From positions 28,053-92,052 of the IMG/VR virus record IMGVR_UViG_3300027833_001310: a DNA stretch of 64,000 nt; one strand, given 5' to 3'. Position 1 is the stretch's first letter; each line of letters opens with the position of its first letter. The translations under genes were made by a program, and so were the position numbers. This DNA is from a virus. The notes under the pieces were generated by a model. It was not told the origin of the DNA, ran no database searches, and saw only the letters and a list, made by a program, of their open reading frames with translations. Positions 1-64,000 of this stretch are shown piece after piece.

Positions 1-375
1 ACTTCCATGTACTTCAGGATTTAAAAATACTAAACAACTTAAATAGTAATCATTAAATCCTACCCTGTCACTGTTAATATCAACATGTCCATCCATAACA
101 AAGCCGTCGCCGGATTGGTTTGCATTTAAATGAGCTCGTTTTAGATGAGCAAGTTTTGTCTTACTTTGAAATTCTTGTGCATACGGTAGTAACCAATTTT
201 CTGCATCAAATATATTTACAAATTCTTCATATGTAAATAACGTAGATTGATATGGTGGGCTTTTCGGGTCTGATTCATGTCTTTGAGTTTCTAGTCGTAC
301 ATGGTTTATAAAATAGTGTTTCCACTTTTCAACTACATGATCGGGCATAGCATTGTCTATGACTTTATATTCCAT
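1..375 (-). CDS. 2OG-Fe(II) oxygenase-like protein (3' end runs off the window)
   Basis: Manual translation MEYKVIDNAMP...DGHVD...LVFLNP; HxD motif in prolyl-hydroxylase-like context; GATAAATA upstream. Not in ORF track. Confidence 0.6.
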   Translation of the reverse strand, partial: MEYKVIDNAMPDHVVEKWKHYFINHVRLETQRHESDPKSPPYQSTLFTYEEFVNIFDAENWLLPYAQEFQSKTKLAHLKRAHLNANQSGDGFVMDGHVDINSDRVGFNDYYLSCLVFLNPEVHGS

Positions 376-397
376 ATTATCTATTTATCGCAAAATC

Positions 398-472
398 TGG
401 AGCGGGTGGGCGGAATCGAACCGCCATCTAAACGTTGGCAACGTCTTGTAATAACCGTTATACGACACCCGC
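398..472 (-). tRNA. tRNA-Gly(GCC)
   Basis: Cloverleaf GCGGGTG...CACCCGCTCCA, anticodon loop TTGCCAA, TTCGA T-loop, encoded CCA. Confidence 0.95.
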
Positions 473-475
473 AAA

Positions 476-552
476 TGGCGATCCAGAAGAGACTCGAACT
501 CTCAACTTCCGCCGTGACAGGGCGGTGCTCTAACCAATTGAACTACTGGACC
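476..552 (-). tRNA. tRNA-Asp(GTC)
   Basis: GGTCCAG...CTGGATCGCCA, anticodon loop CTGTCAC. Confidence 0.95.
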
Positions 553-628
553 AGTTGTGGGGTTCGCCGCCCCACCGTCTACTCTACTGCATTATTTAGA
601 ATTCGGTCCAAATGCTGTTGACCTAGAG
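553..628 (-). ncRNA. candidate structured spacer RNA between tRNA-Ala and tRNA-Asp
   Basis: Stems CTCTA/TAGAG, ATTTGGA/TCTAAAT (alternative GGTC/GACC plus GCATT/AATGC) and GTGGGG/CCCCAC. Confidence 0.35.
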
Positions 629-704
629 TGGTGGAGCCAGGCGGGATCGAACCGCCGACCCCCTGCTTGCAAAGCAGGTGCTCTCCCATCTGAGCTATGG
701 CCCC
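629..704 (-). tRNA. tRNA-Ala(TGC)
   Basis: GGGGCCATAGCTCAG...TTTGCAA...GGCTCCACCA with G3-U70. Confidence 0.95.
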
Positions 705-716
705 TCATCAATATTT

Positions 717-745
717 ATTATACAGTCTGTGTTATTGGATGTCAA
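717..745 (-). promoter_or_regulatory. sigma70-type promoter for Ala-Asp-Gly tRNAs
   Basis: TTGACA-17 nt-TATAAT. Confidence 0.85.
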
Positions 746-1617
746 CCTGGCAGTGAAACTATTTGTTGTAAACTTTCAAGTCCGTAGTAAGTATTGTCTC
801 TATTTTTTGCAATACTAGTTACTGGATTACTGAACCATTTCTTTTCATCATCCTTGGCTAACTGTTTTACTTTATCACTAAATGGTTGATTAAATATTTC
901 TTCTAAGTATGCAATATGCTCTGTTGGCAAAGGATGTGTGTCATATCGCTGTGCATGTTTTGTTGCTTTTAGTAGTAAGTTTCTTTTTCTGTACTTACTG
1001 TGTAGTTTTGATAGTTCTTTGTTATTTCCTGTATGTATCTCTATATAATTTTCAATTACATCTGCATAACTATCGTAACCTGGGAATAGTACATTAACAA
1101 AACTAGGCATTATTTTACCACGTATCTTAAGCATTTCCTGTGGCATAGGTTCTATTTGTAAATTAATACAAGTGCATTGTAATGTATTTTGATATATTAT
1201 AGATGACTTAATTGCAATCAGAGATTCTAATAACAGTGTATTGTATGTTTGATGTTTAGTGATTTCAGCAATCTCTTGTTTTCTCTTATCAGAAACTTGT
1301 ACACTTTTATCTGTAATATTGCCCCAGTGTTTCCATTCATTTGAATCGCCGTAAAAACTATCTCCTAAAACACTATACCTACTATGCATAGACCACTGTG
1401 TAATCACTAAATCGTCTGGTGTAAGATTATATTTGCCGTCTAACAAGAATAATTGACTTTGTATGTACTTATTACTTGCACCCGAGTGTCCTAAGTTATA
1501 CAAAGGAATATCTAGTTCAACTGATAATGCCGCTGCCCACGTAGGCCAATTGCGGTAGTTAGTAAAACTGCAACCTATCACAAACAACCTGTTATACTTT
1601 TTAGAAAAGTCTATCAT
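742..1617 (-). CDS. SGNH/GDSL-hydrolase-like protein
   Basis: N-terminal GCSFT, NLGHSGASN, C-terminal DTHP. Confidence 0.6.
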   Translation of the reverse strand: MIDFSKKYNRLFVIGCSFTNYRNWPTWAAALSVELDIPLYNLGHSGASNKYIQSQLFLLDGKYNLTPDDLVITQWSMHSRYSVLGDSFYGDSNEWKHWGNITDKSVQVSDKRKQEIAEITKHQTYNTLLLESLIAIKSSIIYQNTLQCTCINLQIEPMPQEMLKIRGKIMPSFVNVLFPGYDSYADVIENYIEIHTGNNKELSKLHSKYRKRNLLLKATKHAQRYDTHPLPTEHIAYLEEIFNQPFSDKVKQLAKDDEKKWFSNPVTSIAKNRDNTYYGLESLQQIVSLPG

Positions 1618-2189
1618 AACATTATAGGTACTTGTATGAATGGATTGTTTAGGTCTGTTAATGTTTCATTCACATCAAATGCTAATGTAATTCGAGGCTC
1701 TTCAAACTTATCTACTGTTAACACTCGGTGTTTGTTTTTGCCTGGTCCTATGTAGATGTTACCTACTTGGTTCTCAATGTTTACGGTTTCAAACTGGGTA
1801 ATGGTATTGTTTGGTCTAATGGACATGTATCCATGGAATAGTGAGGTGTGGTTATGCCAATTCAGCACTGACTTTTCGTTATGGTAGTTTATCCAACACT
1901 TTAAATACAGAGAACTGCTACCACCTGTGTAGAAATCTTTTATTAAACTAAGCAATTCGTCAAACACAATGTTCCACTCTTTGCTGTTTCTTAACAGTAG
2001 TAAAGCATTATACTCATTATACAAACTAGTAGAATCCTGCTTAGTATTCTTATAACGTTGTATATCGGATGTATTTGCATTGTTACTAGAAAATTGCTCA
2101 CTATACACTAACATTATATCGTCGACATACTTAGATAATGTATCAGCATTATCAATAATGTATTGAGATTTGTGTAGTGTGTAATTCAT
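1614..2189 (-). CDS. 2OG-Fe(II) oxygenase-like protein
   Basis: WHNH...HRV...RITLAFD double-stranded beta-helix motifs. Confidence 0.65.
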   Translation of the reverse strand: MNYTLHKSQYIIDNADTLSKYVDDIMLVYSEQFSSNNANTSDIQRYKNTKQDSTSLYNEYNALLLLRNSKEWNIVFDELLSLIKDFYTGGSSSLYLKCWINYHNEKSVLNWHNHTSLFHGYMSIRPNNTITQFETVNIENQVGNIYIGPGKNKHRVLTVDKFEEPRITLAFDVNETLTDLNNPFIQVPIML

Positions 2190-2213
2190 GTAGTCTTATT
2201 TATTCTACTTGTA

Positions 2214-2303
2214 TGGCGGAGAGTGAGGGATTCGAACCCTCGGTCCAGTTACCCAGACGCCTCCTTAGCAGGGAGGTACTTTCGACCACTCAGCCAACTC
2301 TCC
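2214..2303 (-). tRNA. tRNA-Ser(GCT)
   Basis: GGAGAGT...ACTCTCCGCCA, long variable arm, loop CTGCTAA. Confidence 0.95.
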
Positions 2304-2308
2304 AATAT

Positions 2309-2385
2309 TGGTACGCCTTAGTGGATTCGAACCACTGACCTACGGCTTAGAAGGCCGTTGCTCTATCCAGCTGAGCTAAAGGCGC
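2309..2385 (-). tRNA. tRNA-Arg(TCT)
   Basis: GCGCCTT...AAGGCGTACCA, loop CTTCTAA. Confidence 0.95.
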
Positions 2386-2429
2386 AACACTCTGTTACTT
2401 CTAATAGAAGTGTCGATTCGAAAAGGCCC

Positions 2430-2503
2430 CGCACCAGTATTCTCTGGCTGTACAAATGAACGTACTGCACCTCACGAGTTCGTTGTTCTGAACCCGCCTT
2501 TTC
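2430..2503 (-). ncRNA. candidate tRNA-sized four-way-junction RNA (non-canonical)
   Basis: Closing stem GAAAAGG/CCTTTTC enclosing arms CGGGTTC/GAACTCG, GTAC/GTAC and GCCAG/CTGGT; lies between a promoter and tRNA-Arg. Confidence 0.5.
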
Positions 2504-2531
2504 TTGCCCTTGTTTTCCCACATAAAAACTT

Positions 2532-2738
2532 TTATATGTAATTCGGTCTGTGCTTATTATACAGTTCGTTAGCCACTGTGTCAAGTCCTAATCCACAACA
2601 AATATCCATTTGTCTACGAATCTCATTTGATTGCTCGTTACCTTTTGTCCACGCACGATGGTCATCACTGTAGTTATATGTCCAATCGTGTGTCTTTAAT
2701 AACTTTTCTAGTGTGTCTAGATCTGGATGTATTGACAT
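2532..2738 (-). CDS. hypothetical phage protein (68 aa)
   Basis: SD-like AAGGA; HDWTYNYSDD motif familiar from small phage proteins. Confidence 0.7.
   Translation of the reverse strand: MSIHPDLDTLEKLLKTHDWTYNYSDDHRAWTKGNEQSNEIRRQMDICCGLGLDTVANELYNKHRPNYI
2556..2584 (-). promoter_or_regulatory. sigma70-type promoter for ncRNA-Arg-Ser unit
   Basis: TTGACA-17-TATAAT. Confidence 0.85.
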
Positions 2739-2829
2739 TATTTCTATCCTTTTGCTTCAATATTCGGTGCTTTAAACAGCATATAAGCGGTTCTGTACGC
2801 ACTTTGTGGTATAACTGTGCTTGTGGTGC

Positions 2830-3225
2830 CTATTTAAATAACTCTGCTAATGTTAGCAATACTGCTGTTCCTGTAATGGCACTACCTATCATAATTGCTT
2901 TGTCGTTCCAACAATGCCCTACATAAGTCCAAGCAATACTACTTAGTGCGTAAGCTATTCTACCTTCAGTCATAAACTCTGCACTTTGCAAAAATACTCC
3001 TAGGACTGCGAGTATTGTTGCTGCCCATTTAATATAACTATCAACTGTACCAGTAGGAGTTGCAGGACTTAGGTCTTCAACTTGAACCTGTAGTTCTTCC
3101 ATCTCTTGCCTTAACCGAGATCGTTCAGCATTCAACTCCATAGCCAGGCGGCCAGTTTTAGTCATAGTGCTTGACTCGAACTGTTCCTTAACTTCTGCTT
3201 TTATTTCTTTTGCTTTATCACTCAT
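2830..3225 (-). CDS. coiled-coil plus membrane protein
   Basis: Start moved to MSDKAK because the longer ORF overlaps tRNA-Trp; about 3 hydrophobic C-terminal segments. Confidence 0.65.
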   Translation of the reverse strand: MSDKAKEIKAEVKEQFESSTMTKTGRLAMELNAERSRLRQEMEELQVQVEDLSPATPTGTVDSYIKWAATILAVLGVFLQSAEFMTEGRIAYALSSIAWTYVGHCWNDKAIMIGSAITGTAVLLTLAELFK

Positions 3226-3247
3226 ACTATTACTTATATCTTTAAAC

Positions 3248-3322
3248 TGGCGAGCTAGTAAGGATTTGAACCCCAATCGCAAGGTTTTGGAGACCTGCAT
3301 CTTACCATTAGAACACTAACTC
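3248..3322 (-). tRNA. tRNA-Trp(CCA)
   Basis: GAGTTAG...CTAGCTCGCCA, loop CTCCAAA; some D-stem and anticodon-stem mismatches. Confidence 0.85.
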
Positions 3323-3328
3323 TTGTTT

Positions 3329-3405
3329 TGGTGGGCCTTCTAGGACTTGAACCTAGGACCTGACGATTATGAGTCGTATGCTCTAACCAACTGAGCTAAA
3401 GGCCC
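3329..3405 (-). tRNA. tRNA with CAT anticodon, probably Ile2 (lysidine type)
   Basis: GGGCCTTTAGCTCAG...CGACTCATAATCG... resembles ileX-type tRNAs; lacks initiator features. Confidence 0.85.
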
Positions 3406-3414
3406 AAATTTATT

Positions 3415-3450
3415 GCTCTCTGTTTTTACCCTGGGAGAGCCATACCAGAA
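3415..3450 (-). ncRNA. 36-nt H-type pseudoknot in the Leu-Ile2 spacer
   Basis: TTCTGG-TATG-GCTCTC-CCAGGG-TAAAAACA-GAGAGC: S1 TTCTGG/CCAGGG, S2 GCTCTC/GAGAGC. Confidence 0.5.
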
Positions 3451-3452
3451 TT

Positions 3453-3539
3453 TGGTACCCGGAGACGGACTTGAACCGTCATGCCATTGCTGGCGAGGGA
3501 TTTTAAGTCCCTTGTGTCTACCAATTCCACCATCCGGGC
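3453..3539 (-). tRNA. tRNA-Leu(TAA)
   Basis: GCCCGGA...TCCGGGTACCA, variable arm, loop CTTAAAA. Confidence 0.95.
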
Positions 3540-3727
3540 TAAAAATCTAACTCTAGTTGCCTAGAGTCTGTTTGGTCGTGATATGCTTCAGTATGTTCAG
3601 CAGCGTCAGTTAACACTTTAATAATGCCTATACGAGCAAATTGCTCTGTGGATTTTTCGTCCATATCTATAATGATATTTGCACCACCATCTTCTCTGTC
3701 GACTACATCTAGTACATCTATTCGCAT
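3539..3727 (-). CDS. hypothetical protein (62 aa)
   Basis: Start moved to MRIDVL, downstream of promoter 3755-3783. Confidence 0.6.
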   Translation of the reverse strand: MRIDVLDVVDREDGGANIIIDMDEKSTEQFARIGIIKVLTDAAEHTEAYHDQTDSRQLELDF

Positions 3728-3754
3728 TGTTTGTTTCTCTTTATGATAGCGTGT

Positions 3755-3783
3755 ATTATACAGTTGTACACTGGGTTTGTCAA
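3755..3783 (-). promoter_or_regulatory. sigma70-type promoter
   Basis: TTGACA-17-TATAAT. Confidence 0.85.
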
Positions 3784-4250
3784 GCATTCTTTTTCAAATA
3801 ATTAAAATAATATTCAGCTAATGCATCTTGCTTTGAGTAGGCTTCTTTCTCCCACGGAGCGTCCCAATATTCATCTTGGCTTTTCTTAGCAACAAACTTC
3901 TTGCCTTTAAATGTCGGCTCTGAGCTTAGGTCAAGCCCGTCTTTTACAAACTGCTTTACATGTATCATTTCGTGTGCAAGAGTTTTAATCATATCTCTGA
4001 AACGCTTCTTACGCCAAATAAAGATACTTACTTCCCATGGCTTTGATTTTTTATACTGTTTTGCCCAACACCAGCCTTGGCAATCGCCGTCTGTTTTGTT
4101 TACAGTACGACCCATTGTAATATCAAACTCCATTGGCACATGTGCAATACCTAACTTTGCACTCATAATAGCAACTGCTGATTCTATTTTTAGTGCAACA
4201 TCTTTATCGTAAGGCTTTCCGCCAGATGGTCCAGCAACGAAAATTGACAT
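3780..4250 (-). CDS. zincin-like metallopeptidase
   Basis: TLAHEMIHVKQ (HExxH) and PWEKEAY; SD GAGG before MSIFV. Confidence 0.75.
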   Translation of the reverse strand: MSIFVAGPSGGKPYDKDVALKIESAVAIMSAKLGIAHVPMEFDITMGRTVNKTDGDCQGWCWAKQYKKSKPWEVSIFIWRKKRFRDMIKTLAHEMIHVKQFVKDGLDLSSEPTFKGKKFVAKKSQDEYWDAPWEKEAYSKQDALAEYYFNYLKKNA

Positions 4251-4255
4251 TGTGT

Positions 4256-4795
4256 TTACCTCTCGGTTACGTTGAAATGCTTGTATGTTTGCTGTACGCA
4301 AACTGCTTGGTAGTATGCATCAGCATCTGCACTATGCAGGTTTTGCTGAATTGCTTTACGTGGGTCCATTGGCATCATGTTAAAGATTGTTCTACAATCC
4401 ATAATCTGCCAAAATGCCCAACCTTTGTGATGATTAAATTGTGTGAATAAGTTCTCAAGTATAACCATATCAAACTGAGGTCCTTGGCACCAAATTTTAT
4501 CTACACCAACAAGATACTTGTTTAGTTCGCCCATAAATGAAGTAACAGTCATCCTGAATGTTTCACTGAATGCTTCATCTTGTATGTGTGCAGGTTGCTT
4601 TGCCCACCACTCTAATGTACTATCTAGCACACTACGGTCTACTTCAGTTTGTGCATCAATCTCAGGCTTCCACAGCGTCTTAGCATGCGGTTCTGTGGAC
4701 ACAAACGGGTCAAATTTAACTGCTCCAACTGATAATACTACACAATCTGGTTCAGTGCCTAGTGTTTCGATATCTATCATTGCGTGTGTTTTCAT
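4256..4795 (-). CDS. DEDDh 3'-5' exonuclease (DexA-like)
   Basis: MIDIETLG, FDMVIL, DCRT, HSADADA. Confidence 0.85.
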   Translation of the reverse strand: MKTHAMIDIETLGTEPDCVVLSVGAVKFDPFVSTEPHAKTLWKPEIDAQTEVDRSVLDSTLEWWAKQPAHIQDEAFSETFRMTVTSFMGELNKYLVGVDKIWCQGPQFDMVILENLFTQFNHHKGWAFWQIMDCRTIFNMMPMDPRKAIQQNLHSADADAYYQAVCVQQTYKHFNVTER

Positions 4796-4801
4796 GTAGT
4801 T

Positions 4802-4830
4802 ATTATAACAATATCACACCTAAATGTCAA
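4802..4830 (-). promoter_or_regulatory. sigma70-type promoter
   Basis: TTGACA-17-TATAAT, 6 nt from the ATG. Confidence 0.85.
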
Positions 4831-4859
4831 GGAAAAAATTCCCTTTATTTTTCAATGAC

Positions 4860-5525
4860 TTACGTTTCTCTATAAAAGTACGATGCTGTTGGAGGCTCTT
4901 CGTTTGCAAAATCCCACTTTAATTCTCTGGACCAAAAGAAAGGAGACTCTATATAATCTTTACCTGTACCCACGGAGTGGGACTCATAGGAGTCTGAATG
5001 TAGCTTATTCCATATAATCCTAGGATCGTATTCGAAAACAAATTGATCAGATAATGGTCCGCCTAATTGCCATACTAAATCTGGATGTGTGAACACAGTT
5101 TGTCCTTGCATTATCCACTGAATAAACCCCAAAGGCCGCCAATGTGTGCAAACCTGCCATGACTGCCCACATATAAGTATGTTTACACTTTTTGCATTAT
5201 TATATTTGCCGAGTCCGGTTTGACATGCTTCCGGAAATTCTCGAAATATGTCTACCATATTCTCACATCTTCTAATTTTGAGATGGGCGTTGTTGTAATT
5301 ATTACTGCGTATATTATCTAATATCACGCTAGAAGTGTATGTGTCACGTTCTGTATTTGGGATTGTGTAAGTTGCTAGTGCAACATTCTTAAAATCGTAT
5401 GTGCTTAATCTATTTACAATACGTTCGTAAAATTTATTGAGCTCTTTATGGGCATTCACTGTAAGCCATTCGTCTGTTGCAGGCCAGCAATCTATTAGAA
5501 TTACTAGGTCAAAGTGAGGGGTCAT
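4860..5525 (-). CDS. isochorismatase/cysteine-hydrolase-like protein
   Basis: LVILIDCW ... ICGQSWQVC. Confidence 0.45.
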   Translation of the reverse strand: MTPHFDLVILIDCWPATDEWLTVNAHKELNKFYERIVNRLSTYDFKNVALATYTIPNTERDTYTSSVILDNIRSNNYNNAHLKIRRCENMVDIFREFPEACQTGLGKYNNAKSVNILICGQSWQVCTHWRPLGFIQWIMQGQTVFTHPDLVWQLGGPLSDQFVFEYDPRIIWNKLHSDSYESHSVGTGKDYIESPFFWSRELKWDFANEEPPTASYFYRET

Positions 5526-6385
5526 TACAATGTTAGTACAGTATCGTCCGGCAACTGATCTTCATTTACTGCGGCTAATTGTCCTGCACCTTTAACGTCT
5601 TCGCCCCATTTCATTTTCTCAAATGGATCTTGTTCACCTTTTCTAACAGCATTCCACCAAGTTAAATCAGCACCGTTTGTTCTTTCTAAGAACCATGCAA
5701 TCTTGTGTGCCGTAGCAACACGAGCATGTTGCATTGCTTCATGACCGAAATCTTTAGGGTCAGAAGGATTGCCTTCCATGTACTTACGATTCTTAAATGT
5801 TTCATCATCGTTATTGCCAGTGATGTCTGCTCTGTCGTGTATAAACTCAACATCAATGCGTTCAAATATATCTAACATGTATGCAACATGACTTAACCAT
5901 GCATCATTTTGTGCATTCTGACTTAGGTGGCCAACAAGTATATACCAGTCACGTGGCACCACTGGGAATATAGCATAAGGATGTCCGTTGTGATTATCTC
6001 TAGGTGCTAGTAATTTAAATTGCCCTGTGTAACTATCAATTATTTCGTCCCATCCTTGTGTTTCCATTAACCCGTCATCATTCCAAAAGAATAACCATTC
6101 GCCTGTTGCTGCTCCAGCTAGTGTGTTTACATAGGTGTGCAAATTTTCGTAACCAAGCGGTTCAAAAATATTTGCTCTCGCTTCTACACCTAAATCTTGC
6201 AAGTAAGGTGCTATAGTTTCTTTAATATATTCAGTAGTAGCAGTATCATCGTTATCTAGTCCAAGCATTATTTCAATGTCTTTTGGATTAGTTGCTTTGG
6301 ACATCAAAGACTTAATACTTTTTTCAAGTAGTTCAGGTCTGCCCCTAGTAGGTAGTAAAACTGTTATTTTCTTTATTGATTCCAT
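5525..6385 (-). CDS. glycosyltransferase, GT-A/GT2-like
   Basis: VLLPTRGR, DNDD, FWNDD, NDAW. Confidence 0.8.
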   Translation of the reverse strand: MESIKKITVLLPTRGRPELLEKSIKSLMSKATNPKDIEIMLGLDNDDTATTEYIKETIAPYLQDLGVEARANIFEPLGYENLHTYVNTLAGAATGEWLFFWNDDGLMETQGWDEIIDSYTGQFKLLAPRDNHNGHPYAIFPVVPRDWYILVGHLSQNAQNDAWLSHVAYMLDIFERIDVEFIHDRADITGNNDDETFKNRKYMEGNPSDPKDFGHEAMQHARVATAHKIAWFLERTNGADLTWWNAVRKGEQDPFEKMKWGEDVKGAGQLAAVNEDQLPDDTVLTL

Positions 6386-6395
6386 TTGCTATTCC

Positions 6396-7325
6396 TTATG
6401 TATTTGTAACTGGCTTGTCATTCTTTCCAGTAAACAATTTTCTAATATTACCGCGGAATGTGTAATGCCCAACGTGATTAAGTGCTGTTCTAGGGTCTAA
6501 CCAAACTTCACCACCCATGTCCTGCCAACGTCTACAGAATGTATAATCCTCTGACAAGTAACGTCTGCTTTCTGGGTCAATAATACAATCAAACAGTGCA
6601 TACATAAATGGTTCAAACTTAGCATCAACGTTAATGTCGTTGACATATTTTGTTTCAGGATGGTTATCAAACATTTTTTGTATAACTTCTTTGTTAATAC
6701 ACATGAAGCCTGTGCCTGCATCTTTTAACTTAACAAGGTTGTCAACAATTTGAACTGCTGGAGTTCTGTTGCCGTCTTTGTCTTTTAGGAAATCAAAGTT
6801 TACAACATAGTTTGAACTATGTCCTTCGATTGTTTCTGCTGTTTCATTTAAGTCATCTCTAGCCGCTTCGATAATGCTGTTCCAGTTGACTGCTTTCTTA
6901 GGATATGCTCCTACAATAACCGGCTTGTCATATGCAACCATTCTTAAGATGTCTTCAGGATTAAATTCTATGTCTGCATCAATAAAGAACAAGTGTGTTG
7001 CTTCCGGATTTTCCATAAAGAAACTTGTTAGTGTATTTCTGCCTCTAGTGATTAAACTTTCATTTGCAAGTGTGCTAATAGTATATTTAATGTCATACTT
7101 ATTACACAAGATTGCAAAACGCATCATACTTCTAAAGTAAGGCTCACCTAGTTGTCCACCGTAGCAAGGTGTTGCAATAAAGATATGTTTTTGTCTTAAT
7201 AGACCTAATGGTATTTCAATTTTTGCATCTAGCAACTGGTGCATTACATCGCTATCATTTGCTTGTTGCTTGGCAGGGTTGGCTGGAGCGTTATTTGCTT
7301 TAGCCTTACTTTTTTTGTTTGACAT
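6396..7325 (-). CDS. glycosyltransferase, GT-A fold
   Basis: IATPCYGG, ITRGRN, FFIDADI (DxD), GTGFM, LSEDYTFC. Confidence 0.8.
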   Translation of the reverse strand: MSNKKSKAKANNAPANPAKQQANDSDVMHQLLDAKIEIPLGLLRQKHIFIATPCYGGQLGEPYFRSMMRFAILCNKYDIKYTISTLANESLITRGRNTLTSFFMENPEATHLFFIDADIEFNPEDILRMVAYDKPVIVGAYPKKAVNWNSIIEAARDDLNETAETIEGHSSNYVVNFDFLKDKDGNRTPAVQIVDNLVKLKDAGTGFMCINKEVIQKMFDNHPETKYVNDINVDAKFEPFMYALFDCIIDPESRRYLSEDYTFCRRWQDMGGEVWLDPRTALNHVGHYTFRGNIRKLFTGKNDKPVTNT

Positions 7326-7348
7326 TTTTTGTCCTGTAGTGTGTATTG

Positions 7349-7424
7349 TGGAGCTCCCAAACCGATTCGAACGGTTGACCTACTGATTACAAATCAGTTG
7401 CTCTACCAACTGAGCTATGGGAGC
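7349..7424 (-). tRNA. tRNA-Thr(TGT)
   Basis: GCTCCCA...TGGGAGCTCCA, loop TTTGTAA. Confidence 0.95.
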
Positions 7425-7496
7425 ATAAACTTTATGTTCTTTATATTTACTTTTATTCTTGGAAGGGTGCCAAGATAAATGGCTAGATTTATCTTG

Positions 7497-7661
7497 TTAG
7501 CGGGAAGGTTTGCTAGATATGAATTCGTTGAGCTTTTCAGCTTCTGCAACAATGTCTTCTGTGGTAGGCATGTGCTCTGCTTGCTTTGCTTTTGCTTGAA
7601 GTATAAGTCTCGCTTCTTGCAGAAGTTCGAGTCTAATCTCGTATGGTGTTTTGTTAGACAA
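7497..7661 (-). CDS. small phage protein (54 aa, TTG start)
   Basis: Manual: MSNKTPYEIRLELLQEA...PTTEDIVAEAEKLNEFISSKPSR; SD AAGGAG; GATAAATA at 7692-7699. Confidence 0.8.
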   Translation of the reverse strand: MSNKTPYEIRLELLQEARLILQAKAKQAEHMPTTEDIVAEAEKLNEFISSKPSR

Positions 7662-7736
7662 TTTAGTCTCCTTTTAAGTTATCTCTGCATGTATTTATCG
7701 TATAGGTAAAAATAACTTAACGCACTGTTTAACAAA

Positions 7737-8240
7737 CTAAATTATACTTTCCTTGCTTAACATTTTTACTAACGCTCGGTACGGTAGTAACTTTAAAGTG
7801 TCTTCAAACTCTACAGTAAACATATACCTATCTTCTTCAAAGTTAAAAACTGTGTGCGACACCTGTGTATTAAAAAGATACATAGTGTTTGACTGATAGT
7901 CCAATTGGGTTGTTTTATTTTTTTCTGTATCTACGAATGCACAAAAACTATTCTTGTGTTGTAGTAACATATTGATACCAACACCTCTATCTGCGTCCTT
8001 GTGTAATTTATAATAGTCAAAGGCTAACATTTTTGTTACCCCTACACCTTTAATTTTTGCAATACTGTTGATAGTTTCTAATGTTGGACAAATAGAAAAG
8101 ACATGATCTATATCTAAACTAATTGCCCAGAATCCAAAATACGGATACCACTCATCTCGTTCTAGTGCTTCTTGAAGTGCGTATTCTGCAAGTTTGCCAC
8201 TGTTACACAATAGTGTTTGGTAGCATTCAGTAGTTTTCAT
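7737..8240 (-). CDS. 2OG-Fe(II) oxygenase/cupin-like protein
   Basis: LHKD ... FNTQVSHTVFN ... RY. Confidence 0.65.
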   Translation of the reverse strand: MKTTECYQTLLCNSGKLAEYALQEALERDEWYPYFGFWAISLDIDHVFSICPTLETINSIAKIKGVGVTKMLAFDYYKLHKDADRGVGINMLLQHKNSFCAFVDTEKNKTTQLDYQSNTMYLFNTQVSHTVFNFEEDRYMFTVEFEDTLKLLPYRALVKMLSKESII

Positions 8241-9046
8241 TACTTAGGTTGTTCGCCTTTGTCGTCCATGTTTGCAATAAAGTTGTAGTAGTGTCCCATA
8301 CCGTGATCCGCTACGCCATCAATAAATTTAAATTGTTTAAGAGCTGACCAACGGCCTCTCCATCCATCTTTAAATCTTTGCCATGCTGTTGACTTTCTAA
8401 TGTTACCATAAGTGTTTATGTATCTTAGGTGTCCTTGGTGTCCATACCATAGTCCTGCAAAACTTGGTGGCACACTAGGAACTACATCATTGTTGTTAAC
8501 ATATCTAAAGTAAGGAAAGTCAATTGCTTTTAAGAAATCAACATTACCAACCCTTGGTTGTCCAAATGTGTACAGTCCGCCTTCTGGCTTAACATCCATA
8601 GCAACTAGTACAGCCATTGCTCCACCTAAACTATGTCCACATATCCAAACACTCTTAGTATTTTTCTTGTCGTGTTTTGCTAATGCCTTTTTAATATCTG
8701 GCATTATCTTTTCATACTCGCCGTAAAAGCCTTGGTGTACTTTTCCTGCTACCGGGTGAGGCATTCTAAATGTATTCAAGTCTGCTTTCACATCATTTAA
8801 TGCTGTTGGTTCTGTTCCTCTACATGCAATAAGTACATCAGTCTTGTCGCTCATGACATAAGCCTGTGCTCCGTCGACGTCGATGTATGTTGGTGGTAGT
8901 GGTTTGTTTAAAAACTTTTTAAGTGGTGCTAAATCTGGTATACCATTCTTTGGTTCAAATAATTGTTCCGGTGGTTGATAACATTGATTAGCGAATAATG
9001 CTAGGACCATTCCTTTGTCCTTAGTAGAATATTCTGATAATGCCAT
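8240..9046 (-). CDS. class 3 lipase
   Basis: RGTE, VHQGF, GHSLGG, TFGQPRVG, NDVVPSVP; late promoter 9072-9079. Confidence 0.9.
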   Translation of the reverse strand: MALSEYSTKDKGMVLALFANQCYQPPEQLFEPKNGIPDLAPLKKFLNKPLPPTYIDVDGAQAYVMSDKTDVLIACRGTEPTALNDVKADLNTFRMPHPVAGKVHQGFYGEYEKIMPDIKKALAKHDKKNTKSVWICGHSLGGAMAVLVAMDVKPEGGLYTFGQPRVGNVDFLKAIDFPYFRYVNNNDVVPSVPPSFAGLWYGHQGHLRYINTYGNIRKSTAWQRFKDGWRGRWSALKQFKFIDGVADHGMGHYYNFIANMDDKGEQPK

Positions 9047-9082
9047 TTCGTACTCCTATGTGTTATAGTAGTATTTATCGGT

Positions 9083-10141
9083 CTAGAAGTCGAAATAGTA
9101 TTCGTAAATGCTTTCGCTATTATTTTCAGCAATGGCTTTCCTATATCTCTCCGTTAGTTCTTGTGGCAGTTTACCTGCTTTAAATCTAACTGTGCCATCT
9201 GTACCTGCTGCACTGCCATCGCTGGATTGATCTTTGCGAGTGTCTCGTTGTATTTTTCTATGTTCTTGTACCATAGGAGCACGATACTTTAAATCAAATG
9301 TATTGTATATGCCTGTTTGCGAAGCAAGATATTTCTTTAATCTTTCGAATCCTGTTCCTTTCATTAGTGGGTTAATACCACCGGGCACAATTTCTTCGTA
9401 TATTGCATATTTTAATTTGTGTGCGTAACTGCTTAGTACGTCAGGGTCTACTTCGCAGTGTATTTTATATTTTTCAACAATGTCTATGCTTAGTTCCAAT
9501 GCTTTATATATTATTTCAGGCGTATAGTATAGAATATCTTTTACTATATTAAAGTTGCTATCTCTTGCTACAGCATAGTATGCCTGTGTATTTTTCATTA
9601 TAAATGAACTGTTAAGTCCTGCAATGTCTAGCGGTCCTTCTGCTACGTCCGAATCTTTAACCATCATAGGAATGTCGCCACCTAACACTACTGTGCCGCC
9701 TATGTCTTTAAATGTAGTTTCTAAATAATAAAGATGAACTGCTATTTGTGGGCTCGGTGTTCCATATTTTTTACCATACTCCATGTGGATATTATTGGAG
9801 AAGAAATCATGCAGATCAATTTCTGTAACATTCAATTTAATATTTTGTTTGTCTGTTAACATACGAGCAGTTACTACATCATCTGTGTTTAGAGGACTGC
9901 CTTTCCACGTGGTAAGGTATGTGTGTGCTGTAATAGGCACGTTCATTTCTTGCAATACTCTAATTGCGAACTGACTATCTACTCCTCCGCTTAGGCATAC
10001 ATGGGCATGTTTAATATGCGACAGTTGTTCTTTTATTAACTCCAGCAATGTACGTTCCGTTTCCGGTTTCTTAATAGTAATACTGAGGAACTTTTCCTCT
10101 TCGTAATACTGCAATGCTGGTGGGTTTCCAAACTGAATCAT
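9083..10141 (-). CDS. PP-loop ATP pyrophosphatase (asparagine-synthetase-like)
   Basis: CLSGGVDS PP-loop; C-terminal KGTGFE. Confidence 0.7.
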   Translation of the reverse strand: MIQFGNPPALQYYEEEKFLSITIKKPETERTLLELIKEQLSHIKHAHVCLSGGVDSQFAIRVLQEMNVPITAHTYLTTWKGSPLNTDDVVTARMLTDKQNIKLNVTEIDLHDFFSNNIHMEYGKKYGTPSPQIAVHLYYLETTFKDIGGTVVLGGDIPMMVKDSDVAEGPLDIAGLNSSFIMKNTQAYYAVARDSNFNIVKDILYYTPEIIYKALELSIDIVEKYKIHCEVDPDVLSSYAHKLKYAIYEEIVPGGINPLMKGTGFERLKKYLASQTGIYNTFDLKYRAPMVQEHRKIQRDTRKDQSSDGSAAGTDGTVRFKAGKLPQELTERYRKAIAENNSESIYEYYFDF

Positions 10142-10167
10142 AAAAGAATCCTAACTCCGCTAAAGAT

Positions 10168-10175
10168 GATAAATA
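10168..10175 (+). promoter_or_regulatory. late promoter GATAAATA
   Basis: Recurrent motif upstream of structural genes. Confidence 0.7.
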
Positions 10176-10236
10176 TACTTAATACATACTTATGGAGCTA
10201 AACCGAATAAAAATTCGTTTTTTGGAGCAAAACTAA

Positions 10237-11868
10237 ATGGCAAACTTTATCATATCACTAGACTCGTCAACTCACGCAAATGCAGGGGCTGCCGAACTAG
10301 CAATTACAAACGCAGGATTAGCAATAACTAAAACTTATTCTTTTCCTTTAACATATGGCGTATCAGGAACAACTAGTCAAGTCGGAGCACTTGCAGGTGT
10401 GTCTGAATACGCAGAAAATGGCACAGCATTAACCAGTACGTTAGATGCATTCACTGAGGCAAGCGCCGACCATGAAGACGGCCATTTAGATACTACAGCA
10501 ATTAACCCGAACTACCAGTACTTTTGGCATCCATTGGATACTACACTAGGTGCAGGACAAACTATTTACTTAATAGATACAGGTTTCTCAGGTGCTCACC
10601 AAGAGTTTGGCGAAGATCCAGATGTAAGCAACTTGCATAGTGCTCCTAATGCAACTGGATTTGACGACACTGACGGTCACGGATCTAAGATGGCAGGAAT
10701 TATATTAGGTAGTGCTATTGGTTGTGCATCAGGTGCAAGTATACAAAACGTTAAGATGTTTAACGACAATACTACAGAATTTACAGCAGCCGATGTTGTA
10801 GATGCACTAGAGGCAATTTTAGTACACCATACAGCAAACGATGCTAGTGTAGCAAAGATTGTATTAATGGCATGGTCCATGACTAAGAACGCATTGATTG
10901 ATGCTAAACTTAACCAAATGTTAGCAGCAAACTTAATGGTAATTGCTTCAGCTGGTAACGCAGGTAACGGTGTAGACGTTGATACAATTACACCCGGTGG
11001 TTTAGATACTATTACAACTGTTGGCGCACATGACCATGTATTTGAAGTTACAACATTCAGTCAGATGCCAATAATTGATTACGTTGACGATGACGTAACT
11101 CCATTCAGAAGAGGCTTAGTACAAAACGCAGCAAAGGTTGATATCTTTGCAGTAGGTAAAGACGTATGCACAATTGATCCAGATAACGTTGCAAATTACA
11201 TACCTTCAAGTGGTACTTCGGTATCAGCAGCAATGGTAGCAGGTATTGCTACACATTACATGAACTTGTATGCAAGTACATCTGCAGAAACTATTAAATC
11301 ATATATGGTAACACGTGGTAACGAAATGGCACGTTTACCGAGATCAACATCTACTGCTGAAGATTATCAAACTATTCTTAGTTACACAAACTTATCTTAC
11401 CCTACAGGCAAGACTGCAGAATATAACAAAGTAAGTTTATCTTGTCTATCATGTCCAATGACATCAGAAGTAGCATTTACTAGCATACCATCAGGTAGAT
11501 TGTTAAACGTAGCACACGGTTCAACTACAACTGTTAACATTGGCTTACATGCAGATGTTACTGATGTTGCTGTATTGGACTTCAGTCCTTTATCACCGTG
11601 GATGGCTTTTGATGCCGCTACTGGTATTGTTACAATTACTGCAACAACTGCTGCAGGATGTGCAGAAAGTTTAGCACCAGGTGTATATCACTTTGCTATT
11701 AAAGGTACAATGGCTACTAAAGTTTATGTTGAAGAATATTCAATTGGTGTATACGGTACTGCTGAATCAGAACTAACTGCATCTACAGAGTATTACTACG
11801 ATGACGACGAAAGTGAATACGAAGAAGTAATTCAGTACTCTGCATCGACACAAAACTTTATCAAATAA
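10237..11868 (+). CDS. subtilisin-like S8 serine protease, probably virion-associated
   Basis: Triad IDTG / GHGS / SGTSVSA, oxyanion SAGN; C-terminal Ig-like region. Confidence 0.85.
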   Translation: MANFIISLDSSTHANAGAAELAITNAGLAITKTYSFPLTYGVSGTTSQVGALAGVSEYAENGTALTSTLDAFTEASADHEDGHLDTTAINPNYQYFWHPLDTTLGAGQTIYLIDTGFSGAHQEFGEDPDVSNLHSAPNATGFDDTDGHGSKMAGIILGSAIGCASGASIQNVKMFNDNTTEFTAADVVDALEAILVHHTANDASVAKIVLMAWSMTKNALIDAKLNQMLAANLMVIASAGNAGNGVDVDTITPGGLDTITTVGAHDHVFEVTTFSQMPIIDYVDDDVTPFRRGLVQNAAKVDIFAVGKDVCTIDPDNVANYIPSSGTSVSAAMVAGIATHYMNLYASTSAETIKSYMVTRGNEMARLPRSTSTAEDYQTILSYTNLSYPTGKTAEYNKVSLSCLSCPMTSEVAFTSIPSGRLLNVAHGSTTTVNIGLHADVTDVAVLDFSPLSPWMAFDAATGIVTITATTAAGCAESLAPGVYHFAIKGTMATKVYVEEYSIGVYGTAESELTASTEYYYDDDESEYEEVIQYSASTQNFIK

Positions 11869-11886
11869 GTTATACTTAATTAAAAG

Positions 11887-11917
11887 AAGGTACTAAATAC
11901 AATTGGTACCTTTTTTT
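11887..11917 (+). terminator. intrinsic terminator
   Basis: AAGGTAC/GTACCTT stem with T-run; TAAATA in the loop. Confidence 0.55.
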
Positions 11918-12913
11918 ATGACTATAGAAAACTTACGAGTAGACACAACAACACACAGTCGCGTTTTTAATCCGTTAAGCGCCGCTGGTCAGTGGCTTTG
12001 TTCTACGTTTAAGTTTAGATCTATAGGAGACATAAACATGTCGTATCCTGTGTTAGTTGAAATAACACAAGACCTCCCTGAACTAAAATCTATTACTATG
12101 GATAACGAATACGGCGATGCACTAGAATGGTGCAATTTGAATTCGTTTGTGCGTGTTATGACTATACAAGGTGTTTACGTTATTGTGAACACTTACGGTA
12201 TGGCAGATAATAGTGTGGTAAAAAAGATAAAAAGTGCAAGTTGTTTGTACAAAGAACAAGATGCTAGTATAAATGTTATCTTTAATATTGACGGTATATA
12301 CGAACAATGTGGCAAAGTATTCTTAGGTGCAGAATGGCATCGCATCAAGGAAAACATAATAACTGTAGGCGATAAAGCACACATAAAGTTTTATAAGTTT
12401 AAACATAATGCTCATCAGCAACCTGCTATAGAACACTTTTGTAGGGCTATAGGTGCAACATTTGAAGTATTAGAAGACCCATTGTTTGGCAACAAATGCT
12501 TCAGTGTAATATCCAAGCAAGGTAAATGGTTATACGATATACATCCTGTTGGTTCTAACCAACCAACACTAGCTCAGACAGCGGTAGGATGGAATGTGTT
12601 AAAAACAAAAGTTAGAAACATAAAAGGTACAGCAATTGACGAGTTAGATAATTTACCTGTACCAATTAATGCAACAAATTTAGACACAGATGATATTATT
12701 AATATTACTATCAAAGGACATGTAATTAAAGGTTCAGGAAGAGCTCAAATGTTTAGTTACGCATTGTGCGATGATTGGAACTATGAAGAAATAGATATTA
12801 GTAATGAGTATAATTTATCAGTTTTGAATGAACTAGCAAAGTTTGTGAGGACAGACTTATCTACTATAAATATTTACAGTAATAGTATTACTGATATATT
12901 AGAAGTTGTTTAA
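11918..12913 (+). CDS. degenerate radical-SAM-fold protein lacking CxxxCxxC
   Basis: YGDAL, VNTYG, FNIDG, FKHNAHQ match a phage radical-SAM pattern; cluster motif position reads TTHSRVFNPLS. Confidence 0.55.
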   Translation: MTIENLRVDTTTHSRVFNPLSAAGQWLCSTFKFRSIGDINMSYPVLVEITQDLPELKSITMDNEYGDALEWCNLNSFVRVMTIQGVYVIVNTYGMADNSVVKKIKSASCLYKEQDASINVIFNIDGIYEQCGKVFLGAEWHRIKENIITVGDKAHIKFYKFKHNAHQQPAIEHFCRAIGATFEVLEDPLFGNKCFSVISKQGKWLYDIHPVGSNQPTLAQTAVGWNVLKTKVRNIKGTAIDELDNLPVPINATNLDTDDIINITIKGHVIKGSGRAQMFSYALCDDWNYEEIDISNEYNLSVLNELAKFVRTDLSTINIYSNSITDILEVV

Positions 12914-13176
12914 CTTACTTCTACTGTAGAACCACTTTTTACAGTATGACCGCAGGTCGCAGTAGTCCCTTCTTTAGCAGGAATACCACCGTCAGCTAAT
13001 ACAGTACCAGCGCCAGCTGAAACTAACGTAGGAGCAATATGAGGTGCTTTACCGTGTGGGGCAACTTTGTCGCCTATTAGTGAAACTTTTTTATTATCGG
13101 CAAATACCGTTGATGCTCCAGGTCCCATTATAATACCCTTTGCTGTATCTGCTTTTACTCTTCCTATCTTAGCCAT
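12910..13176 (-). CDS. PAAR spike-tip protein (gp5.4-like)
   Basis: GASTVFAD, GDKVAPH, PAKEGTTATCGH. Confidence 0.9.
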   Translation of the reverse strand: MAKIGRVKADTAKGIIMGPGASTVFADNKKVSLIGDKVAPHGKAPHIAPTLVSAGAGTVLADGGIPAKEGTTATCGHTVKSGSTVEVS

Positions 13177-13187
13177 ACTATTATTTA

Positions 13188-13352
13188 TCAGTTAATAATT
13201 AGACTAGTAAGCAATAATAGTCCAGTAATACTACCTAAAAAGAAAAATGCTACAAGTAATGCAAACCAAATAATAGCAATTGGTTTTATTTCAAACTTAC
13301 CTTCGCTTTTTTTGCCTACGCCTAGAACGGCTTTAATTGCATTTGTAATCAA
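13188..13352 (-). CDS. small membrane protein (54 aa, TTG start)
   Basis: Manual: MITNAIKAVLGVGKK...IWFALLVAFFFLGSITGLLLLTSLIIN; overlaps upstream stop. Confidence 0.6.
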   Translation of the reverse strand: MITNAIKAVLGVGKKSEGKFEIKPIAIIWFALLVAFFFLGSITGLLLLTSLIIN

Positions 13353-13615
13353 AATATAAATTGATTAACTAACATAACTGCTAACATCATACCAAACACT
13401 ACAACCTGTATGACTGCTGGAATAACCACAAACATTTTCATCACATCGAAGTCGCCTGTCATAAAAAAGTCACCACCATTCTGCCATTCTGCAACTTCTT
13501 CTGGTGTTGCATCTGTAGGTATTTGGTTGTTCAATGAAGGCAGTTCAGCCTGTGTTAATGAAGTTAATTCGTATACTGAAGGTTTAGGTCTACCCCATGA
13601 ATCGTTATTTGACAT
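13349..13615 (-). CDS. small protein with C-terminal TM helix (88 aa)
   Basis: Start MSNNDS with SD GGAG. Confidence 0.65.
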   Translation of the reverse strand: MSNNDSWGRPKPSVYELTSLTQAELPSLNNQIPTDATPEEVAEWQNGGDFFMTGDFDVMKMFVVIPAVIQVVVFGMMLAVMLVNQFIF

Positions 13616-13730
13616 CGCTAGTCTCCAAATGGTATGTAATGCTTGCATCACGCAATCCACGTAATATTCCTGCTACACTATCTGTGTTAGCTGCAAAGAG
13701 TAATAGCATATAGCACATTACATATTTCAT
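13605..13730 (-). CDS. small hydrophobic peptide (41 aa)
   Basis: Manual: MKYVMCYMLLLFAANTDSVAGILRGLRD...; TAATG coupling. Confidence 0.5.
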   Translation of the reverse strand: MKYVMCYMLLLFAANTDSVAGILRGLRDASITYHLETSDVK

Positions 13731-13840
13731 TATAATGTTGGTGTTAATGCAAGTACTGACAAGAAAAATATACTTGACAAAGTGACTATCTCCAAGTCTT
13801 CTATTAATCTAGGAATGTTATTGCTATATCGTTTCTTCAT
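13730..13840 (-). CDS. small membrane peptide (36 aa)
   Basis: Manual: MKKRYSNNIPRLIEDLEIVTLSSIFFLSVLALTPTL. Confidence 0.5.
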   Translation of the reverse strand: MKKRYSNNIPRLIEDLEIVTLSSIFFLSVLALTPTL

Positions 13841-13955
13841 GTTGTACTGCGGGGGTTAAAAGTTATGTATTAGACATAGTTATATCTAATTATAACGAGT
13901 ATTTATACAACAATATAAATCAGCAGGGCATATACGGCTGTAATGCCCTATAATG

Positions 13956-14255
13956 CTATTCTTCTGTTATTTCTGCTTCTTCGATGTTAAGTGCTTCGTA
14001 GTCTGCCTTACTCTCATCACTTGCTTTACAGACGCTTAAAATAGCTGACAAGGGCATAGTAACCTCTTCGGTCGACCCTGTAAAGATGTAGGGAATTAGT
14101 GCTAGATCCGCACCATTGATAACTACTATTTTTGGTTCGCCAACTGTAAACAATCCTTCGTCTTTGTCAACGCCATACAGTTGTGCAAGTACTTCAATAC
14201 CGCTAATTAATTTAAGGGTAACAACTTCCCCTGCTAGATCTTCTAAATTATACAT
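13956..14255 (-). CDS. hypothetical protein, possible Sm-like fold
   Basis: VVTLKLISGIEVLA; SD AGGAG. Confidence 0.55.
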   Translation of the reverse strand: MYNLEDLAGEVVTLKLISGIEVLAQLYGVDKDEGLFTVGEPKIVVINGADLALIPYIFTGSTEEVTMPLSAILSVCKASDESKADYEALNIEEAEITEE

Positions 14256-14264
14256 GTGTGTCTC

Positions 14265-15365
14265 CTAAAGGGTCATTCCCTTAAATGTGTCGTTCGTTAC
14301 GTCTTGTTTTGTGCCGCCACTAACGTAACTAGTTATCTCTGTTTCTTGTGGAGCAACTTGTACGTCACTGCCTCCAATCCACTTTTGTGTCCATGGTAAC
14401 GGATTTGAACCTGCTGTGTAAACTTTCTCTAAGCCGATGTTAGTCATGCGTTTAGCTGCAATCCACTCTACATACTGCTCTAGTAACTGTGCATTCAAGC
14501 CAATAATACTACCGTCTTTAAACAAGTACTTTGCCCATGCTTTTTCTTGTTCTACTGCATCGATAAACATTTGCTTTGATTCTTCTGCAGTTTCTTCTTT
14601 AATTTTAGCAAAGTCTTCATCTTCTTTTGGTAATAATTTTAACATGTGCTGTGTACTTGCTAAGTGAACATTCTCATCTCTAGCAATTAACTTAATAATT
14701 TTTGCATTTCCTTCCATCTTTTTAACTTCAGCAAACGCCCAACTACATGCAAAAGATACATAAAAACGTACACCTTCCAAGATGTTTACGCTCATTATGC
14801 ACTTCCATAATTTTTTCTTGTGCTCGTATAAACTATACTTTGCACTGCCTTTACGCATTAGATCGTTATACTCGTATAGGTCATTATAACATTGTGTGAT
14901 ACTATCGGCACAATCTGCAATCTCACTAATACTGCTCATCTCATCAAAAACCTTGCTCGGGTCAGGATATACATTTCTGATAATATGTGTGTAGCTTCTG
15001 CTGTGAATAGTTTCACTGAATGCCCAAGTCTCAATCCAGGTTTCTAATTCTGGTAGACTAACAATAGGCAAGAACACTAAGTTAGGTGAACGCCCTTGAA
15101 CACTGTCCAAGAGTATTTGTCTTTTTAAGTTAGATGTAAAGATGTGTTGCTCATGTGGCTCGAGGTCTTTAAAGTCTTTAGCATCTTTTACGATGTCGAC
15201 TTCTTCGGGTCTCCAGAAAAAGCCTAACTGCTTGTCAGTGAGCTTTTCAAATTGACGATACTTGATTGTATCATAACGTTGCATACACACGCCACCGTTA
15301 GGGTCTAGAAACATTTTTGCTTCCATGTGGTTATACGCTTTGTTTGTGTTTAGTACAGATTTCAT
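14265..15365 (-). CDS. nrdB: ribonucleotide reductase class Ia beta subunit
   Basis: FFWRPEEV, ETIHSRSY, LEGVRFYVSF, RDENVH, VAPQETE; ATGA overlap with nrdA. Confidence 0.97.
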   Translation of the reverse strand: MKSVLNTNKAYNHMEAKMFLDPNGGVCMQRYDTIKYRQFEKLTDKQLGFFWRPEEVDIVKDAKDFKDLEPHEQHIFTSNLKRQILLDSVQGRSPNLVFLPIVSLPELETWIETWAFSETIHSRSYTHIIRNVYPDPSKVFDEMSSISEIADCADSITQCYNDLYEYNDLMRKGSAKYSLYEHKKKLWKCIMSVNILEGVRFYVSFACSWAFAEVKKMEGNAKIIKLIARDENVHLASTQHMLKLLPKEDEDFAKIKEETAEESKQMFIDAVEQEKAWAKYLFKDGSIIGLNAQLLEQYVEWIAAKRMTNIGLEKVYTAGSNPLPWTQKWIGGSDVQVAPQETEITSYVSGGTKQDVTNDTFKGMTL

Positions 15366-17635
15366 ATTTTGCAAGATTCGCAATCCTCATCATCTACTTC
15401 AGTAAGTTCTAATGCCTCGGTTGTGTCCAGTTCTCCTTGGCCATCGTTGGTGTTGTTGTAATACAATTGCTTTCCGCCGTATTTGTAAAACGTAATTATA
15501 TCTTTGATTAGTACACTCATTGGTACCTTTTCATCTTCAAAGTGCTCTGGGTTATAACTTGTATTGACACTAATGCCTTGGTCGATGTACTTTTGTAGAA
15601 CAGCCATTATCTTCAAATAGCCTTCTGGTGACTTCTGATTCCACAGTAAGTCATACTTATTTTTAAGTCTAGGGTAGCCTGGCACTACTTGTTTAAGTAC
15701 ACCATGCTTACTTTGTTTAACACTGATAAAACTGCGTGGTGGTTCAATACCGTTTGTGCTGTTACTAATCTGTGCTGATGTTTCTGCTGGCATAAGTGCC
15801 ATTAGTGTTGAGTTACGAATACCTGTTGTTTTAAGTTGCTCACGCAATCCTTTCCAATCTTGTCTTTCTTTGTGCTTAACTAATTCATCTACATCTTTCT
15901 TATATGTTTGGTTAGGTGTAATTCCTTGTCCGTATTTCGTTTCTACTGTGCCAGGGCATTCGCCTTTTTCAACTGCTAAGTCTGCACTTGCTTTAATTAA
16001 GAAATAACTCCATGCTTCAGCCCATTCATCAACTAACTCTAAGTTAGGATTTTGATATGTTGAGTCATTCTTTGCTAACCAATATGCAAAGTTAATAATA
16101 CCAATACCTAACGGTCTACGTTTCATTGTGCTTAACTGTGCCGCTAGTACTGGGTAACTTTGGTAGTCTAAGAGTGCGTCTAAGCCCCTTACAGCAAGAT
16201 TACATACTCGCTCCATCTGTTTGAAGTCTTTAATAATACCCCAGTTAATTGCACTTAAAGTACATAAACTAATCTCACCGTCCGGGTCATTAATGCTAGT
16301 TAAAGGCTTTGTAGGTAAGTTAATTTCACAACATAAATTACTCTGCTTAATCGGTGCAACATCTTCTCTAAATGAACTATGCGTATTAGCATGGTCTACA
16401 TTCATTAAGTAAATTCTACCTGTGTCCTTACGTTCTGTTGCAAACGCAGAAAACAAATCCATTGCCTTAATAGACTTCTTCTTAATACGAGTGTTACTTT
16501 CTGCACATTCGTATAACTCTTTAAACTTGTCTTGGTCTTGGAAGAATGTCTCATATAATCCAGGTACATCGTGTGGAGAAAACAATGTAATATCTCCGCC
16601 AGTTAGTAGTCTTTCATACATTAGTTTATTAAACTGTACACCGTAGTCCATGTGTCTTACACGGTTTTCTTCTGTACCTTTATTGTTCTTTAATACCAGC
16701 ATGTCTTCAATTTCAGCATGCCAAATAGGATAGTATAATGTTGCTGCTCCGCCTCTTACTCCACCTTGTGAGCATGACTTAACTGCTGATTGGAATAGTT
16801 TATAGAAGGGGATAACTCCTGTGTGAGTTGCGTCTCCACTCCTAATAGGTGAGCCAATTGCTCTAATACTACCTGCACCTATACCAATGCCTGCCTTTTG
16901 ACTTACATACTTAACAATAGCACTTGTAGTAGCATTAATGCTATCTAAACTGTCATCAGTTTCAATAAGCACACAACTACTAAACTGTCGTTGTGGTGTA
17001 CGCACACCTGCCATTACTGGCGTAGGTAAACTTATTTCAAACGTACTAATTGCATCGTAGTATTCTTTAACGTACTGCATTCTTATTTCTTTGTTGTACT
17101 TACTAAACAATGTCATACCAATAAGCATATAGCAAACTTGTGGTGTTTCGAATACTTCACCAGTTGCTCTGTTCTGTACCAAGTACTTGCCACGGAATTG
17201 TTCCATAGCCGCATAAGTTAACACTTCATCTCTGTCGTGTTTAATGTAGTTACTTAGTTCGTCAATCTCATCCTTAGTATATGCTATTAAAATTTCTCTA
17301 TCGTAGAAGCCTTTCTTAACATTTTTATCTATAATATCACATAAGCACGGTGGCATAAACTGCCCATACACTGCTTTACGCAAATGATAGTTAATTAGCC
17401 TTCCTGCTACATATTGATAGTTTGGTGTTTCTTCGCTGATTAAATCTGCGGCACTTTTGATAAGTGTCTCTTGAATATCAGTACTAGTAATCCCAGTGTA
17501 CAATTGTATCTGACTGTTAATTTCTACTTCACTAGGACTAACGCCTGTTATGCCATCGCAGGCATATTGTACTACCTTGTGCAACTTATCTATGTTAATG
17601 TCTTCGAGTTGCCCAGATCGTTTTTGTACTTGCAT
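15362..17635 (-). CDS. nrdA: ribonucleotide reductase class Ia alpha subunit with ATP cone
   Basis: VQKRSG ATP cone, QFSSCVL, SNLCCEI, C-terminal CESCKI. Confidence 0.97.
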   Translation of the reverse strand: MQVQKRSGQLEDINIDKLHKVVQYACDGITGVSPSEVEINSQIQLYTGITSTDIQETLIKSAADLISEETPNYQYVAGRLINYHLRKAVYGQFMPPCLCDIIDKNVKKGFYDREILIAYTKDEIDELSNYIKHDRDEVLTYAAMEQFRGKYLVQNRATGEVFETPQVCYMLIGMTLFSKYNKEIRMQYVKEYYDAISTFEISLPTPVMAGVRTPQRQFSSCVLIETDDSLDSINATTSAIVKYVSQKAGIGIGAGSIRAIGSPIRSGDATHTGVIPFYKLFQSAVKSCSQGGVRGGAATLYYPIWHAEIEDMLVLKNNKGTEENRVRHMDYGVQFNKLMYERLLTGGDITLFSPHDVPGLYETFFQDQDKFKELYECAESNTRIKKKSIKAMDLFSAFATERKDTGRIYLMNVDHANTHSSFREDVAPIKQSNLCCEINLPTKPLTSINDPDGEISLCTLSAINWGIIKDFKQMERVCNLAVRGLDALLDYQSYPVLAAQLSTMKRRPLGIGIINFAYWLAKNDSTYQNPNLELVDEWAEAWSYFLIKASADLAVEKGECPGTVETKYGQGITPNQTYKKDVDELVKHKERQDWKGLREQLKTTGIRNSTLMALMPAETSAQISNSTNGIEPPRSFISVKQSKHGVLKQVVPGYPRLKNKYDLLWNQKSPEGYLKIMAVLQKYIDQGISVNTSYNPEHFEDEKVPMSVLIKDIITFYKYGGKQLYYNNTNDGQGELDTTEALELTEVDDEDCESCKI

Positions 17636-17695
17636 GTGTTCTTCCGTTGTCTGTTTGTTTCTAAATTTGTTTAGTGTAGTATTTACCAGAAGCAA

Positions 17696-17724
17696 ATTAT
17701 ACATTAAAACTACGTTAATGTCAA
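17696..17724 (-). promoter_or_regulatory. sigma70-type promoter of nrdA (late-type GGTAAATA also present just downstream)
   Basis: TTGACA-17-TATAAT. Confidence 0.8.
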
Positions 17725-18152
17725 CTGAAAAGTGAGGAAGTTTTAATCTTATGCGAATTAAATCGGGTGCTGTTGTCTATAACGTATTGTAGGCTTACTG
17801 TCTCACCTGGTATAAAATTATAAGCCACTTGTTCGTGAATTAGCACCAGTCCATCGTTTCCATTTATATGATTACTTATCACTTCAAAGTACAATTCATC
17901 AGCTGTTATGAATCCTTTGTTAGTTAATGTAGCCGCTAATATGAGGGTGATTCCGGACTGGCAAAAATAGCCTTCTGATACTATTTCAAACACATTAGGC
18001 CAGTCGCTAGGAGTATAGTAATCTATATATCTAGGTATAGGTTTGATGTCAGCGAATGCTTCTAGTAAAGGTTCTACAGTTAGATATTCTTGCTGTCTAA
18101 CTGTACGCCAAGCATTCAAACGTTCTGATGGCGTTTGATGTTTGTTGAACAT
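17721..18152 (-). CDS. hypothetical protein
   Basis: 143-aa ORF in operon context. Confidence 0.75.
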   Translation of the reverse strand: MFNKHQTPSERLNAWRTVRQQEYLTVEPLLEAFADIKPIPRYIDYYTPSDWPNVFEIVSEGYFCQSGITLILAATLTNKGFITADELYFEVISNHINGNDGLVLIHEQVAYNFIPGETVSLQYVIDNSTRFNSHKIKTSSLFS

Positions 18153-18169
18153 ATATTAAACTTGTAAAA

Positions 18170-20683
18170 TTAGTCGGCCCATCTTCGTACAACATATTTT
18201 ACTGTTACCGAAGTAGCCGGGTTCAATGTATTACTTACTGATATTGCTCCGTTTTCGGAAGCAAAGTTTGCTGCAAAATTTACATTACCAGTTAATGTAC
18301 CTGAACGTGCATCTGTATAATTATCTACAAACACGATATCGTCAATAGTACTATCACCGGAATACATTAGTGTACCAACACGTCTATAACTGCCGGAACC
18401 TGTTGTTCCTTGCATACTATATTCTACAAACTGTGTGTTTACAGGATTAGAGCCACCGAACGGTACGTCCAATTCTGAAACTGTGCTATTGCCTGTTAGT
18501 ATTGTTAATTGCTCTGGAGCAGTATATGCTGTTATTGCTGTACCTGCCGCTAGTGCTTCTGCTGTTAAGAATTCAATATTTGTTTTAATATTCATCAATC
18601 CTCTGATGTCAGTGTTAACTGATTCAAAGTATAGATTGTTTAATATTCTAGCAAAATCTCTTGCTTCTGTTCTTTCTTCAAAATCCATCTCACCAACTGC
18701 ACCATTAATTTTGGTATCCCATTTAATAGGAAAATGTCCGTTACCTGGACTTGCTGCTTCAGTGCTATTAAATTCTTTGTTTACATACACATTAGAAAAA
18801 ATGTTTACTTCAGGGTAAGCCATTGTAGCACTAAGCCAATCTTCTAATTTTGCTTTAACAGTTGAGTCAGTACGATCGTATTCATCAGATGTGAGTCCTA
18901 ATGATGTTACTGTACTTGCTTCATCGTTATGTAATGCAAATTTAAATGGTAATTTTTGAACTGCTTCTGCGTGAGTAATATACATTTTATTAGCCTCACT
19001 TGGTATAGTAGAAATCTTAGGCCATAAATTAGCACCGTTAACTACTGTTTGTACTGCTACTGACGTAGTTGCCCCTGATAAATCATATGATGCAACTGGT
19101 GTTGCTTCAACTGTTGCACTCGATACAACTGGTCTAAATGTTAATGCTGTTGAATTAGCACTTGTAGAACCTGCTGTAGTCATTACAAAAGTATTTCCTG
19201 TTACAGCATTAACTGTATGACTACCTGATAATCCGCCGCCTGTTGAACCTAGTACAATGCTACCACCTGCTAAGTTACCGTGTCTAGGACTTTTTACAAT
19301 TATGTTACCTGCTACACCGTTCTTGCGTGTTACAAATGATAATAATTCTAAATTAGCACTTGCACTATAGTCTGCATAATTTGTTGTAATTGTAAGTTGT
19401 TTGTTAACTGTATCAATTGCAGTAATTGTTCCAGTATCGCCATTTAGTTGTGATAAATCAGAACCTGATTCGTCAATAAATAAAACAACATCGTTAACTT
19501 CTGTGTTTTCAACATTTTCCACTGTTAATAGAATCTTATTACTAGCATTTTGTCCAACTGTTGTTATTTGTCTTGTTATACTTGATGCATTATTTGGCAG
19601 TGTAGCCGTTAATGTTTGGCCTGTTGAATTATATGCCGATACTGCTAATACTTTACCTGCTGCTAACCAGTCAGACCCACCTTTAACATATACATGATTA
19701 TATATACCCGCCGAGTCGTATAGTCCGTCTGCGTCAATTGAATAACTACCTGTGATTAAAGCTCCTGCTAACGCAATAGAACTAGCTGATGCTGTTGATG
19801 TCACCCCTTCTACTGCTGTATCAACCTTTGTTAAGAATAATGTGCCTAATGGTTCTGCATAAGTAGCAGTATTAGGTGCATGTTTTACGTCTGTTGCAAC
19901 TTGGATATGTTTAAACTGCATACCGATGTACCCAATACCAATACCGCCTGCAACTCTAACATTGTCTGTTGAAAGTTGTCTGTAAGAGGTTATTTGTTTG
20001 TCAGCATAAAAACCAGGCTTTCCTGTTTTACCAATAGTGGTATTTGCTAGAGCTTCAACAATTGCTGTGTTAGCATAGTAAGATGTTGAAATTTCATCAG
20101 CACCACTTGGAGATGTTCTAAGTGAAAGTGTATGAGTATGATCTGATAATGCTAAATTGCCTGTTTGTGAAAAGAAATAGTCATTACCGGATGAAATTGT
20201 TGCTACATTAGATGGGCTCTGAACTGTGCCGTTCTTGAGAACTGTTAAGTCTGCAGGTACAAAAACATTACCTGTTATGTTGTTTTTAAATTCAGCACCT
20301 AGTGTAATATTTGTAAATACTTTACCAAGTCTGCCGTATTCGTTTGCAGTTGAAGATGCGGCTGCGTCTGTTGCTGGTGTCCAACTTACACTATCTGTAA
20401 CGCCGTCAAATGCTCCTTTATCATATACTTTATGGGGAACAATGAACTTAATCATTTGTACGTTGGCTATACTTGCTGTAGTACTCTGAGCACTTGCGGT
20501 CTTTTCAAAGTTACCAGTCTTATTGTAAATGTCAGATACAGCATCGGTTGTGTCTGCACCAATATAAATTTGTCTGCTGTCTGTAGCAAACCCTATTTCA
20601 CCTGGACGCAACGGCTTAGGGAGATCTTGCTTCTGACCCCTGCGTTGTTGCATTCGTACGATTTTTGTTGTTTCTTCTGCCAC
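18170..20683 (-). CDS. virion tail/baseplate fibre-like protein
   Basis: N-terminal RRG...LRPGEIGFATD attachment motif; Thr/Ser/Gly-rich beta character; late promoter 20711-20718. Confidence 0.75.
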   Translation of the reverse strand: MAEETTKIVRMQQRRGQKQDLPKPLRPGEIGFATDSRQIYIGADTTDAVSDIYNKTGNFEKTASAQSTTASIANVQMIKFIVPHKVYDKGAFDGVTDSVSWTPATDAAASSTANEYGRLGKVFTNITLGAEFKNNITGNVFVPADLTVLKNGTVQSPSNVATISSGNDYFFSQTGNLALSDHTHTLSLRTSPSGADEISTSYYANTAIVEALANTTIGKTGKPGFYADKQITSYRQLSTDNVRVAGGIGIGYIGMQFKHIQVATDVKHAPNTATYAEPLGTLFLTKVDTAVEGVTSTASASSIALAGALITGSYSIDADGLYDSAGIYNHVYVKGGSDWLAAGKVLAVSAYNSTGQTLTATLPNNASSITRQITTVGQNASNKILLTVENVENTEVNDVVLFIDESGSDLSQLNGDTGTITAIDTVNKQLTITTNYADYSASANLELLSFVTRKNGVAGNIIVKSPRHGNLAGGSIVLGSTGGGLSGSHTVNAVTGNTFVMTTAGSTSANSTALTFRPVVSSATVEATPVASYDLSGATTSVAVQTVVNGANLWPKISTIPSEANKMYITHAEAVQKLPFKFALHNDEASTVTSLGLTSDEYDRTDSTVKAKLEDWLSATMAYPEVNIFSNVYVNKEFNSTEAASPGNGHFPIKWDTKINGAVGEMDFEERTEARDFARILNNLYFESVNTDIRGLMNIKTNIEFLTAEALAAGTAITAYTAPEQLTILTGNSTVSELDVPFGGSNPVNTQFVEYSMQGTTGSGSYRRVGTLMYSGDSTIDDIVFVDNYTDARSGTLTGNVNFAANFASENGAISVSNTLNPATSVTVKYVVRRWAD

Positions 20684-20729
20684 TGTTAAGCCTCTCTAAT
20701 TACTTAACAGTATTTATCACTTTGAGTGA

Positions 20730-21404
20730 CTAAACTTTATTATAATAGTCTGCTAATCTCATTGCCCATTTATTACAATATTCTTCGAATTCGTCGCCAT
20801 TAATAACAAAGTCAGCATACTTGCCTTCCCTGTCGATCATTAAGATAGCAACTTGTTTGATGTTTGTACCAAACATTTCATTGTGTGCTAGTGCGTATGC
20901 ACAGCCTTGCATGAAGTAATCTTCTATCCATTCACGTTTCTTAATCTTTTTAGCAGTTTTAAAGTCAATAATACTTTCGACACCATTAAACATACCTACT
21001 GCATCACTTGTACCTGCATATAAGCCTTTGGCTATTAGTGCTACTTCAACACCCCATATTTCATCTACTTGACTTAAACCTTTGTCTATCATTTCTTCAA
21101 GCATACGTTTAGCCATAATGCTGATAAGATTGTTGCCTTTGATTTCGTACTCTTCCATTAGCACATATTTTTCTAATGCATTGTGTACTTTAGTACCTAA
21201 GCCTGCGGCTTCTTGGCTAATCCTATTTGCTTCAGCATCGCCTACACGTTTACGCCAATTGATAAGAGCTGTCTTATCACCAGTATCAGAAAGTACCGTG
21301 GTTACACTAGGTACTGGTTGATTATCATCACCTGTGTATTGACGTTGTCCGTTTTTTGCTGTTACCCTGTTGAGAGCTGGGTAAGTAAATTTTTCTACAA
21401 GCAT
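20730..21404 (-). CDS. PD-(D/E)XK exonuclease
   Basis: PSVTTVL, GTKVH, AGTSD, IIDFKT, QGCAYA. Confidence 0.9.
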   Translation of the reverse strand: MLVEKFTYPALNRVTAKNGQRQYTGDDNQPVPSVTTVLSDTGDKTALINWRKRVGDAEANRISQEAAGLGTKVHNALEKYVLMEEYEIKGNNLISIMAKRMLEEMIDKGLSQVDEIWGVEVALIAKGLYAGTSDAVGMFNGVESIIDFKTAKKIKKREWIEDYFMQGCAYALAHNEMFGTNIKQVAILMIDREGKYADFVINGDEFEEYCNKWAMRLADYYNKV

Positions 21405-21431
21405 TAAGTATACCTTTGTTAGTTAAGAACT

Positions 21432-21460
21432 ATTATAGCATGTGATGAATGTTATGTCAA
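21432..21460 (-). promoter_or_regulatory. sigma70-type promoter
   Basis: TTGACA-17-TATAAT. Confidence 0.85.
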
Positions 21461-21461
21461 T

Positions 21462-21486
21462 AAAAAAGGCACTTAAAAATGCCTTT
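21462..21486 (-). terminator. intrinsic terminator ending the late block
   Basis: AAAGGCA/TGCCTTT plus T-run. Confidence 0.65.
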
Positions 21487-21506
21487 ATTTTCAACAACTT
21501 ATGTTA

Positions 21507-21824
21507 TTACCAACTAATATTCCATTGTAATGCGGTTGTATTATTTGGGTCTGTGACAATACTAATACCGTATCCTAAATTAGTAAAGTAATTTTTTACA
21601 TAGTTTATTTGGTCTAGTTTAGTTGGGTCTGTAGTAATACTGTTATATACATAGTAGTACACATTACTGTTAGTCATTGTAGAATTGTTTACATTTGCGT
21701 AAAGTATACCAGCATCAACATTAGCATATACTGCGTTTTCTATAGCAGTTACTTCGTTGTGGATTACAGTATTATTTCTAGTACTGCTTCTTGCTGTTTT
21801 AGCATTTATGAATATCCCAGGCAT
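21507..21824 (-). CDS. hypothetical (putative virion) protein
   Basis: 105 aa, last gene of late operon. Confidence 0.7.
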   Translation of the reverse strand: MPGIFINAKTARSSTRNNTVIHNEVTAIENAVYANVDAGILYANVNNSTMTNSNVYYYVYNSITTDPTKLDQINYVKNYFTNLGYGISIVTDPNNTTALQWNISW

Positions 21825-21826
21825 TG

Positions 21827-22165
21827 TTACGCTATCTCCGAATTCATTGCAGTACTTGCTGCACCTTGAGCTAAATCAGATACAGTGTTTGCTGCTGCTT
21901 CATCATCACCTGTGCTTATTTCTGCAGGTAACTGATTTTTAGGTTTAATTATATCTCTGTTTACACTACTAGCATGTCCGCTCTTATCAATTGCTGTAAT
22001 AAGTTCGTCTGTTGTAGTAACATAGCCTTGCTTGGCTAATAATGATCTAAATTCTTCAGTAGGAATATCTTCTACACCCTTAGCTGCTACTTTTGTTAGC
22101 AAGTCTTGTATGGTTAGAATTAAGTCGGAAAAATATCCTTCTGATATTACTTCTCTAATTAACAT
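21827..22165 (-). CDS. putative head-associated protein with CTS-like leader
   Basis: MLIREVISE. Confidence 0.65.
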   Translation of the reverse strand: MLIREVISEGYFSDLILTIQDLLTKVAAKGVEDIPTEEFRSLLAKQGYVTTTDELITAIDKSGHASSVNRDIIKPKNQLPAEISTGDDEAAANTVSDLAQGAASTAMNSEIA

Positions 22166-22166
22166 T

Positions 22167-23471
22167 TTAGACCTCTACTGGGTTTCTACCTAACGGCTCT
22201 TCTTCTGGGCCTGCTGCGGCAGGTACGTTAACATCCATTGCCGGCTCTTCTAATCCTACTTCTGCTGGTGCTGCGCCTAAATCAGCAGTATCACCTAAAC
22301 CCATATCATCTGAGTTTACAACACTGCCTGCACCAATTAAGCCGCCTATAGCATTATCAATTCCTGCTTTAGCACCTTTAGATGCCTCAATGTATGTTGC
22401 TAATAAACCGTTAACGCTGTCTGCAAAAGTAGCTGCTGCTTGAGCACCCATTTCACCACGCATTTGATCTGCAATTGCTGGTATACTTTCGTTTGCCATA
22501 CGTCCAATCTCTTCTACATGGTCTTGAATATCGTCTGCTAATGCTCTTACTGCCATTACAACTTCTGCTTCTTCTACTGAAGTACCTTCAAGTTCTTCGT
22601 TAATCATGTCGTCTACTAGGCTGTCAAACATTGTGCCTTCGTTTTTCTTTTCGTCTTTTGTATCACCAGTGACATCGTATTCTTCGCCGTCTACTGTAAA
22701 TTTCTTTTCGCCTTTTGCAATAGCATCTTTTCTAGCACCAGTAAATTTGTTTTGTTCTGCTACTTTAGCACCAAACATTTTAATACCGTTTCCAACTGCA
22801 TCTTCTTCTAAACTGTTTAGGAAACCAACAACTGCATCTCTGCTTTTTTCTGTTACTTTAGCAAAAGATTCTAATTTCTCTTCAATTGCTTGTAGGCTTT
22901 CTGTACCTGATAATTCAACACCACACTCTTTAGCAAGTTCTCTAAGTAAAGAATCGTTAAGGTCTGTTTCTGGGATATACTCGCCTTCTTCTTCGATACT
23001 TTCATGTGTACCACCACATGATTCTACATAGCTTTTTGCTGCTGAAAGGATAATTGGCATAACGTGTTCGTCATCATATGCAAAACGTGAATCCATTCTA
23101 TATTGATTCATGCACTCGCCACAAGCCTCATCCATTGTGTAGCCACTGTCCATTAAGTTACAAACACTTGCATTGATCATTTCTTTCATCTCACCATGTG
23201 CAGGTGATTCGGCATACATGCCTTCATTGATCATAGTTTGAACAACATCTTTGATGCCTAAAAACTTTGCGTATTCTAGCTCTTGCTGGAACTTAGTGTT
23301 GACACTTTTAATTTTGTTAATGCTTGCATTAGCAGTTTCTAGTAAACTATCTAGTTTTGCTTTCTTAGGAAATCCAGCAGTCTTTAGTGAGACTCCAAAC
23401 TCTTCCTTTAGCATTTTGTTAACTTTAGCGATTTTCTTTACGCCTTTTTGATTGAATTCTTTTAAAAACAT
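22167..23471 (-). CDS. putative prohead core/scaffold-like protein
   Basis: Acidic and helical, many [ILV]xE sites; late promoter 23509-23516. Confidence 0.6.
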   Translation of the reverse strand: MFLKEFNQKGVKKIAKVNKMLKEEFGVSLKTAGFPKKAKLDSLLETANASINKIKSVNTKFQQELEYAKFLGIKDVVQTMINEGMYAESPAHGEMKEMINASVCNLMDSGYTMDEACGECMNQYRMDSRFAYDDEHVMPIILSAAKSYVESCGGTHESIEEEGEYIPETDLNDSLLRELAKECGVELSGTESLQAIEEKLESFAKVTEKSRDAVVGFLNSLEEDAVGNGIKMFGAKVAEQNKFTGARKDAIAKGEKKFTVDGEEYDVTGDTKDEKKNEGTMFDSLVDDMINEELEGTSVEEAEVVMAVRALADDIQDHVEEIGRMANESIPAIADQMRGEMGAQAAATFADSVNGLLATYIEASKGAKAGIDNAIGGLIGAGSVVNSDDMGLGDTADLGAAPAEVGLEEPAMDVNVPAAAGPEEEPLGRNPVEV

Positions 23472-23531
23472 TTTTTTATTTCCCAGGTATTAAATTCTCT
23501 ATTACTGTTATTTATCATCTTTGCGAACATT

Positions 23532-23921
23532 TTAGTTGAACCGTTTCAGTTCATCCTTGGTAAAATTGAACTTGCAGATAGTATCAAACAATCTAGCCTC
23601 AACTACTTCCCCTAATGTAAAGTCTTTTGTGTGCTTGAGGGTGTGTCTATAGAACATAATGTCGTTTTTACATCTAAAATATTGTGTCATTAAGCCTTCT
23701 AATTTAATTTTATTTGTTAAACTTATTGCTTTTCCTTTGTTACGCAACTTACATAAGTATGTTGCTACACATTTCATAGGAAGTTCTTTTGCTACAACTG
23801 CTTTTGTGATATGCTCTTGTACTACAAATGTATCATCTTGTTTAGTTACAACGTATACACCTTTTCTAGCAACGTTAGTCGCTATAGCATCTAATTGTTT
23901 AGTGAGTCTTTGTTTGTTCAT
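23532..23921 (-). CDS. hypothetical basic protein
   Basis: Start MNKQRL, 5 nt after CATAAATA. Confidence 0.7.
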   Translation of the reverse strand: MNKQRLTKQLDAIATNVARKGVYVVTKQDDTFVVQEHITKAVVAKELPMKCVATYLCKLRNKGKAISLTNKIKLEGLMTQYFRCKNDIMFYRHTLKHTKDFTLGEVVEARLFDTICKFNFTKDELKRFN

Positions 23922-23944
23922 ATAGGTATTTATGAACAGATGTT

Positions 23945-24166
23945 CTATAGTTTTTGTTTTGCTGAGTATAATGTATAACACTCGCAACCATTTTTTACTT
24001 CTTTTTGAAAAATATTCTTTTGGTGCATCTCATTTGCAAGGTATGCATCACGTTCAGAAAGCTCTATTAATTTTAATACGCCAAACATTTCAGCCTGATC
24101 GTATAGTTGTGTTTCAAACTTATTAATCAAACTTATCTGGTTGTCTTTACATTTAACTGCTCTCAT
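23945..24166 (-). CDS. hypothetical protein (73 aa)
   Basis: ATG 5 nt after GGTAAATA. Confidence 0.7.
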   Translation of the reverse strand: MRAVKCKDNQISLINKFETQLYDQAEMFGVLKLIELSERDAYLANEMHQKNIFQKEVKNGCECYTLYSAKQKL

Positions 24167-24167
24167 A

Positions 24168-25079
24168 CTAGTATTTACCTAATTTTTGCATAGTTAACTT
24201 TGCAATGTCCGTATGTGTTTGAGGTCCAGGATGCATAAAGTCTCTAGCCCAATCAGATGGTGCTACTTCGTGTAAATATGTTATAGCTATTGGTATGTTT
24301 CTTGCTTTAGCAATTAGTTCTAATGTTTTTAAATGCATATCGTATGTCATTTGAGATGTAGAATTGACTATATCTGCATACTTGTTAATAGTAGCAGTGT
24401 CTAATGTTGCATCAGGAGATATATTTTCTAACAGTTCTGCTCTCATAGTGCCTACGTTGTAAAAATCTTCATTTGCTGTTGCTGCAGGTGCTCTTCCCAT
24501 TGGAGGTACAAGCACAGCAATACCTGTTAGATTAGGCAAGTCTTCGTCTAAAAAGTTTAATGCATACCATACTGCTAACGCTAACGAAACTGCTGGAGTT
24601 CCCAGATTATATGTTTTCTCACCTGTAAGTTCTGCAAGTTGTGCTGGCCAATTTTGATGTGCATGTATACCTGAACCATATGTATTACTACACCCAAAAC
24701 ATGCTATACCGGGCTCGTCATTAAAATGTTCATCGCGGAAACCTTGCTTGTTTGTTTTGTACCACACATCTACTAACTGGTCTTCTTCTGTGTTCCACCA
24801 GCCATAAAATTTAAGTTGTTTCTTTTGCCTTTTACTAAATCCAGCTTTGTGTAGTTTATGTTCGTAAGGATGCCACTTACAAAAGTTGTAGTCATCTTCT
24901 TGGAATTGTTCAACACCTATAGAATCAAGTGTTTCATTGTCGACGCGATATAAGTAAGGAGCAGTAGAACTATGCTCTATTGTTTTCTTTATTGTGTTAC
25001 GGTCTACTTTAAGTAGTTTTTTTCTTGTACTGTCGCGAGTACTTGCACTACTATGCATTTGTGACCAACGGTCATCCAT
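24168..25079 (-). CDS. SGNH/GDSL-hydrolase-like protein
   Basis: NKQGFRD, FGCSNTYG, YNLG, ARDFMHPG. Confidence 0.65.
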   Translation of the reverse strand: MDDRWSQMHSSASTRDSTRKKLLKVDRNTIKKTIEHSSTAPYLYRVDNETLDSIGVEQFQEDDYNFCKWHPYEHKLHKAGFSKRQKKQLKFYGWWNTEEDQLVDVWYKTNKQGFRDEHFNDEPGIACFGCSNTYGSGIHAHQNWPAQLAELTGEKTYNLGTPAVSLALAVWYALNFLDEDLPNLTGIAVLVPPMGRAPAATANEDFYNVGTMRAELLENISPDATLDTATINKYADIVNSTSQMTYDMHLKTLELIAKARNIPIAITYLHEVAPSDWARDFMHPGPQTHTDIAKLTMQKLGKY

Positions 25080-25100
25080 ATGTATTACCTGTTCTGTGTG

Positions 25101-25610
25101 TTAAATATTTTGCTGATGTCTAGACTTTTTAGGCTTGCCATAGCCTCCAGTTTGCAGAGTAGCCTCGGCATGCATTGCTGCCATGTGCTTTTTATATTTC
25201 TTAGTACCTTTTTTATGTGGGCTTTTACCTTCTCCCATGCTGATGCCAAAGTTGTTGTCTAGTAGATCTTCTATGTTAGTATCGTAGTCTACGACTTTAA
25301 AATTTTTGTCTATCAGTAATGCTACATTATCTTCGTAACCGTGATTCTCGCCACTAAGTATTTGATAACCATCTTCAATCTCTATAAGATCTTCTTGATA
25401 TTCCCAAGCACTAATAATTTCTTCTTTTTTGCTTTGTGTAATTTCTGGGACTACTGCATTTTCATCAACTGCTTTCTTTTTCTTTTTCTTAGGAGTTGTA
25501 TTAGCAAACACACTTGCATTAGGTCTTTTTTGCATGCCGCCTAGTGGAGCAGCAACTGTAGCAATACCACCTGCACTAGTTGTTTCTTGTATAATGTCAT
25601 TAATCTTCAT
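25101..25610 (-). CDS. modular head-associated protein with CTS-like leader
   Basis: MKINDIIQE; alternating basic and acidic modules bounded by Glu sites. Confidence 0.65.
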   Translation of the reverse strand: MKINDIIQETTSAGGIATVAAPLGGMQKRPNASVFANTTPKKKKKKAVDENAVVPEITQSKKEEIISAWEYQEDLIEIEDGYQILSGENHGYEDNVALLIDKNFKVVDYDTNIEDLLDNNFGISMGEGKSPHKKGTKKYKKHMAAMHAEATLQTGGYGKPKKSRHQQNI

Positions 25611-25631
25611 AGTAGTATTTACCGTTTTTTA

Positions 25632-26168
25632 TTATGTTAGTCTAACGTTTACGATATCCCAGTTAATAATACGCCACATATTGTTTAAGTATTTGCCTTT
25701 GTCATGCTGGTAATCTAATGCCCAAGCATGTTCCCACCAGTCAACTAACATTGCTATGTCATTTTTAACTTGGTGATTAACTATTGTTTTGATGTCGCCT
25801 GATGTACTCATGTATACCCAACCGCTACCTTGTATCTTCATTGCTACTTGTTCAAACTCTTCTTTGAATGCATTGTAGTTGCTATACTTGCTGTCTATTA
25901 GCTCTTTACTTGCACCAGTAGGGTTGTTACTGCCACTTGGTGCTTTTAGTTGTGGGAAGAATACATTGTGTAGGAATGCGCCTGCTTCCATAAACTGTGC
26001 ATCGCCTTTGCCTTCGTTATATTTTGTAACGTATGCTTTTGCAAGTTTGCCATAATGAAAATTTATAGTGTCTTCGCTCATAACAGGATCAAGATCATTT
26101 TTACCGTAAGGTAACTTTTCTTGTACAAGTACTTTCTTTTCTTCTGTTAAAAATTCATTTAGTTTCAC
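25632..26168 (-). CDS. sod: Fe/Mn superoxide dismutase with CTS-like leader
   Basis: LPY, FHYGK, FLHN, QGSGW, DWWEHAW; N-terminus MKLNEFLTEE. Confidence 0.92.
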   Translation of the reverse strand: MKLNEFLTEEKKVLVQEKLPYGKNDLDPVMSEDTINFHYGKLAKAYVTKYNEGKGDAQFMEAGAFLHNVFFPQLKAPSGSNNPTGASKELIDSKYSNYNAFKEEFEQVAMKIQGSGWVYMSTSGDIKTIVNHQVKNDIAMLVDWWEHAWALDYQHDKGKYLNNMWRIINWDIVNVRLT

Positions 26169-26362
26169 TTCTTCTTCCCACCTTTCATATTAGCACACCA
26201 TTGATACATTTTGCCTTTCTCGCCACTATACTTTTTAGCCTTTGCTTTCAAATCAGTAACTGAGCCTTTACAACTAGCACCTGCTTTCTTTACTCTGCCA
26301 GGTCTGCTTTTGCCTTTCTTTTTACCGTCAGTGAAATTTTCTGTAATTTCAACTATTTTCAT
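26165..26362 (-). CDS. small basic head-associated protein
   Basis: MKIVEITE then Lys/Gly-rich body. Confidence 0.7.
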   Translation of the reverse strand: MKIVEITENFTDGKKKGKSRPGRVKKAGASCKGSVTDLKAKAKKYSGEKGKMYQWCANMKGGKKK

Positions 26363-29300
26363 TAGTTACTACTGTCTACAATTGATGTATTTGCAAATGG
26401 ATTTTCATTTGTTGTTACAAGATAGTTTGTCTTTGCGTGTAGTCTTAACCCGGAACCTTCTAAGTCTTTAACGTCTTGTATAAATGTAAACGTCTGCTTT
26501 TTAAGATCTAAGAAAAGTATTCCTTTAAGATTACCACCACCTCTTTTTGCTGCAAGATAGTTATTAACATTAGACTGTGCTATGGCTTGCATTGCACCGG
26601 TAATGTTATTTTGTGCTAAGTTTTGTGCTATCTGGTTGCCAGCATTAGGTATTTCTGTAAAGATATTTGAAATAATATCTGCTATTTCTTTTTCTGCTTC
26701 AGGTACTAACTTCAAGAAAGCTGCAACATGATTTTGTTGCATACCTGATTTGACTCTTAACACTGCACCCTGTGCTTCTAGTTCTTTAAACTTCTCATCA
26801 TACTTTGTAAAGAATGCTGTTACTTTAGACTTGTATGAATCTGATACAGTAACTTGTCTGTCATTAAATCTAGCAGAATTTTTTCTTGTTGTTTTTAATT
26901 CAATTGGTTGACCGTCAATCATTAAGTCACCTTTGCCATCGTCAGCACCTGATGATGCTCCCATGCCGCCAATTCTCTGTGACAATACTGAAAGTGCAAA
27001 CTCACCTGGGCCAATACCATACTGTACAACTTCATTTAAGTCGTTAACTAATTCTGTTATGTGCTCGTTGCCTTCCATTCCGTAACCAACAAATATCTCA
27101 GACATAGTATCAGTAGATGTAGACAACAATGTATCAACTCTAACTAATTTATCTCCCTTCCAATCTATGAAAAGTTTTGCTCTTTCTGCTGGCGTCATTT
27201 CTATACTTGCAATAATCTTTGCAATTTGTTTAATTGCTTTCTTAACATCCTCATCAGGTACTTCACCTAATTGGCTGCTTAAACTTTGTATTTTACCACC
27301 TACGCCCATATCATCTAACAGTTGTTCAATGTAGTTAACTAATTTATTAGTTTTTTCATCATCTGGTAAGTCGGCTAATTTTTTGATCAGCTCTGATTTA
27401 CTTTCAGTTATTCCTGCTTTCTTTTTAGTTTCTGGGTGTACTTTGTTTTGTACAAAACCTTTGAATATAGTACGCAAATCAGTGTCTGGTCCACCGCCAC
27501 TAGCTGCTTCTCTGAATGCTCTGATCATACTAGGATCTGGTACTACAAAGTATGCTTCCATTTGCGATTTTAAATCACTAGCAAGTAAAGGAACATTTAA
27601 TAACTGTTTTATTTTCTTTACAGGTGAGTTGTCTGGTACAGCACCTTCTGTATATTTTGCTGCTCTGCCTGATCCTGACTTGTTAGGATGTTCAAATCCT
27701 TTGCCTTTCTTTTTCTTTTTACCAGGCGTACCGTAAGTAGTTAATAATGCAGCCATATCTTGTTCTGCTTCAATAGTTTCATTTAATTTTTTCTTAGATA
27801 CTATTAGTGCTTCGTTTATCTTCGTAGCATCAACTTTACTAACTATTTCTAACTGTTTTTTAAATGGTAATTTGTTAAAATTCTCAAACATGTTATTACT
27901 CTCTTCTATATCACTAAATCTTATATTCATTTCTTGCGCCATGTATTCTCTTTCTGATGCATCAGTTTCTTGGTGTGTTCCTACTATGAATGGACTCTTT
28001 TCCCCTGCAAGGCTAAATGCGTCTGGATTGAAATCTCTATCTCTGTAAGGTAGGAAGCCATGCTTCTTGCTAAAAGTATCTATTTTTACTTTAGCATCTA
28101 ATGTCTGTTCTTGATATCTTTCGGCTTTTTGTTTTCTATGAATTATTAAATCTTTTATTCTTTTTATCTTTTCATCTGTTTCGGTATCTTCGTTAGTTCT
28201 ACTACTTCCCTGTGCATGTGCAGGGTGATCAGCATCTATTAGGTCTGTAGTATCAACCCCGCCTGCTTTGTATGCTGATACTATCGATGATACTTCATCC
28301 CACTGTACAGGATTGCCACCGTTTTCCTTGTTGTACACTAATGCATTTAGAACATCTTGTTTTGCATTATTACTTGTTTCTAAGTTGTTAATCCATCTTG
28401 CTAGTTTTACAGCATTAACTCTTGGATCAGCCATGAAGTGACCGAATCCAGTGAACCACATTTTTTTATAGAGAGGAAAATCATTTTCCGCCATCTCAAT
28501 TGCTGCTTGATTACTAAAAGTAGATGGGTCATTATCTGACGCATCTGAGGTACCTGTTGTGCCTAGTTGCTCTAATTCTTTTTCATAGTCGGCAACCATT
28601 TTAAGTTCGCCTTGAGCATCAATCATTCCTTCATTGTAATCATATAATGCTCTGTATACTTCATTATGTTCATCGCGACTAATAGCTTTAAAATCTTCTG
28701 CTTTAAACTTTTTACCCGGAGGTGTCTTTATTGGAGCTCCTGATATAAGTTTGTTACCCATTTCTGTTTGGAGCCAATTGTAGTATGGTACTGGTAAAAA
28801 CAATGCATCGGTGCCGTTGTACTTAACAGTAAATTCTGGTGTTGGTGCTTTTGCTACCTTAACTTTGAATGCGTTATTAAACGCATCAGCAAACTTTGTC
28901 ATGTTATCGTGGTAAGGTGACCCACCAATATTTAACATAGGTACATATTGTTTACTTGCTAAAAATTCTTTATAAAGAGATTCTGGTGTGAATCCAAAAT
29001 CTTTCATTGCTTGTCTAAAGCCTGCTACTTGTTGCACTTTAACAGGATTACGATTTTTCCCTGTTGCTATAGAACTTAGTAGATAACCAAAAGCAGTAAG
29101 ACTGTAATCACGAGCACGATCATTCCAACTCTCTTCTTCTTTGATAATACTTTCTTCTGCGTTCTCTCTTTTAGATCTTGCAAGTGCATTGTATGCTGTA
29201 GCAAGAGCGTCTATAGCGTCGGTGTAATGATTTTTGCCCACCACACTTTTAAATGCATCTACTACTTTCTTATCAGTATTATCTGGGTCAATTCTACTAG

Positions 29301-31230
29301 ATGCTCTTTCTTCTTGGTCTGGATCAATCGCATCTAAACTATTAACGAAACGGAATAATGCTTTAATATAATCTTTTCTAAAAGCCTCTTTATCGTGTCC
29401 TGCTCTCATAACTGCTGCATATCGTATTGTTGTTTTAGCAACGGTGTCAAAGTCCATGTGGTACCCGTCACCACCTGCTATACGAAATTCAATCAAGCCA
29501 TTGCCATCATCATTTGTTGCATCTTTAAAATTAATACTGGTAAACTTACCAGCACTAATACCGCCTTTGAGCATATCTTCTAAAGCTGAAAGGGTTTTTT
29601 CGTCTTTGTAATTAGCACCTACATTTTGCATGTATTGTTGTATTTCTTTTACTTGCGACTTAGTATAACTGTTACCATCTCTGTTAAACTGTTGTAACAA
29701 ATATTTGTCACCAAGTAATAATGCAATCTTTAATTTGTTAGGTGCTTCTTGATTGCCCGCCATACTCATTGTAACATGTAGTCCAGTAGATCTATTTGTA
29801 TCTACATTTCTATCACTCCAATGTGAAAATAAACTTTTCATTTCGGCAAGCATTTCTGTTGGGGTGTCGTACACTGGTGAAATAATTTCAGCACCCATTC
29901 CGTCACCTTCGATACTGCTGTCGTCTTCTACTCGCCAGTAATCGTTGTCAACTTGTTGACCACTGTGGTAATCTCCTGCTTCAACGTTGTCTGATTTACT
30001 TGAGTTACTTGCCCAGTCACGAAGCTGATCTGCAACTTCTTCCATGCTACCTTGACTGTTGCTGTAAAGATATATGTCCATCTCACTTAGCAACGATCCC
30101 CAGTTGCCGTTGTATTCTTCACTACACCAATCATCTTCGTCGACATTGCTTAATGCTCGATCCCATGCTTCGTCCCACTGCTCGCCATTGTCTCTGATAT
30201 CATCTGCTAACCATTCTAAAAAGTGATCTTCGCGTTCGGCATCAACATATTCTCTGGCCCATGCATCTTCTTCCCAGTCACTTCGTTCTTCTATTTCTTC
30301 CTGTGCTTGACGATCATCTTGATCTTCTAAACCCTGTAGTATCATTTCTTTGTAGTTTGTTACATCATCCATGTCAACTTCGTATGAAACATAATTATCT
30401 AAATAGTCAGGATCTTCTTTGCGTTCGTCTACTAGTTCATTTATTACTTCACTTTCGTAATCATAAAACTTATCAGACTCTTGTAGCCATTCTCTAAATG
30501 CTTCATTTACTTGGTCAACACTTCTAGAGCCTTCTTGATCATATATTAAGTCTTGTACTCCAGACCAGTTTTCACCATATAGAAAGTCCTCATCATCGTC
30601 GCCCGATGAAAAGCCTTCCCATATTGTTTCTGCTTCAAAACCACATCTAATGTTTGCGTTTAATGAATCTTTTGCAACTGTAGGACTATTGAAATTTATT
30701 TCAAATATTGGATCACCTTGTTGTATATATTTTTGTGCTCTGATTAATCTTTTGATTTTACTTTTAATTTTTTGCTTACGCTTTTGTCCTTTGTGAAGAT
30801 CTGATCTTTCTGTTACTGCTTCTTCACCTGGTAATGTAATATCATCTTCAGGATCTAATGTATAAAATTCTTTGTTCTTTTGATTTTGTACAACAACTGC
30901 ATCTTTGTTTAGGCCGTTGTTTACAGGGCTCATTACTTTAACTGTATTGCCTTTGTCGTCTTGGTATTCGAAGTCTTGTGCTAACTCTTTTGCTTTTGAT
31001 ATAATTGGCTCAACTGGTTCTGGTTGTTCAGCGTCTGTTTTATTTTGCTGACTGCTAGGACTAACTTGTGGTTTATTAACACTGGACTTTGGCGGCTTAG
31101 GTGTCTTAGTGGCTGCTGTTGCTTTAGCAGTTGCACCAGTCTGTTGTTGTGATGAGGGAGTGCTTACTCCGCTATTCATTCCATACTCAGAGATCAGTGA
31201 TTTGATTGTGCGAATATCTTTTGCCTTCAT
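26362..31230 (-). CDS. 1622-aa multidomain protein: amidoligase (COOH-NH2 ligase) plus C-terminal PD-(D/E)XK-like nuclease
   Basis: GFEAE, DSSI, AEIISP, TGLHV, IEFR; C-terminal GPGE...GDL...IELKT. Confidence 0.75.
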   Translation of the reverse strand: MKAKDIRTIKSLISEYGMNSGVSTPSSQQQTGATAKATAATKTPKPPKSSVNKPQVSPSSQQNKTDAEQPEPVEPIISKAKELAQDFEYQDDKGNTVKVMSPVNNGLNKDAVVVQNQKNKEFYTLDPEDDITLPGEEAVTERSDLHKGQKRKQKIKSKIKRLIRAQKYIQQGDPIFEINFNSPTVAKDSLNANIRCGFEAETIWEGFSSGDDDEDFLYGENWSGVQDLIYDQEGSRSVDQVNEAFREWLQESDKFYDYESEVINELVDERKEDPDYLDNYVSYEVDMDDVTNYKEMILQGLEDQDDRQAQEEIEERSDWEEDAWAREYVDAEREDHFLEWLADDIRDNGEQWDEAWDRALSNVDEDDWCSEEYNGNWGSLLSEMDIYLYSNSQGSMEEVADQLRDWASNSSKSDNVEAGDYHSGQQVDNDYWRVEDDSSIEGDGMGAEIISPVYDTPTEMLAEMKSLFSHWSDRNVDTNRSTGLHVTMSMAGNQEAPNKLKIALLLGDKYLLQQFNRDGNSYTKSQVKEIQQYMQNVGANYKDEKTLSALEDMLKGGISAGKFTSINFKDATNDDGNGLIEFRIAGGDGYHMDFDTVAKTTIRYAAVMRAGHDKEAFRKDYIKALFRFVNSLDAIDPDQEERASSRIDPDNTDKKVVDAFKSVVGKNHYTDAIDALATAYNALARSKRENAEESIIKEEESWNDRARDYSLTAFGYLLSSIATGKNRNPVKVQQVAGFRQAMKDFGFTPESLYKEFLASKQYVPMLNIGGSPYHDNMTKFADAFNNAFKVKVAKAPTPEFTVKYNGTDALFLPVPYYNWLQTEMGNKLISGAPIKTPPGKKFKAEDFKAISRDEHNEVYRALYDYNEGMIDAQGELKMVADYEKELEQLGTTGTSDASDNDPSTFSNQAAIEMAENDFPLYKKMWFTGFGHFMADPRVNAVKLARWINNLETSNNAKQDVLNALVYNKENGGNPVQWDEVSSIVSAYKAGGVDTTDLIDADHPAHAQGSSRTNEDTETDEKIKRIKDLIIHRKQKAERYQEQTLDAKVKIDTFSKKHGFLPYRDRDFNPDAFSLAGEKSPFIVGTHQETDASEREYMAQEMNIRFSDIEESNNMFENFNKLPFKKQLEIVSKVDATKINEALIVSKKKLNETIEAEQDMAALLTTYGTPGKKKKKGKGFEHPNKSGSGRAAKYTEGAVPDNSPVKKIKQLLNVPLLASDLKSQMEAYFVVPDPSMIRAFREAASGGGPDTDLRTIFKGFVQNKVHPETKKKAGITESKSELIKKLADLPDDEKTNKLVNYIEQLLDDMGVGGKIQSLSSQLGEVPDEDVKKAIKQIAKIIASIEMTPAERAKLFIDWKGDKLVRVDTLLSTSTDTMSEIFVGYGMEGNEHITELVNDLNEVVQYGIGPGEFALSVLSQRIGGMGASSGADDGKGDLMIDGQPIELKTTRKNSARFNDRQVTVSDSYKSKVTAFFTKYDEKFKELEAQGAVLRVKSGMQQNHVAAFLKLVPEAEKEIADIISNIFTEIPNAGNQIAQNLAQNNITGAMQAIAQSNVNNYLAAKRGGGNLKGILFLDLKKQTFTFIQDVKDLEGSGLRLHAKTNYLVTTNENPFANTSIVDSSN

Positions 31231-31240
31231 AACTTGTCAA

Positions 31241-31522
31241 TTACCGCTTGTTAAGTGTTTTTAATCGCTTTGCTACTGGATTAAATCTTTTTGTTCTACG
31301 AGCTTTACGAATCATTCTTTTGCCCATTTTTGCTTTTGTTCTTCTCAATGTCATACGCTTTTTGAGATCTATGGGTTTCGAACATTGGCTTGAATTTTTT
31401 ACAACTCTGCCTGCTCTAGGACCACTAGTACAACGAACAGCACGTTTAATTGTGTTGCCCATTCGGCGCCAAACCATACGAGCTTCGACTATTTCACCGC
31501 CTGTTACTTCATCAAGTTTCAT
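31241..31522 (-). CDS. very basic prohead-core-like protein
   Basis: MKLDEV...IVE then Arg/Lys-rich. Confidence 0.65.
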   Translation of the reverse strand: MKLDEVTGGEIVEARMVWRRMGNTIKRAVRCTSGPRAGRVVKNSSQCSKPIDLKKRMTLRRTKAKMGKRMIRKARRTKRFNPVAKRLKTLNKR

Positions 31523-31770
31523 TTTATTAAACTCTGTGCTAGTATTGCAATTGTACCTAACAATGTAGTAACTGTAACACCAATTATGGCAATAATCCAG
31601 CTTTCCATTTTATTTAATCGCTGTTTAGTATCATTTTTAAATTCACGCAACTCTGTTGTTATGGCTTCAATACGAAGCATGTCAGCAATAATATGTGCTT
31701 CAACGTTACCTGAGTATGCTGGAAGTGAATCAGCAGCTTGATCTAATTCTGGTTTTGATTTCTTTGGCAT
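31519..31770 (-). CDS. coiled-coil protein with C-terminal TM helix
   Basis: RLNKMESWIIAIIGVTV... Confidence 0.65.
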   Translation of the reverse strand: MPKKSKPELDQAADSLPAYSGNVEAHIIADMLRIEAITTELREFKNDTKQRLNKMESWIIAIIGVTVTTLLGTIAILAQSLIK

Positions 31771-31771
31771 C

Positions 31772-32176
31772 TTATAATAAGTCCTGTTTAGTAAACTCCA
31801 TGTTCACTGTAGTTTTTGTATCAATTGTGCCTGCATTTAAAACAATTCCGTCAAGTTCATCTTTTAATGTATCAATGCTATGCACACTTTCACGCTCAAA
31901 AGCAAATTTGAAAATCCAGCCTGCGCCTGTTATTGATGGAGCACCGTATCCTTGTAATACGTTAGCACCTACACCATTTAAGGCAACTGGTCTGTTCATG
32001 ATGATTGGCATAGCTCTTAATCCAATAACTTGAACAACACTTTCAAAATCCTTCTGCGTGTCATCTGTAAAATCACCTGTATGTGTAATATCTAGTGATG
32101 TGAAAAGTGTGTAAAATTCTATATTTCCTGTAACAACTTCTTGGCTGTTCATTGCGCCGCTTCTATTTAAAGTCAT
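31772..32176 (-). CDS. small virion structural protein
   Basis: Own late promoter 32196-32203 and SD AGGAG. Confidence 0.65.
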   Translation of the reverse strand: MTLNRSGAMNSQEVVTGNIEFYTLFTSLDITHTGDFTDDTQKDFESVVQVIGLRAMPIIMNRPVALNGVGANVLQGYGAPSITGAGWIFKFAFERESVHSIDTLKDELDGIVLNAGTIDTKTTVNMEFTKQDLL

Positions 32177-32242
32177 GTGTGTCTCCTATACACACTATTT
32201 ATCATCAAACTAATAACATGTATCCAAAAATATTTTAAAGTC

Positions 32243-32270
32243 AAAAAAAAGCACTCCGAAGAGTGCTTTT
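32243..32270 (-). terminator. intrinsic terminator with cUUCGg loop
   Basis: AAAAGCACTC-TTCG-GAGTGCTTTTTTTT. Confidence 0.9.
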
Positions 32271-32313
32271 GGTGTGCAACTAAGCACGATCCCTAAGGTA
32301 GTAAGGAATTAGT

Positions 32314-32607
32314 TTAGCCTGCGAATGAAACCACTGCTGCCCATGCACAACCAGTTACGCCTAATGCATCTGAAGAATCATCAGCAATTGCTGGTCCGCC
32401 TTCGTATGCTACGTGAACTGCTGTTGCTACGTCTACTACAAATCCTTCGATTCCAGTAATAGTATAGTTTTGCACTGTGATTGCTGCTATTAAAGCATCC
32501 ATCTTCGCTTGCGTCATGTTAGTTGAAACTGTTGCTGTTGCAACATGTAATTGTCTTCCGAATGCATTTAGGTCTTCTGTGAAACCATGTACTCTTGTTT
32601 GTGCCAT
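32314..32607 (-). CDS. small Ala/Val/Thr-rich virion protein (decoration-like)
   Basis: Late promoter 32650-32657, SD, terminator. Confidence 0.65.
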   Translation of the reverse strand: MAQTRVHGFTEDLNAFGRQLHVATATVSTNMTQAKMDALIAAITVQNYTITGIEGFVVDVATAVHVAYEGGPAIADDSSDALGVTGCAWAAVVSFAG

Positions 32608-32668
32608 TTTATCTCTCCAATATAGTCAGGCTTTCTTGCCCTATACTAATATTTATCAAATTATACCC

Positions 32669-32697
32669 AAAAAAAATCCCCACAAGTGAGGATTTTT
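32669..32697 (-). terminator. intrinsic terminator
   Basis: AAAAATCCTCAC/GTGGGGATTTTT plus T-run. Confidence 0.8.
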
Positions 32698-32717
32698 AAA
32701 CAATAATTGTTTGGATA

Positions 32718-32960
32718 TTAACCGAATGTTGCGATTAATGTAGCGCCAGTAATACTAGGTGTTGCCGCTGCGCCTTGTAAAGCGATGTGACTTCCACTTA
32801 CTATACCTTCTACTGCTACAACTATGAAGCCTTCTGCTTGTGCTTCAGCAACTGCTGCTGCAACTGTTACTGCTGTAACGTCATCTACTTCTAAGATGTG
32901 AGTTGTACCTACGAATCCGTTTGCTGCTCTTACTGCTGCGTTTGGGTTTGCTTGTGCCAT
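32718..32960 (-). CDS. small Ala/Val/Thr-rich virion protein (decoration-like)
   Basis: Late promoter 33009-33016, SD AGGAG, terminator. Confidence 0.65.
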   Translation of the reverse strand: MAQANPNAAVRAANGFVGTTHILEVDDVTAVTVAAAVAEAQAEGFIVVAVEGIVSGSHIALQGAAATPSITGATLIATFG

Positions 32961-33051
32961 TTTAATTCTCCTAAATATAATGTAGAGTTAATTCTTACTC
33001 TATGTAGTTATTTATCATTTTATCGGTAAAAAAAGATATAAAAACTGTCTT

Positions 33052-33597
33052 TTATGATTTTTTAACTCTAAAAGTATCAGAATTTTTAAAGTTAGACCTT
33101 GCTTTTGCCAATCCACTACCGATTGCTTTTCTTAAACTTGATCGATCGGTGCCGGCAAGAGGATTAAATTTTGAATTTTTAAAAGAGCCATCACCTTTAT
33201 AAGCATTTTTATTGCCTATTTGTCCACCTACAGTTCCTGTTGGCGTTGGCGTAGCATCCGGCTTTTCCATGCCCTTTGCAATTTTCTGCTGTAAGGTATC
33301 TTCCGGCTCTTTTACTTTATCGGCCGTTGCAACTGCTTTGGCCTGATCTTTTGTCATGCCACTGTATTTTACTTGAAAGTCTGGATATCTTTGTTTGACA
33401 GCACCCTTTATTGACATGCCAGCTGTCCACAAAGGTCTTTTGTAATAGCCTACTGCTAGTGCAACAACACTTGCTCTGTCTAACATTATAAATTGAGGCA
33501 GTTTCGGATTGCCGTATTCGTCATCAAATTCCTGTCCTAATTCCTGTCTTAGCTCAGCATCGTTATTTTCTAGTATAATAATTTCGTCTATTCTCAT
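33052..33597 (-). CDS. hypothetical protein with CTS-like leader
   Basis: MRIDEIIILE; GATAAATA 5 nt upstream. Confidence 0.65.
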   Translation of the reverse strand: MRIDEIIILENNDAELRQELGQEFDDEYGNPKLPQFIMLDRASVVALAVGYYKRPLWTAGMSIKGAVKQRYPDFQVKYSGMTKDQAKAVATADKVKEPEDTLQQKIAKGMEKPDATPTPTGTVGGQIGNKNAYKGDGSFKNSKFNPLAGTDRSSLRKAIGSGLAKARSNFKNSDTFRVKKS

Positions 33598-33609
33598 GCT
33601 TGTATTTAT

Positions 33610-34152
33610 CTACTTAAACATAGCACAAGACATATTGTCGTCATGGCCGGTCTCAAACACTGCTAATTCTTTGTTTGTCCTTTGCTGGAATGCATCTACC
33701 GCAGCCATTACCCCTGGGAATATAGGCGTATAATCATCTACTAATATAATTTCTGCTTTTGTCATTATTCTTAATGCATTACGAGTATGCCTATAAGTAT
33801 GAGAAGCATCAAGAAATAACACTGTTGGTGTCTCCCAATACCTCTTGAAAAAATCACATCTAGTAAATGATATGTTGTCCCATGCGTCTACTACCTGGCT
33901 AATATACTCTAGTTGTTGTTCGCTAGTGTATGATATTCCGTCTATATTAAAGCCATGACATTGGTCAATAGTATGTATAGTATAATCTCTGCCTGTTTCA
34001 TTGAACTTTTCAGCAAAGGTAGCTGCTGACAAACCACATCCTGTGCCAACTTCTAGTAACGTGCCAGACATAGGCAATTGATCAATAATTTCGTCCCATG
34101 GGTAATTTTTATTAGAGAACCCTGGAATAGTATCGCTGAGTTCGATTGACAT
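33610..34152 (-). CDS. class I SAM-dependent methyltransferase
   Basis: LEVGTGCGLS, FLDASH, VDDY, PGV. Confidence 0.85.
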   Translation of the reverse strand: MSIELSDTIPGFSNKNYPWDEIIDQLPMSGTLLEVGTGCGLSAATFAEKFNETGRDYTIHTIDQCHGFNIDGISYTSEQQLEYISQVVDAWDNISFTRCDFFKRYWETPTVLFLDASHTYRHTRNALRIMTKAEIILVDDYTPIFPGVMAAVDAFQQRTNKELAVFETGHDDNMSCAMFK

Positions 34153-34157
34153 TATAC

Positions 34158-34958
34158 TTATTTCTTCTTTCTACCAGCTGCCCAATAGCCTGCAATTGCA
34201 CCTATACCTGTGCCTGCTTTTTTAAGTGTACCAGGTTTATTTTTAGCAAGTTTTGTTAGTTTCTTAGCGGCATATCTTCCTGCAACTGCACCAAGTGCTG
34301 CTCCACCAACTTTTTTTGCAAAACTAGTTCTAGGTACATCATATGCTGGCTCTGACGTAAATGATCTATACTTGACCATAGATGTCATTGGAGCTAAAAG
34401 TTCACTGCCTCTTCCTAAGTAACGCATTGTTTGTAATAGTTTAGTCACTACTAACTGTCTACTTGAAAATTTTAAGTTACCCCAGTCGGTAATATATCTA
34501 CGGTATTGTTTAAATTTAGAATCTGTAACCTTAAGTTGTGACTCTAGTCTAAAGAAGTAACCTACTGCTTCATTTTTTCTATCTGAACCATTTGCTATCT
34601 TCTTCATAAACATAAAGTGCTTACGACTATCAAAGTTTAATCCCTTAAGGAAAGAAACACTAGACATTCTGTTCTTTAATTGTATTTTATCATTCTTAGG
34701 TTGATTTATCATATATGCTAATAGATATAAATCAGTTGCACTTGTTCTAAAAGTATTGTAGCCACCGTACTGGGTAGTTTGCTTTGCATAGTTACTTGCA
34801 TATCCATGCTGTATATCATCTTGTACCATTAAATAAAGTGCAATAGTATTGAGATACAGTAAGTCAGCAACGTTTCTGCCAGTGAGTTGACCCATGTTAC
34901 CAGAAGATCTATACAATCTACTTTCTGATATTTCTTGATCTATAAATTCTAATTCCAT
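34158..34958 (-). CDS. putative virion protein with C-terminal glycine-zipper helices
   Basis: ISESRLYR; GGAALGAVAG and GTGIGAIAG. Confidence 0.6.
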   Translation of the reverse strand: MELEFIDQEISESRLYRSSGNMGQLTGRNVADLLYLNTIALYLMVQDDIQHGYASNYAKQTTQYGGYNTFRTSATDLYLLAYMINQPKNDKIQLKNRMSSVSFLKGLNFDSRKHFMFMKKIANGSDRKNEAVGYFFRLESQLKVTDSKFKQYRRYITDWGNLKFSSRQLVVTKLLQTMRYLGRGSELLAPMTSMVKYRSFTSEPAYDVPRTSFAKKVGGAALGAVAGRYAAKKLTKLAKNKPGTLKKAGTGIGAIAGYWAAGRKKK

Positions 34959-36247
34959 TATCCTGTTGGCTTCCCTGTTCCAAAGTTTAATCTACTGAAT
35001 TCCATTCTGTCAACTAGTTTGAGAGCATTACCAATTCGGTCAATAGCAACAAAGCCTTCACCACTTGTGGCTTTAAATCCTTCACCATCTGCGGCAAACG
35101 TTTGTGTACTTTGTAATTTTCCTAACTTTGCTATGATTACAAGTTTTGCTTTAATAAGCATCAAGTATAAATCATACACTGCTGTAATTTCAGCAGCATG
35201 TTGTTTAATGAATGCTACAGTCTTAACCATACTATCTGTTTTAGCATCTTTAGTTTTTTGCATTTTAACTTTATCAATTTCTTTTGTAGACCTGTCGATC
35301 CATTTTACAACAAATTCTTTTGCTAAACTTTCAGGGGAGCCAAAGTCTCCTGCTCTAATCTTATTGTTTACTGTGGCTTTTAGTTGTTGTAAGAAATCTT
35401 TACCTACTAAGTCGTTGCCTTTCTCTAACCAATTAAACACATCTTTACTAATTTGCTTAGTGTAAGTGTCGGCGGCTTTGATAGTTGCTAATACTTCTGC
35501 TGATTCTTCAGCAGTCATTGTTACTGTACCTGATACATCTTTGATGTTTGCATCAGTTTGCCAAACACTAGATGTACTACCTAATCTAGTTGAATCAAAT
35601 CCAAATGATGCTGTTGTATCTGCTAGTGTTGGTCCGCCTGCATACTCTGTATGCCACACTATACCTAGATCAGCACTTAGCATTTGCTGTGCTAGTTCAC
35701 TGTCCTTTGGTAAAGCATAAGCAAGAGTATTAGGCTTAAAATATATTAAGGCTTCTCCATCATGATTCATTTCTTTGATGTCGCCTTTTTGAAACATCAT
35801 GTCGCCTTGTGCAACTGTGTCCCAATTCAATTTGCTTAAATGTTTTAAACAATTTTTTAATTTGATTCGTAAACCACTGCCGTCTTTGTCACCTTTGTCT
35901 GCGTGATAGTTGTCAATGTCTTGGTCAGTAAAGTTTAGTTTTGCTTTTCCGGCAAACACACCTTTAGTACCTACAAAGAATTTGCCAGTTGCTGGATCTT
36001 TACCTGCTACGATTGCTGGTGAGCCGTCCCACTTCACAGTCATATCAAAGGCACCCTTTGCTGAGCCTTCTAACATTTGATGTAAACTGTATAAGTAATC
36101 TACTGCTTCTTTGGCTCCTTGATATCCTTTGTTAAAGATATTATCTTCAAGGTGTTCCATGTGAGTATTCTTGCCGTCTGCTTCCAGTAACAAGCTCTCA
36201 TTGATTACTCTAGTAACTAGAGGTTTAGATATCTCTATAAAACGCAT
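34958..36247 (-). CDS. ligase-fold nucleotidyltransferase-like protein with CTS-like leader
   Basis: KWDG (motif I), QGD, EGFV (motif IV), LKLV (motif V); KNTHMEHLED. Confidence 0.6.
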   Translation of the reverse strand: MRFIEISKPLVTRVINESLLLEADGKNTHMEHLEDNIFNKGYQGAKEAVDYLYSLHQMLEGSAKGAFDMTVKWDGSPAIVAGKDPATGKFFVGTKGVFAGKAKLNFTDQDIDNYHADKGDKDGSGLRIKLKNCLKHLSKLNWDTVAQGDMMFQKGDIKEMNHDGEALIYFKPNTLAYALPKDSELAQQMLSADLGIVWHTEYAGGPTLADTTASFGFDSTRLGSTSSVWQTDANIKDVSGTVTMTAEESAEVLATIKAADTYTKQISKDVFNWLEKGNDLVGKDFLQQLKATVNNKIRAGDFGSPESLAKEFVVKWIDRSTKEIDKVKMQKTKDAKTDSMVKTVAFIKQHAAEITAVYDLYLMLIKAKLVIIAKLGKLQSTQTFAADGEGFKATSGEGFVAIDRIGNALKLVDRMEFSRLNFGTGKPTG

Positions 36248-39112
36248 TTATATGCCTGCTAAACTTTTCATTTCTTGTAAAGACACAGATTCTTCTAATA
36301 CATTTAGTTCTTTTAATGGAAACAACATTACATTACTTTCCGTTACAGAAGCTCTATATCCTAAATCTTCCCAACTAAGGTTTGCATATTCAAGTATCTT
36401 ACACAAATGCTCATATGCTTCTGTTCTCATACCTCTTGCTATTTTAACAAGATGCGTGTATAATTCTTTATTGTTTTTCATGAATTCTGGATTTCTTTTT
36501 AACACTGGTGCAACTGCACTTGCATATTGCGAAATCTCTTTAGGATCTCCGCCTGCTTTTAACTTAGTTGATAAAAGTTCGACCATGCCTTTTGCGGATT
36601 CAACATCTCCTGTTGATATAACTTTTTGTTGGTAAGCACCTAACTGCCTATGAGATTGTGGACTTAGTGACTTAACATCTGGCTGTTGTTGAGCATCTGC
36701 ACTTGCCGCTGGTTGTTCACCTGCTTGTGGCTGTGCTGGCTGTGCCGGTTGTCCTGGCTGTGCTGGTTGCTCTGGTGTTCCTGGTTCCTCTGGAGTTCCT
36801 GGTTCTGCTTGCTTACCACCTCCTGACTTACCAAACATTCCGCCAATTGCTGCTCCAGCCATACCTGCTAATTTTTTTCCAGTACTTGCATTAGGATCTG
36901 ATCGTGTTGCTTGAGCTAAACCTGGTGTTTTGCCGCTTATATAATCTTTTGCTCTACCTATAATGCCTTTCTTTAATGGTGTACCGTCACCGTTTCTGCC
37001 ATACTGTTTCATTAACTCTTGTTGCATTGCACCTGATGCAGGTCTACCCATTTCATCTTTCCAACCTGTGCCGTCAAATGTAAATTTAATTTTATTAACT
37101 GTGGCTGTCTTTCCTGCTTTCAATTCTGGTAAGTTTGAATCGTCTGCTGGCTCTTCTTCTCCGTCTGCTGGTGCTGGTGTTGCTCCACCTTTTGCTTGTT
37201 GAACACCTTGTTGTATAGCACCCTGTCCACCTGCAGAACCGCCTGCAGCACCGCTTGTAGTGCCCTGTGCGCCTGTTTGTGGTTCACCTGGGGTACTTGC
37301 ACCCTGAGGAGCAATTGGTGCGCCTGTAGCGTCATCTTTTCCGTCTTGGTTAGCATCTGCTTGTGGTTGTTCTTGCCCTGCTTGTGGTTGTTCACCACCT
37401 GCTTGTGGTTGTTCTTCTGGTTCTGGCTTTGCTGTAGGTGCAGTTGGTGCTGGTAACTCAGGTCCTGCTGTTGCAATATCCTCTGGTTCCATACCACCCT
37501 GTGCTAATATGTTTGCAATTGATTGAGAATCTGTTGGCTTCTTAGCCTTGTTCCATAATGCTGTAAGTTTTTTAACAGTAATGCTATTACCTAACTCTTT
37601 GCCTGTTTCTTTTGCTTTGCCTACTAATGCTCCACCTACTTTCTTAGCGGCTCCACCAACTACTGCGGCTGCTTTTGCAGCTCCACGTTTAATGTCTGCC
37701 ATTCCAATTTCATTTACTAGTTGTTGTTCTGCTTCATTTAGTGGTATGCCGGATAAGTGCTTAGTGTAAAGTAAATTGTAATCAATACTTTCTGCTTTAG
37801 GATTTTGTTCTGCTTCTGGTTCTGCTTTCTTTCCAGGTATTGTTGCGGCTGTTGCAGCACCTTGGCCTAATGCTGATGCTATGTCAGTAATTTTTGCCAT
37901 CTTAGCAACATCTTTTGCAGCGTCACCTGTTAAGGCTGATATTTCTGCTTGTAGTCCAGGATCTTCTAACGCTGCCTGACCTGCGTCGAAGATAGCATTA
38001 GATGCTTTTATACCTGCGTCTTTGATTTGCATTAGCATTGATTGATCAGTAGTTGCTTTAATTTGTTCAATATAGTTATATGCTTTTGCTGTTTGCTGTA
38101 CTGCTTCATCACCAAATGAATTAAACTGCGATGCTGCATCTTTTAATGCATTGTATTGTTCATACTGATCCATGGTCATTATAACATTGCCACTAAAATA
38201 ATTTCCTGTAGTACCTGTAGTCGATACAGACAAGTCTACTGAACCGTCTGGGAATGTTTGATTCCATAATTCTTTCGCTGGGCCGCCTTGTGCTATAGCT
38301 TCTCTAGTGTACTCATCTACTGTTGCATCCTGCAATGATTGAGTAGCAGTCGCTAAATCTGATTCGACACCACTAGAGAACATATCTGTTAGTTCGCTAC
38401 CTAGGAATTGAAATGCTTTACCTGCTAAGAAACCAGCAACTGCTGTCTTAGCACCTTTGCCTACTGCTGTTGAAAGTTTATCACCTGCTAGTAAATCATT
38501 ACCTAACCTTAAAACAAAACCTGCTGCGGCACCGCCTGCTGGGCCAGCACCAAATGCTGCTGCTGTTGTTAGTAGTGCTATTAAGAATTTTGTTTTACCT
38601 GGATTGTCCTTGGCTGCTTCTGCCATCTTAGCAATAGCTTTGTTAACTTTAGAATCTTTGCCACCTAGTTTAGTGTTTAAATCTAGTTTTGCTTTTTCAA
38701 ATGCTGCATCTAATCCTTTAACCGGTGCAGTATCTTGTATCATTGCTCCAAGTTCATTAACTTTAGCATTGATCTTTTTCATTACATCGGCAGCTACTTT
38801 GACGCCACCGACAACTGCTTTACCTGCGTCTTGTGCCGCAAGTCCTGCTTGTCCTAATTTTGTTTTGTACTTACCAGAGTCAACTGCAACTTTTTCTGCA
38901 TTGCCGAAGATTGATGTAATCTGATCTGCTGTGAGTTCAGCTTCTGCTAAACTTTGATATTCTTCTAGTAAAGGCCAAAGTTCTTTTTCCCATCTATTAA
39001 CGTAGGCTTTAGTATCTTCGTCTAGTTGTTGCCAAACCCCTTCAGTTAAAATCTGATGACTTTTGCTTTCGTATAGGTTTAACTTGGTGTTAAGTGAATC
39101 ACGTAATATCAT
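36248..39112 (-). CDS. 954-aa putative internal virion/ejection protein
   Basis: Ala/Gly-rich hydrophobic helices, Pro/Gln linkers, many [ILV]xE sites, C-terminal LAGI. Confidence 0.6.
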   Translation of the reverse strand: MILRDSLNTKLNLYESKSHQILTEGVWQQLDEDTKAYVNRWEKELWPLLEEYQSLAEAELTADQITSIFGNAEKVAVDSGKYKTKLGQAGLAAQDAGKAVVGGVKVAADVMKKINAKVNELGAMIQDTAPVKGLDAAFEKAKLDLNTKLGGKDSKVNKAIAKMAEAAKDNPGKTKFLIALLTTAAAFGAGPAGGAAAGFVLRLGNDLLAGDKLSTAVGKGAKTAVAGFLAGKAFQFLGSELTDMFSSGVESDLATATQSLQDATVDEYTREAIAQGGPAKELWNQTFPDGSVDLSVSTTGTTGNYFSGNVIMTMDQYEQYNALKDAASQFNSFGDEAVQQTAKAYNYIEQIKATTDQSMLMQIKDAGIKASNAIFDAGQAALEDPGLQAEISALTGDAAKDVAKMAKITDIASALGQGAATAATIPGKKAEPEAEQNPKAESIDYNLLYTKHLSGIPLNEAEQQLVNEIGMADIKRGAAKAAAVVGGAAKKVGGALVGKAKETGKELGNSITVKKLTALWNKAKKPTDSQSIANILAQGGMEPEDIATAGPELPAPTAPTAKPEPEEQPQAGGEQPQAGQEQPQADANQDGKDDATGAPIAPQGASTPGEPQTGAQGTTSGAAGGSAGGQGAIQQGVQQAKGGATPAPADGEEEPADDSNLPELKAGKTATVNKIKFTFDGTGWKDEMGRPASGAMQQELMKQYGRNGDGTPLKKGIIGRAKDYISGKTPGLAQATRSDPNASTGKKLAGMAGAAIGGMFGKSGGGKQAEPGTPEEPGTPEQPAQPGQPAQPAQPQAGEQPAASADAQQQPDVKSLSPQSHRQLGAYQQKVISTGDVESAKGMVELLSTKLKAGGDPKEISQYASAVAPVLKRNPEFMKNNKELYTHLVKIARGMRTEAYEHLCKILEYANLSWEDLGYRASVTESNVMLFPLKELNVLEESVSLQEMKSLAGI

Positions 39113-39371
39113 TCGTATCTTCCCGTTGGCTCTCTTTAATTACTTTTTTAATGCCTCGGGCGAATTTGGAAGAATCTTTAGCTCTAATGCTATTGATTAT
39201 ACGATTAGTTAAATCTTTTGCCTGCGCCTCACTGTAATTTAATTCAATTCTTTCAATTAAATGTATTACACTTTCAATAAGGTGTTCGCCGCGGTTCTCA
39301 ACCACATGATTTCTATCTCTGTCGACAGAAATAAGATTTAATTCTTCTATTATGCTACGAGTCTTTCGCAC
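39099..39371 (-). CDS. hypothetical protein (90 aa)
   Basis: SD AGGAG, late promoter 39400-39407. Confidence 0.75.
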   Translation of the reverse strand: MRKTRSIIEELNLISVDRDRNHVVENRGEHLIESVIHLIERIELNYSEAQAKDLTNRIINSIRAKDSSKFARGIKKVIKESQREDTNDIT

Positions 39372-39409
39372 ATTACGCTCCTGTTAATAGGCTTAACACT
39401 ATTTATCAA

Positions 39410-40792
39410 TTAGAAGTCGTCATTCTTGCGTAAAAAGTCGACCATGTTTAATGCTTGTCCTACAGTGTCTTGTGCTTCTGGCTCTTCTGCTTTAATGCTA
39501 CTGTTTCTCTTTAATTGATCGACTAAACTGTTAGTACTCATTGTTAGTGAATCTTCATCACCCTCTTCTAAATCTTCAATTCTTAATGTATCTGTATCAA
39601 ACTTTAGATCAACTTTACTACCAACACCTGCACTACTACGAGTTTTCATAAATTGTATTTGATATCTGCCTCGTTCTCGCATAGCATTACTTGAAAATAT
39701 ACCAATAACGTTATCTGCTGTATTCACTTTACTAATACCGCCAGCAATATGGCTGTGATCATATTCTACTTCTTCTACAGCACTTCTTCCTAACTGCGAT
39801 GCTGTTGCCATTAGTATATCACGCTCTACTGCTAAGTTACGCAACTCTTCTGAAATGTATTTGTCTTTAACAAACAAGTTTTCTGCTGATATTTTAGCAC
39901 TAATGGGCATCATTAAGTCCAAGTAATCTACTAACAAGCAATCTACTTTTTCTCCACACTCAATTTCATACTCTCGTAAAAATACTCTAATGTCATTTGT
40001 GTTAATACCACTAGGCATTTGCTTAACACGAAGTTTGCCAGCACCTTTTGCTTTCATTCTCACACGAAGATCAACATCATCGATGTTTTTCATAACGTCT
40101 CTAGTACCGTAACCACTTACCATTGCGTCTAAACGCATACTAATAAGTTGTTCACTAAGCTCTAGACTAATGTAAACACAATTAAGTCCTGCTAGTACCC
40201 AATTAACTGCTAAGTTTTGCAAGAACAAACTCTTTCCGCCGCCACTTGGGGCAGCAAATATATTAATCTCGCCTCTATTCATGCCACCATATAACTTTTG
40301 ATCGACTCCTTTCCATCCACTACTAGTTGCACCTGCTTGTTGCTTGATCCACTCTAGTCTTTCTTTGGGATTTTCAAAGTAATCTAATCCTAAATCTTTC
40401 ACAAGACCTGTTTGTACTGCTTTTTTAATTTTTTCTTCTACTGTGCCATAGTCTTGATTCTCTAACAAGTCTGTGCTTTCAATAATTGCTGCTTCAAGTG
40501 CTTTATGTCTACAGAATGTTTCAAACTCACGCAAGAACCAATTGTGATGATCTGGTGTTATATTTTCAATAGGTAATAAATCAATTCCTCCCACTGCTTG
40601 TATTTGCTCTAGAGTAGGAATAGAATTAAATTCAGTGCTGTGATTTTGTAATAATTCAACTGAAGGGCGAAACTTTCTATTAAAGAATTCAGGTTCAACA
40701 ATGTTCTGACATCTTGAGAACAATGAAGGATCACTGATCAAGAACCTCAAAAACATTTCCTGTACATCTTCGTTGTAATCTTTTATATCCAT
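39410..40792 (-). CDS. replicative helicase (gp41/DnaB-like)
   Basis: APSGGGKS Walker A, SLELSE, VDYLDLM, TASQL, KTR. Confidence 0.95.
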   Translation of the reverse strand: MDIKDYNEDVQEMFLRFLISDPSLFSRCQNIVEPEFFNRKFRPSVELLQNHSTEFNSIPTLEQIQAVGGIDLLPIENITPDHHNWFLREFETFCRHKALEAAIIESTDLLENQDYGTVEEKIKKAVQTGLVKDLGLDYFENPKERLEWIKQQAGATSSGWKGVDQKLYGGMNRGEINIFAAPSGGGKSLFLQNLAVNWVLAGLNCVYISLELSEQLISMRLDAMVSGYGTRDVMKNIDDVDLRVRMKAKGAGKLRVKQMPSGINTNDIRVFLREYEIECGEKVDCLLVDYLDLMMPISAKISAENLFVKDKYISEELRNLAVERDILMATASQLGRSAVEEVEYDHSHIAGGISKVNTADNVIGIFSSNAMRERGRYQIQFMKTRSSAGVGSKVDLKFDTDTLRIEDLEEGDEDSLTMSTNSLVDQLKRNSSIKAEEPEAQDTVGQALNMVDFLRKNDDF

Positions 40793-41769
40793 TATAGCAT
40801 TCTCATCTTTACTTGTGATTTAATCTTATTATCGGTTGCATATTTAATTATACTTGCAACTGTTAAAAGTCTGCCATATCTGGCGACTGCATCTGCGGCA
40901 TCTTTAACATCAACATGCCAAGGTGGGAAACTTATTTCCCAATCTAATTCAAGTGCCTGTTCAATTAGTTCTTTACCTGCACTATCTCTGTCAGGACATA
41001 CTATAACACGTTTACCTAGTCTGTCAATCAAGTGTGCTTGTTCAGGTGTTATAGTATTACCCAGTATGCTAACACCATCTACTAGTATTGCATCAAATAC
41101 ACCTTCTGTTACAATAACTATTTCTCGTTCACTGTCAGCAAATGCATCTACATTAAACACATAGCCTGGTTGTAGTTTGTGCAAGTACTTCGGTGTTTGC
41201 TTATCAGGTGGTGCAATATGTCTTCCTGTCCATCCTACAATCTCACTGTTGTATGTAAAAGGCACAATAACTCTTTTCTTGTTTGCTATATCATTAAAAT
41301 GTAGCAAAGGATATATGCCTAACAAGCCACGTTGTCTAGCATACTCTTTTAGTGCGTTACCATCTTCCAAACTATCAATAGTTTGCACACCTTCTGGTAA
41401 TTCCACTGTGTCAAATTTGCTTAAATTGTAAACATAGTTAGTACCCTCAGACTCTTGCAAGTCATCACTGAATTTTAACATCTCTACTTGTACAGCATGT
41501 ACGTCAGCAGTAGTGGCTCCTAGTCTCATAGCTAAGTCTTTATACTTCTTACCCATGTAAGGATTAGGAGACCAACCTGTTTTGTGTCCACAGTTAAAAC
41601 AATTAAAGCTAATCTTAGCACCATTAGAAATAACACCTGCACGTTTACGATTGTCACTGCATACAGGACAATCAAATGTAACCCAGCCACTAGGTGTCTT
41701 GTTACTACGCACAGGAATATTATCTACTAATAATCTATGTACTTGTTCGACTACAGAATCCACACTCAT
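40792..41769 (-). CDS. DNA primase (gp61-like)
   Basis: CPVC/CFNC zinc finger, EGVFD and PDRD TOPRIM motifs; start at MSVDS because the first ATG abuts the -10. Confidence 0.9.
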   Translation of the reverse strand: MSVDSVVEQVHRLLVDNIPVRSNKTPSGWVTFDCPVCSDNRKRAGVISNGAKISFNCFNCGHKTGWSPNPYMGKKYKDLAMRLGATTADVHAVQVEMLKFSDDLQESEGTNYVYNLSKFDTVELPEGVQTIDSLEDGNALKEYARQRGLLGIYPLLHFNDIANKKRVIVPFTYNSEIVGWTGRHIAPPDKQTPKYLHKLQPGYVFNVDAFADSEREIVIVTEGVFDAILVDGVSILGNTITPEQAHLIDRLGKRVIVCPDRDSAGKELIEQALELDWEISFPPWHVDVKDAADAVARYGRLLTVASIIKYATDNKIKSQVKMRML

Positions 41770-41775
41770 AGGCAT

Positions 41776-41804
41776 ATTATAGCAGAGTTAAATGTCAAAG
41801 TCAA
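41776..41804 (-). promoter_or_regulatory. sigma70-type promoter
   Basis: TTGACT-17-TATAAT. Confidence 0.8.
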
Positions 41805-41811
41805 ATGTTTT

Positions 41812-42600
41812 TTAGTTTCTTACGTGAATATTGGAAATAGTGCTATCAGCATCAGCAGGATAACTTATTACTCGCACCCAATTACAATTAACTGCAAAAG
41901 TTTTATGCAATATATCCGATGTTCCTGCGATAGCAACATTACTAACTACATCAAACCAGTCAGCATGTCTATCGTCGCCTTGTGGAGTTGTTTGCATACA
42001 ACTTGCTTGTATTTTAATATTACCTGTGTAAGTTGAATGATATATTGCAACACTGTGTTGAGCATTTTTAAAGTTGCTATCCAAGTTACCAAGGAATGCA
42101 CTTGAAACAAATACATTGTTACTTGGTTCGGTCATTGTTACGTTAAACTGTGTAGGGATAGGATCCAAAACTGCCTGCTCAGATATTTCAATGTCTAATG
42201 CAACGTCATTGTTCTGGTTTGAATACACTGGGAGGTCTGTGCCTTCTGCATTAGTTCTAGTTACATATAGTCTGTATAATCCTGCGTTAATATCTTGTAA
42301 GTCGCCTTCTGTTAAATGCAATTTCACCATTCCTGCATCACTAGTTACTTCAATTCTTTTAGATAGTAAACGTTTACGAGTTGCTGGGTTCACAATGTAT
42401 GCAACAACCTCATCTGTAAATACAGGTTGTAGTTTTCTATCACGGTTTCTAATATTAAAGTTAATTGTATTAGATAATCCTTTGTGTGCTATTATTGATT
42501 TATTGTTCATTGGTTTGTTATCCACATATAAGTTGTCGGCGGTAATTACGAGATCAATTGAATCTTCGTATAAAAACAGTCTGTTATTGGCAGGATTCAT
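41812..42600 (-). CDS. putative virion structural protein (beta-sandwich)
   Basis: Late promoter 42625-42632; beta-strand pattern. Confidence 0.6.
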   Translation of the reverse strand: MNPANNRLFLYEDSIDLVITADNLYVDNKPMNNKSIIAHKGLSNTINFNIRNRDRKLQPVFTDEVVAYIVNPATRKRLLSKRIEVTSDAGMVKLHLTEGDLQDINAGLYRLYVTRTNAEGTDLPVYSNQNNDVALDIEISEQAVLDPIPTQFNVTMTEPSNNVFVSSAFLGNLDSNFKNAQHSVAIYHSTYTGNIKIQASCMQTTPQGDDRHADWFDVVSNVAIAGTSDILHKTFAVNCNWVRVISYPADADSTISNIHVRN

Positions 42601-42654
42601 ATAATATATACCTTTCTATTACAGTATTTATCTATCTGTTAGGTAAATATCGTT

Positions 42655-43026
42655 ATGCAAGAAATCGACCAAGAACAATTTCCTTTTTTAACCGGAATAA
42701 CTTACGCAAACTCTGAGTATTATGGGATAGTTGTTAACTACGATAACACCATTCTAACTATGTATGATCTGTCAAAGATGCCAGACAAAGAAACTAGAAG
42801 TTTGTTTGTTACCTTAGGGGAGACATGGTGGTGGGAATCTAATCGCATATTACCAATTGATGTATTCTTACATCATGAGATGAAACCTTTTCAAAAGTAT
42901 CTAACCACAATGGTTATGAAAGATGTAGACCATATGTTTGGACCAATGACTACTTTACAAAATATGTTAAAGAAACGTATTAAACGTAGAGGGATTCAAT
43001 TGCAAAACGTAAAACGCTTAGACTAG
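42655..43026 (+). CDS. hypothetical protein
   Basis: WWWESNR motif; GGTAAATA 5 nt upstream. Confidence 0.75.
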   Translation: MQEIDQEQFPFLTGITYANSEYYGIVVNYDNTILTMYDLSKMPDKETRSLFVTLGETWWWESNRILPIDVFLHHEMKPFQKYLTTMVMKDVDHMFGPMTTLQNMLKKRIKRRGIQLQNVKRLD

Positions 43027-43592
43027 ATTTCGCAAAGCCTATTTAGTTGTACTACAATTGCTGTAGCAAATGCAATAGCATGAGCTTTCTTAAAGTAGTA
43101 CTCACCTGTTTCAGGTTTTATCCAAACAGTCTTTTCTATCTCATCAAAACTCTTACCTAATAGATGTTTCTTGCCTGGTCTTATAATAGCAAGTATCATT
43201 GCTAGTTGCTCGATGCTTGTAGGCTTGTAGTCTTGTAGCACATTTAGATAGTTGCTTACATGATATAACTTTGATACTACTTCTCTGTGTTCTAACAACT
43301 CCCATACTGGTGTCATTGCAAGTAGTTTATTAAGATGTGCTTCGTCTACAATATCGGAATACACACTGTTATTAAGAAAGTCTACTTTGAACCAACCTTC
43401 TTGTTCTGCTTGTTTGTGATCTATTGTGCTGTAACCTTCTAATGGAAACTTAGGAATGTTTTGAAAGTAGACACCAGTATTGTGTTTGGTAAACTTACCA
43501 TCCTTTTCAATACTTGCAGGTGTATGCTTGATAAGGTCGAGAAAGTCTTCTCTATTTGCCATATCAATATCTACATCAAAATTAATCTTCAC
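43023..43592 (-). CDS. miniature DNA polymerase III alpha-like (DnaE palm) protein
   Basis: DVDID, HNTGVY, KVDFL, IIRPG, YYFKKAHA. Confidence 0.8.
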   Translation of the reverse strand: MKINFDVDIDMANREDFLDLIKHTPASIEKDGKFTKHNTGVYFQNIPKFPLEGYSTIDHKQAEQEGWFKVDFLNNSVYSDIVDEAHLNKLLAMTPVWELLEHREVVSKLYHVSNYLNVLQDYKPTSIEQLAMILAIIRPGKKHLLGKSFDEIEKTVWIKPETGEYYFKKAHAIAFATAIVVQLNRLCEI

Positions 43593-43833
43593 TGTACAAC
43601 ATACTCCATTTCATTAGTTTTTCTTTTTTAACTTTTATTCTATCTGCTATTTGTTTATCACTTACGAGGCCGCCATCACGCAAAATTTCGATCATACACA
43701 TAACATCGCCTATCTCTTCTTGTAGTTGTGTGTAGTCACTATCCTCTCCAAAACGCAACATCTTACTACATGCTTGTACTAGCTCTCCACATTCTTCCAT
43801 TGTGATTACTAACATTTCTTCTTTCTTTTTCAT
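43582..43833 (-). CDS. MazG-like nucleotide pyrophosphohydrolase
   Basis: EECGEL ... EEIGDV. Confidence 0.8.
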   Translation of the reverse strand: MKKKEEMLVITMEECGELVQACSKMLRFGEDSDYTQLQEEIGDVMCMIEILRDGGLVSDKQIADRIKVKKEKLMKWSMLYSED

Positions 43834-43834
43834 A

Positions 43835-45514
43835 TTATTCTCCGTACCAAATGCTTATTTGTCCTGACTTGTTTTCAAACACCGATAAGTCTCCACCTTG
43901 TACATGTTCTGGTAAGTTAGGTATATAGCTTCCGGCGTGGTATTGAATTAAATCTACTATACCATCACTATTCAAGTCACCTAGGAAACTTTCTTCTGTA
44001 GCAACAATACACCCATCCTCGTTGCAAAAATCTTGCTGTGGCAAGGTTGGCAATTGTCCACGTTGATGATATACTAAGTTACCTTCTTTGTCATTGATAT
44101 AAATTTGAGGTTCACCTTCTTGTGCCCAACCGCCTGAGGACCAGTAGTCCATATATCCGTCACCATTTAAATCTATAGTTTGCTTATGCACACCACCACC
44201 GTTAATATACTTTTCAGGGAATGGATTATCTAGCATTACAAGACTGTTACCTTGTAACTCAAATAATACTCTAACTGTTCCGCCCTCGAATTGTGTGTTG
44301 CAGTCATACTCTTTGTCTGCATCATACTGCTCACCATCCGGTAAACGATTCATAGCTGCAAATGCAAGTAGTAATGGATCACTGTCAGGCGTTGGCCACC
44401 AAAGTTCGAAATGGTCCCAGGACAGTCCGCCGAAGTAATGTACTCCATCAATTTCTGTAATCTCTTTACGTCCGCACCATTGGTCTATTTCTGGGTCACC
44501 CCATTCAATGCAACCTAATTCATCGCAAGTATCGTATACAAGTGTTTCTGTTACTTGTCCTTGTGTTATGTCGTATATTGAAAATCCTTGACCAACTGCA
44601 CCAATAGCATGAGTTGATGTTACAGATTTAACTTCACCAAACGTCCTATGGTCGTTAATATCAAAAGTTAAAAGATATGCATGTTGAGACATTTTGTGTT
44701 TATCAGTATCGTTGTTGTACTCGTCACTTACATCAAACCAATCTTGTCCACTGTTACGATATGCTAGTGGCATATTTTCATTTCTATAATCATTATCCCA
44801 ATAGCCAAATAGCAAGTCCCACTCGTAGTTCATGTTAGGTAATGCCGCAACGCCTTGTGCCCATAGTGGCTCACCAATGTCTACTAAGTTGTATGTATTA
44901 TTATAGTCTGCTGTAAAAACACCTTGCTGAGAGAAATGATTGGTCCAATCTTCACTTCGTTTACGTTGGTGATCATCACGTGAAACCATATATGTAATAT
45001 GTGGTAATCCAATACCACTTGTTGTATCTTCTAGCATTGTAAAGAAGCCTGCGACTCCGCCTTTCTCTCCACCAAGTTGTACGTGGTTACTGCCAAATGT
45101 GTCTATGTTGTTTACTTCATATGACCCTCTACCATCGCTAATCAATGCTAACATTGTGTTAGGTGTTGGATCATCATGTACTACATCAATACCCTGATTA
45201 GGATGATCTAAATGTCCACACATCACAAACATTAATATATCTGTGTGATTGTCGTTATTAAGATCTACTATCATAGTATGTTGTATTCTAGACAGTGTAC
45301 AAGTAGGTATTTCTAGGTTACTTACAGCATCATAGATAGTTGCATCTGGTGCACTATTGTACCTTACATCAAACGTCGGCGATGCTGGTGGTGTAGTAGT
45401 TGCTGGGGGTGGTGATTCTACAGGCAGAATGACTTCAGCGGAAGAGCCTCCTCCGCCTCCACAACCTATTAAAAATAGTGTACAAAGTAATGATGTTAAA
45501 TAATTCATGTGCAT
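43835..45514 (-). CDS. lipoprotein with FG-GAP/VCBS-like repeats
   Basis: Lipobox LIGC plus Gly/Pro linker; DLNNDNHTD, DLNGDGYMD, DLNSDGIVD. Confidence 0.75.
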   Translation of the reverse strand: MHMNYLTSLLCTLFLIGCGGGGGSSAEVILPVESPPPATTTPPASPTFDVRYNSAPDATIYDAVSNLEIPTCTLSRIQHTMIVDLNNDNHTDILMFVMCGHLDHPNQGIDVVHDDPTPNTMLALISDGRGSYEVNNIDTFGSNHVQLGGEKGGVAGFFTMLEDTTSGIGLPHITYMVSRDDHQRKRSEDWTNHFSQQGVFTADYNNTYNLVDIGEPLWAQGVAALPNMNYEWDLLFGYWDNDYRNENMPLAYRNSGQDWFDVSDEYNNDTDKHKMSQHAYLLTFDINDHRTFGEVKSVTSTHAIGAVGQGFSIYDITQGQVTETLVYDTCDELGCIEWGDPEIDQWCGRKEITEIDGVHYFGGLSWDHFELWWPTPDSDPLLLAFAAMNRLPDGEQYDADKEYDCNTQFEGGTVRVLFELQGNSLVMLDNPFPEKYINGGGVHKQTIDLNGDGYMDYWSSGGWAQEGEPQIYINDKEGNLVYHQRGQLPTLPQQDFCNEDGCIVATEESFLGDLNSDGIVDLIQYHAGSYIPNLPEHVQGGDLSVFENKSGQISIWYGE

Positions 45515-45546
45515 AATAGTCCTACCTATATGTTAATACAGTAGTT

Positions 45547-45575
45547 ATTATACAGTGGATTTGCATCAAAGTCAA
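45547..45575 (-). promoter_or_regulatory. sigma70-type promoter
   Basis: TTGACT-17-TATAAT. Confidence 0.8.
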
Positions 45576-45602
45576 GTAAAAAACTGACTTAGAAACAGTG
45601 AC

Positions 45603-46298
45603 TTATATGTCCGTACCCTTAAATTCTTCTGCCATAGGGAATATCTTAACAATAGCGTCTGCTACTGCCCATGCTAACTCCATATGCTCTAACTGTGTGC
45701 CGTTAGCACCACGTAATTCAATATAATGAATCCAACTACGCAACGTACCGTTTACATATAAACGACTTAGTGTGTTACCTTCTGGTAGTACTGCTCTGGC
45801 TTGCTCTTTTGCAATACCTTTGTTAATAGCCCAATTATAAAGTTCTTCTGTAGCTCGAATATGTTTCACCTGTTTCATATTCCACTCTTCGCGAATACGT
45901 CTTTGGTCTTCATCTAGCATATTAATTGCAATACTGTTTTGACGATTCTTAGTATCTTGCAGTCGTGCTTCACGTGGGACCATTTCTAGTTCTTTAACAG
46001 GATCAGCATAACGTTGACTAAACTCTTGGAAACTAAAACTTCTATGACGTAACAGTTGTCGTGCTATGTCTCTGGTTGTTTCTACTTCCATGCAAACACT
46101 TACCATTTCAAGTGGCGACCAGTGTTTGTGTTTCATTAGATACTTCACAAGTTTTTCGTTTGTTACTGTGTTGTTTTGATTTTCTGGATTACTTACTCTT
46201 GCACAATAAGCGACCAAATCTAACAGATCCTGCGGTACTTCGGAATTCTGAGTTCCTACTGTAGGGGTCTGACTGTAACTAATTATTTTTGCTTTCAT
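45603..46298 (-). CDS. thyX: flavin-dependent thymidylate synthase
   Basis: HWSPLE, RHRSFSFQEFSQRY, EQARAVLP. Confidence 0.97.
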   Translation of the reverse strand: MKAKIISYSQTPTVGTQNSEVPQDLLDLVAYCARVSNPENQNNTVTNEKLVKYLMKHKHWSPLEMVSVCMEVETTRDIARQLLRHRSFSFQEFSQRYADPVKELEMVPREARLQDTKNRQNSIAINMLDEDQRRIREEWNMKQVKHIRATEELYNWAINKGIAKEQARAVLPEGNTLSRLYVNGTLRSWIHYIELRGANGTQLEHMELAWAVADAIVKIFPMAEEFKGTDI

Positions 46299-46311
46299 TT
46301 CATTCCTTCGA

Positions 46312-47022
46312 TTAAATTCCTGCCGCTCGGCAAGTTTGTTGTATCTCTTTTACTTCTTCTCTATTTTTCTTAAACAGTTGCATCCAAAAAGGTGCATCAA
46401 TTATATGTTCAATCATTGTTACTTGCTCGTCATTAAATCTAGTTAGCAATTGGTCGCCCGTGTTAGACAAGTATAATAACCATGGTGATATCTTTGCACT
46501 TCGAATATCATACACTGCTCTATTAGGACTTACTTCTGTAAAGTATGTTTGCCATACTAAATTATTTTCATCTGCCCATTTAGAGAGATACATTATGTTT
46601 CTTTCTAATGCCCTCATACCACTTTCTTTCTTTACATACTCTAACAAGTATTCATCATACAGAGCATCACTTGCCCAGTCCTTTAACTTTTTGCTATTCT
46701 TAATTAACCATTCGGCAAACTTTTCTGGTTCTAAATATTCATTGCGTACACAACTCCGACCAAACTTAACAAAGCCTTCATAGTATTGACTGTTAATAAA
46801 ATCATCCATGCTTTTAGCTTTACTTGCACTGGTATTCATTTCATAAAACATTTGATATACTCGATAGCCGAGCCTTACGTGAGTTATGTCTTTGTCTGCG
46901 TTTCGACGTTTTTTAACACACATATGGACACTTAGAGTTCGTTCACTCTTAAAGTTTTTACCACACCATCGACAAGTATTATTTTCCGAAGATGTCTTTA
47001 ATTGTTTTGTCGTCGTATCCAT
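46312..47022 (-). CDS. C2H2/C2HC zinc-finger protein
   Basis: CRWC...HMC; start uncertain. Confidence 0.7.
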   Translation of the reverse strand: MDTTTKQLKTSSENNTCRWCGKNFKSERTLSVHMCVKKRRNADKDITHVRLGYRVYQMFYEMNTSASKAKSMDDFINSQYYEGFVKFGRSCVRNEYLEPEKFAEWLIKNSKKLKDWASDALYDEYLLEYVKKESGMRALERNIMYLSKWADENNLVWQTYFTEVSPNRAVYDIRSAKISPWLLYLSNTGDQLLTRFNDEQVTMIEHIIDAPFWMQLFKKNREEVKEIQQTCRAAGI

Positions 47023-47449
47023 GGGACCTTGCATATTCTTTTAGTTCGTCTTTAGAGTTTAGTTCTTGTAGTAACGTAACCTCTTCGCTTTTCATGTGAG
47101 GATGTATACTGTATAGGAACTCGCTCACTTTATCTTTTTTCTTCTTAGCATTTGGTGGTTTCAAATAAGGATGAAACTGTATCTTACCTACACCACATGC
47201 ACTAAGTAATAACCATTGCAGTTCTGGGTGTTTACTGACTTCGCTGTAATCTCTATTTACTAGCTCGTTAGTCATGTAAATATAATGTGCGGCATCCTTG
47301 CCTTGTACACTACTTGCATAACGCATCATCATCCATGAGCTAAATGCTTTCTTTTGTTCAGACGTTAACCTATTATAATATCCTCTGTCACGTTTGTCAA
47401 GTGCGGCCATAATATCCTTTAGCGGTATTGCTGGTGCCTTCTTAGCCAT
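46979..47449 (-). CDS. putative clamp-loader small subunit (gp62-like)
   Basis: WMMMRYASS, NELVN, KHPELQWLLL pattern. Confidence 0.55.
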   Translation of the reverse strand: MAKKAPAIPLKDIMAALDKRDRGYYNRLTSEQKKAFSSWMMMRYASSVQGKDAAHYIYMTNELVNRDYSEVSKHPELQWLLLSACGVGKIQFHPYLKPPNAKKKKDKVSEFLYSIHPHMKSEEVTLLQELNSKDELKEYARSHGYDDKTIKDIFGK

Positions 47450-47972
47450 CTGTGTGTTCCTTGTATATTTTTATGTAGTGTTCTTCGCCTTTAGCAACAT
47501 TCTCTAACCATGTAGTATCTGCAGAATCATCTGCACTGTCGCTAACATACTTATAACATTTGAAGTTAACCTTCCTGTTATTACAGGCTTTTGCAATTGC
47601 AAATGCTTCCATGTCTACGACATGAGCTGGGTACTCTAAGTTAGGATCAGTAACAAAGTTGTCGCCTGTGCTACAAGTATATCCAACTCCAAATGAAATT
47701 GTGATAGGGTCTTTTGGTAAAAATAATTCAATTGCTTCAGGGCATTTTCCTTTATCACGTTCAACAAAGTTTACCATTTCATTGCAACCGTTATCTAACT
47801 TAATGCCGCCTGCTGTACCAAAATTCCATACAGTTTGTGGATTATGTTTTTCAATAAGTCTTGCCGCTGTTAGTGCCGCATTAATTTTACCAACACCTGT
47901 AAAGAAAACATTATCCCATTTAGCCATTGTAGGTGCTTCACTTTCTAGTGCAATTAATATTAAATCTTTCAT
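47442..47972 (-). CDS. MTA/SAH nucleosidase-like (PNP/UDP fold)
   Basis: ALESE, GVGKINAA, NFGTAGG, STGDNF, DMEA, KYVSD. Confidence 0.85.
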   Translation of the reverse strand: MKDLILIALESEAPTMAKWDNVFFTGVGKINAALTAARLIEKHNPQTVWNFGTAGGIKLDNGCNEMVNFVERDKGKCPEAIELFLPKDPITISFGVGYTCSTGDNFVTDPNLEYPAHVVDMEAFAIAKACNNRKVNFKCYKYVSDSADDSADTTWLENVAKGEEHYIKIYKEHTDG

Positions 47973-48499
47973 TCGTTTACTTCCAAGACGCTAAATGTTT
48001 CCACTCCGCAATAGTCTGTTAGTTTAGCAGTTCCTTGCAAGAAAGTCAAGTCTATTATACAGGCATAATTTATATCATATCCACCTGCTTGTTTAATTAA
48101 GTCTACTATAGCATTAGCAGTTCCACCTGTGGCACTTACATCGTCTATGATGCAAATTCTATCAGTGTATGCAAACTCAACACTGTCTAGCATTTCAAGT
48201 GTCTCGCTACCGTACTCTAATGTGTATGAAAACGACTTTACTTTGCCTGGTAATTTACCTGGCTTACGAACAATGTGCAAAGGAATACCTAATGCTAGTG
48301 CAACAGGTGCTCCCCATATAAATCCTCTGGCATCTGGTGCAACAATTTGTGTTGTTTTAATACTTCTGCAATACGCAACCATCTTATCCACAGTGTACTT
48401 AAACGCTTTAGGATCTTCAAGTATGCTTGATATATCTTTAAACATGACTCCCTCAATTGGGAAGTCAGGTACAGTACGGAGTATTTTATTTAGGTCCAT
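47969..48499 (-). CDS. apt: adenine phosphoribosyltransferase
   Basis: PDFPIEGVMFKDI, ARGF, RKPGKLPG, LEYG, IDDVSATGGT. Confidence 0.95.
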   Translation of the reverse strand: MDLNKILRTVPDFPIEGVMFKDISSILEDPKAFKYTVDKMVAYCRSIKTTQIVAPDARGFIWGAPVALALGIPLHIVRKPGKLPGKVKSFSYTLEYGSETLEMLDSVEFAYTDRICIIDDVSATGGTANAIVDLIKQAGGYDINYACIIDLTFLQGTAKLTDYCGVETFSVLEVNE

Positions 48500-49589
48500 A
48501 AAGATCTAGTTGCTCCCATGGTAGATCTGGTTTGCCAAAGTGTCCGTAGTTTGTTGTTTTTGTCAAGTCTAAATTAAATAAATCAAACTTGTCTATAATA
48601 CCCTTAGGTGTTAAATCAACATGTTGCTTTAGCTCTTCTGCTAAGTCTTCTCTAACTTTGCCGTCTGCATAAACATACACACTAGTTGGTTCAACAACAC
48701 CGATAGCATAACTTAGTTGTACGGTGCAGTTTTCTGCTTTGCCTGATGCTACAATGTTCTTTGCCAAATAGCGAGCCATATATGCTGCTGATCTGTCGAC
48801 TTTAGTGCAGTCTTTACCTGAAAAAGCACCGCCGCCATGTGGAGCGTACCCGCCATAAGTATCAACAATAATTTTTCGTCCAGTAAGTCCAGTATCTCCA
48901 TCCGGTCCTCCAATTACAAATCTGCCTGTAGGATTGATTAAAAACTCTGTGTTTTTTAGATCTACATCGCTTAATTCTTCTGTTATAATTTGTTCAACTC
49001 TATCACGCACCATTTGTGTGCTTACATCATCACTGTGTTGAGTACTACATACAATAGTATTAATACCAACTGGCTTTCCAACTGCATCGTATTGCATTGT
49101 TACTTGACTTTTACTATCAGGCCCAATCCACTCTTCACCGTTTCGTCTTTCTGCCGCTAGTCTTTTTAGAATCTTATGACTGTAATAAATTGCACTAGGC
49201 ATTAAGTCTGGTGTTTCGTTACAAGCATAACCAAACATAAGTCCTTGGTCACCTGCACCAAAATCATCTGTGCCTAAAGCAATATCTGCACTTTGACCAT
49301 GTAGTTTGTTTACAACTGTTAGGTTAGCCCAATGAAATCCTTCTTGTTCATATCCAATATTCTTAACTACTTGCCTAACGATTGAATCAATTGTGTCGTC
49401 ATCTATTGGAATATCTCTTTTGTATTCGCCTGCTACGATAACGCTATTAGTAGTTACTAGAGTTTCTACTGCCGCTCTGTGATTGATATTACCGTTAATG
49501 ATTGCATTAGCGATAGTATCTGAAATCAAGTCAGATATTTTATCTGGGTGTCCTTCGCTAACGCTTTCGCTAGTAAATTGATAAGACAT
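48486..49589 (-). CDS. metK: S-adenosylmethionine synthetase
   Basis: FTSESVSEGHPDK, GAGDQG, GGGAFSGKD, YGHFG. Confidence 0.97.
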   Translation of the reverse strand: MSYQFTSESVSEGHPDKISDLISDTIANAIINGNINHRAAVETLVTTNSVIVAGEYKRDIPIDDDTIDSIVRQVVKNIGYEQEGFHWANLTVVNKLHGQSADIALGTDDFGAGDQGLMFGYACNETPDLMPSAIYYSHKILKRLAAERRNGEEWIGPDSKSQVTMQYDAVGKPVGINTIVCSTQHSDDVSTQMVRDRVEQIITEELSDVDLKNTEFLINPTGRFVIGGPDGDTGLTGRKIIVDTYGGYAPHGGGAFSGKDCTKVDRSAAYMARYLAKNIVASGKAENCTVQLSYAIGVVEPTSVYVYADGKVREDLAEELKQHVDLTPKGIIDKFDLFNLDLTKTTNYGHFGKPDLPWEQLDLYGPK

Positions 49590-49614
49590 ATATTCTATCT
49601 CCTGTTATTTGTGT

Positions 49615-49652
49615 ACAGTGTATTTACAGTTTATTTTTACTGAGTACACTGT
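49615..49652 (-). promoter_or_regulatory. inverted repeat containing late-type TGTAAATA upstream of metK
   Basis: ACAGTGTA/TACACTGT with inner CAGT/ACTG. Confidence 0.4.
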
Positions 49653-49659
49653 TTACTGG

Positions 49660-50457
49660 TTACTCTCTATCTTCGTAAAAACCTTCAAATGCTTCCTTTA
49701 CATTCTCAGTTTCTTCCATGTCGTAAGTGACATATTTTTCTGCCACATCATGCCACTTAGTGTTAACATAACCAACACTTGCATAATATCCTTTACCCAT
49801 TGAGTCTGAGTAATCAAAGTCAACTTGTAGAGCTTTACGGTCGTACCAATATGTTTCAATAAACTCGCCCATATCACATTCAAGTTGTCCTGTTTGAAGT
49901 AACTCTGGGTCAAAATCTTCGCCATTAGTTTCAACATACACTTCACCAAATGCACCTTTTTCTGAACTTAAGAAAAACAATGTTGGTTTATAGTCAGCTT
50001 TAACTGCATCTTCGTCCATGCTACTGCTATAACATTCTCTACTGTAAATACATGCTTCGTATGAAAAGTATTCGCCTTCGTCTATTTCTTCAAACATCAT
50101 TGTACTGTAGTCGTGGTCAACATCTTCCTTCCACTGTATTAAACCATCTTCGTAAATAGCATCCTCATGTAATGTAATTTCATTAACAAGGAAATCACTA
50201 TCTGCAAATGGACCATTTGCATGTTCTAGGTCATCGTTTTCATTCCAACAGTAAAAGTCCTCACCTGGTACTGGAGAGTCTGGATCCATCATATCTTCGT
50301 CTTCCCACTCAATGCCTTGTAAATGTTCAATAAGATCGCTATCGCCATCTTCTTTAACTTTTGGCATCCAGTAGTCAACAAACTCTTTGCTAACTTCGCC
50401 AGCTGCTACCTCACCGCCATAACGACCGGTGTTAATTCTAAAATATCTTTTACTCAT
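49660..50457 (-). CDS. very acidic hypothetical protein
   Basis: GRYGGE, SSEKG; D/E-rich. Confidence 0.75.
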   Translation of the reverse strand: MSKRYFRINTGRYGGEVAAGEVSKEFVDYWMPKVKEDGDSDLIEHLQGIEWEDEDMMDPDSPVPGEDFYCWNENDDLEHANGPFADSDFLVNEITLHEDAIYEDGLIQWKEDVDHDYSTMMFEEIDEGEYFSYEACIYSRECYSSSMDEDAVKADYKPTLFFLSSEKGAFGEVYVETNGEDFDPELLQTGQLECDMGEFIETYWYDRKALQVDFDYSDSMGKGYYASVGYVNTKWHDVAEKYVTYDMEETENVKEAFEGFYEDRE

Positions 50458-50951
50458 AATAGTTCTCCAAAATCTATATCTTTAATTTTGTTTGCTTCTT
50501 TAACAAACATTGCACATTTAGGTTCCTCTTTATCTTCCAGAGGAATTACCAATATATGTCCGTTTTTAAGTCTTGGGAAATACCATTTGACATCTTGGTA
50601 TACGTTGGTAATCTGTATTTCTTCAGTGTCCGGAATGCCGTTACGCATTGGATTAAACACTGGTGTAACAAAGCCTCTATTGTTTAGACTTGCTAGTGGG
50701 ATAACTTCTAAACTACCAAATGATTCATCAGTAGTTAAGATGCTCCAATCCATAGGCATCTGTAATTGAAACTCGCCTATTTGTAAACATATTGCTGGAG
50801 CATGAAAGCTCTCTAAAAAGATAAGGGGTAAGAAAAAGTAGTCTTTGTATTCAGGGTCACTGGTATCAAAAACGCAATAACGCAAATCATCAATTTCATC
50901 CGGTACTGTATCTAATTCGTAAACTTTATTCTCAACTGTTAATATTTTCAT
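50454..50951 (-). CDS. hypothetical protein coupled to UvsW
   Basis: ATGA overlaps on both sides. Confidence 0.75.
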   Translation of the reverse strand: MKILTVENKVYELDTVPDEIDDLRYCVFDTSDPEYKDYFFLPLIFLESFHAPAICLQIGEFQLQMPMDWSILTTDESFGSLEVIPLASLNNRGFVTPVFNPMRNGIPDTEEIQITNVYQDVKWYFPRLKNGHILVIPLEDKEEPKCAMFVKEANKIKDIDFGELL

Positions 50952-52405
50952 TTGTATTCTACCTTGGTTACATTGTACCTAAATTTTTGTTCTGCGTAAA
51001 ACTGCTTTCTTTTTGTTAAGTGTCTCTTACTATACTTTAGATTACTCGTTAAGTCAATCACTTTCAGATAATCTTTATCTTCTGCTTTACGAATTCCTCT
51101 TCCGATGCTTTGTATTACCCTTACAAAACTTTTACCTGGCTCTAAAAGAACTAAGTTAAAAATTCTGGGTATGTTAATACCTACCGATGCTACACCATAT
51201 GTAGCAACAATTACCTTGTTATCCATTTCTGAAACTTCTGCATATTCTTCTTGTCTGTCAGTGGTCTTCATCTTACCACTAACAAATGCCCAGTCCTCAT
51301 TTCTTTCTGCTAACATTTCACCTGTTGCAATACGGTCAATCAATACTAGTGTATTGCCGTTTACTGCAAGTCCGTTAATGATAGAACTAATTTGATCTAT
51401 GCGTTGTGGGTCTGTTACAAGCCATTTTAGTTCTTGTGCATATCCTTGGAAGCCTAATGTGCCGTCTTGTAATTGAAATATATCTATGTCTAGGTCTGCT
51501 AGTACACCCATGTCTTGTAATTCTTTACTGCTTAGTTCGCTTACAACAGGTCCTAGACAGCATGTACATGCTACTGCTTCGTGTTCGTCTTTGGGTATAG
51601 TTCCTGTTAGTCCCCAACGTACAGGTACGTTAGAGAACACACTGCTTAGAAGGTCTCTAAGTACGTCTGCTTTTGCTTTGTGTACTTCGTCTACCATTAC
51701 ACATACTACACCATCTAAGAACTGTTCAATGTCAATAGGTGCTTCACCTTTCTTTGACTTCTTAGATAGCATGGATAAACTTTGCCAAGTACAAATAGTA
51801 TGGGTCTTAGTATACTCTTTTCTATCTCCAAACAGTACACCGCAGTCTAACCCTAAATTCTTGTAATCTCTTTCTGTCTGCACTACCAAGTCTTTGTTTG
51901 GTACGATTACGATTGTGCGTCCATACTTCTCACACTTGTGACTTAGTACGGCTGTAATAAGTGTCTTACCTGCTCCTGTTGCTACTTGTTGTAAGCATTG
52001 TGGATTCTGTAAGAACTTATTAATAACTGTTACTTGATAATCACGCAATATAACTGGCATGCCTTCTGCTGGATGTCCTTTAGGCCATGCTGTCTGGTCG
52101 TAATCAGTTTCGGTTACATTATCAAATGATAATTGAATAGGTTGCCTTTGATCGTCTACTACTACTTCATAACCAGCTTCGGTTACTAGTGGCAATAAAC
52201 GATCAAGCAAATTTAGATACGTTCTTCCGCCGACATCACAGAATCTTACACAGCCATCCCAACGGCCTAACTTGTAGGCTGGCATATGAAATGCATAGGG
52301 TAAAAAATACTTGGCTGCTTCTGAGATCTTTCTGCGAGTCTTTACGTCAAGTCCTACGAACTTAACGTTTACTTCATCTCTTATTTCTAAAGTTACTTTA
52401 GGCAT
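50948..52405 (-). CDS. uvsW: SF2 helicase (UvsW-like)
   Basis: ATGAGKT, DEVH, GLTGT, QSIGRGIR. Confidence 0.9.
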   Translation of the reverse strand: MPKVTLEIRDEVNVKFVGLDVKTRRKISEAAKYFLPYAFHMPAYKLGRWDGCVRFCDVGGRTYLNLLDRLLPLVTEAGYEVVVDDQRQPIQLSFDNVTETDYDQTAWPKGHPAEGMPVILRDYQVTVINKFLQNPQCLQQVATGAGKTLITAVLSHKCEKYGRTIVIVPNKDLVVQTERDYKNLGLDCGVLFGDRKEYTKTHTICTWQSLSMLSKKSKKGEAPIDIEQFLDGVVCVMVDEVHKAKADVLRDLLSSVFSNVPVRWGLTGTIPKDEHEAVACTCCLGPVVSELSSKELQDMGVLADLDIDIFQLQDGTLGFQGYAQELKWLVTDPQRIDQISSIINGLAVNGNTLVLIDRIATGEMLAERNEDWAFVSGKMKTTDRQEEYAEVSEMDNKVIVATYGVASVGINIPRIFNLVLLEPGKSFVRVIQSIGRGIRKAEDKDYLKVIDLTSNLKYSKRHLTKRKQFYAEQKFRYNVTKVEYK

Positions 52406-52410
52406 ACGCT

Positions 52411-52439
52411 ATTATAGTCTACTTGTAAGTTAATGTCAA
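52411..52439 (-). promoter_or_regulatory. sigma70-type promoter
   Basis: TTGACA-17-TATAAT, 5 nt from the ATG. Confidence 0.8.
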
Positions 52440-53996
52440 GAAGAACTTACGTCCTCCTGCGTCATATCCTGGTAATACTTCGACAACATTATCTAGTACA
52501 TCCTGTACTGTAAATGCTAATCCAAGTTTATCAGATAGTTGCTTTCTCATTACAAAGTCAATTGACTTAATGTCATCTAACGATGTCCCATCATACGGTC
52601 CAGGGTCTCTGTCAAACTGTGCTGTATAACTTAGTTCAGCAGATGTTTCACCGAAACTAGCAAAGTACGAAATTCGACCTTTGTACTTAGGTACCCTAGG
52701 TTGATCAGTATCTGTATATCCAGCCATCACACTTAAACTACCATATGGTACAGCATACATATCCATGTATCTAATACCTCTAGTTTCATATTCGCCTGTG
52801 TTAACATACTGTCTAGAACTTCCGTCATAGTCAATGTTTTCTTCAAAATCATATGCAAAGTATGAAAGACCTAAGTAACCAATTTCAAAACCTAATCCTT
52901 CTTCAGGATCTAAGCCTAGATTTGGTTGCACCCAGGAGTCGCCATATTGTTGATACAGTGTAGGGTTACGATAACTTGTACTAATGTTAGCAAAGAAACC
53001 TTTATTGTTATCGAATCCGAGTCTATAAACTCTTGCATCTGCACTTACTCGAGTACCAAACTGCAACTGGTTGTTATATGTAATAACAGCATAGCCACTA
53101 ACATCATCCTGTGACTCACCAATGTAGTTCTCTTTATCGTATGTAATACCTGAAACAATAGTTGTTACAGGATTAAGATTAAAAGTGTCTCTGGCATCAA
53201 AGTAATAACGATCTGCATCGCTCGAGTATGTGCTTACATCTTCGGTAAAGTATTCACTTTCGGTCTTGTTATAGCCAATTGTTATGTGGTCGTTCCTTAC
53301 ACTAATGTCAGTCTTTGTACCGTCTTGTACGCAATCATTCGACTGTGAAAAAGATGCTGTATAACAATTATCATAATCGTATTCATAATCTACATGTGAC
53401 ATTGCCACAGTAAATCCTAATACATCTCTAACTGATTTGATAGTAGTGTTTTTATAATCATCTTCTTCAGTGTTATCGTTACGAACACTTCCGTTACTTA
53501 CATCAAAACTAGAAATACTAATAGAGTCAAACAATGCTACATTTAGTAACTGATGGTCCTCTCCTAATCTTACTACTCCTTGATTTTCAATAGTGTCGTT
53601 GATAAACACTGTTCCGCCTAGGCTACCAGAGCCATAAAGAACACTGTTAGGTCCAGAAACAATGTTAACTGTTTCTAATCCGCTTACAACATCATGTGCA
53701 AAGTCATACCAACCGGAGCCGGAATCATTTGCAGGCACACCATTCCTATACACAGTAGTGTGTGTAGTTTGAGTACCACGTTCATTAAAGCCAGCAAAGC
53801 CTCCGTATCCACCAGCAGTGAATGACATAGCCGGCATAACAATTTCAATTATTGCCATATCGTCTGATACATCCGTGGTGTCTACTTGACTTACTGATCC
53901 AACAACTACAATCTCTTCAATGAGATTAGAGTCTTCTGCTAATACTAAGTTACTTGTTGTTCCAAGTAAAAGAAGCAGTGTTACTAGGTTTTTCAT
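52419..53996 (-). CDS. compact TonB-dependent receptor (BtuB-like)
   Basis: Signal peptide, TonB box EEIVVVG, plug GPNSVLYGSGSLGG, YRNPTLYQ, LDPEEG, PGY...GRKF. Confidence 0.85.
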   Translation of the reverse strand: MKNLVTLLLLLGTTSNLVLAEDSNLIEEIVVVGSVSQVDTTDVSDDMAIIEIVMPAMSFTAGGYGGFAGFNERGTQTTHTTVYRNGVPANDSGSGWYDFAHDVVSGLETVNIVSGPNSVLYGSGSLGGTVFINDTIENQGVVRLGEDHQLLNVALFDSISISSFDVSNGSVRNDNTEEDDYKNTTIKSVRDVLGFTVAMSHVDYEYDYDNCYTASFSQSNDCVQDGTKTDISVRNDHITIGYNKTESEYFTEDVSTYSSDADRYYFDARDTFNLNPVTTIVSGITYDKENYIGESQDDVSGYAVITYNNQLQFGTRVSADARVYRLGFDNNKGFFANISTSYRNPTLYQQYGDSWVQPNLGLDPEEGLGFEIGYLGLSYFAYDFEENIDYDGSSRQYVNTGEYETRGIRYMDMYAVPYGSLSVMAGYTDTDQPRVPKYKGRISYFASFGETSAELSYTAQFDRDPGPYDGTSLDDIKSIDFVMRKQLSDKLGLAFTVQDVLDNVVEVLPGYDAGGRKFFLTLTYK

Positions 53997-54021
53997 TATA
54001 TCTCCTTGTTTTATGTTAATG

Positions 54022-54054
54022 AAAAAGTACACTCCCCAAAATTAGGGAGTGTAC
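54022..54054 (-). terminator. intrinsic terminator directly upstream of the receptor gene
   Basis: GTACACTCCC/GGGAGTGTAC plus TTTTT. Confidence 0.8.
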
Positions 54055-54088
54055 CAGGGTGAAGCGCCTAGGCTACTGTGGGAGTATT

Positions 54089-55120
54089 TTAAAATCCCAA
54101 ACGCTTCATACAAGTGCTCTCGGCCAATCCTTTCCAGGTGTCCGGAGACATTTGTTTTAAGTCAGCTATTTTAAGTACCATTCTTAATGATATCTCTCTA
54201 AGCCTACTTGACTTTTCATGCATAAAGTCTACGACTTCTGCATTGCCTTCTTCGCCAAACTTGTAGTCGTCTAACATACCGTCTCCAACAATCTGATGGA
54301 TTCTAAGAAAACGATCGTTAACACTATCCATCTCCAAGTCCATGTAGTGACATCTTGACATAAGTGCCGCTAAGTGGTCTTGAATCTTCTTGCTACGAAC
54401 ATTTTCAAAGTTAACGTTAGTAATAAAAATTACACCACCTGAGAACTCAAACCTATCTGGAATGCCTTCTCTTCGTAATGCAACTGATTCTGACTTCCAA
54501 CTAATTGTACGCTTCTTACCTGAGTCTAGTACTGCCTTCAACATGTTCAAGCATACTTCATCAAACAAGATACTGTCACAGTCATCAAACACAAGGATAT
54601 CACCTTTTGCTGAATTGTTAAACAGTGTCTGGTACAGACCAATTGGGGTCATTGAACCTTTTACTACTTCTGTTCTCGGTGGACGACCAGCGAGTTTAGT
54701 TTCTGCATCATACATATCGATGATACTTTCAACACCAAATGACTTACCAACTCCTGGAGGGCCACTTACTATAAGACCTCTAACAACACCGTTTGCTACA
54801 GCATCTGTCATTTGGTCTAGAATAGCAAAACGCTCTCTAATTCTAGTCATTGCCTGCTCGTCAGTTTCTTTAGGCTTAGCCTTAGTCTCTGGTGCAGTTT
54901 CAACAAGTTTCTCGCCTTCAGCGTCTGCTAAAGGTTCAACACTTGCTAGTGTTGGTACTACAACACGAATTGAAGTACGCTCTGATCCTAATAATGCTGA
55001 TGCATCTACAGTCACAAAGTATCCTTTCTTTCCTTGTTGAGTTGGTTTAACCAAAGGAAAGACTCCTTCGATTGGTTGGTTACGGTATACGCCGTTTTCT
55101 ATCTTTACAAAGTTACTCAT
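54089..55120 (-). CDS. AAA+ ATPase
   Basis: GPPGVGKS, VFDDCD, FITN, SRC; SD GGAGG before MSNFV. Confidence 0.85.
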   Translation of the reverse strand: MSNFVKIENGVYRNQPIEGVFPLVKPTQQGKKGYFVTVDASALLGSERTSIRVVVPTLASVEPLADAEGEKLVETAPETKAKPKETDEQAMTRIRERFAILDQMTDAVANGVVRGLIVSGPPGVGKSFGVESIIDMYDAETKLAGRPPRTEVVKGSMTPIGLYQTLFNNSAKGDILVFDDCDSILFDEVCLNMLKAVLDSGKKRTISWKSESVALRREGIPDRFEFSGGVIFITNVNFENVRSKKIQDHLAALMSRCHYMDLEMDSVNDRFLRIHQIVGDGMLDDYKFGEEGNAEVVDFMHEKSSRLREISLRMVLKIADLKQMSPDTWKGLAESTCMKRLGF

Positions 55121-55160
55121 ATCTAGCCCTCCCACAGGCATTAATTTAAACAATACAGTT

Positions 55161-55189
55161 ATTATACAGTACTAGCCAGCTCATGTCAA
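55161..55189 (-). promoter_or_regulatory. sigma70-type promoter
   Basis: TTGACA-17-TATAAT. Confidence 0.85.
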
Positions 55190-55335
55190 CCGATTAACCA
55201 GCTAAAGAACCCAAAAACTAAAACAAGACCAATAATATTACCTAACGCTTCGTCGCCATCTTCTGCCCTAAATGGCATAGTGATAAGCCTCCACAGTATA
55301 TATACTGGTATGAGTGCGGCGATAAATGTTAGCAT
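55186..55335 (-). CDS. 49-aa two-TM membrane protein
   Basis: Manual: MLTFIAALIPVYILWRLITMPFRAEDGDEALGNIIGLVLVFGFFSWLIG; SD AAGGA; own promoter. Confidence 0.7.
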   Translation of the reverse strand: MLTFIAALIPVYILWRLITMPFRAEDGDEALGNIIGLVLVFGFFSWLIG

Positions 55336-55366
55336 ATTGTTGTCCTTGTTTTTGCTTTATGTGTAT

Positions 55367-55395
55367 ATTATACAGTTAAAAGTGTGGGAAGTCAA
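55367..55395 (-). promoter_or_regulatory. sigma70-type promoter
   Basis: TTGACT-17-TATAAT. Confidence 0.8.
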
Positions 55396-55429
55396 GCGAA
55401 AATATCACAAATAAATCAATGACTTACGT

Positions 55430-55891
55430 CTAGTCTATTACAATATCTTCCATGCCTGCTGTTCGCAGTTTAGTAATATGCCCAATTTGCCATTGCTTAG
55501 TATCCAAGCCTTTCATAATGCCTAGATATCTATTACGCAATAAAGCGAATTGGTTACAAAGGTGGGAGAGATCTATAACAGATTGCTCACCGTCAACATA
55601 CTTTTCAGCATCTCTACTAGTAAGTTGTCTGTTATACGTCTCAAAGAACTTTCTAAATACACTACTACGTTCCTTTCGGAGTGCAATGTTCAAGTGTTCT
55701 AGAATTGCTTCAATCTCTTGAAGCTGATTAAAACGGTGTTCAGTGATACCGGGTAAGGAAGCACTAGCTTTTTCTAGGCTTCCTTTGATTCGGCATTCGT
55801 ACTTGGCACCGTCAAGTTCCTTTTCAAAGTGATCAATAGCGCCAACTATATCACCTAAGTTGGAAGTAACTTTGTTATACCAAGTACTCAT
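55430..55891 (-). CDS. uvsY: recombination mediator (UvsY-like)
   Basis: Coiled coil, DAEKYVDGE, WQIGHITKLR; near UvsX. Confidence 0.7.
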   Translation of the reverse strand: MSTWYNKVTSNLGDIVGAIDHFEKELDGAKYECRIKGSLEKASASLPGITEHRFNQLQEIEAILEHLNIALRKERSSVFRKFFETYNRQLTSRDAEKYVDGEQSVIDLSHLCNQFALLRNRYLGIMKGLDTKQWQIGHITKLRTAGMEDIVID

Positions 55892-56134
55892 TTAATCCCA
55901 ATCCCCGTCTTCGTCTTCGTCTTCGCCGTCATGTGAACTAATTTCAAAATGAGATACAATAGCGGCTTTCATTAAGCCATCAAACTCATTAATGCTTTCT
56001 TCAATTTCGCCAATATCAGCGTTATCGTCGAACACTCTAACTAGTACTTCAGCGGCTTGCAACTTGTCTTTCTTAGGAATAAAGTGTTTTGCACTATCCC
56101 ATAACTCATGTAAAAAACTAACATCATGATTCAT
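55892..56134 (-). CDS. hypothetical protein (80 aa, acidic tail)
   Basis: Coupled between uvsX and uvsY. Confidence 0.7.
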   Translation of the reverse strand: MNHDVSFLHELWDSAKHFIPKKDKLQAAEVLVRVFDDNADIGEIEESINEFDGLMKAAIVSHFEISSHDGEDEDEDGDWD

Positions 56135-57230
56135 CTGCCATATCCTCCATTTGATCTAGCATATCATTTTCATCGATATCGCCGACGTCTATTGCTTCTG
56201 CGTCTGGGTTTGAATCCCATTCGTCAATAACAACTTGAAGTTTCTCACTAGTCCAACCTTTCCTGAACTCTTTGATCTCTTCGCCTGTTACCGGTGATAC
56301 ATAAGATAGTTTGTTACCTACTTTTGCAAGTAGACCTTTAGCTTCTAGCATATCTACTAAACCGCTATACGGGTCCATTCCACTCTCATAAGGGATCTTA
56401 ATCTGTACACCCTCGAATGGCTTACTGTAACGTGACTTCACAACTTTACATGCGGCACGGATGCCTTGTACAGTTGAAACTTTGTTACCATCTAAGTCTT
56501 CCTTGAGTTTAAGTTTACGCATTGCAACTACAATACTTGATGCATAGATAAAGCCCTGACCACCTGAGATTTTATCATCTGGGTCAAACATATCTTGTGA
56601 TGCATAAGTGTGATTAGTTGCAACAATACCTACTGGGAACGGTGCAATCTGATTAACCATATTACGAACAAGTGCTGTAAGTGCTTTAGGCTTTCTACCC
56701 ATATCACCTTTCATGTCACCTTTTTCAAACTGATTCACATCAGTTGGTGTTAACAACATACCCAAGCTATCTATAACAAATAGTAGTTTAGGCATTTCTT
56801 CGTAAGGAAGATCGCTGTAGTTCGTTTTATAGTCTTTCATAAAGTCACTTAAAGTTTTAGCAACATCATCAATCATGCTAACACCTATCTTGAGAAGTTT
56901 CTCAGGAGTGGTATCTACATCTAATGCTTGTAGCCAATCTTCATCTAGTGCGTTTTCTGAATCCATTAGTACTACCTGACAGCCATGATCTTGTGCTGCC
57001 TTTGCAATGTTGCCTGAACAGATAAAACTTTTACCTGATCCAGACTCACCTGCAAACACACTAACTTTACCTAATGGGATACCTTTATTAAAGTCTCCAC
57101 TGATAAGATAATTTAGCGTGAGGTTTCCTGTGCTAATCCAATCCTGCGGGTCATGGAAGCCTGCACTAATTCCACTAATGGATTTAGTAACAGACGTCCT
57201 GAACTTTGTTAAGTCAAATGGTCTTTGCAT
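56124..57230 (-). CDS. uvsX: RecA-like recombinase
   Basis: GESGSGKS, DSENA, IDSLG, TNHTY, SGG. Confidence 0.92.
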   Translation of the reverse strand: MQRPFDLTKFRTSVTKSISGISAGFHDPQDWISTGNLTLNYLISGDFNKGIPLGKVSVFAGESGSGKSFICSGNIAKAAQDHGCQVVLMDSENALDEDWLQALDVDTTPEKLLKIGVSMIDDVAKTLSDFMKDYKTNYSDLPYEEMPKLLFVIDSLGMLLTPTDVNQFEKGDMKGDMGRKPKALTALVRNMVNQIAPFPVGIVATNHTYASQDMFDPDDKISGGQGFIYASSIVVAMRKLKLKEDLDGNKVSTVQGIRAACKVVKSRYSKPFEGVQIKIPYESGMDPYSGLVDMLEAKGLLAKVGNKLSYVSPVTGEEIKEFRKGWTSEKLQVVIDEWDSNPDAEAIDVGDIDENDMLDQMEDMADES

Positions 57231-57240
57231 AACAGTCTCC

Positions 57241-58272
57241 TTAAGAACGATTTCTAATCATGTTTAAAATATCATCTGCACTAGCAGTACTAGCCGGAGC
57301 CGCTTCTGCTACAGGTGCTTGTTCTACTACTGGAGCAGGTGTTACCGGAGCTGCTACTGGAGCCGCTACTGGTGCTACTGGAGCCGCAACTGGTGCTACT
57401 GGAGCCGCTACTGGTGCTACTGGAGCCGCAGTTTGAGCAGGTGCTGTAGTTGCTTGTAATCCTGGTGCTGGTGCGTTAGCAGGAACTTCAACGCCATATG
57501 GCTTGTAGAAGTTACCCCATTTTGCAGGATCATATAACTCGCCATCTACTGATGCCGCAAACATTTCGCTGATTGCCGTGTAGTGGTCTGCTGTAGGTTG
57601 TGCTGGTAAGTAATCTTTAAGATTATGTAAACCATTAGTATCAATAGCCGCTAGTTGAGTTTCATCTAGTGAACTCTCTTTACGAGCCCATTTAGAAGTA
57701 CTGTAATCAGCATACTGTCCTTTAGTAGTTTTACTAACTCTAAAGTCAGAACCATTAAGGTAATCAGTTGGAATGTTTTCCATATCTGGGTCCATTAATG
57801 ACGCTTTGATAATGTTAAAGATTTGAGGTGATATTACAAATCTACGCACTGGGTTTTCTGGTGCTGTTTCGTTCAATGGATTATCAGTAACGAATCCGTT
57901 AAAGATATATGAACGCTTTTTCCAATACTTACGACCCATATCTTCTAAAGACGGATCTTTAAACCAAGGACGAACCTCAGTTAGTACTGGACAAACTTCG
58001 CCATACATTTCACCACAAGGTACTTGTACAGTTACTGGTTTGTTTTCTCCGCCTACTACACCTGGGAAGGTGAGACGAATCATTTGTCGCTCTACCCAAA
58101 AGAAATCGTTAGTAGTATCAGCATCAGGTAAAAACCTAAGTGTAGCTGAAGTACCTTCGTCGATATTCCAATGTGGATAAATTGCGTTGTCGCTCTGTTG
58201 AGAGCTGTTTGAGTTTGAACCTTTCGATTCCATTGCCGAGAGCTTTGCTCGGATTTCTGCTAATGAGGCCAT
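57241..58272 (-). CDS. single-stranded DNA-binding protein (gp32-like)
   Basis: LRFLPD, C..CP, YWKKRSY, ADYSTSKW; Ala/Pro linker. Confidence 0.88.
   Translation of the reverse strand: MASLAEIRAKLSAMESKGSNSNSSQQSDNAIYPHWNIDEGTSATLRFLPDADTTNDFFWVERQMIRLTFPGVVGGENKPVTVQVPCGEMYGEVCPVLTEVRPWFKDPSLEDMGRKYWKKRSYIFNGFVTDNPLNETAPENPVRRFVISPQIFNIIKASLMDPDMENIPTDYLNGSDFRVSKTTKGQYADYSTSKWARKESSLDETQLAAIDTNGLHNLKDYLPAQPTADHYTAISEMFAASVDGELYDPAKWGNFYKPYGVEVPANAPAPGLQATTAPAQTAAPVAPVAAPVAPVAAPVAPVAAPVAAPVTPAPVVEQAPVAEAAPASTASADDILNMIRNRS
57358..57429. repeat. 21-nt coding tandem repeat (AAPVAPV)
   Basis: About 3.5 copies of tggagccgctactggtgctac. Confidence 0.85.
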
Positions 58273-58339
58273 GATGTTTCTCCTATGATTGCCATGTTTG
58301 CCATATGTGTTACTTGCATAAGTGCTCGTAACTGGGTTT

Positions 58340-58368
58340 ATTATACTTGCCTAGATAAAGAAAGTCAA
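58340..58368 (-). promoter_or_regulatory. sigma70-type promoter of the SSB operon
   Basis: TTGACT-17-TATAAT. Confidence 0.8.
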
Positions 58369-58422
58369 CCGTTTATTTTGTATTAAATGTTGACACATTT
58401 TTCTTTAACATGTTTATTTATG

Positions 58423-58446
58423 AAAAAACCCGCACTAGGCGGGTTT
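58423..58446 (-). terminator. intrinsic terminator
   Basis: AAACCCGC/GCGGGTTT plus T-run. Confidence 0.85.
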
Positions 58447-58545
58447 AAAATGGATTCTACTCTATGAAACAAGTCAATTGCTTGTTTATCACTAGTAGTG
58501 ATATGGACTTACTCTACACTAAGTGACGCTTCACAGCGTTTCTTA

Positions 58546-59808
58546 TTATAATATATCGTATTGTTCTAAGAAGTTTTCGTACATTGTACCTGCATCAACT
58601 GCTGGAGTTGGAACAGTAGTAGTATTATTTGTTGCTCCAAGTAAACAGCTCTTAATTGTGCCGTACTCGAATTGGTTCAACTGACCACCTGATGTAATCT
58701 TCCTACTAACGCCTTGTAAGTATTCAGACAGTTTAGTATCATTGGCTGCATAACTTAGTTGATTAACTTGGTGTCCTAGTCTTGCTTCTGCTGTAGCAAA
58801 GTCTACTAAATCGGCTTCTTGTAGTAAGTTTTTTAAGTTAGCAAAAGATTCTTTAGCAACTGCTTTTGTAATATAACTTTCAAATGCATTCTTTTTAAGA
58901 GATAATGATTTTAGTTGTCCTAACACATTACCAACTTTATCATCAAAATGTGATACTGTAAACTTGTCTCTTAATTCTATATCATCATCTTCTGAAAGCT
59001 CAACTGCTGTTGCAGATAAGTTTTCAATTGTTGTTTCGTATGTTTTAGCACCACTTAGTTTCTTAAATGTATTTTTAATGTTTTCGATGTTCTCTACTGC
59101 TAGTTGTACATACTCTGCATTATCTTCGTTCATGATCTTTGCTGTTCTAACATAGTTTACAAATTCTCTGAGCTTCTTAAGGTCTTGTGCCATTTCGATA
59201 ATACTAGTAGCACTCTCATCAAATACTTCACCACCCTTTTGCACATGACGAGCCATTGCTCTAGCCATTGCTAAATTGTTCTCAGGTAATTTAAATCTTT
59301 CATCGCCACGTTGTATAAAGATGCTATGTATGTTTCTGCTTCTTGACCCACGCACTTCTTCATTAACTGCTTTCTTATGTTTAACAACAATCTTTACATT
59401 GTCTAAAGATTGGTAACTTGTTTTGCTAGACCCTGACATTGTGTCGAATCCTTCTTTAATATCTGCCATGTCTTTCTCCGCTTGTTTTGCGATATCCTGT
59501 TTCTCTCCTACAGCCTTAATTTTTTTACCAAATATCTTGTAGTCGAATTTCATTAAGTAGTCTTGTGCAACATCTTTTAACATTGTTCTCACTTTATGTT
59601 CACTTAAATCTTCGCTAGTATTTAGTACCATTGTTGTTGTGGATGGATCTAACCTAACTAAAATATTAGGCTCAGATACAACAAAACGTGTTGCTTCTGT
59701 TGGGTCTATAACCTGCTTGCCATCTGCACTAAAACTGTCTACGCCGAAACCAAACCCTTTTAGTATGTTAAATGTTTTTTCTGCTATAACTGGGATATTT
59801 ATGCTCAT
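58546..59808 (-). CDS. putative virion/head protein
   Basis: Late promoter 59814-59821; follows the terminase; IKE/VNE sites. Confidence 0.65.
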   Translation of the reverse strand: MSINIPVIAEKTFNILKGFGFGVDSFSADGKQVIDPTEATRFVVSEPNILVRLDPSTTTMVLNTSEDLSEHKVRTMLKDVAQDYLMKFDYKIFGKKIKAVGEKQDIAKQAEKDMADIKEGFDTMSGSSKTSYQSLDNVKIVVKHKKAVNEEVRGSRSRNIHSIFIQRGDERFKLPENNLAMARAMARHVQKGGEVFDESATSIIEMAQDLKKLREFVNYVRTAKIMNEDNAEYVQLAVENIENIKNTFKKLSGAKTYETTIENLSATAVELSEDDDIELRDKFTVSHFDDKVGNVLGQLKSLSLKKNAFESYITKAVAKESFANLKNLLQEADLVDFATAEARLGHQVNQLSYAANDTKLSEYLQGVSRKITSGGQLNQFEYGTIKSCLLGATNNTTTVPTPAVDAGTMYENFLEQYDIL

Positions 59809-59824
59809 AATACTATTTATCTAT

Positions 59825-61405
59825 TTAGAGGAATCCAACTGGTAACGGTGCATCACCTTCGTCGTCGTAATCATCATTGTCTACAATACCACTGTTGACA
59901 ACACTGTAAACAGCATCTTCAAATGTACTAATGTAGTTAATCATTCTTACATTAAGCATCATAGCCATAACTAAGTCATCCATTTCGCCTGGCTTAGCCT
60001 TAAAACTATTACCCCTAGACACAAAGTTCTTTAATTCGCTGATTAATACTTTACTCTTAATGTGTATTCTATCTTGTTCTAGTAAACGTTTAAAGTTTAA
60101 ACAGGCTTCCATTTTGCTTCTATGCCCTGTGTGGAAACCTTTACGTCCACGTTTACCTGCAACCTTTTTAGGATCGTGTAAGAAATCACCAGGGAAGTTT
60201 TCTTCACCTGTATCTCTAATAACTACAAGTGCGGCTTCGCCGATAGTATTATTCTCAACTGTCCAGTATAAATTTTTACATCCATTATTACTTAGGTATG
60301 TTAACATTTCCATTAACATTCTCATTTGGCCTTCGACAGGTGTTCTATTATGTGCCCACTCGCCAACCTGTGTCATTGTAGACACATTCATAACTTGTAT
60401 GGCTGCGTTGTCGCCTCCTGTTCCACTGCTCGGATCTAATGTTAAACTGTATATGTGATTAGGGTTAGGTTTATCATACCAACGTGCTTCGCCCATTTTA
60501 CCTACAGGGTCAACACCTCTCATTTCAACTAACTGTAGAGGACTAATAAGTGTTTCATCATATATAATAAATTCACATTCATGTTCTCGTCTAAATCTTT
60601 CCTCACCGATCCTTGCTCGTTCCGCTGATGCCCATTCTTCATCACGCTCAGGATGAGAAATCCATGTTGACAGATATCCTTTGAATCCATTACGGCCTAC
60701 ATCTTGTTCATTGCCGTACTCGTCAAACAACTTGTTTGCTTCTGCCCAAATAAGTGCAAAAGTATCATCGTCACTGTTAGGTGTTGATGTTACAATACAA
60801 GCACCACCTGTACTTAGTGTAGGAGATAGTGCTGTCCAAAACTCTTTAGCAATACGAGGAGGCACAAACGCAAACTCGTCTAAGTAAATAAGTGTTAAGG
60901 ACATACCACGTCCAGTGTTTTCAGTTGTTGTAGTACTTACAATACGACTACCATTATCAAAGGTAATGCTACCTTTATTGTATTCTGTAACACCTGCTCT
61001 AATATGATCAGGAGCACATTCGTATGCATAACGAACTCGTTGCATAATTTCACTAGCACCCGACTGCTTGTGAGCCGCTACTAGTATTGTACTGTCTGGC
61101 TTGAACATTGCAAACCAAAGTAAGTAACCTGCTGCTACAGTGGTTTTACCCATCTGTCTGCCTAGCATGTTAATACTAAATCTGTTGTTGTTATAGTTTT
61201 CTATTAAGTCTAACTGATAGTCAAATGGTTCAAAGTCAATGCCGCCTCTAGTAGGATGCTGTATACGCATATGGTTAACCATAAAGTATAATGCACCTGT
61301 TTCAGGGTCAACACAGTTTTTAAAGTCTCGTAGAGTCTCTGGTGTGTATGCTACTTTAGCATAGCCTTGTTTGATTAAACTAGAATCTACTGTTCCTCTA
61401 GCCAT
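59825..61405 (-). CDS. terL: terminase large subunit (gp17-like)
   Basis: RQMGKT, YLDEFAF, TSTPN, LDPSSG, ENN, DDLVMA. Confidence 0.96.
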   Translation of the reverse strand: MARGTVDSSLIKQGYAKVAYTPETLRDFKNCVDPETGALYFMVNHMRIQHPTRGGIDFEPFDYQLDLIENYNNNRFSINMLGRQMGKTTVAAGYLLWFAMFKPDSTILVAAHKQSGASEIMQRVRYAYECAPDHIRAGVTEYNKGSITFDNGSRIVSTTTTENTGRGMSLTLIYLDEFAFVPPRIAKEFWTALSPTLSTGGACIVTSTPNSDDDTFALIWAEANKLFDEYGNEQDVGRNGFKGYLSTWISHPERDEEWASAERARIGEERFRREHECEFIIYDETLISPLQLVEMRGVDPVGKMGEARWYDKPNPNHIYSLTLDPSSGTGGDNAAIQVMNVSTMTQVGEWAHNRTPVEGQMRMLMEMLTYLSNNGCKNLYWTVENNTIGEAALVVIRDTGEENFPGDFLHDPKKVAGKRGRKGFHTGHRSKMEACLNFKRLLEQDRIHIKSKVLISELKNFVSRGNSFKAKPGEMDDLVMAMMLNVRMINYISTFEDAVYSVVNSGIVDNDDYDDEGDAPLPVGFL

Positions 61406-62222
61406 TGTTAGTTCCTAAATAGTTATGTTCGGTTGCATAGTCAAATATTCCTTGTGCAATTTTTTTATGTCCGTTAACGCCTGGGTGTCCATTAAAAGAT
61501 TCAGGATCAGGATCAACTATGTCTGTACCGTTAAACTTTTTGTTTGAGATTACTCGCGGGCCTAACTTTTCAGATATGCCGCCTAATATTCTTCTAGTAC
61601 CTAGTGTCCTGCCATTTACCCACCAAAACACATAATCAATATTATTATCTTCAAAATACTTTATACCCCTAGATAGGTGCATAACGCAATCTGTAACAAA
61701 TTTCCATATTTCTTTTCTACTTGCTACACTAGTCATTTCAAAAGGATACCACATCTTTACTTCGTCATAATATTTTTGTAGTTCGCTTTCGGGTATATCT
61801 GACATTGCAATTTCTTCGCCGTGCTCTTGTAGTGTATCATTATCCATATGCCTACGCATGAAGTATAACGTTAATTCTAATATATTGTCACTTGCAGGAA
61901 ATGAGACTGGTTGTACATCATTTCCATTTTTATCTTTAATTTGTTGCCATTGTCTATATCTTGCTGTTGTAAGCTCTATAACAACATTTAAATTTTCCAA
62001 TGAACCATGCTTTTGCTTGTATGCGTTGCAAAACTCTATGGTTTGATCTACCGAGGATTGTGGGGGTTTGCCGTTATAGCAGTGCTTGTATAGTTGATCT
62101 GTATTAAGCATTTCTGCTAAAAAATCAGCATAACTAGGCGCAGGAGTAACAAATTTTAGATCGTTGTACTCTTCATTCCACCCAGTTGCATAACTAGAAC
62201 CATTAACATATAAATCTGACAT
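61398..62222 (-). CDS. SGNH/GDSL-hydrolase-like protein
   Basis: YVNGSSY ... GHPGVNGHKKIA. Confidence 0.6.
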   Translation of the reverse strand: MSDLYVNGSSYATGWNEEYNDLKFVTPAPSYADFLAEMLNTDQLYKHCYNGKPPQSSVDQTIEFCNAYKQKHGSLENLNVVIELTTARYRQWQQIKDKNGNDVQPVSFPASDNILELTLYFMRRHMDNDTLQEHGEEIAMSDIPESELQKYYDEVKMWYPFEMTSVASRKEIWKFVTDCVMHLSRGIKYFEDNNIDYVFWWVNGRTLGTRRILGGISEKLGPRVISNKKFNGTDIVDPDPESFNGHPGVNGHKKIAQGIFDYATEHNYLGTNNG

Positions 62223-62233
62223 GCAGATATTTA

Positions 62234-62659
62234 TCAGCGAATGAGTTTGGCCTTCAGGGTATCGCGGAGTCTATCGATAATTGTTTGTTTATTAGTGGTG
62301 TAAGCAGGGTCTTCGTCACCGCCATCGCATGGAGCTTCTGGCTCTTCTTCGTGATCTGGGTGTACAATTACTGCTGTTTCAGGCTCTTCGTCACCAGATA
62401 CTTCAGCTTCTGGCTCTTCAGATGGACCTTCTTCCTTAGGTAATGTAATGCCTGCTAGTCTTAAGACGTCATGTAGTTCTTGCATACTTGAAGCATTTGC
62501 ACTAACTGTTACAGTAGCATCGCCTTTAGACTTAGTTTTGCTGTAACTTACATTCTCTCTTTCTTCTTCTTGATCAGGAATGCCATAAGCATCGCCCATC
62601 CCTGGCATCATACCTTCCATTAAATTTAATAATTTTTTGTTCTCGTCGTGGTTATTCAT
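62234..62659 (-). CDS. acidic putative head/scaffold protein
   Basis: LRLAGI motif, Glu/Pro-rich. Confidence 0.6.
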   Translation of the reverse strand: MNNHDENKKLLNLMEGMMPGMGDAYGIPDQEEERENVSYSKTKSKGDATVTVSANASSMQELHDVLRLAGITLPKEEGPSEEPEAEVSGDEEPETAVIVHPDHEEEPEAPCDGGDEDPAYTTNKQTIIDRLRDTLKAKLIR

Positions 62660-62671
62660 TATACTTTCCCG

Positions 62672-63367
62672 TTACTGCCTTGCTGCTGATTGACTGATGT
62701 TGTCAGCTTCTTTGGATTGCTCGCCTGTACGACCCATGTTAGGCTGGCTCATCATATCGTCATGCATTTGTCTTAAGTCATCACCCATCATTTGAGATTT
62801 TGTTGGGTAGTTAGTAAAGTAGTCTGCACCTTTTTCTGCTTTAAGTTTTTGTAACTCTGCTAAAAACTTAGTGTTGTATGCTTCGCCAAATAAGTCAAAG
62901 TCTTCAATTTCTGCGTTTTCTTTTTCGTAATGATCGAAATTTTCTTGTGCTAATACTGCATCATCTTCGTTTACTGTTCTATCTTCGTCTCTTTCTTTAC
63001 GCTCTGCAGCCATATCGCTTTCGATTCTTCTTGGGTCATTAACACCGTAGCATAATACTCTGCTGTGATCTAAACCTAAGTTAACTGCTAACCATACTTC
63101 TAAAATTCTTTCATTGACTGGGTATTTTAGAATAATATCTGAACTACATACTTCGCTAGTACACTGCACACCTTTATAACGCATAAATTCTATTGGGTTT
63201 TCTTCTATCGGTGTTCTTTTAAAGGGAGTAGCACTAACTAAGTTATACTTTGCTAAACAACTTTCGACTTTAGCCATGTGTTCAGCACTGCAATCTGCAG
63301 CGAACTTAACTCTGTATCCGTATTCCTTTTTAAAGGATTCTGTTATATATTCGTTTAATAATTTCAT
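62672..63367 (-). CDS. putative head protein with CTS-like leader
   Basis: MKLLNEYITE; late promoter 63400-63407. Confidence 0.65.
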   Translation of the reverse strand: MKLLNEYITESFKKEYGYRVKFAADCSAEHMAKVESCLAKYNLVSATPFKRTPIEENPIEFMRYKGVQCTSEVCSSDIILKYPVNERILEVWLAVNLGLDHSRVLCYGVNDPRRIESDMAAERKERDEDRTVNEDDAVLAQENFDHYEKENAEIEDFDLFGEAYNTKFLAELQKLKAEKGADYFTNYPTKSQMMGDDLRQMHDDMMSQPNMGRTGEQSKEADNISQSAARQ

Positions 63368-63422
63368 ATTGTCTCTCTAAGTAATCCAATCGTTACAACT
63401 ATTTATCAATTTGATGCAAAAA

Positions 63423-63899
63423 TTATTCACCTTTTATAATCTTCAGCAATTCGTTACGATCATATACCTGTGTAGGACCAGTGTCGTCATAACCATCATT
63501 TTGATTTTTTGTCTTATCTAGCCTTGCTTTTTTCATCATTAAGTCTAATTGTTGTAATTTTGCTTTTGTTTTTGTATCTTGTGCTTCTAATGCAATCTTT
63601 AGCATGTTACTTGCTTCTGCAAATATTTTACCTGCAGCCATATCGCTTACATTCATGCCTAAACTCATTAATTGTGCATAACTGTCTAGGGCTTTTTGTG
63701 CTATATCATTCATCTCTACTTCGTGATCGCCTAACCCTCTAACTTCTCTAAATGCATCATTGATCTTTTCTGCGATTGTTAATCCACTGCTTACAATCTC
63801 TATTTCTTGTTTTGTTTCTTCTATTGTAGGTACTTTTTCTTCTTCTAATGCTTCTTCCATAGATGGTAAATTAAATTCTTCTTCTAGTTTCTTTGTCAT
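63423..63899 (-). CDS. putative terminase small subunit
   Basis: Helical 158 aa ending DRNELLK; upstream of terL; function inferred. Confidence 0.4.
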   Translation of the reverse strand: MTKKLEEEFNLPSMEEALEEEKVPTIEETKQEIEIVSSGLTIAEKINDAFREVRGLGDHEVEMNDIAQKALDSYAQLMSLGMNVSDMAAGKIFAEASNMLKIALEAQDTKTKAKLQQLDLMMKKARLDKTKNQNDGYDDTGPTQVYDRNELLKIIKGE

Positions 63900-64000
63900 T
63901 GTTTAAATCCTAGTTTGATCAACTGTATTGTTCTACCGCCTATGTCTAGAGGATGAAACAATGTTTCTCGTTGTGTTTCGTGATGTAATGTGTGGAAGCC
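63896..64000 (-). CDS. 3' end of a gene entering from outside the window
   Basis: Open frame ...GGRTIQLIKLGFKQ* with ATGA overlap. Confidence 0.55.
   Translation of the reverse strand, partial: GFHTLHHETQRETLFHPLDIGGRTIQLIKLGFKQ

What the first reader, a model, noticed from the sequence alone, without database searches (positions are those of the whole stretch)
21827..39112. Shared capsid-targeting-like leader marks a payload of head-packaged enzymes
Seen: about ten unrelated ORFs in one late block start with a similar leader, M-[KR/hydrophobic]-[ILF]-x-[ED]-[IFV]...[ILV]xE: MLIREVISE, MFLKEF, MKINDIIQE, MKLNEFLTE, MKIVEITE, MKAKDI..LISE, MKLDEV..IVE, MRIDEIIILE, MELEF..ISE, MRFIEI..INE. MKLLNEYITE at 63367 also fits. 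The replication genes lack it. Known: T4 internal proteins use a ~10-aa capsid-targeting sequence of this type, removed by the gp21 protease after [IL]xE. Inference: the phage tags enzymes (SOD, ligase-fold protein, amidoligase/nuclease) for packaging and injection with the DNA, a modular protein-delivery system acting before any transcription.
Basis: partly seen in the sequence, partly recalled or inferred. Interest (0 to 1): 0.85.

Follow-up and report, generated by a model that had tools for sequence, protein, structure and literature searches.

The report
T4-style capsid-loading leaders on jumbo-phage proteins
An uncultured marine jumbo phage related to T4 puts a short T4-like "load into the head, then cut off" leader on about ten unrelated late proteins, including a superoxide dismutase. 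Virion proteomics of a cultured relative backs packaging, but the principle is known from T4 and this scan has already seen it in sister phages.

Summary
Ten of the eleven quoted ORFs begin with an 8-17-residue leader of the form M-[KR]-[ILF]-x-[DE]-[IFV]-[IL]-x-E. The eleventh (22167-23471) has only the first half.

A pattern for the short form hits 6 of 116 N-termini, against 0.2-0.4 expected. The tagged proteins are unrelated beyond residue 20.

Orthologues keep the [ILVM]-x-E boundary while the leader itself drifts. In one gene slot the cargo is replaced behind a conserved leader. The SOD and DUF6267 leaders are add-ons that other homologues lack.

The window is a 25%-complete fragment with no protease gene. 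A 340-kb relative and the cultured phage PA5oct both carry a T4-type head module with a gp21-family (Peptidase_S77) protease.

In PA5oct the same pattern picks six ORFs, and four are annotated as detected in purified virions (base rate 93/461, P=0.017). The PA5oct SOD homologue has a leader and is also marked as detected.

Best reading: T4-type capsid-targeting propeptides on head cargo. Cleavage, head location and injection are untested. The "amidoligase/nuclease" label found no support and "ligase fold" only a weak hint.

This is a new member of a known kind. The scan found the same thing before on related DNA.

The parts
21827..22165 (-). 112-aa protein with a 9-residue short-form leader ending I-S-E
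   Evidence: The G001, L013 and PA5oct (EST35_0238) orthologues keep a leader ending [LV]-x-E. EST35_0238 is annotated 'structural protein, ESI-MS/MS'.
22167..23471 (-). 434-aa acidic virion-protein homologue; weak or partial leader only
   Evidence: It starts M-F-L-K-E-F but has no [ILV]-x-E until residue 23. phrog_14154 'virion structural protein'. The PA5oct orthologue EST35_0237 is marked as detected by mass spectrometry, and its N-terminus does end I-T-E at residue 10.
25101..25610 (-). 169-aa protein with a 9-residue leader; TAAATA box 5 nt before the ATG
   Evidence: The leader differs by one residue from that of PA5oct EST35_0150, a virion-detected 73-aa protein encoded between the portal and head-core genes.
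25632..26168 (-). Fe/Mn superoxide dismutase with a 9-residue leader (GTG start)
Evidence: Pfam Sod_Fe_N 37 bits and Sod_Fe_C 75 bits. Query residue 17 aligns to residue 5 of a solved FeSOD, so there is a 12-residue N-terminal extension; the four metal ligands are visible in the alignment.
26165..26362 (-). 65-aa very basic protein (mature pI 10.3) with an 8-residue leader
   Evidence: 92% identical in G001, leader included.
26362..31230 (-). 1622-aa acidic protein with a 15-residue long-form leader ending I-S-E
   Evidence: G001 and L013 orthologues keep the boundary ([LI]-x-E followed by Y-G-M). No Pfam, PHROG or PDB-sequence match.
31241..31522 (-). 93-aa extremely basic protein (mature pI 12) with a 13-residue leader ending I-V-E
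   Evidence: The L013 orthologue keeps I-V-E followed by A-R-M-V-W.
33052..33597 (-). 181-aa basic protein with a 10-residue leader; TAAATA box 5 nt before the ATG; variable cargo slot
   Evidence: In the same slot, G001 and L013 carry 167-aa proteins whose leaders are 8/9 identical to each other. Their bodies are unrelated to each other, and only L013's C-terminal half matches the window protein.
34158..34958 (-). 266-aa basic protein (pI 10.3) with a 12-residue leader ending I-S-E
   Evidence: G001 and L013 orthologues keep [IL]-x-E followed by S-R-L-Y-R.
34958..36247 (-). DUF6267 protein (429 aa) with a 17-residue long-form leader and a second L-x-E about 5 residues later
   Evidence: Pfam DUF6267 331 bits from residue 27. 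All but one of 120 homologues at 60% identity or more (the exception N-terminally truncated) keep the extension before the conserved K-N-T-H block. The cyanophage S-CAM9 homologue starts directly at that block. Melnitz and HTVC008M have short extensions ending [IL/V]-x-E. AlphaFold2 pLDDT is below 50 for residues 1-31.
62672..63367 (-). 231-aa protein near the terminase gene with a 10-residue leader ending I-T-E
   Evidence: The G001 orthologue's leader is 4/10 identical, yet the mature start is conserved. phrog_14802 'virion structural protein'. The PA5oct orthologue EST35_0202 is marked as detected by mass spectrometry.

Best explanation
The leaders are T4-type capsid-targeting propeptides. 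Each tagged protein is made late. Its N-terminal 8-17 residues (hydrophobic or aromatic residues about 7 and 4 positions before the cut, then [ILV]-x-Glu) would bind it to the scaffolding core of the assembling prohead. The gp21-family prohead protease would then cut after the Glu, leaving the mature protein loose inside the head with the DNA. The cargo set is modular: the same kind of leader sits on an Fe/Mn superoxide dismutase, a DUF6267 protein, a 1622-aa giant and several small, very basic, IP-like proteins. Bodies are swapped behind a conserved leader between related phages. Shown here: the motif, its enrichment, its conservation as a protein-level feature, its add-on nature, a T4-type head module with the protease in relatives, and virion detection of PA5oct counterparts. 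Inferred: binding to the core, the cut itself, head-internal location and ejection into the host.
For: (1) Enrichment at N-termini, and no relatedness between the tagged bodies. (2) The signal is at protein level. Ile, Leu and Glu codons vary, and the leaders sit behind TAAATA boxes, Shine-Dalgarno-like sites and coupled stop/start overlaps alike. (3) In orthologue pairs the leader diverges (for example 4/10 identical) but always ends [ILVM]-x-E right before a conserved mature start. (4) Add-on nature: the SOD has a 12-residue extension over solved FeSODs, and the Vibrio phage 2.275.O SOD has no leader. The DUF6267 extension is absent in cyanophage S-CAM9 and is predicted disordered. (5) Cargo is replaced behind a conserved leader in one slot. 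(6) T4 sequences read from NC_000866 show the same architecture on IPII/IPIII, IPI, gp24, gp22 and gp21. The review PMC9026906 places T4 targeting at CTS residues 4 and 7 and processing at residues 8 and 10. (7) Relative G001 (SOD 86% identical, syntenic) has Portal_T4, Peptidase_S77 (85.7 bits), a coiled-coil scaffold and Gp23. PA5oct has Peptidase_S77 at 85 bits. The catalytic His and Ser motifs align with T4 gp21, and each major capsid protein has L-x-E just before its conserved mature core. (8) PA5oct proteomics: the helicase-to-exonuclease block syntenic with window 21.8-39 kb is mostly 'structural protein, ESI-MS/MS'. Four of six leader-pattern ORFs are marked as detected, against 93/461 overall (Fisher P=0.017). 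The SOD homologue is marked as detected too. (9) Several mature cargo proteins are small and very basic, like T4 internal proteins.
Against: No protease, scaffold or capsid gene lies on this 92-kb fragment, so the link rests on relatives. No N-terminal peptide data exist, so no cut is demonstrated anywhere in this lineage. The PA5oct virion list also contains RNR subunits and FtsH, and its authors class 7 entries as virion-unrelated enzymes, so detection is not proof of packaging. Two of six PA5oct pattern hits were not detected. The search patterns were defined after the fact. Literal similarity to the T4 CTS is not significantly enriched. Virion detection does not separate head-internal from other virion locations.
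Confidence: 0.7

Rival explanations
1. The leaders are only protease-removed propeptides of ordinary structural virion or prohead-core components (as on T4 gp24, gp22, gp67/68). They would not be an address tag for an injected enzyme payload. The proteins would stay in the particle or be degraded, and would not act in the next host.
For: T4 structural and core proteins carry very similar N-termini. PA5oct EST35_0150, whose leader is nearly the same as that of window 25101-25610, is encoded between the portal and head-core genes, where T4 has gp67/gp68. Nothing here tests injection.
Against: A soluble metalloenzyme with intact ligands (SOD) and a 331-bit DUF6267 protein are unlikely scaffold parts. 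Cargo bodies are swapped behind a fixed leader, as at T4 IP loci. In T4 the first 10 residues alone suffice to load foreign proteins, which are then delivered (PMC9026906).
Confidence: 0.17
2. The shared N-terminus is the recognition site of some other enzyme or partner, with virion association secondary. Candidates are a modifying enzyme (as the scan concluded for a radical-SAM-linked tag in RB43-type phages), the phage's own subtilase, a chaperone, or a Clp adaptor.
For: Earlier scan note e1-127136 shows that a shared phage N-terminal tag can belong to a different system. The window encodes a subtilase at 10237-11868. The PA5oct SOD homologue lies among ClpX/ClpS/FtsH genes.
Against: The leaders are short and variable. 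They always end in the T4 protease motif, and they match T4 head propeptides. Pattern hits in PA5oct are enriched for virion detection. No modifying enzyme is consistently adjacent in the window, G001, L013 or PA5oct.
Confidence: 0.08
3. There is no biological signal. The resemblance would come from AT-rich codon bias at gene starts (M-K-I/L..E), a translation-initiation preference of late or leaderless mRNAs, or pattern picking.
For: GC is about 37%. Many late genes start 5 nt after a TAAATA box. The patterns were written after seeing the leaders, and BLOSUM similarity to the T4 CTS is barely enriched.
Against: Enrichment is 15-30-fold over shuffles that keep each N-terminus's composition, and it recurs in an independent genome. 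Codons and upstream contexts vary. Most TAAATA-N5-ATG genes lack the leader. The Glu boundary is conserved in orthologues at 58-86% identity.
Confidence: 0.05

Closest known systems
Phage T4 internal proteins IPI, IPII, IPIII with their capsid targeting sequence (CTS), processed by gp21
   Same: An extreme N-terminal 10-19-residue propeptide with hydrophobic or aromatic residues at CTS positions 4 and 7 and [IL]-x-E at the cut. It sits on mutually unrelated, often basic proteins at variable loci. The phage has a gp21-family protease and a T4-type head module.
   Different: The lineage is distant: helicase about 52% identical to PA5oct-type jumbo phages, with no nucleotide match to any cultured phage. 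There are more tagged proteins (at least 10 on a quarter of a genome). The leaders are not identical copies. The cargo includes an SOD, a DUF6267 protein and a 1622-aa protein. Nothing has been tested experimentally.
T4 Alt (packaged ADP-ribosyltransferase) and other gp21-trimmed head proteins (gp24, gp22, gp21, gp67, gp68, Inh)
   Same: This is a precedent for an enzyme carried in the head and trimmed by gp21. The gp24, gp22 and gp21 N-termini read from the T4 record have the same M...[LI]-x-E layout within about 10 residues.
   Different: Alt is also cut at its C-terminus (PMC9026906). C-terminal processing was not examined here. gp22 and gp24 are structural or scaffold proteins, not cargo.
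phiKZ / 201phi2-1 / SPN3US inner-body and ejection proteins cut by gp175/gp245
   Same: Jumbo phages load many proteins, enzymes included, into the head. A gp21-related protease cuts after Glu (PMC9026906; PMC5694885 listed).
   Different: The motif there is S/A-x-E, with long multi-site propeptides and no short shared N-terminal address. Here the motif is the T4-type [ILV]-x-E behind a short leader.
PA5oct (Arenbergviridae) virion proteome
   Same: The gene block is syntenic. Orthologues of window genes 21507-21824, 21827-22165, 22167-23471, 31772-32176, 18170-20683 and 62672-63367, and an SOD homologue, are annotated as ESI-MS/MS-detected.
   Different: The paper (PMC7318152) mentions no leader, CTS or processing and does not mention the SOD. 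PA5oct has no close DUF6267 homologue.

Membership tests
T4-type capsid-targeting / prohead-protease propeptide system | Propeptide of about 10-19 residues at the extreme N-terminus | tested here: met
   Leaders of 8-17 residues starting at Met1 on 10 ORFs.
T4-type capsid-targeting / prohead-protease propeptide system | Propeptide ends in the gp21 cleavage motif [LI]-x-E | tested here: met
   P3 is I/L/V and P1 is E in all leaders, conserved in orthologues. P3 and P1 were part of the selecting pattern, so the orthologue conservation is the real test.
T4-type capsid-targeting / prohead-protease propeptide system | Hydrophobic/aromatic determinants equivalent to CTS residues 4 and 7 (PMC9026906) | tested here: met
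   Aligned at the cut, P4 is I/F/V/Y in 16 of 23 leaders and P7 is I/L/F in 13 of 23. T4 IPIII has F at P4 and Y at P7.
T4-type capsid-targeting / prohead-protease propeptide system | Genome encodes a gp21-family (Peptidase_S77) prohead protease in a T4-type head module | tested here: inconclusive
   Not on this 92-kb, 25%-complete fragment. Present in the 340-kb relative G001 (85.7 bits, with Portal_T4 and Gp23) and in PA5oct (85 bits).
T4-type capsid-targeting / prohead-protease propeptide system | Tag is shared by otherwise unrelated proteins and is separable from the fold | tested here: met
   No similarity beyond residue 20. The SOD and DUF6267 extensions are absent from other homologues. 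The body is swapped behind a conserved leader. Residues 1-31 of DUF6267 are predicted disordered.
T4-type capsid-targeting / prohead-protease propeptide system | Tagged proteins are physically in the virion | tested here: inconclusive
   This rests only on the annotated proteomics of the relative PA5oct. Four of six pattern hits and the SOD homologue are marked ESI-MS/MS. That list also holds likely contaminants.
T4-type capsid-targeting / prohead-protease propeptide system | Leader is actually removed after Glu; protein is ejected with the DNA | not testable with these tools
   This needs N-terminal or semi-tryptic mass spectrometry and infection experiments.
Fe/Mn superoxide dismutase (window 25632-26168) | Both SOD domains above Pfam cut-offs and the four metal ligands (His, His, Asp, His) | tested here: met
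   Sod_Fe_N 37 bits (cut-off 27) and Sod_Fe_C 75 bits (cut-off 20.9). The ligand positions are visible in the alignment to 8avm. The second-sphere His after the first ligand is Leu.
DUF6267 (window 34958-36247) | Full-length Pfam match above cut-off | tested here: met
   331 bits, profile positions 1-376 of 376.
ATP-dependent ligase / nucleotidyltransferase fold (claimed for DUF6267) | Sequence or fold similarity to ligases, including the K-x-D-G motif | tested here: inconclusive
   An invariant K-W-D-G is present. No PDB sequence hit. Foldseek has no hit at E<=0.001, with RNA-ligase rows only at E 0.67-1.0. The VIA-align top Z of 7.9 is helical noise. hhalign against T4 Rnl1 and Rnl2 gives probability below 1%. 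The model's mean pLDDT is 64.8.

The most novel reading that the evidence does not exclude
This lineage of abundant marine jumbo phages, and PA5oct-type phages, would load an active Fe/Mn superoxide dismutase into the capsid through a T4-type leader. Other enzymes would go in with it. The SOD would either protect the packed DNA from oxidative damage or enter the next host with the DNA and act before any phage gene is expressed. That would be a virion-borne antioxidant enzyme in a bacteriophage, and a general plug-in route for enzyme delivery outside the T-even phages.
Probability: 0.35. Interest if true: 0.6.

Novelty: new member of a known kind. Interest (0 to 1): 0.45.

Why it matters
If the leaders work as in T4, a simple sequence rule would predict the head-internal, probably injected proteome of a large, abundant and mostly uncultured group of marine jumbo phages, and of the therapy candidate PA5oct. 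These proteins are the first phage products a host meets, so they are likely anti-defence and takeover factors. It would also explain why "virion-unrelated" proteins turn up in jumbo-phage particle proteomes. PA5oct offers a cultured system in which to test whether a packaged SOD matters. The principle itself is textbook T4 biology. The gain is extension and a concrete test case, not a new mechanism.

Tried and rejected
Megablast of 21-40 kb against cultured phages found no match.

PF03420 was searched in the window's own contig and nothing was found, but the fragment is only 25% complete.

Ungapped or one-gap BLOSUM62 scoring of all N-termini against the T4 IPIII leader ranks two window leaders first (25 and 23). 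The excess over internal-Met controls is small, so I do not use it as statistical support.

The loose pattern (any [ILV]-x-E within about 20 residues) is unspecific: 14 hits in T4, about 5 of them true.

The 1622-aa protein was run against Pfam, PHROGs and PDB sequences with no hit, so 'amidoligase/nuclease' is unsupported. The 954-aa protein has no Pfam or PHROG hit.

DUF6267 as a ligase: AlphaFold2 model, Foldseek, VIA-align wide and hhalign against T4 Rnl1/Rnl2 were all inconclusive.

The PA5oct supplementary peptide tables are not held, so peptide coverage of the leaders could not be checked.

The table was rebuilt from the files instead.

I considered the leader as a nucleotide-level start signal and rejected it.

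Full report
WHAT THE WINDOW IS. The window is bases 28053-92052 of a 92-kb IMG/VR virus record that CheckV rates 25% complete. GC is about 37% and nearly all genes are on the minus strand. No cultured phage matches at nucleotide level.

The DnaB-like helicase (39410-40792) is about 52% identical to those of PA5oct-type Pseudomonas jumbo phages, and 43-52% identical to those of Atu_ph07, Phosso and Vibrio phage 2.275.O. The record also carries RNR subunits, a primase, an exonuclease and a T4-type large terminase. The DUF6267 gene next to the helicase is syntenic with HTVC008M, Melnitz and cyanomyophages. Related contigs of up to 346 kb are common in marine metagenomes.

THE OBSERVATION.
- Six ORFs carry a short form of 8-10 residues: 21827-22165, 25101-25610, 25632-26168, 26165-26362, 33052-33597 and 62672-63367.
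- Four carry a longer form of 12-17 residues ending in the same [ILV]-x-E: 26362-31230, 31241-31522, 34158-34958 and 34958-36247.
- ORF 22167-23471 has only the first half of the pattern.
- Three further leader-bearing ORFs lie upstream on the same contig.

A pattern for the short form hits 6 of 116 ORFs. Composition-preserving shuffles of residues 2-20 give 0.20 on average and never reach 6 in 2000 trials. Internal-Met windows predict 0.36. One hit (55892-56134) is probably false, because its orthologue lacks the Glu.

The patterns were written after seeing the data, so I looked for independent checks:
- In 89 kb of T4, the same pattern picks IPII and IPIII plus one other ORF among 148. A second pattern picks IPII, IPIII and the head protein Inh.
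- In PA5oct it gives 6 hits against 0.6-1.5 expected.
- Literal similarity to the T4 IPIII leader (MKTYQEFIAE) ranks two window leaders first but is not significantly enriched overall. The case rests on the pattern and on conservation, not on identity to T4.

A PROTEIN-LEVEL, SEPARABLE MODULE. Beyond residue 20 the tagged proteins share nothing. Codons for the conserved Ile, Leu and Glu vary. The leaders follow TAAATA boxes, Shine-Dalgarno-like sites and overlapping stop/start junctions alike. That argues against a nucleotide-level start signal.

The 340-kb relative G001 is syntenic, with an SOD 86% identical. In G001 and in L013 the leaders drift: the 62672-63367 pair is 4/10 identical. Every pair still ends [ILVM]-x-E directly before a well-conserved mature start.

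For DUF6267, all but one of 120 homologues at 60% identity or more (the exception N-terminally truncated) keep the extension in front of the conserved K-N-T-H block. Cyanophage S-CAM9 starts at that block. Melnitz and HTVC008M have short extensions ending in [ILV]-x-E. AlphaFold2 leaves residues 1-31 below pLDDT 50.

The SOD aligns to solved FeSODs from its residue 17 to their residue 5, so it has a 12-residue extension. All four metal ligands are kept. SOD homologues at 58-65% identity in other viral contigs also carry leaders ending [IL]-x-E, and one is fused into a 1097-aa protein. The SOD of Vibrio phage 2.275.O has no leader.

In the slot of 33052-33597, G001 and L013 carry proteins whose leaders are 8/9 identical but whose bodies are unrelated. 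Only L013's C-terminal half matches the window protein. This is the behaviour described for T4 internal-protein loci.

LINK TO THE T4 MECHANISM. I read several sequences straight from the T4 record. IPII, IPIII, IPI, gp24, gp22 and gp21 all have N-termini of the layout Met, a few residues, an acidic-plus-hydrophobic pair, then [LI]-x-E.

A review of T4 head assembly (PMC9026906) makes four relevant points:
- IP propeptides are 10-19 residues long.
- The first 10 residues of IPIII suffice for loading foreign proteins.
- Targeting depends mainly on residues 4 and 7, and processing on residues 8 and 10.

Aligned at the cut, the 23 leaders collected from this lineage have I/L/V at P3, mostly I/F at P4 and mostly I/L at P7.

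The window fragment has no head genes. G001 carries Portal_T4, Peptidase_S77 (85.7 bits), a coiled-coil scaffold and Gp23 in T4 order, and PA5oct has the same protease family. The catalytic His and Ser motifs align with gp21. The capsid proteins of G001, PA5oct and T4 each have L-x-E a few residues before their conserved mature core.

INDEPENDENT SUPPORT FROM A CULTURED RELATIVE. PA5oct particles were CsCl-purified and 93 of 461 gene products were detected by ESI-MS/MS (PMC7318152).

The PA5oct block between helicase and exonuclease/RNR is syntenic with window 21.8-39 kb and is mostly annotated 'structural protein, ESI-MS/MS'. It includes orthologues of 21507-21824, 21827-22165 (which has its own leader), 22167-23471 and 31772-32176. 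The orthologues of 18170-20683 and 62672-63367 are also detected.

Applied blind to the whole PA5oct genome, the short-form pattern picks six ORFs:
- EST35_0150, 0238, 0380 and 0381 are detected.
- EST35_0382 (64 aa) and 0415 are not.

That is 4/6 against 20% overall (Fisher P=0.017). EST35_0150 lies between the portal and head-core genes, and its leader differs by one residue from that of window 25101-25610. The PA5oct SOD homologue EST35_0261 has a 13-residue extension ending I-A-E and carries the ESI-MS/MS note.

The paper says nothing about leaders, processing or the SOD. One caveat applies: the same list includes RNR subunits and FtsH, and the authors call seven entries virion-unrelated enzymes.

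VERDICT ON THE INTERPRETATION. The best reading, at about 0.7, is that these are T4-type capsid-targeting propeptides marking head cargo. Several mature products are small and very basic (pI 10-12), like T4 IPs. Others are acidic giants or enzymes.

Not shown: the cut itself, a head-internal location and injection. 'Acting before any transcription' is inference from T4.

Of the enzyme labels only SOD is firm. DUF6267 has an invariant K-W-D-G, but no sequence, profile or fold search reached significance. The 1622-aa protein has no detectable family.

The rivals are:
- plain structural propeptides that carry no payload;
- a tag for another enzyme, as the scan concluded for an RB43-type tag (e1-127136);
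- composition bias or a start-codon context effect, which I consider excluded.

NOVELTY. The mechanism is known from T4. Extending it to a distant jumbo-phage lineage with an SOD among the cargo is a new member of that kind.

This scan has already reported the same leader on the SOD of a 340-kb relative (e1-5320286), and CTS-like leaders in several other uncultured T4-like phages.

Noticed in passing
window 25101-25610, 33052-33597, 23945-24166, 12910-13176, 58546-59808, 61398-62222, 42655-43026 and others: Thirteen genes on the contig have TAAATA (often [AG]ATAAATA, like the T4 late promoter) exactly 5 nt (3-7 nt in some) before the start codon and no Shine-Dalgarno site. This suggests leaderless or near-leaderless late mRNAs. 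Most of these genes carry no capsid leader.
   Followed up: partly
window 36248-39112 (C-terminus) and ORFs upstream of the window; PA5oct EST35_0203: A second short motif, [IL]-x-x-L-A-G-[ILV], sits at the very C-terminus of the 954-aa protein. It also sits just before an [IL]-x-E in the N-terminus of a 114-aa upstream ORF and of a virion-detected PA5oct protein. It may be another targeting or processing element.
   Followed up: no
window 10237-11868 (+): A 543-aa subtilase (Peptidase_S8, 78.7 bits) is encoded on the opposite strand from its neighbours. It has no orthologue in the 340-kb relative G001.
   Followed up: no
window 33052-34152 vs G001:201945-202448 and L013:2170-2673: This is a variable slot. 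Two window genes (181 and 180 aa) are replaced in relatives by one 167-aa gene. The relatives' leaders are nearly identical, while the bodies are unrelated or share only a C-terminal half.
   Followed up: yes
L014:6058-9351: In a more distant viral contig the SOD domain (65% identical) is embedded in a 1097-aa protein that starts with its own 8-residue leader. Neighbouring ORFs carry similar leaders.
   Followed up: partly
window 47442-49589: A MetK-like gene (orthologue 73% identical in G001, but at a different genome position) is followed by two 176-aa genes that have no G001 orthologue. Another first-stage finding notes this as a SAM-recycling operon.
   Followed up: no
window 43835-45514: A 559-aa protein has a lipoprotein-like N-terminus: a hydrophobic stretch, then Cys followed by a Gly run. 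It has no orthologue in G001.
   Followed up: no
PA5oct MK797984.1 172055-176890: The PA5oct SOD homologue lies among ClpX, ClpS, a heat-shock protein and FtsH genes, not in the virion block. Even so it carries a leader and a virion-detection note, and the FtsH gene also has that note.
   Followed up: partly
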